Part shown: one piece after another, positions 1-36,620 of the stretch
How the letters are laid out: every line of letters starts with the position of its first letter
Position numbering within the stretch: the first letter of the stretch is position 1
Assembly: GCF_036365525.1 (NCBI RefSeq)
Contig: NC_090411.1
Location: forward strand, 36,024,833-36,061,452
Length of the DNA: 36,620 bases
Direction: 5' to 3'
Source: Heterodontus francisci
Taxonomy: Eukaryota
The notes under the pieces: model-generated
Told to the model about the DNA's origin: nothing
Databases searched by the model: none
The model's input: only the letters and a program-made list of their open reading frames with translations
Program-made: the position numbers and the translations under genes

Positions 1-2
1 CT

Positions 3-188
3 NNNNNNNNNNNNNNNNNNNNNNNNNNNNNNNNNNNNNNNNNNNNNNNNNNNNNNNNNNNNNNNNNNNNNNNNNNNNNNNNNNNNNNNNNNNNNNNNNN
101 NNNNNNNNNNNNNNNNNNNNNNNNNNNNNNNNNNNNNNNNNNNNNNNNNNNNNNNNNNNNNNNNNNNNNNNNNNNNNNNNNNNNNNNN
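3..188. other. Assembly gap
   Basis: Run of N. Confidence 1.
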
Positions 189-389
189 TCGTCGTTTCTA
201 AACAGTCGAACATTTCCAATCCTCTATATCAAGTTATTTCCCCCAAATAAGGATTGCAGATTCTATAATGGAAAAGGGCAGAGGTGACTTTTTACTGACC
301 CCCTGTTTCTCCTTTTCTCCAGTCACTTGCAGGGTTAATTGAATGGGTGTAATCAGTGTAACATTATACATTGCTTCTGTTTAATCTTC

Positions 390-710
390 TGCAGGTCCAC
401 AACCCTCCCAAATCTCTGCATTCCTTTCACACTCGCCTCTTTGCAGTCCCTTCCTTCACCCCACATTGGCCTTTCCTCAGCCATCCACACCCTGCCAAAA
501 CCTTTCGTCTCTCCATCTCTCTCTCCTTTAAATCCCTCATTAATACTCTTTGACTCAGCCTGCAGTCACCACCACCCCTCCCCCCACACACACACCCAAT
601 AGCTTTATCTTTGGTTTAGTGGTGATTTTTGTTTGATTACACTCCTGTGAAGCTTTGTGGTACATTTTTCTATGATTAAAGGTGCTATATAAATGTACGT
701 TCTTGTTCTG
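390..710 (+). mobile_element. Decayed L2-type 3' end
   Basis: cctgtgaagctttgtggtacatttttctatgattaaaggtgctatataaatg tail; homologous to the reverse of 25850-26100. Confidence 0.55.
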
Positions 711-1059
711 GTGTAATGACATGAGAAAAATACAACAAACATTAAATCATTGAAACCCAGAGTTTCCAATGCATCTTGCAGATTCTATCATTATTTGTGA
801 ATGTGATTGGAAAGTTCTATTGAAACTAACTCCTGATCAGATACTCCCTGACAGAAACAACCGTCCAGCTGCACTTTTTCAGGGTGTTCAGAAACACCAC
901 AAACTACCGAAAGGACATCTTTCAACAAACACTTCTCCGTCCTCTATTGGCAGTGTTGTGGAAGTCGTGCTCAGGTTACTAAATATCTAAAGAACTAGGG
1001 AAATCAACTTGATAAATATTGCGCGATGGAAAAGAACTGGAACAAGATGGTTTTCTGAT

Positions 1060-1315
1060 CTGGTGGATTAAGCTAACACTTTCTAACCCATCTTTAAGCA
1101 TTTAGCTCATCCTGTAAGGTATTAGTCGAGGATTTACGGAAAATGTCAGCCTGTCAGAAGAATCACTCTGTAAAGAATTAAACAAGGGAGACTTTCTACA
1201 ATCAAACATAAAGAGGTGTCACAAAAATGATATATAGTCAAATAACAGTGGATTAACCCTTTGAGTACTGGATTTTATATGATTTCATCACTCATTATCT
1301 ACAAGGTCAGGTAGT
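1060..1315 (+). promoter_or_regulatory. Possible photoreceptor promoter and non-coding exon 1 of the PDE6 gamma gene
   Basis: CRX/OTX-type GGATTA at 1065-1070 and 1250-1255, GGATTT at 1130, TATATA at 1231 and donor-like AAG|gtcaggtagt near 1305. Inferred from motif clustering only. Confidence 0.3.
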
Positions 1316-2084
1316 AAAGATATTTGGTCTCAATTTCCATGGGATTCTCCGGATCTCCTACTGTAACTTCAGTAGAAACCATGGAGAGACAAAGTAAGCA
1401 ACTGCTTTCAACTGTTTTACTAGTTCTCCAGGAGTTCCGTTGATTTCCCACCAGAGAAACCCTGGAAATTCCAAACAATAGGGGGCATCCAAAATAAATT
1501 TGGATTCTGCATTTCCAGAGAGATGGAGGTAGGGGTCTAGAAGGAGGGGTTTCACTGGGAGAGTTGCAGTATTAGAGGGATGTGCTTTGATAGGAGATTT
1601 AGGATACAAAAGGGATGAGTTTCAATGACAAAGCTGGGGAACTAGAGGGACAAGCATCAAGATTTAAGGGACTAAAGTAATGGGTTTAAATGGGAGAGTT
1701 AGAATGGGTTTCACTAGAAGAATCAGGGGACTAGATGAAAGGGCTTGGACAGAAGAGTTAGGGTGCAAGAGGGATGAACTTTCTTGGGAAAGCACAAGTG
1801 ATCTGCTAAATGTGAAGCCATTATTTAGAGAAAAAGCCTTTGGTCTCCACTCCTCCGATGTTTGGAATTGGGATCGAATGCAAAACCTTCAGACTCAGAT
1901 GGAAAGCTACGACTGAACTACGTCATGGATCTATTTTTGGGTTGACAGCTTTTCTGAAGCTGTTGATCAGCTTTTGTTACTTGGCCTGTGTGTTAGGCTG
2001 CTGAAGGAATCAGAATTGACAGCACTTCCTTCTTTTAAATCTGGGAATTAGTATCTCCTGTCAGGGAGAATCTGCAGTAACTGT

Positions 2085-2182
2085 TCTGATGAAGGGTCAC
2101 TGACCTGAAACGTTAACTCTGTTTCTCTCTCCACAGATGCTGCCAGACCTGCTGAGTATTTCCAGCACTTTCTGTTTTTATT
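2085..2182 (+). mobile_element. Short hammerhead-ribozyme element, copy A (intact core)
   Basis: CTGATGA(2086-92)-A-GGGTC act GACCT-GAAA-CGTT-AAC, then the family body cagatgctgccagacctgctgag. 14-bp TSD tctgc[a/t]gtaactgt at 2071-2084 and 2183-2196. Confidence 0.8.
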
Positions 2183-2262
2183 TCTGCTGTAACTGTGATG
2201 TTTTGTCTTTCAGTGAGATCCGGTGGCAGCTTTTCCTGCCTCATTAACTCCATTCTGTGAAA

Positions 2263-2390
2263 ATGAGCACTATAATTCCACCAACCAATATTTCTGGTGG
2301 TGCCACCTCCCCCAGAAAAGGGCCACCAAAGTTCAAACAAAGAGTAACGCGGCAGTTCAAGAGCAAGCCCCCAAAAGCAGGGGTAAAAGG
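2263..2390 (+). CDS. PDE6G/PDE6H: PDE6 gamma coding exon 1 (exon starts about 2214 after ttttgtctttcag; ATG 2263)
   Basis: Encodes the polycationic region [22 protein letters not shown]; donor GG|gtatga at 2390/2391. Confidence 0.95.
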
Positions 2391-5267
2391 GTATGAACCA
2401 GGCATTTTCTTTATAGATTGGGAGGAAAATCGCATTCATTCTAGGAGTCTAGATTTTTTGATGTGGGCAACACTGGAACCACCCCCCCCACCCCCCCCCC
2501 CCCAAGTATTAACCTCCTAGTGATAGGCAGTTCCCAAACATCTGTTAGTACCTTATTGGAGTCAGACAGTGGGAGAGGTGCCACAGAGAGACAGCATCTG
2601 GGTTTCTGACCTCACTCCCTGCGGGCACTGATAAGCTGACCATTCCCACAGCGGAGAGTTACGTTGGCGGGGCCTCTTTGGCTCCATCGCCCGTGGAACT
2701 GGACTCTGTGTCCAACAGAAACTAAAAGCGACCTAACTTCTGAGTTGGTGAGTTTGAGGCAACAAGTGAAGTAGAGACTCGTCCACACAGGGGGAGTCAA
2801 TGGAAGTGAAATTTATCCCAATGTGGGCAGGTCTCCACTACACTTGCTGTCTCAGCTTTGGAAGCTGGGGCGTGTTTCCTAGTTGTCAATGGGTTTCTAG
2901 ATGTGACCCATCTTTTTCAGCAACACCTCTGGTGCAAAACAGAGAGGTCACATATCACAGTGATGGGGATAGGAACTCGGCAAGTTAAACACTCTCATTA
3001 TCTTTCCCATAATCCAGTAACGTAACCAATAAATTTGTCCTTAAAAGTATGTTGTGTATTAATATTAAAATGAAAGTTGGCCTCTGATCTGACTCATGTA
3101 TTCTGTTCCATTCTGTTTACTTTTGGAAGTTAGTGCTGTGTCTGTCCACTAACAGATCAACTAACTCTGATAATACAGTAATTACAGTCTTTGCAATCAG
3201 CACAGTTCTCATACCAATGTTTCCAGTTCCCAGACTAAATTTCTCTCCTTGCTATTTTAAAGCAAGGTATCGCTGGCATTAAAACAGAGTGGGGAGGAAT
3301 GTTGGCTGAGTGTTAGTAGGAGCGGAGCACATTGTTTTGCCTGCTATTTTAACAGAGGTGTGAACCCACCTAAGAGCAACATCACACAAATACTTTGTAG
3401 AATGAGATCAATCTTCATACTTCATGAAGATAAGACATGAACCTTGGTATCTACCATCAGTCAAGTATTATCAGTTGTTTTAATCTATTTTTCTGATGAG
3501 TTGTGCTGCTGTTGTATTGAACTGGGACCTTGCTGGTTTGTGATGAGCTGAGCTTTCAGACACTGATTCATTCTCATTCTCCTGCAGGTTTGGAGATGAT
3601 ATTCCTGGAATGGAGGGACTCGGCACAGGTATGTATGGAAACCATTCCCAGCTGTTCACTCTAAAGTACTGGACTTTAGTCTAATCTCACAATGAAGCAT
3701 TTGCATGCATCTTCAGCCAGAAATGCTGAGTGGATAATCCATTTCGGCCTCCTCCTGCGCTCCCCAGCATCACAAATGCCAGTCTTCAGCCAATCCGATT
3801 CACTCCATGTGATATCAAGAAAAGACTGAAGATACTGGATACTGCAAAGGCTATGGGCCCTGACAATATTCCGGGAACAGTACTGAAGACTTGTGCTCCA
3901 GAATTAACTGCGCCCATAGCCGAGCTGTTCCAGTACAGCGACAACACTGGTATCTACCTGGCAATGTGGAAAATTGTCCAAGTATGTCCTGTACACAAAA
4001 AGCAGGACAAATCCAACCTGGCCAATTACCGCCCTATCAGTCTACTCTCGATCATCAGCAATGACCTTCCCTCCATTATAAGGTCAGAAGTGGGGATGTT
4101 CGCTGATGATTGCACAATGTTCAGCACCATTCATGACTCCTCAGGTAACGAAGCAGCCTGTGTCCAGATGTAGCAAGACCAGGACAACATTCAGGCTTGG
4201 GCTGATAAGTGGCAAGTAATATTTGCGCCACACAAGTGCCAGGCAATGACCATCTCAAACAAGAAAGAATCTAACTATCTCCCCTTGACATTCAATGGCA
4301 TTACCATCGCTGAATTCCACACTATCAACATCCTGAGGGTCACCTTTGACCAGAAACTGAATTGGACCAGCCACATAAATGCTGTGGCTACAAGAGCAGG
4401 TCAGAGGCTTGGAATTCTGTGGTGAGTAACTTATCACCTGACTCCCCAAAGCCTGTCCACCATCTACAAGGCACAAGTTGGGAGTGTGCTGGAATACTCT
4501 CCACTTGCCTGGATGGGTGCAGCTCCAACAAAACTCAAGAAGCTCGACGCCATCCAGGACAAAGCAGCCCGCTTGACTGGCACACCATCCACAAACATTC
4601 ACACCCTCCACCACCGATGCACAGTGGCAGCAGTGTGTACCATCTACAAGATGCACTGCAGCAATGCACCAAGGCTCCTTCGACAGCACCTTTCAAACCC
4701 TTGACCTCTACCACCTAGAAGGACTAGGGCAGCAGATGCATGGGAACACCACCACCTGAAAGTTCCCCTTCAAGTCACACACCATCCTGACTTGGAACTG
4801 TATCGTCATTCCTTCACTGTCGCTGAGTCAAAATCCTGGAACTCCCTTCCCAACAGCACGGTGGGTGTACCTACACCCCAATGACTGCAGTGGTTCAAGA
4901 AGGAAGCTCCTCAAGGGCAATTAGGGATGGACAATAAATGCTGGCCTTGCCAGAGTCACCCACATCCCATGAATGAATAAAAAAATCTTGCTCTCTGACT
5001 GCAGGTCGGATGAGCAGAGAACTGGGCTTGCGTACTTACACTCAAACATGCTCGGTGGCCACTTGGGTAAGGCACTGGAGGGAACTGTGCCTCAAGAGGA
5101 GTCAGTGCTTCAGGAAATGAACAAGGAGAGGATTGATATAGAAAATAATCTTGATAATAAGGAGTTTAATTCTCTCTGTGTTTCTTACAGATATCACTGT
5201 GATCTGTCCCTGGGAAGCATTCAGCCACCTGGAGCTGCACGAACTGGCTCAGTACGGTATTGTCTGA
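2263..5267 (+). CDS. PDE6G/PDE6H: Retinal cGMP phosphodiesterase 6 inhibitory gamma subunit, spliced CDS join(2263..2390,3588..3628,5191..5267), 81 aa
   Basis: Joined exons give [81 protein letters not shown], recognisable as PDE6 gamma. All introns are GT-AG with matching phases (2, 1). The paralog (G, H or I) cannot be fixed without phylogeny or synteny. Confidence 0.96.
3588..3628 (+). CDS. PDE6G/PDE6H: PDE6 gamma coding exon 2 (41 bp)
   Basis: ttctcattctcctgcag| acceptor, encodes (G)[13 protein letters not shown](D), donor AG|gtatgt. Confidence 0.96.
3693..4985 (+). mobile_element. 5'-truncated non-LTR retrotransposon (CR1/L2-group family B), internally deleted, in a PDE6 gamma intron
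   Basis: RT motifs [18 protein letters not shown] and FADD; stops and frameshifts; (gaat)n-A tail at 4970-4985. Confidence 0.9.
5191..5267 (+). CDS. PDE6G/PDE6H: PDE6 gamma terminal coding exon
   Basis: tttcttacag| acceptor, encodes (D)[27 protein letters not shown] at 5265-5267. Confidence 0.96.
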
Positions 5268-5586
5268 AACTGGGAGATACCAAGCAGGCATTAGAATCTG
5301 GCCCATGTTCCAGCTGCATCAGTAACTACAGTGAAGCAGATGGGGCTGGGTTACTATTAGAAGCCACTGTGTGCAGTAACTCATAATTACTGTTCAAACC
5401 CCACCAACCTGAACATTAATGTAGCTGTCAGTTTTCAGACAATGGTTGTGGGGAGCATTGTGTAATCTAAAATTTAAACATACTTTATGTTGTTTAAGTT
5501 ATTTATGCAGCACTCAGTTGTATGGTAAAGTTCTATTTTTAACTAATATAGAACTCTAATCATTGCATTATTATTTCTGTTTGATC

Positions 5587-5592
5587 AATAAA
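5587..5592 (+). terminator. Candidate polyadenylation signal of the PDE6 gamma gene
   Basis: AATAAA 320 nt after the stop codon in an AT-rich 3' UTR; a second AATAAA lies near 5715. Confidence 0.55.
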
Positions 5593-5774
5593 ACTATCTG
5601 TGAATTTGAATACTCTCCTGTAAAATGGGAGAGGTGGGTGAAAGAATTTCAATTGGTCCTGTCAATGAGCTGACTCATCTATTATAGTTAAATTGGAATG
5701 TGCATCAGAATGAAAATAAAAGCTGGTAGCTTTAACTGGACACAATTGGGTTAGATAATCATACATTGGATGGG

Positions 5775-5923
5775 GAAGAGAAGCAGAGTTAACGTTTCGG
5801 GTCAGTGACCCGAAACGTTAACTCTGCTTCTCTTTCCACAGATGCTGCCAGACCTGCTGAGTGGTTCCAGCATTTCTTGTTTTTATTTCAGATTTCCAGC
5901 ATCCGCAGTATCTTGCTTTTATT
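5775..5923 (+). mobile_element. Hammerhead element copy B, fold-back 5' end, CUGANGA missing
   Basis: Perfect 29-bp inverted repeat 5776-5834 centred on stem II; TSD atacattgga[t/c]ggg at 5761-5774 and 5924-5937. Confidence 0.8.
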
Positions 5924-6153
5924 ATACATTGGACGGGATCTTGGTGTTTCCTTGGCTACAAATGAGAGTCTTGAGATGGTTTGAAATCTGATCTGTTGTA
6001 GCTATGCTCACCTCATGGGTTGTCATATCTACAGAAGCTGTCCCATTGTATCTGTTTCTCAGTTCTAGAAACTGGAAGAATAAACTCACATATGCCAGCT
6101 GATATGACGTTTATCGTAACAGAATAAAGTGGAAAAGATCCCCGAGGGGGCTG

Positions 6154-6408
6154 TTACAGAGTCTGTAACTGTCCCATCTTCACCCATTCAATTTTCTTCT
6201 TGATGCCATAGGAGTCGAGTGTTAGATCAGCATGTCGCCGTTTCAGCGCCTCCAGCTTGTGGCGCAGTCTGTCACTGGCGTCCACATTCTCCTCAAAGTC
6301 GCGAAGCAGCACCTTGTTACAGAGCAGGCCGCACTTCTCCTTCAGCTTGAAGTTGGCTGCTCGGACTCTGTCTCGTGCCTGTTTGGTTTTGGTCAAGATT
6401 TCCCGTTT
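6154..6408 (-). CDS. CCDC96: CCDC96 exon 12 (terminal)
   Basis: ttacag|AAA CGG GAA; KREILTKTKQARDRVRAANFKLKEKCGLL...KMGQLQTL*, TAA at 6156-6154. Confidence 0.93.
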   Translation of the reverse strand, partial: KREILTKTKQARDRVRAANFKLKEKCGLLCNKVLLRDFEENVDASDRLRHKLEALKRRHADLTLDSYGIKKKIEWVKMGQLQTL

Positions 6409-9400
6409 CTGTAACGACCACAAATGGAAGTCGGGTTACAGACCAGAGCATGTCAAAACCAAGAATCAAAGCAATAATATAAAAAGAAAATAAGATTACT
6501 ACCCAATTTTTACTGGGTCAGATCTTGGCTCAAACCTGTCTATCATACAGCATTGTTTCCTACATTACAACAGTGAGTATACTTCATTGTACTTCATTGA
6601 CTGTGAAGCACTGTGGGACAACCTGAGGTCATGAAAGGTGCTATAGAAATGCAAGTCTTTCTTTTTCTTTTTATTAAAGCTGGGATATTACATTACTGAA
6701 ATTAGTCCACTAAGCAAGTTCTTTGATTTTATCAAAGTCATTAACATATATAAGACTAGAGGATTAAAATCTCCTGAAAAAAATCACATTTACAACTACA
6801 TTGAATTTACAACCATTTGGCCCAACTGCTCCATGTTGGTGTTTCTGCTCCATACAAGCCTCCTCCCACCCCCTCTTCATCTCACCCTGTCAGCATATCC
6901 TCCTATTCCTTTCTCTCTCATGTGTTTATTGAGCTTCCTCTTAAATATATCTACACTATTCACCTCAACCACTCCTTGTGGTAGTGAGTCCATATTCTCA
7001 CCACTCTCTGGGTAAAGAAGTTTCTCCTGAATTCTTCATAGAAGCAAAGGAAATAGGAACAGGAGTAGGTCATTCAGCCCCTCGAGCCTGCTCTGCCATT
7101 CAACTAGATCATGGCTGATCTACCTCAATGTCATTTTCCCACACTATAACCATATCCCTTGATGCCTTTAATATCTAGAAATCTATCAATCACTGTCTTA
7201 AACATAGGCAGTGACTGAGCCTCCACCACCCTTTGGGGTACAGAATTCCAAAGATTCACCACCCTCTGAGTGAAGAAATTCCTCTTCATCTCAGTCCTAA
7301 ATGGCCTACCCCTTATTCTGAAACTGAGTTCCCCGGTTCTAGACTCCTCAACCAGGAGAAACATCCTTCCTGTATCTGCCCTGTCGAGCCCTGTAAGAAT
7401 TTTGTATGTAAGTAGTCGTTTGGTAGTACAGAACATGAATACTGCTGAAAATAGAGACATGTTTTCAAAGTTTTTCATCTTGCACTCATCAGGCAATCGC
7501 AAGAATAACCAATGTAAGGGAAAACAACAACGTATACTGCATGAGAAGAGAGTGCTGATTGGTTGGCAAGTGGACTCTGATTGGTAGAGGTGTTACCATG
7601 GAGAATGCGCCAGTTTACGGTGACTGACAGTTAACTGCCAAGCTTTGTTTGAAATTTAAATCAGGCAGCTTGACTCTGATTGGTCAAGGCATTGTCCTGA
7701 GGAATGAACCAGCAAATGGCTCACTTATTTTGTTCAGCTGAAACAGGCGCAATGTTTGTACATGCTCTTTCTGTCTGCAAAGAATAGGGCCCTGTGTATT
7801 AATATATGTAGCGTCCAGTACGCGCAAATGCACCACACTGCGAGCCCTACTGACAATCATAAATTGGTTGTCAGCACAATTCTTAGTACACTGTAGATTA
7901 CTTAGCAAATGTTGTCCAATCGCGGAATCACATCTAATGTTGCACTGTGTCTTGAGTTTTGCAAGCATGGGCTGGTTGGGTACGGCCCGTACCTTGACCG
8001 TTGCGAACAGCAGAACGGATATGTTGTTTGATACGATCCGCCAGTCTTTGGGACGTACGGCCTATATACCTAGCATCACACTGGCATTGAAATTCATGCA
8101 TCACATTACTCATTTGTGAGATAGGCAGGACTCTTTTTGGCTTGACTGCAGCGTCCATTCAGCAATACACAAATTTTGTATGTTTCAATGAGATCACCTT
8201 TTATTTTTCTAACCTCTAGCGAATACAGGCCCAGTCTCCTCAATCTCTCATAGGACAATACCACCATTTCAGGAATTAGTCTGGTGAACCTTCGTTGCAC
8301 TCCCTCTATGGCAAATATATCCTTCCTTAGGTAAGGAGACCAAAACTGTACACAACACTCCAGGTGCCATCTCACCAAGGCTCCATACAATTGCAGTAAG
8401 ACATCTTTACTCCTGTACTCAAATCCTCTTGCAATAAAGATCAATACACCATTTGCCTTCCTAATTGCTTGCTGCACCTGCATGTTAGCTTTCAGTGACT
8501 CATGAACAAGGACACCCAGGTCCCTTTGGACATCAACACTTACCAATCTCTCACCATCGATCATTGGATTTACTCGTGGCTATCTTATGACGTTTTCCTG
8601 TGATTGCTAACAACTCCACCTCACCTCGAGAGGCTCAGCATGGTTGGTGGCACATGGAGGAATGTGTAGCCCTCTTCTTTCTGAGATTGAGCTGGAGGAA
8701 TACTGTTGGAGCAGAGCTATAGCTATCCAGGGAGAACTTGATGCTGACACTGGGTACCTGAAATGGGAAGAGGTCCATTCCCAGCAATAACTTCCTCTTG
8801 CTAATACAAAAGTAAAATATTGCAAATGCAGGAAATTTGAAATAAAAATAGAAAATGCTGGAAATACTCAGCAGGTGTAGCAGCATCTGTGGAGAGAGAA
8901 ACAGAGTTAATATTTCAGGTTGATGACCTTTCATCAATTTCCCAGTTTAGTATATAAATGACTTGGATCTTGGAACAGAGTAAAATTTCAAAATATGCCG
9001 ATGATACCAAACTTGGAGAAGTGGCAAGCAGTGAGGATGATACCAATTGACTGCGACAGAAAATAGATAAGCTAGCAGAATGTGCAGACAAGTGGCAGAG
9101 GGAATATAATACAGAGAAGTGCGATGTGATGCATTTAGGCAGAAGGGATAGGGAGAGGCAATATAGACTAAGTGGCACAGTTCTAAAGAGTGTGCAGGAA
9201 CAGAGGAACCTGGGGGTGCATGTACATAGATATTTGAAGGTGGCAGAACATGTTGAGAATGGTCAGCAAAGCATATGGGATCTTGGGCTTCATAAATAGA
9301 GACACTGAGTACAGAAGCTGGGAGGTTATGCTGCATTCTTATAAAACTCTGGTTAGGCCACAACTAGAGTACTGCATCCAGTTCTGGTCACCACACTTCA

Positions 9401-12400
9401 GGAGGTGTGCCATCCTGCCATTCACATCATCTAGACACATCATTCATTTCTTTGTTTGTCCCATTACCACTCTTACTGAAACTTTTGTCACTTTAATCAG
9501 TCTTGCCCTCCACCCTATCACAGATCTTCCCTTTTGCTCTTCTTCACTCCTCCTGCTCACTTTCACCTGCTCAAAGCCTATTACGTTTGGAACTTTTCTC
9601 AGTTATGATGAAAGGTCACAGACTTGAAACATTAACTCTGTTTCTCTCTTCACAGATGCTGCCTGACCTGCTGAGTATTTACAGCATTTTCTATTTTTAT
9701 GACACAGATTTAAGGTTTTGGGCAAGAGATACAGGGGTGATGTGAGGAAGAACATTTTTATACACGAGTAGTAATGACCTGGAACTCGCTGCCAACGAGG
9801 GTTTTAAAAGGAAATTGGATGGGACTTTGAAGGAAATAAAGTGTAAAGCTATGGGATAGAGCTGGGCAATGGAACTGACTGAATTGCTCTACAGAGAGCT
9901 GTCGTGGACTTGCTGGGCCAAATGGCCTCCTTCTGTGTAGTCATGACTCTATGACCCATCCTACCCACCACCCTGGTACCTGTGCCACGATGGCCTCAAG
10001 GTCCATGAGCTGGGTTTTCTTCTCCATATTCTCCGTTTCCACATATTCCAGCTTTTCCTTGATATGGGTCATCACCCCAATGGTAAATTCAATTTTCTTC
10101 CGCATTTTTGTGACTTCCTGTAAAATGAACATCAGGTCTGAATACCTGTCATTTTTCTAATATTCCATTAAAAGCAAAGTAAAATATAAAACAATTGTCT
10201 CATAAAGTGACAACTTCAATTTTGAAATCCTGCCTACACCAAAATGTTTCCACACCTCATTTAATTTTACATTCTTCCCACTTTTTCTCCTGCTCTGGAG
10301 AAGATACTGGCTGTCACTGGGGTAGAGCGAGTGACAGAGCACACTTTACCAGCAGCAACATCAGCAACAGGAATGTCAGCTTATTCTTGTCCAGATCAGT
10401 TGTATTGACCTGAGCTGGTCCCAATAGAATTCTGACATCCTTGCATCAAGGTACTTGGTGTGTTTTTGTTTTCTGTTTAGTCTTTAGACACATGGAGTAC
10501 TGTACTGTTGCAGGATTATAGGCAGCAGTTGAAGAAGTTAAATACAATCTATCAATCATTCTAACTTGGTTCCCATGTGGTGTATAAAATCATAGAGTCT
10601 AAATCAGGGCTTGGAAGTTGCCCTGTCCCAGGCCTCAGCCCCACTGGATTTTGGTGGGCCAGGTGGAGACCTGAAATTCTCACATCCTGCCCAATTTCCT
10701 GCCCTTCTGGCCAAAATAGAACTCAGGCCCTCAGGAAATGGTGGGCCCTGAGCTGCTGCATCTCTTTTCCTTGTTAGGAACAGTCTCTACACTAGGCAGT
10801 GCAGTTTAACATTTATTTTACATAGTGAAGTCTGGCATCTGTTGCCAAAAAACGTGGGGTGAAAAAATACACCTTTTATTTTTCCTTCCTGCTTTCCAGG
10901 CTGGGATACAGTTCCACTGGAACTAAGCCTTGGGGTTGGCACCTTTGGGAACAGAGAAAGGAAACAAGGCTAAAAGGAACATTTCACTGTTTGTACAGTA
11001 TCTACATTCTTTTAAAACAGTACATTTGGAAATGCTCCTTTCTGACCTGTTCCCTCTGTCCTTTACTAAAGTGTTAACTCTTGCTGTCTGGCAGCTCCTG
11101 TTTCACGTGTGAACTTTAATAGTGAGCGTGGATGGGCTGATTGATGGTGGGAGGGGAATTCATTCCTGTCCCCACCTGATGTCCGTGAATACATGAGTTG
11201 GAATTTTACGTTGGGCGGGAGGTCCCACCCACGAGCCAAAAAGTCGGTGGTGAGCTTGCTTCTGCAGGCCTGGGGAGCTATGCCAGGATTTTACACCCCC
11301 CCAGGCCCTTAATTGGCCTTGGGCGGGACTTCTGCCCCTTGAGGCAGGAAATCCCGCCTCCAAGAGCTGTTGGCCAATCAGCGGGTTGGCAGCTCTCATT
11401 CCCAGCAGCGCCTCTGGGTGCGGTGACCACTGCTGGGACTGCACCCAGCTTCAGCAACAAGAGGGACGCTGGCCCCGGAAAAAAGGTAAGTTTCTGGGGC
11501 CTTGCCGGGGACAATTGGCCAGGTCTGGACGAGGCAAGGGGGGGTCGGTTTGCGAGGTGGGGTCAGGAGCGTAATGTTGTGTAGTGGGAACGGTTGGGCT
11601 GTGGGGTGGGGGGGAACTTTTTGTGGGCACAGGACACTCGTTCAGGAGGGTTGCCCCCCCCCCAGCTCGCAAGGAGGCAGGCAGGTTTTACTGGGTGGCC
11701 TCCTGTGGGGCCTGAGCCACCTGCCAGCCGCTGATAAAATACCAGCAGCGGTGGGAAGAAGCACTTAAGGGCCTTGATTGGCCTGGAGCGCTGTTTCTCG
11801 CCGCCACTGCCTCTCGTAAAATTGCTGCGGGGTGGCACACCCACCTCCCCACCTCCCACTCAATTGTACAAACCTCCCCCCCATCCCTGCCACCAGCCCG
11901 CTCCTTTGGGGTGGCATAAAGCCATACAGTCCACTAGAATCAATGGACAGTGATTTGAAGTGGGAACTCAGGCTGATTTTTCCCCTCCCCAGTCCAAAGT
12001 TTGAGTTCAGCTGACAATTCAAACTGGGAAACCATTTTTGAGGTCCATATGGCCTGGTGTTACAGTGGGCAGGAAAATGCTCTCATACTCTCTAAGCAGT
12101 TTATTCAACCAAGTTTTTGCAACAGTGGCGCAGTGGTTAGCACCGCAGCCTCACAGCTCCAGCGACCCGGGTTCAATTCTGGGTACTGCCTGTGTGGAGT
12201 TTGCAAGTTCTCCCTGTGTCTGCGTGGGTTTCCTCCGGGTGCTCCGGTTTCCTCCCACAAGCCAAATACTTGCTGGTTGATAGGTTAATTGGCCATTATA
12301 AATTGCCCCTAGTATAGGTAGGTGGTAGGGAAATATAGGGACAGGTGGGGATGTGGTAGGAATATGGAATTAGTGTAGGATTAGTATCAATGGGTGGTTG

Positions 12401-15400
12401 ATGGTCGGCACAGCCTCGGTGGGCCGAAGGGCCTGTTTCAGTGCTGTATCTCTGTAACTGTAACTGTAACTTAAATGGTCTATCCAGCTAGTAGGTGGGC
12501 AGGCACGAGCTCTCTTCCTGTATACCTCATTGCGTTCCTCAATTTTCTCACTGTAAGACTGGTTCTCGATTTTCAGCTGCTCATAGTCGATCAGGTTTAG
12601 TCCACCAGCCAGTTCCTCCTTCGCCTTAAGTTGATGCTCATAAAACTTCAGTTTATTCTTCATCTTGATAGTCAGGAATCGAATCTGCCTCATCTCCTTC
12701 TCTTTCTGTTCTTCAATAGTCTGAATNNNNNNNNNNNNNNNNNNNNNNNNNNNNNNNNNNNNNNNNNNNNNNNNNNNNNNNNNNNNNNNNNNNNNNNNNN
12801 NNNNNNNNNNNNNNNNNNNNNNNNNNNNNNNNNNNNNNNNNNNNNNNNNNNNNNNNNNNNNNNNNNNNNNNNNNNNNNNNNNNNNNAAAGAGGTGTGTTA
12901 TTATTTTCTTTTTTGTGTGAATTTAAGAGGTGCTCTCCTGAGCTTAGGATCAAAGAATATTGTTCCAGAAGATTGGAAGCTTTACTCTGTGTCTAAGCCA
13001 TGCATTAACTGATCTGACTGTGCTTGATACTGACAGTGGGTGCCCACAATGGAAAATGCCTCGTTATGTCTGTCTGAGATCTAATAAGGGAAATTCCATG
13101 AACTATTGCCCCTCACAGGAACACACAGCTATATGGGGCTTGGATCGGGGAACTGGGATTCCCATGTTATAGATCTAATTCTGCTCCCTTTAAAAACAGC
13201 TTCTTTGCTGACAGTGTATGATCATGGAATCACTTTGACCACTGGCCCATAACCGGGAGGCTCTTCCAGCATCTCTCTTACCGCTGGACAGGATTCAAAA
13301 GAAAATCTTATGCTTTCACTTCTTGTCTCCAACCTCTCTCAGTCTCCATCCATCTTATCAACTCTGCTCTGGCCTCTGAACTTTCCATTCTTGTTTCTAC
13401 TAAGTTCCAACTATGCTATTCTACCTCCTCACTGTATTAAAATTCAAGCTCCAATTCCGAAGGTCAGGCAAGAATGCACAGGCTCATGTGACAGGCTGAT
13501 ACATATGATAGCATGGCTGGAAAAATCAAACGAGACAGCAGCTTTTAATGGGCTGCAGCTTGCTACAAGAGGGGGAGTTGTTGTGGCAGAAAAGTAGCCC
13601 AATTGTTCATAATAGCACAGTGGAGACACGTAGGCAACACTCTGTCCTTGAACATGCACTCTTTCATCATGTCTAAGTTGCAAGGGAAGGTGTGGGTGAC
13701 AAGCCAAGGATGAGCAGAGAGATGCTAAGGTGTCAGGGTTAAATTGCAGCTCTGCTGTTAGTTTCTGAGTGTCGTTCATGGTCAAGGGTGTGTTCTCCTG
13801 AGAAACATCCTCTCTGTCTTTCTTGTTCAATTAATGCAGGCACAAGGACAATGAAGGCCTCACGTCACATCAGGCCTTAATTTTCCAACCCGCACCCAGA
13901 GCCAGTAAGGCTCCAAACTGCAAGTGGAGCCTCATATAATCTCTTAGTTTGCCCTTCTTCCGAGAAATGTTTAAAACCAAAGCTAGCTGCCAAACTAATA
14001 CCACATCTGATTTATCTCATCTTTTCACTTGCTTTTTTTCAACCTTGGTAGTGTCCTGTGTTATAGACTGTGCACCTTTACCTAGGTTTCCCAATTTGAA
14101 AAAAACACTGGGGACTAAACAACACTGCTTTTCATTTACATGGAGCTTTTCATATTGAAAAAATATCCCAAGGGTCTTTAAAGAAGTGGAGGGAGGATGG
14201 TGGGAGAGAAAAGACAAAATGCACAATCTGACATTTGCAAGTGGCTAATAATTTATGCAGTTTGTATTTAGAAAAATGTCACTCCCAGAAACCACTAAAA
14301 GTAATGGTCAACCTACCAGTAGTGCTGCATGTCTCCCTGGTCGTTTGTTTATTGCAGTCTTTGCCACAACTTTCTTCCTCGACATAAACATCCTCCATGC
14401 ATATTCTGTCAACTGCTGCTTCTCCTCACACTCAGCATTGAGATCAGCAATCTGTTTCCGGTACAACTTGACCTCCTCTCTATATTTGGCCTGCAACTTA
14501 GCCAGAGTGTCTGTGCAAGAGAAGCAAACTTCAATCAGTGACATCAATTCCAGATCTTCTTTACCATTTTCAATTTTCTCCCCTCCTTTCCTGATGATGC
14601 AAACACTTACTGGGGTAGACTGTTGTAGGCTACAGATATATGCCCACTGATACATGCCATCAGGACCATTCTATATATAAATCCAGACAGTGAGAGTTAG
14701 AAGACTATTCAATTGTGGAAAGCACCAAGGCCAAACTGTCCTTAACTGATAACCCACATACATGCACAGTCCCACCCCTCCTTTCACACAGTGCATTCCA
14801 GATCACAACTCACTGCCTAAAAATTGTTCCTTCACTGGATTCAGGGTGAAGGAACCCTGACTAATTTCTTTTTTCCTCCCTAACTGAGGGTGATTTAGGC
14901 CAGTTGTAACAAATTGTCTGTCCAGTTGAGAATAGCTAACTCAAACAGATTATGCAGAAAACTTCAGACCTTCTGATCAGCATGGTTTAGTACTACATAA
15001 ACTGGTGCTTTCCCCCATGAAGGCAGCTGCTCATTGCCTATCTGTGAATGCCCCTAGTTTTCCAGCACAGACTCTTAACCAATAGATTAATGGTGGAGTT
15101 GGGGCTGAGGAATCTTCTTGGAGGAGAGTAGATTTAATTTCTATATCTAACCCATGCTGTACTTGCCCTGGGAGCTTTTGATGGGGACAATGTAGAGGGA
15201 GTTTTACTCTGTATCTAACCCCGTGCTGTACCTGTCCTGGGAGTGTTTGATGGGGACAATGTAGAGGGAGCTTTATTCTGTATCTAACCCCGTGCTGTAC
15301 CTGCCCTGGGAGTGTTTGATGGGGACCATGTAGAGGGAGCTTTATTATGTATCTAACCCTGTGCTGTACTTGCTCTGGGAGTGTTTGATGAACTAGTGTC

Positions 15401-18400
15401 GGGGAGTCTTTATTCTGTATCTATCCCATGATGCATTGTCATACCTTGTTATACCACCTAATGAGCAAACGAAAAACATTGAGGCAAAACCCTTCTACTC
15501 TCCGTCTAGGCAGTGTTCAAACTCAGGTTTTTGAGGTTAAGAACCAGTCATCAAATGGCCTACACCACACGTAGCTACTTATAGGAATATGGGAACAGGG
15601 TTGGCCATTCAATCCCTCAAGCCTGTTAGATCATGGTTGATCTGTATCTCAACTCCATCTACCCACCTTGGTTTGGTAACCCTTAATTAACCCACTGAGG
15701 GACACCACTAGTCAGATCCTGTCAACTACTGTACATAACTCTCTGAATCTCTCCTATCCAATTCCATACCCTTGTCAACAGTTTGCCTCCCATTTCATGA
15801 TGCACAGAATGAAACAGTATAAAAGGAGGCTATTTGATCCATCGTGCCTGTGCTGGCTCTTTGAAAGAGATATTTAATTAGCCCAACTCCCCCTGCTCTT
15901 TCCCCATAGCCCTGCAAATGTTTTATTTTCAAGTATTTATCCAATTCTCTTTAGAATGTTATTACTGAATCTGCTCCCACCCCTCCTTTCACACAGTGCA
16001 TTCCAGATCACAACTGACTGCGTAAAAATTGTTCCTTCATGTTGCCATTGGTTCTTTTGCCAATCACCTTCAATCTGTGTCCTCTGGTTACTGACCCTCT
16101 TGCCAACGGAAACAGTTTCTTATTTTCTCTATCAAACCCTACATGATTTTGAACAGCTCTATTAAATTTCTCCCAACACTTCTCTGCTCTAAGGAGAATA
16201 ACACCAGCTTCTTCAAGTAACTGAAATCCCACATCCCTGGTATCATTCTAGTAAATCTCCTCTGCACCTTCTCCAAGGCCTTGATATTCTTAAAGTATGG
16301 TGCTCAAAATTGAACACAATCCTCCAAGTGAGCCCTCAGCAGTGTTTTGTAAAAGTTTTGGAATAACTTCTTTGCTTTTGTAATCTTTACTTGTAGTTAT
16401 AAAGTCAATGATCCCATGTGCTTTTTTAACAGCCTTCTCAACTTGTCCTGCCACTTCAAAGATTTGTATACATATACCGACAGGACTCTTCCTGCAACCC
16501 CTTTAAAATTGTACCATTTTGTTTATATTACCAAAATGAACTCACCCCTTTGGAAACTTAGGAGTGCCAGAAGTAGCCAGCTGCTAACGATCCTCATAGA
16601 GTCATAGAGTTATACAGCACAGAAACAGGCCCTTCGGCCCATCGTGTCCATGCCGGCTATCAAGCACCTATCTATTCTAATCCCATTTTCCAGCACTTGG
16701 CCCGAAGCCTTGTATGATATGTTCCTGGCTGAACATCTCTTTTGTTCAGAAACATCCGTTATTAAAGGTCTTTCTAATAGGGGGTGTGGGATAACTGAAA
16801 GGAGTGTGGTGAATGTTAGGACTGTTAACTTCGGTATAATTCTCTTATGTGGAACCTTATCGAATGCCTTCAGAAAGTCCACATAAATAACATCCTTACC
16901 CATAGTTAATATCTCAAATAACTCAACTAGGCTCTTTGGTTTAATCTTTACTGTCAACATTGGATTTAAGCTCATTCCCAGAGTTGACATGACAATGTTT
17001 CTATATCTCCAGCCCTTTTCACACCCTCATTTTTCCCTTACCCATGAACTTCACGTATCGTTGTTCGTAGTCTGAGTGGGTTTTCTTTAACTCGATATTT
17101 GTTTCCTCTATCTTCTTCTTGCGGTAGTAATCTGCTAGCTTGTTCTGTATTTGGCTGTTATGGTTCTTCAACCTCTGCCGTTCCACAAATAACGCCTGAG
17201 CAACAACAGGAGCAAAAGGATTTCAATCAGCATTCTATTTTATAATAGTAAATCTATCTCCCAACAACCTTTTCTCATTAAATGAGAATTGATAGATCAG
17301 GGATTTACCTTGTTGTTTGACATTGTACAAAAAATTAACAGTTTAAACTAGACTGGACATTGGGTGGTTTTCTTTTCCGAGAGAGTAGTGAGCCTCTGGA
17401 ATACGCTGCCAGCTGGCACACTGGGTGCTGACATTGTCTTCAAGAAGGAGCTGCACCAATTCTTGACTGGGGCAGGAGATAACATCATATGGAACATATG
17501 TCCAACATACAACCCCCGGGCCAGGATCTGGCCTGCCAGAGTTTCCATCTGGCCTGCAGATGTATTTCAGAGATGAGAAATTTTCCATTGTCTTCTTCTT
17601 TCAGATCGCTTTTTAAAACATCACGCTGTCAGTTTCACAGCTGACAGGTGCTGACATCGGGAACAGCAGTTTCCCAACTTCAGACAGCTTTGGGGTTTTC
17701 TGGCAGGTTCCAACTTTTTTTTAAAAGCCCGCTGGAAAAACCCAAAGCTGTCTGAAGTTGGGAAACCGCTGTTCCTGATGACAGCACCTGTCAGCTGCGA
17801 AACTGACAGTGTAAATTTTTTTAAAAACTAACCAACCACAAAGCTGCTGTGCTGAGCGCTCTCACACCCTGCAACTGTTAGAAAGAGAGAGAGAGAGAGA
17901 GAGCGCGGGGGAAGGGGCAGGGGGGGGAGGAGCAGAAAAAGAGAGAGGGGGCAGAGAGAGAGAGAAAGACAGACAGAGGGGGGTAAAAAGAGAGAGAAGG
18001 GGGCAGAGGGTGGGGCAGAGAGAGAATGGGGCAGGGAAAGGGAGAGGGGGCGGGGGGGCAGAGAGAGAGAAAGGGGGACACAGAGAGAGAGACTGGGGGA
18101 CAGAGAGAAAGAGAGAGAGGCGGGACAGACAGAGAGAAGGAGAGACAGAGGGACAGAGAGAAGGGGGGGGCGACAGAGAGAGAAACAGGAGGGACAGAGG
18201 TAGGGATGACACAGAGCGAGGATAACAGAGAGGTGGGGTATCAACAGAGACGGGGGACACGGGGAGAGAGACAGACAGACAGACAGAAAGAGAGAGGACA
18301 GAGAGTGATCTAGATCACGCCCAATAGATGGACATCTATCTGGAATACTCCACATCGCTACTACAAGTGTGCAGGCAAACACTGACTACTGTGCAAGCAA

Positions 18401-21400
18401 AAAAATGCCAGGTAATGCCAACATAGTAATGGGAAAGTAAGTCAATAAATTAATCTTCTCATTTAAAGCTTCTTCATAAAAATGCACATTTATTGTTGTT
18501 TTGATCAATAGTGAGATAAATATTTAGTGCCTTTATGTTTCCGAAATTGTCTCACCAGCTCCCCATGTAAAACAAAAATTGTAATGTACCCCCCCTACAC
18601 GAAAATCTTAGACACCCCTGATATAGAAGGTAAGTATCTTTGTAAATAGCACTTAATCCGCGTGATCTCCTCGACTGGTTTTGATCGGCTGAAGGGATAA
18701 GAGAGGAATTTTACGAATATTTTTCCCTCATTGGCCCTGGAGTTTTTTCTGTTTTTCTTTGCCCCTTTCAGGAGTTTGTGCCCTGGTTGAGAAGTGGGGC
18801 AGAGGAGGAAAGAAGGAGGTATTTAGTCACAATGCCCCAGCCATCATGAGTGTAGGGAAGGCTTGATCATCTTTTCTTACCTGTCCATTTCTTATGGTCT
18901 TCTGTCATTTGAATGTGACAGTAAACCCAGACCTTGTCTGCCCATTCAGGTGGATTTTCAAAATTCTATGGTATTATTCAATGAAGGCAGGAAGTTCTCC
19001 CAACGACTCGGTCAACATCCTTCCCTCAGCCAACATCCAAAAAGAGATTAATTGGTCATTCATCCCATTGTTGTTTACGGAAATTTGCTAGATGCAAGTG
19101 CAGCAACTAATAGTCAATGCACTTCAAAGCAAGTAATTGTATACAAAACACTTCCACATATTTTTGAGAGTTGGGATAAGCTGCTAGATAATGTAAGTCT
19201 TTTTTCTTTATCACATGACACTGAGAATGTTATATACTGGACCTTATAACAGATCAATTTGCCTTACTTCCCTTAGTTTCCCTCTTATAACCTACAAGCT
19301 TTTAGAAACCTAATGAATTGAAAAAAAGAATGGATGAAAAAAGGCTTGCCTTTATAAAGTGCCCTAATGTGATCTCTGAAACATCTCATTGCACTATTGT
19401 AACGTGAGTAAATGTGAAATAAAAGAAAGGATTTTTAAAAATTCATTCATGAGATGTGCCCATCCCTAATTGCCTTTGAGAAGGTGGTGGTGAGCCTCCT
19501 TCTTAAACTGCTGCAGGCCATGTAGTGTAGGTACACCAACAGTGCTGTTAAGCAAGGAGTTCCAGGATTTTGACCCAGCAACAATGAAGGAACAGTGATA
19601 TATTTCCATGTCAGGATGGTGAGTGGCTTGGAGGAGAACTTGCAGGTGGTGTTGTTCCCATTTGTCTACTGCCCTAGTCCTTCTAGGTGGTAGAGGTCGT
19701 GGGTTTGGAAGCTGCTGTCGAAAAAGCCTTGGCAAGTTGCTGCAGTGCATCCTGTAGATGGAACACACTGCTACCACTGTGCATTGGTGGTGTAGGGAGT
19801 GAATATTGAAGGTGGTGGAAGGGATGCCAATCAAGTGGACTGCTTTCTCCTAGATGCTGTCGAGCTTCTTGAGTGTTATTGGATTTGCACTCATCCAGGC
19901 AAGGGGAGAGTATTCCATCACACTCCTGACTTGTGCCTTGCAGACGGTGGACAGGCTTTGGGTATCAGGAGATGGGTTACTCGCTGCAGAATTCCCAGCC
20001 TCTGACCTGCTCTTGTAGCCGCAGTATTTAAATGGCTGGTTCAGTTACATTTCTGGTCAATAGCAACCCCCGGATGATAATAGGGGATTCAATGTGGAGT
20101 AATCAGTTCAGTCATAAACTTATTGAATGGCAGAGCAGGCTCAAGAGGCTGAGTGGCCTACTCCTGCTCCAAATTCGTATGTTTGTATATTCATATTCCG
20201 TGATGGTAATGACATTGAATGTCAAAGGGAGATGGTTAGATTCTCTCTTGTTGGAGATGGCATTGCCTGGCACTTGTGTGGCATAAATGGTACATGCCAC
20301 TTATCAGCCCAAGCCCAAGCCTGAATGTTGTCCAAAACTTACTGCATGTGGGGCACAGACTGCTTCAGTATCTGAGGGGTTGTGAATGGTACTGAATACT
20401 GCAATCATCAGTGAACATCCCCACTTCTAACCTTATGTTGGCAGGAAGGATATTGATGAAGCAGCTGAAGATGGTTGGGCTTAGTACACTACCCTGGGGA
20501 ACTCCTGCAGCAAAATCCTGGGCCTGAGATGATTGGCCTCCAACAACCGCAAGTCCCTTCCTTTGTGCTAGGTATGACTCCAATCAGTGGAGAGGTTTCC
20601 CCCAGATTCCCATTGACTTTATTTTTGCCAGCGCGCCTTGATGCCACACTTGGTTAAATGGGCGGCGTAGTGGTTAGCACCGCAGCCTCACAGCTCCAGC
20701 GACCCGGGTTCAATTCTGGGTACTGCCTGTGTGGAGTTTGCAAGTTCTCCCTGTGTCTGCGTGGGTTTCCTCCGGGTGCTCTGGTTTCCTCCCACAGCCA
20801 AAAGACTTGCAGGTTGATAGGTAAATTGGCCATTATAAATTGCCCCTAGTATAGGTAGGTGGTAGGGGAGTATAGGGACAGGTGAGGATGTGGTAGGAAT
20901 ATGGGATTAGTGTAGGATTAGTATAAATGGGTGGTTAATGGTCGGCACAGACTCGGTGGGCCGAAGGGCCTGTTTCAGTGCTGTATCTCTAAATCTAAAA
21001 AAAAAATCTCAAGTGTCCTTTCAGTGAACTTGGGTAAAAAAAACACATCCATGGAAATAAAATATTAAAAAAGGAAGGACTTTTGTAACAGGTTACAGAT
21101 TGTGGTTGAATACAATTCTGCTGCTGATAAGGGCCCACAGCAACTCATGGATGCCCAGTTTTGAACTGTTGGATCGGCTCCGAATCTTGTATTTTTATAA
21201 CACCTTTCATAACCTCAGGAAGTCCCAATGCTCTTTACAGCCAATGAAGTACTTTTGTAGTGTAGTCACTAATGTAAAAAATGAGGAGCCAATTTGTTCA
21301 CAACAAGATCCTACAACAGGAATAATGATCAGATGATCTGTTTTTAGTTATGTTGATTGTGGGATAAATACTGACTCGGAAACTAAGGGGAACTCCCCTG

Positions 21401-24400
21401 CTCCTCTTCAAAATAGAGCAATGGGATCTTTTACATCCACCTGAGAGGGCAGATGGGGTCTTGGTTTAATGTCTCATCATGTTCTCCTTAGAGTGGAGAA
21501 AGAGATTTGATAGAGGTGATTAAAATCATGAAGGGTCTAGATAGAGTAAATAAAGATAAACTGTTTCCAATGGCAGATGGTACAGATTAAAGGTGATTGT
21601 CAAAAGAACCAGAGGCAACATGAAGAAAACTTTTAGGATTTAGAATGCACTGCCCAACAGGGTGGTGGATATAGATTCAGTAGTAACTTTCAAAAGGGAA
21701 TTAAATAAATACTTAAAGGAAAGAATTGCAATAATATGGGAAAAGTAGGACTAAATGGATTGCTCTTTGAAACAGCTGGTGCAAACTCATTTGGCTGAAT
21801 GGGCTCCTTCTGTGCTGTACTTTTCTATGATTCTATGATCTGAAAGGTGGCACTACTGATCCCTCACTACTGTAATGGAGTGTCAACTTAGATTATGTGC
21901 TCAATTCTCTGGTATGGGTCTTAAACCCACGACTATTTGACTCACAATGAGATGAATGACTAGCTACCCTATAGGAGAGTATAGCAAACAAAAAAGAGGA
22001 GTTAAACTGGAGAATATACTAGTTACATTAACTGTCAGAGTAAGGTACTAGGAGGTATTGTAAAAAATAGAAAAAGAGTCATAAAGGAAGGGATTTACTT
22101 GATATTTGTACTCCAGCTCCAGACGCTCAAGAGATGCTTGTCCATCTTCAACCTCAGCATCTTCATCTCTCTCTTCTACAGTGGGTGTCTCTAGCAGAAG
22201 ATGAAAGATGACATTTAAAATGGTATCTTGGCTGATATGAAAGTTGATCATAATTCTTCTGAATTCTAATATACATTCCTTACAAAAGCATTAGAAACAT
22301 TTATTCTGATTTATAAAATGAAGTCAGACTGTTCTGAAGATCTTCTGCATGCAGCAAGTGTGGACATGCAGGGCACAGGTGAAAAACTTTTAAAGTTCAA
22401 CAAGATGGAAGGATGGATCCTCTTGGTCCTGCAGTTGGCTGCATCGGATTGCATGCACACAGTGACTACACAAGAACTGGTCTGTATGCCTGTAAAGGAG
22501 CCTGCCCAACTTCTGTATGTTAATTTAAATGGATGGAATTTCAGGTGAGCTCCCTCATGAGTGTGTGTTTCTCCCTGCCCAACTTCCAACTTTCATATGT
22601 GCGTTGTACCCAGGAGATGCAGTACACCAGGCGGAGGACTAGAAAAATCCATCCTTGATTTTCGAAAGTCCAATTAGCTGAAATCACTCAATCACTGCTT
22701 CTCCAATGTACAAGGCTGCTGATAGGCATTCGACCTAACTGTTCAGCCAAGAAGCATTTTAATCATTTACTGTGGTAACAGTTCTAAGTTATAATCCGTC
22801 TCTAAATTGATAGTAATAAAAACAAGAAATGCTGGAACCACTCAGCAGGTCTGGCAGCATTTGTGGAAAGAGAAGCAGAGTTAACGTTTCGGGTCAGTTC
22901 TGAAGAAGGGTCACTGACCCGAAACGTTAACTCTGCTTCTCTTTCCACAGATGCTGCCAGACCTGCTGAGTGGTTCCAGCATTTCTTGTTTTTATTACTA
23001 TCAATTTAGAGACGGATTATTTCTTGTTTTTATTTCAGATTTCCAGCATCCGCAGTATTTTGCTTTTATCTAAATTGATAGTGTTTTTTTCTTTCTTTGT
23101 TCCCAAGTTCCATAGTGCCTCTATATCAAAAGTCTATTATTTCTTCCAGGCCCAAGATATTATCCCCCTTTCTCCACACAGCTAAGATAATGTACCTTTC
23201 ATAGTTCATTGCAAGCTGTATCCTCGCTCTTCAACCTAGTGCCACCCAATGATAGTAAGTCTAATTTCCATGACCTTACCATCCAACCCAAATGCAAGTC
23301 TTAACGTTCTATTGGTATAACCTCCCCTGTGCCATCAACTTTGATGCCAAGAATACCTTCTCTCTCCGGTGTCCCAGGTTCTAATGTTGGTAGACCTTTT
23401 GCAAATTCTTCCTTTACAGGACTATCATCATGTGCTAAATCTTCACCAATGATAGTCAGTGGTTCTTCCTTCTCCCCTTCTGAAAAAGTGTTACTAGTGG
23501 GCAAAGGTGATGCAGTCTGCTTCTCCATTTCCTTTGCTTCTTCATCCTGGTTATTGATGGAAAAAGTTGAGTTAGATTAAACAATATAAATAAGACTGAT
23601 GATACACTGAAGTAGTAGCAAGATTGGAATCTGAATCTGAAAGATGTATTTGCAGAATGTAGATTGGAGTAAATGTCGAATCTTCCTCGGTCCAATATGA
23701 TATTAGCCAATGTCCATCTAAAGTACATCCTACATAAAAGCTGACAAACATCCTTTATTACTTAGCATAATATTTATATATGGCACTTCGTAGTAAGCAT
23801 ACTTAAATAACTGCTAGTATTACAGTAATTGTCTTGTTCCCAAGTTTCAGCACTTATGCTTACCTGGGTTTATAACCTTCTCAAGTTTACAGATTAAGAA
23901 CAAAGAACAAAGAAAATTACAGCACAGGAACAGGCCCTTCGGCCCTCCAAGCCTGCGCCGATCCAGATCCTCTATCTAAACATGACACCTATTTTCTAAG
24001 GGTCTGTATCTCTTTACTTCCTGCCCATTCATGTATCTGTCTAGATACATCTTAAAAGACGCTATTGTGCCCACGTCTACCACCTCCGCAGGCAACGCGT
24101 TCCAGGCACCCACCACCCTCTGTGTAAAGAACTTTCCACGCATATCCCCCCTAAACTTTTCCCCTTTCACTTTGAACTCGTGACCCCTAGTAATTGAATC
24201 CCCCACTCTGGGAAAAAGCTTCTTGCTATCGAACCTGTCTACACCTCTCATGATTTTGTACACCTCAATCAGGTCCCCCCTCAACCTCCATCTTTCTAAT
24301 GAAAATAATCCTAATCTACTCAACCTCTCTTCATAGCTAGTGCCCTCCATACCAGGCAACATCCTGGTGAACCTCCTGTGCACCCTCTCCAAAGCATCCA

Positions 24401-27400
24401 CATCCTTTTGGTAATGTGGCGACCAGAACTGCATGCAGTATTCCAAATGTGGCCGAACCAAAGTCCTATACAACTGTAGCATGACCTGCCAACTCTTGTA
24501 CTCAATACCCCGTCCGATGAAGGAAAGCATGCCGTATGCCTTCTTGACCACTCTATTGACCTGTGTTGCCACCTTCAGGGAACAATGGACCTGAACACCC
24601 AAATCTCTCTGTACATCAATTTTCCCCAGGACTTTTCCATTTACTGTATAGTTCACTCTTGAATTGGATCTTCCAAAATGCATCACCTCGCATTTGCCCT
24701 GATTGAACTCCATCTGCCATTTCTCTGCCCAACTCTCCAGTCTATCTATATTCTGCTGTATTCTCTGACAGTCCCCTTCACTATCTGCTACTCCACCAAT
24801 CTTAGTGTCGTCTGCAAACTTGCTAATCAGACCACTGATACTTTCCTCCAAATCATTTATGTATATCACAGGGCTCAGTCAAACCCAAGATATACATTTG
24901 CTCCTCTGATGGCTTATTGTGTAAATGTATCACCCAGTGTGATACTGGGATGCATAGATCAGAAAGGTACCAGATTTGAGCCCCAGCCTGTTCAGAAGCT
25001 GCTAGTCTCAGCTGGATCTTTGGTTAGGGCACTACAATTGACTTAAGCACAAAGATTAATGAGAGAGAAAAACTACCCAAGTTTCCTACTCCTGATTCCT
25101 ACTAGAAAATGTGTATGATGGATGGAACAAAATTGAGCTTGACTAGTTCTGATGAAAGGTCGCTGACCTGAAACGCTAACTCTGCTTCTCTCTCCACAGA
25201 TGCTGCCAGACCTGCTGAGTATCTCCAGAAGTTACTGTTTTCATTTGAGCTTGACTATGATAGTTCTGCAGCCACATAGCCTGTCAGCTACACAACACAT
25301 GAAACTAGTTGGATAATGTATTAAAAGGCTGGTGATGCCTGTAGCATCATACTTCAGCAAAAGAATGTGCGTCAGGAAAGAAGCAAACCAAGGGGAGAAT
25401 AATTTTTAAAAAGGCAAACACTAGATAACAAACTTCAATATCATGGTACATTGACATTCAGTCCTGTGCCCATCTAACTGTAAACTTCTACTTCCAGCAT
25501 TGATTTTCAGAGTTTACATATTGATGGAACCCATTGTCCAATTTGTTTATGCAGCATTTCCAGGGCATTAAACATTAGGTTTTATTCGTACAGCAGTGTA
25601 TATCCAGACAATGTTGCACACTCTAGCTAATGAGATGGATTGTTACCAGTGGGTTTGTGTTGGTTAGGTGGGTTCTCAAATGGAAAAGTTCAATGATCAA
25701 CTGCTTGTTCATTGGTAACCGAGACCAATAATAGCTTGAATATATTAACTATATTCAAAAGCATTAGTTTACAGGTTTCAGACAAATAGACAGAATCATG
25801 CAACAGGATCTCCCAAAGCACCAGTAAAAATCCTGGAATCTCATATAATCAGACAAAGATTGACGCTGAGCCAAACAAGGCAACATCAGTTGGGGAGACT
25901 AAATGCTTGGTCAAAAAGGTAGATTTTAAAAAGCATTTTAAAGGAGGAGAGAGATAGAAAGGCAGAGAAGTTTAGGAAGGTAGTTGTAGAGCTTAAGACA
26001 CATCCACCAATGGTTGACTGAAGAAAGTGGAGCATGCATTAGGGGCCAGAGTCGGAGACCTAGCAGGGTTGTAGACCTGGAGAAGATTACAGAGATAGAA
26101 AGGGGTGAGGCCATGGAGGGATGTGAACATAGGGTGAGAATATTAAATATTGAGGCCTTGCTGGGATAGGAACATGTGGATCGGTTATCACTGAGTTGAT
26201 GGTTGAGCAGGATTTGGTGCAAGTTAGGATACAGGCAGCAGAGTTTTGGATGTTTATGGAGGGTGGGAGGCAAGCCAGGAGCGCACTGGAATAGTAGAGT
26301 CTGGAGGTAATAAAAGTGAAAGCAGTTCTGATGAAAGGTCATCGACCTTAAGCGTTAACTCTGTTTCTCTCTCCACAGATGCTGCCAGACCTGATGAGTG
26401 TTTGCAGCATTTTCTGTTTTAATTTATAACAAATATGTGGATGATGATTTCACCAGGAGAGAGGCTGAGACAGGCGATATTATGGAGGTGGAAGTAGGTA
26501 GGAAGTAGAGAGAATATGGGGTCAGAAGCACAGGTCAGGGCCAAATGGATTCCCGAGGTTGCGAACAGTCTGGTTCAGCTAGAGCTAGCAGCTGGGGAGG
26601 GGAATAGAATTTGTGGCAGGTGCTGAAGATAATGACTTTGGTCTTCCCAACCTTTAATTGGAGGGAATTTCAGGTCACACGGGAGTGGATATCGGACAAG
26701 CAGTCTGAAAGCACGAAATCTGTAGAGCATAACTTGTAGAAGTTTGGGAAGTAGAGATGGTTGGAACAAGCTGAGGAGCTGGGAGATACATAGAGAGCTA
26801 CTGCTGGCAGGAGGGTGTAATTACAATGTGACAAGCATACATAGGCAGTTTCCATTATAAATGTGGACATAAGAATTTGTATATAGATTATATATTCTTT
26901 TTAATCACTATTTGATCTTTTGTAAAAACAGAGGCAGATACTCACAGCAATCTTTTCTACAGTCATGTTCGGTTCAACCGGTTTTTCTCCTTCAGAATTA
27001 AAAGACTCAGTTAATATGTTTATTAGTAAAATCAAGCCCAAACACATGGATAATAAAACTGGATTGTGGAGAATTTATCCATTCAATATTATATCTTATT
27101 CTCCTTCATTCCTCATAATCCCTGTGCTCTCTATCTCCTCTCCGCAATGTGACAAAATTGAAATCAAGGCTCACCATTCTGCCCCCTACTTTAACATCTT
27201 TCCCTGCATCTCACTTAATCTTTCCTCCCCCCCCCCCCCCCCCCCCACAAGCTACATGCCTTAGATTCCCGAGGTTAGAAGATTCAAGCCTTGCTATCTT
27301 TTAATCATAGCTTTGTCTTTTCTCCAACTTTTTCAATCTTGTTGCTGTCCTACATTATGGACCCTAGCCCTTCACCCCAGTCTGTTAACTTAAAAAGGTG

Positions 27401-30400
27401 GTTTATCTGAATTCAAATAACCAGCTTTCCTTTTGTAGAGAAAACCAAGATGTGGCAAAAATATGTATTTTTTTAAACTTCCTGTCCTTTTTCTTCCTCC
27501 AAGCTATCCAATACATATCTTCTTCAAGATGATTCCTTCACATCTAATCATTATTACTACTCTGGAATCAGTCTGCTTTATAGAAGACCACCAATAGCAT
27601 CCAAGTGGAAAAGATAAACAATGTCAATACTTCTACTTCTTTAACACCAATATCATGCTGGTGCTTATTTGACAGACAAGCTAGGAATTGAAAACTCTCC
27701 AACAGGAGGCAATGCACTCAGCCACTTGAGTTACTGTGCTGCCTTGGGTAGCTAGGTTTCTGAAGGCTCTCTTAGTCTTTTATTCATACACACAAACATA
27801 CCTACGTTGCTACTTATTTCACTTTGTTCCTTTAATATTTCCTCTGGCACTTCATCACTTTTATGTTCCTGAATTTCTTGGGTAGCTCCATCACTGTCAG
27901 GAGGTAGATTTACTTCCTTCCCCTCATCACGGACCACGCTTTTCTCTTGTGCAGCTTCTTTCCCAACTTCAGGTTGTTCTTTCTCTTTTTCTGCTGTTTC
28001 TTCAGTGATCTCTGCAACTAGAAAGAGAAATAAAACAATTACATCCTTTCCAGAGGAACTGAAAGGCACCAGGATGAGGGATCAGAATTATTCATGGCTG
28101 AATACATCTTTACTGGTTTGAAAACACAGTGTAGCTCAAGAATTGCTCCATGACTAGTGTCAATGCCTCTACCTGTCCAGAATCAGGCAGGATAATTAGT
28201 CCTACCACTACTCCATCACTCCCACATCACCCCTCCTCCAAACTCCATTTGCCATACACTTCACTTCAGCCTTTAGTATTCCATCTAGTAATCTGCAGAA
28301 ACAAAACTATCTAAATGGATCCAAGGAAGTTGATGAAGTGTCAAGTGACTGTCACAAATTTGAACCCACGACTTTTGTTTTTGAGTTGGGTGGCTGACTA
28401 TGTGAATAATGATGGTTCCACCTCTCCCTGAGTCTTTGAGATTGTTTATTACTCACACCCATTCAAATGCATATTTCTTTCTTTCACCTTGTTCCTGTGC
28501 TGCTTTTTCAATCTCTTTTTGCTCCAAAGTGGGGACAGTGGCAGGTGCCTGGACTGGCGGAGCTCCTGCAACCCCATCTTCCTCAGCCCAATCTTCCTCT
28601 TCATCTTCTTCAATAAAGGTGTCTGAGATGAGAAAAAAGAAATACTGCAGTTCGCATCCTTTCATACTGAGGTTTAAAGCAAACATTCCAAGATGGCATC
28701 AATCAGGAAATGCCTTTTAATAAACGGAGTTACTACGTTACATACTACCTTACCGATTTCATGCTCGATGGAAAGAATTTACATTTATATAACACCTTTC
28801 ACAACCTCATGCCATCCCAAAGCACTTCACAGCAAATGAATTACTTTTGAAGTGTAGTAATGTGAGGATACTTTCAGGTACATAAACTGAGAACTGTACA
28901 CAGTTATACAGTTCTGCAGTTTTTGTGGAATTACTCATTAACTGGAACAGGATCATTCCTTCCTGGAGAGCCAGGGTAGCTGGATTGGAGGAGAGAACTT
29001 ATTTATCTGAAACAGTATATTATAGCTGTGAGAACTGAGGGGACAGAAGATTGTGGGTGCAGGCCTATTACGTATAATCTAGGTTGAGACTTTAGTTAAC
29101 GAATGCTGCATTGTTGAAGGTGCTGTATCTGGAATGCAATAAACTGAGGTCCTGTCTGCCTGCTCAGATGTAAAGGATTCAACAGCACGATATGAAGAAC
29201 AGGAGTTCTTCTATTGTCCTGGTTAACATACCTCCCTTAATAATCATCATCTAATCTTAATTATTAGTGATTAATTTTCTGTTTGTTGACTCTTGCTATG
29301 CATGCATTGGCTGTAATGTTGCCTACATTCCAACAGTGACTGCACTTTCAAAAATAATCAATTGGTTATAAAGAGCTTTGGGATATTGTGAAGGTGTGAC
29401 ATAAATACAAGTTCTTCCTTTAGAACTATAGAACCATAGAAAAATCACGGCACAAGTGGAGGTCATTCAGCCCATCATATCCGTGCCAGCCAAAAAATCT
29501 AGCCGCCCAATCTAATCCCACCTTGCAGCACCTGGTCCATAGCCTTGCAGGTTACAGCACTTCAGGTGCATGTCCAGGTACCTTTTAAATGAGTTCAGGG
29601 TTTCTGCCTCCACCACCGTTTCTGGCAGTGAATTCCAGACACCCACCACCCTCTGGGTGAAAAAGTTTGTCCTCATGTCCCCTCTACTCCTTCTACCAAT
29701 CACCTTAAATCTGTTCCCCCTGATAACTGACTTCTCCGCTAGGGGGAACAGGTCCTTCCTGTCTACTCTATCTAGGCCCCTCATAATTTTGTACACCTCA
29801 AGGAAAACAACCCTAGCCTATCCAATCTTTCCTCAAAGCTGCTACTTTCAAGCCCTGGCTCTGTACTCTCTCCAGAGCTTTCTCGGGAGCTGTCTGTATG
29901 GTGGATGATTTGGTTTCCCTACTGAAATTAGAATTTTTTGGGAGGATGATAAGTTGTGGGAGGCAGAAGTTAGCCGTAACTGCTGGTAGTTTTCTGACTC
30001 CAGATACGGCCTGTACATTATTTGCTCTGACTGGCAAATGTTCTAAATGGTTCAGTGGTGACAGTGCCACAAAGTAGTTGGATAAGCCTTTATCCTCTTG
30101 TTTCCAAATGTAGAGGCATTATCATAGTCCTTCTTTTCTATCATATTTTCACAAGTATTTATGAACAATGAGTTCATAAAACTGTAAACTTAAACTAGTC
30201 CCACAACAAAGAAATATGAATACCACAGCACCAAGAGATCAGAGTAGCCAGTTCTAATCAAAGCTCACAAATTCATCAGCATGGAAATAGGGACAGTGCT
30301 TCCACAGGAACGTAGGACCAGGAAGTAGGCCACTCAGCCCAGTCGAGCCTGCCCCACCATTCAATATGATCATGGCTGATCATCCACTTCAATCCCTTTT

Positions 30401-33400
30401 TCCCACGCTATCCTCATATTTCCTTATGTCATTGGCATTTAGAAATCTGTCAGTCTCTGCTTTAAACATACGCAACAACTGAGCTTCCACAGCCCTCTGG
30501 GGTAGAGAATTCCAAAGATTCACAACCCTCTGAGTAAAGAAATTTCTACTCATCTCAGTCCTAAGTGGCTTCCCCCTTAATTTGAAATTGTGTCCCCTGG
30601 TTCTAGACTCCTCAACCTGGGGAAACATCTTAGCTGCATCTACCCTGTCTATCCCTTTAAGTATTTTGTAGGTTTCAATGAGATCACCTCTCATTCTTTG
30701 AAACTCTAGGGAATACAGGCCCAGTTTCCCCAATCTCTCTTCATAGGATAGTTCCGCCATCTCGGGAACAAGTCTGGTGAACCTTCGTTGCACTCCCTCT
30801 ATGGCAATAATATCCTTCCAAAGATAAGGGGACCAAAACTGCACACAGTACCCCAAGTGCGGTCTGACCAAGGTTCTATACAATTGAAGCAAGACTTCAC
30901 TACTCCTGTACTCAAATCCACTTGTGATAAAGGCTGACATACCATTAGCCTTCCCAATTGCTTACTGCACCTGCATGTTAGCTTTCAGTGACTTATTGAC
31001 AAGGACACCCAGGTCCCTTTGTACATCTACACTTTCTAATCTCTTACCATTTAAGAAATACTCTGCACATCTGTTCCTCCTACCAAAGTGGATAACCTCA
31101 CATTTTTCCATATTATATTTCATCTGCCACATTCTTGCCCACTCACTAAGTCTGTCCAAATCCCCTTGAAGCCACTTTGCATCTTCCTCACAACACACAT
31201 TCCCACCTAGTTTTGTGTCATCCGCGAACTTGGAAATACTACATTTGGTCCCCACATCCAAATCATTGATATATATTGTGAACAGCTGGGACCAAAGCAC
31301 TGATCCCTGTGGTACCCCACTAGTCACAGTCTGTCAATGCGAGAATGACCCCTTTATTCCTACTTTCTGCTTTCAGCCTGTTAACCAATCCTTAATCCAT
31401 GCTAGTATATTACCTCCTATCCCATGTGCTTTAGTTTTGCTAACCAACCTCCTGTGGGGGACTTTATCAAAGGCCTTTTGAAAATCCAAGTTTACCACAT
31501 CCACCGACTCCCCTTTATCGATTCTGTTAGTAACATCCTCAAAAAACTCCAATGGGTTCGTCAATCAAGATTTCCCATTCATAAATCCATGCTGACTCTG
31601 CCCAATCAGATCATTATTCTCTGGCCTATGAAAACTACTAATGTAGTCGGAACTTTGAAAATAGTTTTGCTCTCCACTGACGCGTTACATAGATATTGTC
31701 AACTTGGCTCACTTCAGAACACTCGCTGTCTGAGTCATCAAACTATGGTTTAAGCTTTACTGCAGAATTGGAGCATTAATTTCTGTCTGAGACTGTAGTG
31801 CAATGCTGAGAGATTAGTCCATTGTGTAAGGTGCTATGCTTCAAATGAGAAATTCTTTTCAGGTGGATGTTAAAAATCTCTTGCCACCTCTTGAAGAATA
31901 GGGAGCTCATTGCCAACTTTCTGCTTCCAACTGCTACCAGTGAACTCCACAGGACGTTACGGCATCATTGGCTGTGTGAATGAGATTGTGATCTAGTTTT
32001 ATTTTATGCACCTTTAAGTTTAACAGGACTGTTTTCAGAAGTACCTTACTACCCGGATTAAGGATGCACTTGAACGTGCTGTTTCTGTCCCAGTGGGTGA
32101 CCCAGTGCCACCCTTTCTGCTCCAATTAAAATAGTCCCAATCAATGCCATGAAAGCAGAATAATTGATCATTTATCTTCTTGCTGTTGTTGCCTAGTTAA
32201 CACCAGTGACTGCGCTCCAAAGCAATTGGCTGTCTCTGAAGTGTATTTGGGTGCCCCTGGGAGCTGTGATAAACCATTAGCTCAATGCAGATTGTTTCTC
32301 CTGGTGCACAGAAAATTCCATGAAAGGAATCTTGTTGAAATAACTTCTCACATTTAGGAATTGACTTTTATGTGGAGCAGGAATGGGGTAAATTAGGACC
32401 ATCAGCGGTTAGTTGGCTGACTGGCATTTGAGCACACCTATTGCTATTAGTATAATAAAAGCAAAATACTGCGGATGCTGGAAATCTGAAATAAAAACAA
32501 GAAATGCTGGAAATACTCAGCAGGTCTGGCAGCATCTGTGGAGAGAGAAGCAGAATTAACGTTTCAGGTCAGTGACCCTTCTTCAGAACGGTATTAGTAG
32601 TTCACTAAGTATTGACTCATTGCTTTATGTTGCACAGTGCTTTGTGTGGTCAGGAATGGCATATTCTGCTCAATCAATTGAACACACGCCTTTCCTTTGA
32701 GCAATAGTGGCGTGACAGGCACTAACACCCCAAACTACCCTATCGTCCTAGATGTTGCCAGGACTGGAAAAATGCAGCTATGAGGAAAGATTGGATAGGC
32801 TGGGGTTGTTCTCCTTGGAACAGAGAGGCTGAGAGGAGATCTGATTAAAATGTACAATATTTTGAGAGGCCTGGATAGAGTGGAGGTGAAGGGTCTATTC
32901 ACCTTAGCAGAGAGGTCAGTGATGAGGGTGCATAGATTTAAAATTAGAGGGGAAATGAGAAAAAACTTTTTCACCCAGAGGGTGGTGGGGGTCTGAAACT
33001 CACTGCCTGAAAGGGTACTGAAGGCAGAAACCCTCAAGTCATTCAAAAGGAGTCTGGATATGCACCTCAAATGCTGTTAGCTGCAGGGCTACGGACCAAA
33101 TGCTGGAAGGTGGGATTAGAATAGGTGGATCGTTTTTCGAGCGGCACAGACACGATGGGCCAAGTGGCCTCTTTCTGTGCTTTAAACTTTCTATGATTCT
33201 AGGCTTGTAGAGATGGACAACAGGGCAATCGCCGACCAAAGTAAAAAGTGCTGCCTCTCTTTAAAGGTACCAGGGTAAGATTCTGGTGGGTTTCTTTTTA
33301 ACTTTGCATTCTTTATAAAGTTGTTAGCTTGTTGCAATTGTTTCCTCAAATGAATATGAACAGGATTTTCTAAAAGGACCATAAATGGTATCGAAAGGAC

Positions 33401-35288
33401 AGGTCTAGCACCCAAGCTACTGAGCATTTTGCCATTTACGTGGTGTATCTGGGTTTTCACCGATCTCCCAGTCGATTAGGAACCTTTGAGAAAATTCCTG
33501 CGTTTTTATCTGAATAAGTCAATATTGAGTTACAAACTGAGAACCCACTGTAACAGTTTTTGCAAAATTACACTCTTTCTAAAACCAACATTTAAAATCA
33601 GTAAGAATTATAATCAAGCCGAATTTTAAAAACTACCTTTTGTACAATGACTCACCTTGCTTTAAGTGGGTTTGCAGTGTACTTGGCTGTTGCTGTTGGG
33701 GAAAAATGAATAAACGTCAAAAGCTTGGATCAATTTTTGTATTGGAATCAATTGAAAGAGAGATCTGCAGATTGGATTAGCGCCAAGTTTACAAAGGTGA
33801 AAAGTCAGTGTCTACACCATTACACCAGGCAATCTCAGCCTTCAAACTCTTTTGAAGATGTGCCTCTTTACCGAGGCTTTGCCATTGCCTTATAAATTAA
33901 TCATACTGGCTCAGTTCCTGGAAAAGCTTCATTCGAGTACTGAAAGGATATTGTTCCAAAGTAACTTCATTAACTTTTAGCCATTTTTTAACGTTAGTTT
34001 TGTTTTGCTTCAAAACTTCACAGCAGGAACTATATATCATTGAGTGCAAAGCAAGTTAAGCTGGCGAAGTGCATTTCACAACTTTAATAGCTGGAGTTGT
34101 ATTATAGGCTTGGGGAAATGATCAGGTAGTATAAAAATGCAATTTTTACTTCTATCAATCCTGCAACAGTGTAAAAGTAGATATTAAACTATTTGTTTTG
34201 TTCCAAATACCAAGATTTCATTTTGCATAAGCAACCACCGAGTTATATTTCCATAGTTAAAGATATTCTAATACTGAAACTGCCAGATTAATGTGTAATT
34301 AATGATACAAACACATTGGGAGAGTACTCTCTCTCTCTAATTTATTCTCTAATATTAGCACATAATAAGACCCAGATAGACATATGCAGATTTGTGTCTA
34401 AATGTGCTGAGTTAGTGGTGGAGAGATTGCAATTCACCCTGAACCCCTGGGTTGGGGTGGGGACTTCCCACTCCTGATTCCTGTGTAACAACCCCCAGGG
34501 CTGTCTGCACCAAATGTTTTTTGCTATGTAACGCAACTGTACATTGCATATAAAATGAAACAGCAAAGGTTGTGAGGCTACCTCATGTTCTGTATGGAAG
34601 GAATCTGATCTCTATTGCACTTTCTGAAATGTCAAATTTGAACTGTTTTGTAATTTTTAAACAATTTTTCATGAATAACGTATATTTCTGGGGGGTGGGG
34701 AACTAACCCCCTCCCGGGTGACAATTGGAGCCAGGGTCTGGGTTTCCCTGTGGGGATTACCCTGTTGCCGCTGACTGAGCCCACACACCAAGAATGGGCA
34801 TTTGGAACAGCTACTGAAGGGTGCTAGGAACTGTTTCCCGGCAAGAAGCAGCACCTCCAGGTGAGGATGAGGCCGCGGCTTCCACCCAGGGCCCAATGTT
34901 TGAATTTCCGAAGCGTGGAAATTACATCTGAGCAGCACTTCAAACGAAATAAACCGTTCAGTTCCAACAACCAATCTGCGCACGGGCTATAGTGTCAATC
35001 ACACCAATAAACCAATAGAATTAATCGGAGGGCGGGAGTTACTCTGATTGACTAGATAAGCAACCAATAGATCTTGGCCAAAGGCGGGACCTCGGTCGGC
35101 GGCCCTGTTGTGGTTGTAAATACGCCGCGGATTTAATTAAACTCGTTCAACCAAAGTTGGGATAAAAAGCCGAGCTTATGAACATATTACAGGAGCCGCT
35201 TTAGTTTTCCTCAGAAAGAATTATCCCGGTTAAAAGGCTAAAAAAAAACCCCGCGCGATTCGCCTCTTACCTCACTTAACTTCACCAT
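6154..35288 (-). CDS. CCDC96: Coiled-coil domain-containing protein 96 (cilia- and flagella-associated protein 184), 12 coding exons, about 560 aa
   Basis: Exons 35271-35288, 33656-33692, 28488-28622, 27802-28017, 26946-26989, 23357-23546, 22099-22190, 17042-17195, 14317-14510, 12526->12726 (into gap), 9980-10117 and 6154-6408 join in frame with GT-AG sites. Glu-rich N-terminus; the C-terminus LIDYEQLKIENQSYSEKIEERNE...THIKEKLEY...REILTKTKQARD...CGLL...LLRDFEE matches the CCDC96 (DUF4201) family. Confidence 0.9.
6785..7035 (-). mobile_element. CR1 3' end fragment
   Basis: ccactctctgggtaaagaagtttctcctgaattc is typical of the CR1 ORF2 end. Confidence 0.7.
7036..8560 (-). mobile_element. CR1 LINE 3' fragment split by the Penelope insertion
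   Basis: ORF 8106-8564 (...GDLIETYKI) resumes at 7409 (TYKILTGLDR...NFFTQRVVNLWN). Confidence 0.92.
7410..8171 (-). mobile_element. Penelope-like retroelement 3' fragment (GIY-YIG endonuclease, frameshifted) with a degenerate hammerhead
   Basis: ORFs 7934-8158 (SNVMHEFQCQCDARYIGRTSQRLADRIKQH) and 7684-7968 (SAIGQHLL...LRVLDATYI) fit a PLE GIY-YIG domain. 12-bp TSD aattttgtatgt at 7398-7409 and 8172-8183. Confidence 0.85.
8803..8937 (-). mobile_element. Hammerhead element copy C (degenerate)
   Basis: Reverse strand TTGATGA-A-AGGTC atc AACCT-GAAA-TATTAAC plus the family body. Confidence 0.75.
8945..9952 (+). mobile_element. CR1 LINE fragment interrupted by hammerhead element D
   Basis: aaatatgccgatgatacc (KYADDT), LVRPQLEYCIQFWSP; the 3' end resumes at about 9700. 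Confidence 0.88.
9405..9700 (+). mobile_element. Hammerhead element copy D, 5'-extended, nested in CR1
   Basis: About 200-nt pyrimidine-rich leader homologous to copy I, then AGTT-ATGATGA-A-AGGTC aca GACTT-GAAA-CATTAACT (9601-9638). Confidence 0.75.
9980..10117 (-). CDS. CCDC96: CCDC96 exon 11
   Basis: ttttacag|GAA...CAG|gtacca; EVTKMRKKIEFTIGVMTHIKEKLEYVETENMEKKTQLMDLEAIVAQ; phase 0-0. Confidence 0.92.
11195..11930. repeat. GC-rich interspersed repeat, probably a decayed non-autonomous DNA element
   Basis: Sharp rise in GC and CpG within an AT-rich intron; internal repeat ggccct(t)[a/g]attggcct at about 11304 and 11770; no credible protein. Confidence 0.45.
12119..12471 (+). mobile_element. 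tRNA-derived SINE (HE1/V-SINE type)
   Basis: A box TGGCGCAGTGG, B box GGTTCAATTC, V-domain tgtgtggagtttgca...gtgggtttcctccgggtgctccggtttcctcccaca, CR1-like 3' end and (ctgtaa)n tail. Confidence 0.9.
12526..12726 (-). CDS. CCDC96: CCDC96 exon 10 (5' end lost in the N gap)
   Basis: IQTIEEQKEKEMRQIRFLTIKMKNKLKFYEHQLKAKEELAGGLNLIDYEQLKIENQSYSEKIEERNE; donor GAG|gtatac. Confidence 0.92.
12727..12886. other. Assembly gap covering the acceptor of CCDC96 exon 10
   Basis: Run of 160 N abutting open coding sequence. Confidence 0.98.
14317..14510 (-). CDS. CCDC96: CCDC96 exon 9
   Basis: tcttgcacag|AC; (D)TLAKLQAKYREEVKLYRKQ...RHAALL; donor CTG|gtaggt; phase 1-0. Confidence 0.88.
15138..15430. repeat. 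68-69 bp minisatellite, about 4 copies
   Basis: The motif tatcta recurs at 15144, 15212, 15281, 15350 and 15418; unit ctgtatctaaccccgtgctgtacctgccctgggagtgtttgatggggacaatgtagagggagctttact. Confidence 0.93.
15800..16930 (-). mobile_element. Cluster of decayed CR1 fragments
   Basis: LFPLARGSVTRGHRLKV (ORF 16008-16232), CR1/HE1 tail at 16595-16715, DVIYVDFLKAFDKVPHKR at about 16840-16900. Confidence 0.8.
17042..17195 (-). CDS. CCDC96: CCDC96 exon 8 (absent from the ORF track)
   Basis: gttgctcag|GCG; ALFVERQRLKNHNSQIQNKLADYYRKKKIEETNIELKKTHSDYEQRYVKFM; donor G|gtaagg; phase 0-1. Confidence 0.9.
17611..17826. repeat. Long imperfect inverted repeat (about 95-bp arms)
   Basis: ctgtcagtttcacagctgacaggtgctg...cagacagctttggg is mirrored by cccaaagctgtctg...cagcacctgtcagctgcgaaactgacag. 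Confidence 0.92.
17880..18305. repeat. GA/G-rich low-complexity polypurine tract
   Basis: (GA)n, GACA and G-run units over about 425 bp. Confidence 0.95.
19435..20655 (-). mobile_element. LINE family B fragment (with a short CR1-type 3' end inserted at about 20090-20190)
   Basis: GVPQGSVLSP and FTDD in ORF 20365-20583; the 3' part is the reverse complement of about 4200-4985. Confidence 0.88.
20660..21006 (+). mobile_element. tRNA-derived SINE (HE1/V-SINE type), second copy
   Basis: Highly similar to 12119-12471; interrupts a LINE; A-rich tail. Confidence 0.9.
21190..21960 (-). mobile_element. SacSINE1/DeuSINE-like SINE (split by CR1)
   Basis: ggatcttttacatccacctgagagggcaga and ctttacagccaatgaagtacttttgtagtgtagtcact are reverse complements of the Deu domain and tail. 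Confidence 0.72.
21480..21838 (+). mobile_element. Decayed CR1 3' fragment inserted in a DeuSINE
   Basis: gagatttgatagaggtgattaaaatcatgaagggtctagatag and tail ttctatgattctatg. Confidence 0.78.
22099..22190 (-). CDS. CCDC96: CCDC96 exon 7
   Basis: cttctgctag|AG; (E)TPTVEERDEDAEVEDGQASLERLELEYKYQ; donor CAA|gtaaat; phase 1-0. Confidence 0.85.
22815..23068 (+). mobile_element. Hammerhead element copy E (intact core) with an inverted partner copy
   Basis: AGTT-CTGAAGA(22900-06)-A-GGGTC act GACCC-GAAA-CGTT-AACT; perfect 14-bp TSD tctaaattgatagt at 22801-22814 and 23069-23082. Confidence 0.85.
23357..23546 (-). CDS. CCDC96: CCDC96 exon 6
   Basis: caataaccag|GAT GAA GAA; DEEAKEMEKQTASPLP...EPGTPERE; donor G|gtattc; phase 0-1. 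Confidence 0.8.
23896..24870 (-). mobile_element. Young 5'-truncated CR1/HER1 LINE (297-aa open RT C-terminus)
   Basis: YINDL...KFADDTK...LVRPHLEYCMQFWSP...LRGDLIEVYK with no stops; short-repeat tail aagaacaaagaacaaag. Confidence 0.95.
25146..25244 (+). mobile_element. Hammerhead element copy F
   Basis: CTGATGA-A-AGGTC gct GACCT-GAAA-CGCT (cleavage triplet mutated); perfect 13-bp TSD ttgagcttgacta at 25133-25145 and 25245-25257. Confidence 0.82.
25850..26780 (-). mobile_element. Decayed L2-type LINE fragment
   Basis: ttaaaggaggagagagatagaaaggcagagaagtttaggaagg and ctggaatagtagagtctggaggt resemble reverse-strand L2 ORF2; the same 3' end lies forward at about 390-710. Confidence 0.6.
26324..26425 (+). 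mobile_element. Hammerhead element copy G, nested in L2
   Basis: AGTT-CTGATGA-A-AGGTC atc GACCT-TAAG-CGTT-AACT (GAAA mutated). Confidence 0.78.
26946..26989 (-). CDS. CCDC96: CCDC96 exon 5 (44 bp)
   Basis: ttttaattctgaag|GA; (G)EKPVEPNMTVEKIA; donor GCT|gtgagt; its phase 1-0 reconciles exons 4 and 6. Confidence 0.65.
27802..28017 (-). CDS. CCDC96: CCDC96 exon 4 (Glu-rich)
   Basis: tttctctttctag|TT; (V)AEITEETAEKEKEQPEVG...EISSNV; donor G|gtatgt; phase 1-1. Confidence 0.8.
28488..28622 (-). CDS. CCDC96: CCDC96 exon 3 (Glu-rich)
   Basis: ttttttctcatctcag|AC; (D)TFIEEDEEEDWAEEDG...KAAQEQ; donor G|gtgaaa; phase 1-1. Confidence 0.8.
29030..29420 (+). mobile_element. SacSINE1/DeuSINE-like SINE, decayed (related remnants at about 6550-6665, 18950-19205, 28775-28860 and 31690-32300)
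   Basis: aaactgaggtcctgtctgcc...attggctg...cctacattccaacagtgactgcacttt...tggttataaagagctttggga. Confidence 0.65.
29423..29880 (-). mobile_element. CR1 3' fragment
   Basis: YKIMRGLDRVDRKDLFPL...NFFTQRVVGVWNSLP. Confidence 0.9.
30306..31620 (-). mobile_element. CR1/HER1 LINE RT fragment, disrupted
   Basis: LDFQKAFDKVPH, SGVPQGSVL, KFADDTK and LVRPHLGYCVQFWSP spread over three broken ORFs. Confidence 0.95.
32453..32591 (-). mobile_element. Hammerhead element copy H (intact core, sense to CCDC96)
   Basis: Reverse strand GTT-CTGAAGA-A-GGGTC act GACCT-GAAA-CGTT-AAT; TSD tattagta at 32445-32452 and 32592-32599. Confidence 0.82.
32750..33200 (+). mobile_element. CR1 3' fragment
   Basis: gagaggagatctgattaaaatgtacaatattttgagaggcctggatag; same subfamily as 29423-29880. 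Confidence 0.88.
33656..33692 (-). CDS. CCDC96: CCDC96 exon 2 (37 bp)
   Basis: ttcatttttccccaacag|CAA CAG CCA...AAG CAA G|gtgagt; QQPSTLQTHLKQ; phase 0-1 bridges exons 1 and 3. Confidence 0.7.
34965..35130. promoter_or_regulatory. CCAAT-box and GC-box cluster in CpG-rich DNA (CCDC96 intron 1)
   Basis: CCAAT at about 34971, 35004, 35012 and 35064; GGGCGGGA about 35030 and GGCGGGAC about 35082; CpG density well above background. Confidence 0.55.
35271..35288 (-). CDS. CCDC96: CCDC96 exon 1, coding part (MVKLSE)
   Basis: Strong Kozak ccaacATGG, donor GAG|gtaaga, CpG-rich context, X-box motifs immediately upstream. Confidence 0.7.
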
Positions 35289-35300
35289 GTTGGAGTCGCG

Positions 35301-35355
35301 GTTACTATGGAGATCCCAGCGTTCAAAGCGTCACCATGGTTAAAGGGACCGCCCC
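35301..35355 (-). promoter_or_regulatory. RFX X-box-like pair and GC box at the CCDC96 5' end
   Basis: GTTACTATGGAGAT (35301-35314) and GTCACCATGGTTAA (35330-35343) resemble GTNRCCATGGYAAC; CCGCCC near 35349. RFX control is typical of ciliary genes. Confidence 0.65.
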
Positions 35356-35700
35356 TCCCCAGGGTTCTGGGCTAAGTGACTCCAGTCTCATTCAACTTTC
35401 AGCCACTCGTTGCCATTAAAAGTTTAAAATATTCTATATTACAATCCAATTGTAAAATATAATGGGGAACAAATGCTGGAAATAAACATGTAGGGCAGCA
35501 TCTGAAAAAAGTCATAAATATTTAGGAGTTTACCCTTCATTAAACTGGAACTTTGCAATAGTGTCACTTGTGGTTTTATTTTGTAGCAATTTATCGCAGT
35601 TTTGAATGTGCGGAAGTTAGATAGTCAGGGAATGCTAGAAAGCTCATAATGGAAGATCAGCCTCTGTAGTTATAATAGAGTAACAAAGCTAGAGATTAAC

Positions 35701-35955
35701 TGAAATAAAAACAGAAAGTGCTGGAAATACTCAGCAGGTCTGGCAGCATCTGTGCAGAGAGAAGCAGAGTTAACATTTCAGGTCAGTGACCTTTCATCAG
35801 AACTGGCAAAGGTTAGAAAGAAATTAGGTTTTAAGCATGGGGGTGGGGGCAGCTGGTGGGAAGAGAACAAAAGGAGTGTGATAGGACAGAGGGCAGGAGA
35901 GATTAAATAACAAAGCTGTCATGGGACAAAGGCAAAGAGCGTGTTAATGCTCGTG
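35701..35955 (-). mobile_element. Hammerhead element copy I, 5'-extended
   Basis: Reverse strand AGTT-CTGATGA-A-AGGTC act GACCT-GAAA-TGTT-AACT preceded by the leader shared with copy D. Confidence 0.8.
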
Positions 35956-35971
35956 GTGATAGACAGAAGAC

Positions 35972-36620
35972 CGCGTGATATCAAGAAACGACTGAAGGCA
36001 CTGGATACTGCAAAGGCTATGGGCCCTGACAATATTCCAGCAACAGTACTGAAGACATGTGCTCCAGAATTTGCCGCACCCCTAGCCAAGCTGTTCTAGT
36101 ACAGCTACAACACTGGCATCTACCCTGCAATGTGGAAAATTGCCCAGGTATGTCCTGTACACAAAATGCAGGACAAATTCAACCCGGCCAATTACCGCCC
36201 CATCAGCCTACTCTCTATCATCAGTAAAGTGATGGAAGGTGTCATCAACAGTGCCATCAAGCAACACTTGCTTAGCAATAACCTGATCAGTGACGCTCAG
36301 TTTGGGTTCCGCCAGGGCCGCTCAGCTCCTGACCTCATTACAGCCTTGGTTCAAACATAGACAAAAGGGCTGAACTCAAGAGGTGAGGTTAGAGTAACTG
36401 CCCTTGACATCAAGGCAGTATTTGACCAAGTATGGCATCAAGGAGCCCTAGTAAAACTGAGGTCAATGGGAATCAGGGGGAAAACCCTCCACTGGCTGGA
36501 GTCATACCTAGCGCAAAGGAAGATGGTTGTGGTTGTTGGAGGTCAATCATCTGAGCTCCAGGACATCACTGCAGGAGTTCCTCAGGGTAGTGTCCTAGGT
36601 CCAACCATCTTCAGCTGCTT
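35972..36620 (+). mobile_element. LINE family B RT fragment running off the window end
   Basis: [17 protein letters not shown]...QFGFRQGRS...GVPQG; in-frame stops. Confidence 0.9.

Follow-up and report, generated by a model that had tools for sequence, protein, structure and literature searches.

Short hammerhead-bearing repeats in Heterodontus francisci are very probably truncated pLTR copies of an intact Penelope-like element

The window analysed here is a whole stretch of 36,620 nt from Heterodontus francisci (contig NC_090411.1, positions 36,024,833 to 36,061,452). A sequence-only reading of it had reported nine loci of a short hammerhead-like repeat, and all nine are present, at or near where it had placed them. 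An HMM search of the window returned 11 segments at these nine loci, because B and E each carry an inverted second arm. Counting the A of AGUU as +1, stub A (2083..2184, forward strand) covers +2..+103 and stub F (25145..25246, forward) covers +1 to about +102, and stub G (26323..26425, forward) is of an old lineage. Stub H (32453..32589, reverse), of an intermediate lineage, extends over +2..+137 including the tail, which is also borne by stub C (8805..8936, reverse; old lineage). Stub B (5773..5922, forward), from the young lineage, is a fold-back whose inverted arm (5773-5811) and tail-bearing forward arm (5799-5922) are joined at helix II; a similar junction occurs in young copies L277 and L310. 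Insertion E (22815..23069, forward) is head-to-head, its inverted arm (22815-22898) meeting the forward arm (22893-22996) through a GTCAG overlap, and 3' of the forward arm it continues with 24 nt of the left flank, copied in inverted orientation, and then a tail fragment. The arm junction of E recurs in L200/L273 and L285. The description of the repeats as short copies fails for D (9450..9700, forward) and I (35700..35955, reverse), two longer, old-lineage stubs that reach 120-160 nt upstream of the motif (120-150 nt in D, about 155 nt in I). The upstream part of I was the route to the ORF-bearing copies.

All five TSDs proposed earlier were confirmed with one mismatch each: 14 bp for A (2071-2084 / 2183-2196), 14 bp for B (5761-5774 / 5924-5937), 16 bp for E (22799-22814 / 23067-23082), 15 bp for F (25131-25145 / 25243-25257) and 10 bp for H (32443-32452 / 32590-32599). 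In pairs of random flanks, the matched length is at least 13 in 0.3% of cases and at least 9 in 3.8%, making the TSD of H the weakest. No TSD above chance level was found in the flanks of C, D, G and I.

The assignment to type I hammerheads agrees with the minimal form of Penelope-like elements (PLEs; PMC4209133), with AGUU/AACU as helix I and a predicted cut after GUU. Other parts of the motif are an extra A 5' of a 5-bp helix II and a palindromic ACGU that replaces helix III. The shared motif stands as a family consensus and not as a property of all nine loci, since only E matches it throughout, in its forward arm (CUGAAGA). Both core boxes and CGUU are retained in 3/9 window loci, including A (CUGAUGA, G-U at 10.1/11.1) and H (CUGAAGA, G-U), whose helix I is imperfect. 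U16.1 is changed to C in F, GAAA is lost in G, the core of C and D is broken (C3 lost), CUGANGA is absent from B, and I has U15.2 where the consensus has C. Judged by these bases, the hammerhead motif would be usable in only two to four of the nine loci. GUU is a cleavable triplet, slower than GUC. The canonical boxes (CUGANGA, GAAA, U16.1-H17) are found in two older lineages, and in 16/33 sampled motif-covering segments.

In an Rfam scan, which the sequence-only reading had suggested, no hammerhead model matched at E ≤1, and the 14 matches were all miRNA-type hairpins under the gathering score. We consider this result neutral because minimal motifs lie outside the Rfam hammerhead models. Likewise, the fold z-scores of six stretches (-0.7 to +0.2) are uninformative, and the structure therefore rests on the motif and not on folding energy. 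Per-position comparison across copies revealed, by eye, no visible excess of core-base conservation relative to the body; in dead copies, such an excess would not be expected. The 10.1/11.1 pair is A-U, G-U or G-C according to lineage and mostly stays paired. Its history hints at past selection on the fold, the older lineages having kept the canonical core, and is weak as covariation because it comprises only two events.

The repeats had been taken for a separate non-autonomous or retrozyme-like family; comparison with other copies identifies them instead, very probably, as 5'-truncated ends of an autonomous PLE that is intact in the same genome. These other copies, whose 5' ends are scattered, remain homologous for more than 1.3 kb in the upstream direction and enter frames for RT, a CX4CxxC linker and GIY-YIG. 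In a protein search, 150/150 scored candidates lacked stops within the match, many of them lying in 924-aa open frames and some spaced 3,290 bp apart; the six loci fetched, which were chosen for tandems, all contained tandem 3,290-bp units, 99.3-100% identical, with a 924-codon open frame. To the pLTR of the intact unit, B and E are each 96% and H 94% identical. The first Met lies about 170 nt 3' of +1, beyond the tail, and from there the ORF encodes 916 aa with RT and, at its C terminus, GIY-YIG in a single frame (RVT_1, E 6e-6; GIY-YIG, E 2e-3; both under the curated Pfam cut-offs), including the motifs KPADKG, YIDD, CNRRRCNTC and VYCIRCSQCGLLYIG. Homologs of the ORF numbered 1,579 at E ≤1e-30 among 7,999 scored. 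The CNRRRCNTC linker, at aa 782, fits the CX2-5CxxC motif common to Neptune and Nematis (PMC8557442), and the parent is a probable Neptune-type PLE. Pfam analysis of eight broken frames from old copies gave only one GIY-YIG match (E 0.035) and two weak unrelated ones, so that an intact ORF is needed for the domain call; a PDB sequence search returned nothing relevant. Truncation at the 5' end, an adjacent inverted copy and an optional 37-nt tail at one end are all present in the family. Acceptor-like motifs occur at +2, +55 and just 5' of the ATG, and no GT..AG joint was found among the 15 listed of 30 joints. Additionally, in four public contig sets the depth is far greater over the stub than over the ORF; the 22 public runs are all contigs, most only guessed as RNA, and since contigs cannot show starts, ends or levels this depth was not used as evidence.

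Three subfamilies (CUGAUGA with A-U, CUGAAGA with G-U and CCGAAGA with G-C) each have both long and short copies, and stubs carry the diagnostic bases of the long copies in each. The youngest, ORF-intact lineage has the core CCGA(A/U)GA with a U4C change, a substitution reported to lower cleavage; C stands at position 4 in 30/30 motifs from ORF-selected loci and 68/71 readable young cores. The remainder of the core is kept, as are both helices (I and II) and the ACGU palindrome. We rejected CpG noise as the origin of this C, given that decay goes from C to T and that the C form marks the intact lineage; the CUGAAGA of E, which has a G-C pair, may itself be a CpG decay of CCGAAGA. Genome-wide, the load amounts to 38,860 canonical-core matches and 33,510 exact U4C copies. 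The figure of one copy per 4 kb, if extended to the whole genome, is about 4-5 times too high, as a locus occurs there about every 18 kb (roughly 330,000 in all). The density in the window is local, with nine loci where the genome sample predicts 2.0 (Poisson P 2e-4, an overstatement given that the counts are overdispersed).

We examined copy ends in a young sample of 100 segments, all within the first 11 Mb of a single contig, counting inverted arms apart (L254 and L256 share flanks). These ends come from a gapped alignment; earlier upstream extents came from an ungapped walk that halts at indels, and for this reason only the short/long split was used from it. Thirty of the 5' ends lie at -1..+5 (0.070 per base at risk) and 15 at +6..+13, as compared with 0.0006 per base upstream of -60; in a position-chosen sample, 27/48 loci start at -4..+13. 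This pile-up coincides with a pyrimidine tract and CAG resembling a 3' splice site. None of the 100 young segments starts at the predicted cut site (+31..+36) and 30 start at the first bases of the motif, indicating that uncut RNA was copied. Together with the U4C change of the youngest lineage, this leaves unsupported the idea that cleavage is part of the copying route. The 3' ends fall at +97..110 or +133..142 in 98/100 young segments, defining two fixed ends at about +101 and +137. Inverted loci made up 15/48 of the position-chosen sample, and in 17/18 inverted loci a short arm is combined with a long one. An exact TSD of at least 9 bp flanks only 14/29 short non-inverted young copies. As many as 6,034 young copies seem to begin at +2 and 6,524 at +1. 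Among the first 100 listed of each, 56 and 39, respectively, have a G immediately before the start (expected 29% and 27%), as compared with 7/26 at other truncation points. This G excess suggests a capped 5' end, although it could instead reflect a nick-site preference, because in two stubs with a clear TSD (L190 and L204/L280) the upstream G lies inside it.

We therefore consider it very probable that the nine repeats are 5'-truncated pLTR stubs of the intact PLE, likely produced by copying of uncut RNA with run-off at a probable capped start. This RNA start would probably correspond to the bases with which the hammerhead motif begins. If the Anolis PLE is a guide, the RT/GIY-YIG protein would nick the target and begin to reverse-transcribe the RNA from one of two internal sites. 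A start in the 3' pLTR would generate long, variably truncated copies; from the 5' pLTR, the template would end after 100-140 nt, leaving a stub. Priming on both nicked strands, one per site, would give head-to-head copies in which one arm bears the tail. The stubs are likely dead ends, and the hammerhead, predicted to be weak, would belong to the pLTR by inheritance. It is likely not needed for copying or insertion, because the cut site is not the start of any sampled young copy and U4C, found in the youngest lineage, is predicted to weaken cutting; in the Anolis PLE, mutating the ribozyme left insertion in vitro unaffected (PMC11167929). More tentatively, with somewhat less than even confidence, the hammerhead may be a passenger on a promoter and first exon and the stubs integrated strong-stop cDNAs, with the arm rule reflecting a dimeric RT with two fixed sites on two nicked strands and young insertions copying uncut RNA to its capped start.

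Other routes from the same parent to a shared 5' end are conceivable. One is an RT stop or template switch at the front of the hammerhead fold, or a splice junction, on a long read-through RNA. A second, lower band of ends at +6..+19 and recurrent joins at helix II show that junctions are shaped by local structure and microhomology. A pyrimidine tract and CAG also end at +2 in both lineages, and an intron of D. virilis ends at helix I (PMC4209133). However, the fold is weak and should stall the enzyme on its 3' side (+26..+37), precisely where ends are rarest, and the G excess at +1/+2 is absent at other ends. Moreover, the bases 5' of stub starts are, by eye, heterogeneous, with no common first exon, and we regard this origin as unlikely. 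Nor did inspection by eye of the sequences upstream of stub starts reveal a common first exon joined by splicing to +3. Far less probable still is a self-propagating, non-autonomous family, retrozyme- or SINE-like, whose short RNA would be cut by dimer hammerheads and re-inserted. Its diagnostic bases would not be expected to follow, subfamily by subfamily, those of the long copies, as they do; no short tandem arrays of the unit occur in the window, no young copy begins at the cut, and inverted loci differ in their flanks and mostly also in their junctions. These observations outweigh the features that such a family would share, namely a real hammerhead motif, TSDs, a length that varies rather little and a very large number of copies, as well as the tandem pLTR-derived non-LTR retrozymes of one cartilaginous fish (bioRxiv 10.64898/2026.07.22.740005). 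ARAGORN found no tRNA, and a tRNA-derived SINE was rejected, the head being the hammerhead region of the pLTR.

Compatible with the stub identity is the proposal that the U4C hammerhead still cleaves in vivo, aided by the element protein or by tandem dimer pairing, in a step without trace in insertions, with separation of tandem transcripts or limitation of expression as possible roles. The young lineage does keep the rest of the core together with both helices and the palindrome, and the tandem 3,290-bp units could supply a dimer partner. A U4C viroid variant with much lower in vitro activity remains infectious (PMC3088659), and in Anolis the PLE ribozyme needs its protein in order to cut (PMC11167929). 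But no young insertion begins at the cut, the rest of the motif would be expected to persist for so short an evolutionary time even in the absence of selection, and dimers of minimal hammerheads (min-HHR) cleave weakly in vitro (PMC4209133). We thus view continued cleavage as possible, if rather improbable.

As such, the family is ordinary, because pLTR hammerheads of metazoan PLEs, including those of truncated ends, are already published (Cervera and De la Pena 2014, PMC4209133). Our literature search, which did not extend to Repbase or Dfam, where it may be catalogued, found no description of this shark family. Its value lies in being a very large, young data set for whether PLE hammerheads are functional or merely riding along, posed as an open question in PMC8557442. 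If our reading is true, it is a natural experiment on their purpose, in which the most recently expanding lineage fixed U4C and still has numerous intact ORFs and more than 33,000 motifs identical to one another; this lineage and its U4 predecessors form a matched pair suited to cleavage and transposition assays. The junction statistics add genome-scale support for the two-site, two-strand priming of the Anolis element in vitro. An effect on host RNA is unlikely, because the lone motifs, tens of thousands of them with canonical cores, lack a dimer partner. PLE hammerhead dimers have reportedly been worked on by Lunse et al. (2017).

The motif shares with min-HHR the type I core, a 4-bp helix I, an extra base between 9 and 10.1, and a palindromic 15.2-16.2 without helix III (PMC4209133). 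There, min-HHR are mostly single motifs ascribed to truncated PLEs, in fish to Xena, Poseidon and Neptune; helix II is 7-8 bp in S. mansoni, as compared with 5 bp here, and the 4,000-9,000 motifs of coelacanth and Xenopus, counted with another descriptor, are fewer than ours. The available text mentions neither sharks nor a U4C lineage. As in the EN+ PLEs Neptune and Nematis (Craig et al. 2021, PMC8557442; Arkhipova et al. 2013, PMC3846280), we found a single RT and C-terminal GIY-YIG ORF with a CX2-5CxxC linker, heavy 5' truncation, tandems, an adjacent inverted copy, TSDs, solo pLTRs, a 30-40 bp tail at one end and an Inr-like pLTR motif; the sharp 5' pile-up at the first base of the hammerhead and the near-strict short/long arm pairing differ from the descriptions available in those sources. 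Non-LTR retrozymes (Li et al., bioRxiv 10.64898/2026.07.22.740005) also have a type I hammerhead in pLTR-derived sequence and dispersed monomers, but they are defined by tandem hammerhead units, whereas the only tandems seen here consist of full coding units, with the short copies occurring singly or head-to-head. Poseidon of Anolis carolinensis (Frangieh et al. 2024, PMC11167929) belongs to a different clade, and its ORF starts inside the hammerhead, whereas here the first Met lies past the tail. In Anolis, nevertheless, the tail is defined by two internal sites of RT start, both strands are cut and extended, and uncut RNA is the main substrate, all of which would probably hold here too; the Anolis study reports no RNA-seq ends at the cut site.

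Nine short-repeat loci (A to I) were recovered in the window by sequence inspection and a profile search, as in the sequence-only reading, and five carry target-site duplications (TSDs) with one mismatch each, of 14–16 bp in A, B, E and F and 10 bp in H; among random pairs, 13 matched bases occurred in 0.3% of trials and 9 in 3.8%. The full hammerhead motif ascribed to all copies was complete in E, but it holds as a consensus only: the core is retained in A and H, although their helix I is imperfect, the palindrome of I has a wobble, and the motif is broken in B, C, D, F and G. No hammerhead match was returned by the Rfam search of the window, and the window stubs folded no better than shuffled sequences. 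The observation was therefore confirmed in part, and the accompanying interpretation, which started from a minimal hammerhead ribozyme and proposed a non-autonomous element, derived from Penelope-like elements (PLEs) or retrozyme-like, was likewise partly supported.

The two longer copies, D and I, reach upstream of the hammerhead motif. A search with the upstream part of I retrieved 30 loci, whose mutual homology stops at scattered points from ~30 to >1,300 nt upstream, and translation of the six longest revealed broken reverse transcriptase (RT) and GIY-YIG frames. When one broken frame was used in a protein search, all 150 scored candidates were stop-free in the match, many within 924-aa open frames, and six fetched loci contained 3,290-bp tandem units with 99.3–100% identity. 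The terminal repeat (pLTR) of these intact units is 94–96% identical to B, E and H, and 80–88% to the other window copies. In the tandem units, the hammerhead motif follows the stop codon of a unit and precedes the first Met of the following unit by ~170 nt. The natural ORF gave RVT_1 and GIY-YIG matches, both under curated cut-offs. Its product has its closest named homolog in bamboo shark (71% identity), suggesting a cartilaginous fish as host, and carries a CX4CxxC linker, described as characteristic of the PLEs Neptune and Nematis (PMC8557442). By the tested features, the parent belongs to the EN+ PLEs, its pLTR carrying a minimal hammerhead, and it is likely a member of the Neptune clade. 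We found no published description of this shark family in the literature, although Repbase, Dfam or the supplements of the retrozyme preprint may list it. A strong splice-acceptor-like tract (L142, a locus elsewhere in the genome, 4318-4348) ends 2 nt before the first ATG of the ORF, just beyond the tail, and suggests that the 5' UTR contains an intron, like that of Penelope in D. virilis. On the minus strand of another locus, L051, a 968-aa open endonuclease-RT frame of a LINE adjoins a truncated PLE copy.

Density was sampled on the larger contigs, C1–C49, with 88 stretches that were each 10 kb long and placed at round coordinates. Counting from the A of AGUU, the first base of the motif, as +1, three of the 66 segments obtained fell short of +30 and were dropped; the remaining 63, in 48 loci, give one locus per 18 kb (bootstrap 14–27 kb), or, by extrapolation, ~330,000 loci (225,000–437,000) in the 6.0-Gb genome, whose contig C41 contains the window. 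The proposed density of one copy per 4 kb is thus not typical of the genome, the window being ~4.5 times richer. The canonical-core pattern had 38,860 genome matches versus 95 for the reversed control, and 21,151 with a paired helix II; the 100 matches listed all look like this PLE family. One 32-mer with the U4C core change has 33,510 exact copies.

At 12370-12897 and 14308-14670 (minus strand) lie an exon, whose frame matches the CCDC113/CCDC96 coiled-coil family (E 1e-15), and a probable further exon, so the nine loci are likely in or near introns of such a gene, of which an E/K-rich frame near 28005 (minus strand) may also be part. LINE-type RT fragments, which we take to be CR1-like, occur at 3730-4900, 8106-8579 (minus strand), 19457-20460, 23976-24878 and 30389-31333, one with RVT_1 at E 2e-5. 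A second, presumably Poseidon-like, PLE family at 7455-8110 (minus strand) has a GIY-YIG-like frame that gave no Pfam match and in which the cysteine-rich EN pattern seen in the main family is missing; a decayed hammerhead-like CUGAUGA motif lies near 7492, ~190 nt beyond the stop of this frame. The window also contains a 69-bp minisatellite (15139-15427, 4.2 copies) and a MITE-like palindrome (17610-17825, 98-nt arms, 86% complementary), inside which a CUGAUGA..GAAA string at 17775 is probably due to chance.

Three ribozyme lineages can be told apart, CUGAUGA, CUGAAGA and CCGA(A/U)GA, with A-U, G-U and G-C, respectively, at pair 10.1/11.1; in this order they become more similar to the intact unit. 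In the last, young lineage, position 4 is C in 30 of 30 motifs from ORF-selected loci. Of 100 young copies, 71 have a readable core, with C at this position in 68, and three more were out of register. U4C is reported to lower activity considerably in vitro, and a viroid carrying it to remain infectious (PMC3088659); minimal PLE hammerheads are described as not cutting as monomers and cutting weakly as dimers (PMC4209133), and an Anolis element with ribozyme mutations as still inserting in vitro (PMC11167929).

A young-lineage anchor at +41..+66 was matched to the genome, and copy ends were mapped for the first 100 matches. Of these, 30 have their 5' start at -1..+5 and 15 at +6..+13, 37 reach beyond -140, and none starts at +31..+36, where cleavage is predicted, indicating that insertions were copied from RNA uncut at GUU/AACU. 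The simplest reading would be that cleavage is dispensable for making insertions; the hammerhead may still act, with protein help, at some other step. At the 3' side, 98 of the 100 copies end at +97..110 or +133..142, the two positions reflecting the optional 30–40 bp PLE tail, whose length in an Anolis PLE is reported to equal the spacing of two internal RT start sites (PMC11167929).

Some 12,500 young copies genome-wide appear to start at +1 or +2. Among the first 100 listed copies for each start, G precedes +1 in 39 (27% expected, P 0.006) and +2 in 56 (29% expected, P 2e-8); at other truncation points it does so in 7 of 26. The context at +1/+2 fits an initiator. In LINE-1 and SVA, untemplated G has been read as the trace of a cap that was copied (PMC4859970). 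Against a cap, the G falls within the duplicated target in two stubs with clear TSDs, and the same bases at the stub start also read as a splice acceptor. Setting the G excess and initiator-like context against these two points, we therefore regard the putative capped RNA start at +1/+2 as likely only.

Copies were arranged head-to-head in 15 of the 48 sampled loci. Of 18 young inverted loci, 17 pair an arm ending near +100 with an arm ending near +137, compared with about half expected if two equally used sites were chosen independently. The arms are repeatedly joined at helix II or through a short overlap of -2..+4 with helix II, B and E of the window being examples, and flanks differ. The pattern fits a putative route in which both nicked strands were primed and the two cDNAs then joined; another proposal for inverted copies is self-priming on an antisense template (PMC3846280). 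Between the forward arm and a tail fragment of insertion E, a 24-nt piece of the left flank is repeated inverted (22997-23020), as though copying of one arm had run back into the target and then jumped to the tail.

Two outcomes are of value, the lineage with U4C and the statistics on the junctions. Non-LTR retrozymes are tandem units by definition, and the window copies are not, so that the retrozyme-like alternative was not borne out within the window. Compared with EN+ PLEs, in contrast, the family in the window works alike, and the tested features match.

Follow-up and report, generated by a model that had tools for sequence, protein, structure and literature searches.

Probable stepwise change of a minimal hammerhead motif, including a U4C core, within one Penelope-like element lineage of Heterodontus francisci

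The window, the whole 36,620-nt stretch of Heterodontus francisci DNA analysed here, contains nine copies of a repeat, lettered A to I by position, of which copy E almost certainly carries, within the pseudo-LTR (pLTR) of a high-copy Penelope-like element (PLE), a minimal type I hammerhead motif. The explanation that best accounts for the evidence as a whole, with a probability of roughly 0.7, is that the variants of this motif are successive stages of one source lineage, that the likely youngest stage has a core predicted to be weakened by C at position 4, that the element inserts by copying uncut RNA, and that the motif is kept mainly as the folded 5' end of that RNA.

The hammerhead motif and its copies in the window

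The coordinates of the motif, the repeat copies and other features of the window are collected in Table 1. The copy E motif is built in the format of PLE minimal hammerheads (min-HHRs), whose stems I and II span 3-7 bp and which carry GAAANNUH; it has a stem II of 5 bp, a stem I of 4 bp and the palindromic 15.2-16.2 present in GAAACGUU. A hammerhead descriptor gave 29 matches in 1.24 Mb of sampled genome, all of them in this Penelope family, and 0 in the reversed control, so the copy E motif is not a chance occurrence. The same descriptor scan of 1.24 Mb detected no other hammerhead family; the hammerhead copies in this sample are either scattered or associated with fragments of PLE ORFs, and no hammerhead-bearing tandem array, the mark of a non-LTR retrozyme, is present in the window. 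An Rfam scan returned no match to the hammerhead family at E<=1, and its miRNA matches were rejected as generic hairpin models scoring below the gathering scores on fold-back copies. Two other assignments were also rejected: an alternative stem II register with the extra A pairing to U11.1, in which by inspection a G would face an A, and a start codon within the core, as in the anole element, where the AUG of CUGAUGA reaches a stop at the fifth codon in loop-ACU copies. The ORF of the element starts downstream of the core, not inside it.

The variation described in the earlier note, which was made from the letters of the window, is confirmed: the first stem II pair changes between copies among G-C, A-U and G·U (Table 1), the stem II loops are ACU, GCU, AUC and ACA, position 7 is U or A, and an extra A follows A9 in 8 of the 8 copies that retain the 5' core. 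The copies read as short 5'-truncated pLTR insertions. Copy E lies in a compound insertion, in which the junction of the arms falls at the 5' edge of the motif and in the stem II loop; its arrangement would record fold-back synthesis entering the target DNA and the use of both 3' start sites. Elsewhere in the window, an exon-like frame with a Pfam match adjoins a masked stretch, and the window likely sits within a CCDC113/CCDC96-type ciliary gene. It also contains LINE 3'-end fragments, which we take to be CR1-like, a MITE-like inverted repeat and a tandem repeat.

Table 1. Features of the window (positions are those of the whole stretch)
Feature	Position	Strand	Repeat start	Description
Copy A	2081..2182	+	2081	G·U first pair, U4, U7
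Copy B	5773..5922	.	5799	fold-back centred on stem II, G-C, without 5' core, with tail
Copy C	8841..8936	-	8841	A-U, loop AUC, decayed
Copy D	9600..9701	+	9600	A-U, loop ACA, decayed
Copy E, minimal type I hammerhead motif	22896..22932	+	22895	by sequence, matches the min-HHR consensus (PMC4209133 Fig S3)
Copy E, stem I strands	22896-22899 with 22929-22932	+		4 bp
Copy E, core C3-A9	22900-22906	+		CUGAAGA, A at position 7
Copy E, core position 4	22901	+		U here, probably C in its source lineage
Copy E, extra A after A9	22907	+
Copy E, stem II	22908-22912 with 22916-22920	+		GGGUC/GACCC, 5 bp, loop ACU
Copy E, GAAA	22921-22924	+		then CG-U-U, then second stem I strand
Copy E, predicted cut	between 22928 and 22929	+		GUU triplet
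Copy E, compound insertion	22786-23082			inverted arm, sense copy, inverted 23-nt flank copy, tail, 13-bp duplication
Copy E, inverted (fold-back) arm	22815..22898	-		without 5' core
pLTR body downstream of copy E motif	22933..22996	+		young-lineage markers; constrained as much as the motif
Inverted 23-nt copy of left flank	22997-23019			between copy E body and tail
Copy E, 3' 'tail' of element	23019..23069	+		tail concept from PMC11167929
Copy E, target-site-duplication-like repeat	22802..22814 and 23070-23082	+		13 bp
Copy F	25144..25245	+	25144	A-U, loop GCU
Copy G	26323..26424	+	26323	A-U, loop AUC, GAAA decayed
Copy H	32455..32591	-	32490	G·U, U4, A7, with tail
Copy I	35704..35805	-	35704	A-U, loop ACU
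Exon-like frame	12463-12726	-		Pfam PF13870 (CCDC113/CCDC96 coiled coil), E=2.9e-16
Tandem repeat	15139-15427			69-nt unit, 4.2 copies
MITE-like inverted repeat	17610-17825			98-nt arms, 86% complementary, 20-nt spacer; a GA-rich simple repeat follows
LINE 3'-end fragments	4337-4909, 7118-8579, 19492-20069, 23976-24878, 30382-31040			one with a weak RVT_1 match

The carrier element

The carrier is represented by locus L016, elsewhere in the genome, which contains an intact 916-aa ORF (RT plus GIY-YIG) flanked by two direct pLTRs, with one inverted pLTR lying upstream. All three pLTRs carry the C4 motif, and the ATG lies ~170 nt downstream of the motif start. The protein contains the motifs DKG and RYIDD, a CX4CxxC linker (residue 782) and a VVY-CxxC-LYIG endonuclease motif (residue 819). 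Its Pfam scan gave RVT_1 at E=1e-5, below the curated cut-off, and no GIY-YIG match; its homologues carry RVT_1, PF26215 and, in some cases, GIY-YIG, the best named one being a bamboo shark protein (71% identity). The locus fits the PLE layout of partial tandem pLTRs, an inverted 5' copy and an optional tail, and by the features given in PMC8557442 the carrier is assigned to the EN+ Penelope-like elements of Neptune/Nematis type.

The three pLTRs of this locus (at 3082, 6388 and 6750) share a further stem II change, a third pair G·U in which pairing is kept, which is either a sub-lineage variant or a change that arose before the L016 insertion. A long tandem repeat at 137-2452 of the locus opens several reading frames (with units such as PSESQHLQEL) and is likely a minisatellite. 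A contig of run X10 on L016:2990-3500 has a loose end with a related motif, with GUC for GUU, in a fold-back arrangement.

Stem II states and their order

The occurrence of the stem II variants genome-wide was counted by exact pattern matches on both strands, all pattern controls giving 0. A G-C first pair was found in about 35,000 matches, G·U in 11,362, A-U with U4 in 4,925 and A·C in 259, and the extra nucleotide is present in 51,679 and absent in 85 matches. Such counts favour young copies. In a random sample of 1.24 Mb, 34 of 108 matches were dropped because they do not span the core, and the remaining 74 comprise 30 G-C, 30 A-U, 13 G·U and 1 U·U; since G-C and A-U are equal there, the exact counts overstate the young class. 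For G·U, the mirror CpG product G12A has 1,350 exact matches, about 8-fold fewer. Up to about 1,600 of the 11,362 G·U copies have C4; C4 with U11.1, with either first base, occurs in 1,646 copies, near the mirror count, and therefore about 9,800 G·U copies represent a true source state. In the sample, A at G5 is absent from both the A-U (n=23) and the G·U (n=13) copies, and A at G12 is seen in 1/23 and 0/13. A-U, G·U and G-C are source states, not the products of independent decay.

These states are probably successive stages of one source lineage, leading from A-U through G·U to G-C. A midpoint-rooted tree, built without an outgroup from 46 long pLTRs of which 44 are distinct (L008 and L132 are one locus with identical rows), forms a ladder of A-U/U7, G·U/U7, G·U/A7 and G-C, in which the C4/G-C clade has the shortest tips and a support of 95/99. 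At downstream sites that are not variable, decay amounts to 67/1084 (6.2%) in A-U, 28/564 (5.0%) in G·U and 11/912 (1.2%) in G-C copies. The order is likely rather than proven because of the midpoint root, the interleaving of A-U and G·U copies in the middle clades, and per-copy age tests that are not significant (p=0.21 for A-U older than G·U, and p=0.054 for G·U older than G-C).

The U4C substitution in the G-C wave

At core position 4, the G-C wave has C: the C4/G-C form (CCGA) has 33,075 exact copies genome-wide, compared to 2,058 of U4/G-C (CUGA), counted with a pattern three bases shorter, and 1,352 of its CpG mirror (CCAA), and C4 is present in 25 of the 30 sampled G-C copies. The surplus of the U4/G-C form over its mirror thus amounts to no more than about 700, out of about 52,000 exact matches. 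It accounts for 4 of the 74 sampled copies, among which only L085 lacks the young-lineage markers. The core description in the earlier note is correct for copy E but overlooked the C4 of the wave to which it belongs. The canonical U4 of copy E is itself probably a product of CpG deamination of C4 after insertion, because the two decay products are equally frequent in its sub-lineage context (870 TG vs 820 CA in exact 53-nt matches, binomial p=0.23). The two arms of a single insertion, L008, differ at this position, with C4 on one side and U4 on the opposite one. Copies of the A-U and G·U stages have the CUGANGA core, as does copy E, there probably through decay, whereas the G-C source lineage departs from it; the closing pair G10.1-C11.1 is G-C in the young stage only, and A-U or G·U earlier.

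With a C4 reference, contigs from the runs of two organisms were mostly C4, with U4 contributing 7.8% and 9.7% of depth, and with a U4/A-U reference no C4 row was found among the contigs. These shares are reference-biased, and all that is retained from them is that a second organism also has C4.

U4C is predicted to weaken the self-cleavage of the G-C wave. The substitution considerably lowers activity in vitro while allowing viroid infectivity (PMC3088659, citing Ambros and Flores 1998), and a complete mutational scan found low activity for single CUGA changes (PMC9901934). When 70-nt segments are folded in silico, the core of C4 copies escapes a competing helix (stem I probability of 0.57, vs 0.04-0.08 for U4/G-C copies), but once upstream sequence is included C4 promotes a different competing hairpin (stem II 0.09); these predictions shifted with flank length and were not taken as support.

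5' ends and a proposed insertion mechanism

The 5' ends of 34 of 106 sampled copies lie within -5..+4 of the first base of the motif, and 0.81 per nt are found over the next 26 nt. At the predicted cut site there is no excess, with 6 ends in the surrounding 7 nt (0.86 per nt vs the background of 0.81) and none at the two flanking bases, the ends having been taken from local alignments and being fuzzy by a few bases. The 5' pLTR of L016 likewise starts a few bases ahead of the motif, and 3' alignment ends fall into two groups. Among the 108 matches are 13 tight head-to-head pairs (L013, L019, L021, L031, L046, L065, L076, L142, L162, L171 and L172, and window 5773-5922 and 22815-22996), with most junctions falling within the hammerhead or at its 5' edge, suggesting that the cDNA folds back at the motif. 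The young lineage has GUCAGU immediately 5' of the core, which can pair with the stem II ACUGAC to give a possible self-priming site.

In the proposed mechanism, transcription would start at the 5' edge of the motif, and the template would be uncut RNA beginning there. Reverse transcription would begin at two sites, ~100 and ~150 nt downstream, and traverse the uncut motif, while the RNA may fold in a dimer-type arrangement via the palindrome AACGUU. The motif would be retained mainly as the folded 5' end of the element RNA, with low, likely dimeric, protein-assisted cleavage. Insertion itself probably has no need of cleavage, which may be useful at another step (mRNA or later) that leaves no genomic 5' ends.

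Constraint on the motif and alternative readings

Constraint was assessed by comparing the oldest group (9 rows) with the youngest (15 rows). Changes are found at 3/33 structured hammerhead positions and at 53/197 upstream pLTR positions (p=0.018), at 2/4 free hammerhead positions (p=0.08 vs structured), and at 7/61 positions in the 67 nt downstream (p=1.0 vs hammerhead). Selection on the RNA region is supported; it covers the whole ~105-nt segment and is apparently purifying, and because the whole segment is constrained it is not assignable to catalysis. The source-level changes in 22933-22996 and its homologues apparently lie mostly in the loop portions of two small hairpins predicted there, which suggests RNA structure beyond the motif, near the 3' start sites.

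Covariation was examined in 44 gap-free copies, obtained by collapsing the 74 core-spanning matches to 56 through removal of same-insertion neighbours, leaving out 13 rows with gaps or insertions, and restoring copy G. In this alignment 93% of the cells pair, but a both-sided change is confined to one pair of the 9; in 500 shuffles, one such pair is reached 122 times, and the observed number of further pair types 479 times. The covariation thus consists of one compensated pair reached through wobble, and is weak evidence taken alone.

The earlier note had proposed that several source subfamilies were under selection for the fold, and concluded that the ribozyme matters for mobilisation. The first proposal holds as far as source-level states and constraint are concerned, with the several subfamilies replaced by what look like stages of one lineage. 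The second is not sustained, and the data lean the other way: only one pair is compensated, the downstream sequence is as constrained as the motif, the cut site shows no excess of 5' ends, the largest and likely youngest wave swapped the conserved U4 for C, and in the anole element insertion in vitro survives hammerhead-dead mutations (PMC11167929). A reading that would preserve it, and that must be considered tentative, is that cleavage is needed in the life cycle, the catalytic fold being selected and U4C tolerated through sufficient residual or protein-rescued activity. Consistent with this, the oldest and youngest groups agree at 10/11 core positions, at 8/8 positions of stem I, in the extra A and in both palindrome and cleavage triplet, while they differ at two of the four free positions; both stem II changes also keep pairing, for which, given two stem II substitutions, the chance is 0.03-0.19 (0.006-0.03 for a full swap at one pair). 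The viroid infectivity possible with U4C (PMC3088659) and the higher core accessibility predicted for C4 in the 70-nt folds also agree with it. However, the difference between free and constrained positions reaches p=0.08 only, the equal downstream constraint and the lack of a 5'-end excess at the cut weigh here too, and anole hammerhead mutants insert normally in vitro, with RNA-seq showing no cut ends (PMC11167929).

A more doubtful alternative is that of a tuned-down ribozyme, in which selection keeps cleavage low but non-zero and a fully canonical U4/G-C source is short-lived, every successful stage having one sub-optimal feature (A-U or G·U with U4, or G-C with C4). It draws on the small surplus of U4/G-C over its CpG mirror and on the scarcity of U4/G-C in the sample, where L085 alone is free of young-lineage markers. 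G10.1-C11.1 is, moreover, the conserved pair of the class (PMC4209133). Against it, there is one lineage with two or three substitutions, which drift or hitchhiking with protein changes would explain equally. The reading also supposes that an A-U closing pair slows hammerhead cleavage, for which the literature search gave no kinetic value. A corresponding scenario, improbable to a similar degree, is that the largest recent expansion of a vertebrate Penelope lineage (>33,000 copies, with intact ORFs) followed damage to U4 that came just after restoration of G-C, low activity having been selected and the uncut RNA serving as both message and template.

Independent post-insertion decay, with G·U derived from G-C by CpG deamination, was named in the earlier note as what would undo its argument and is very improbable for the main states: C11.1-G12 and C4-G5 are CpG sites, and about 1,350-1,650 copies per strand are CpG decay products, the U4 of copy E likely among them, but G·U stands far above its mirror product, and the states travel with linked up- and downstream markers and form supported clades.

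Implications for the function of PLE hammerheads

PLE hammerheads have low activity in vitro, and one element inserts without it. The family described here provides natural variants, likely time-ordered and each amplified to thousands of copies, including U4C. If the C4 form is nearly inactive, a highly successful element can do without cleavage, and the motif would serve as a structural 5' end; if it is active, a protein-assisted dimer would depend less on U4 than standard ribozymes do. Should the tuned-down reading be true, the series A-U/U4, G·U/U4, G-C/U4 and G-C/C4 would test what PLE hammerheads are for, and searches with CUGA-fixed descriptors would have overlooked the commonest form. 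Genome scans should also allow for CpG decay, which can make a non-canonical source core look like a textbook one, as is likely at copy E.

Comparison with known systems

A limited literature search, with subscription journals mostly outside its scope, found no report of a U4C Penelope hammerhead or of a shark PLE hammerhead. No cartilaginous fish was found in supplement file 2 of PMC4209133, and no mention of the catalytic core in the accessible text of a 2026 retrozyme preprint that includes one cartilaginous fish. The PLE min-HHRs reported by Cervera and De la Pena (2014; PMC4209133) resemble the motif described here in their pLTR position, the nucleotide between 9 and 10.1, the 15.2-16.2 palindrome replacing helix III, a short stem I, the GUU triplet (common in Fig S3) and covarying families, including A-U and G·U first pairs in some of those listed. 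The 9/10.1 nucleotide, the covariation-rich families, the G10.1-C11.1 pair (over 80% consensus) and the palindrome are presented there as hallmarks, so that the extra nucleotide and covariation are already-published features of the class. By contrast, the Fig S3 representatives (56 according to the legend) are all U4, and the variation reported runs across families, whereas here it follows a stepwise path within one lineage. The descriptor of that study is fixed on cuganga, and therefore would miss the C4 wave. The features in the earlier note were thus known already, and the new part is the U4C source lineage together with the ordered natural series.

The carrier shares with the Neptune and Nematis EN+ PLEs (Craig et al. 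2021, PMC8557442) an RT followed by a C-terminal GIY-YIG with internal CxxC, a CX2-5CxxC linker, partial tandem pLTRs, an inverted 5' copy and an optional tail; its assignment to the Neptune/Nematis type is by protein and layout features. The anole Poseidon element PAc (Frangieh et al. 2024, PMC11167929) belongs to another clade and also has a pLTR hammerhead and two 3' ends, which give the tail. Its ORF starts at stem II, unlike that of the present element. In PAc the template is uncut RNA, as proposed here; its hammerhead cleavage requires the protein, RNA ends at the cut were not seen, and catalytic mutants leave insertion in vitro unaffected.

Among other hammerheads, compensatory changes at 10.1/11.1 are known in a cricket satellite (PMC2837043). 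The plus-strand hammerhead of CChMVd also has an extra A in its core, which moderately lowers the rate and is kept for a role other than cleavage (PMC3376415), but this viroid hammerhead has a complete helix III and contacts between its loops. The same natural core substitution, U4C, is known from a viroid hammerhead variant (Ambros and Flores 1998, via PMC3088659), whereas in the present retroelement it marks the source from which >33,000 genomic copies derive.
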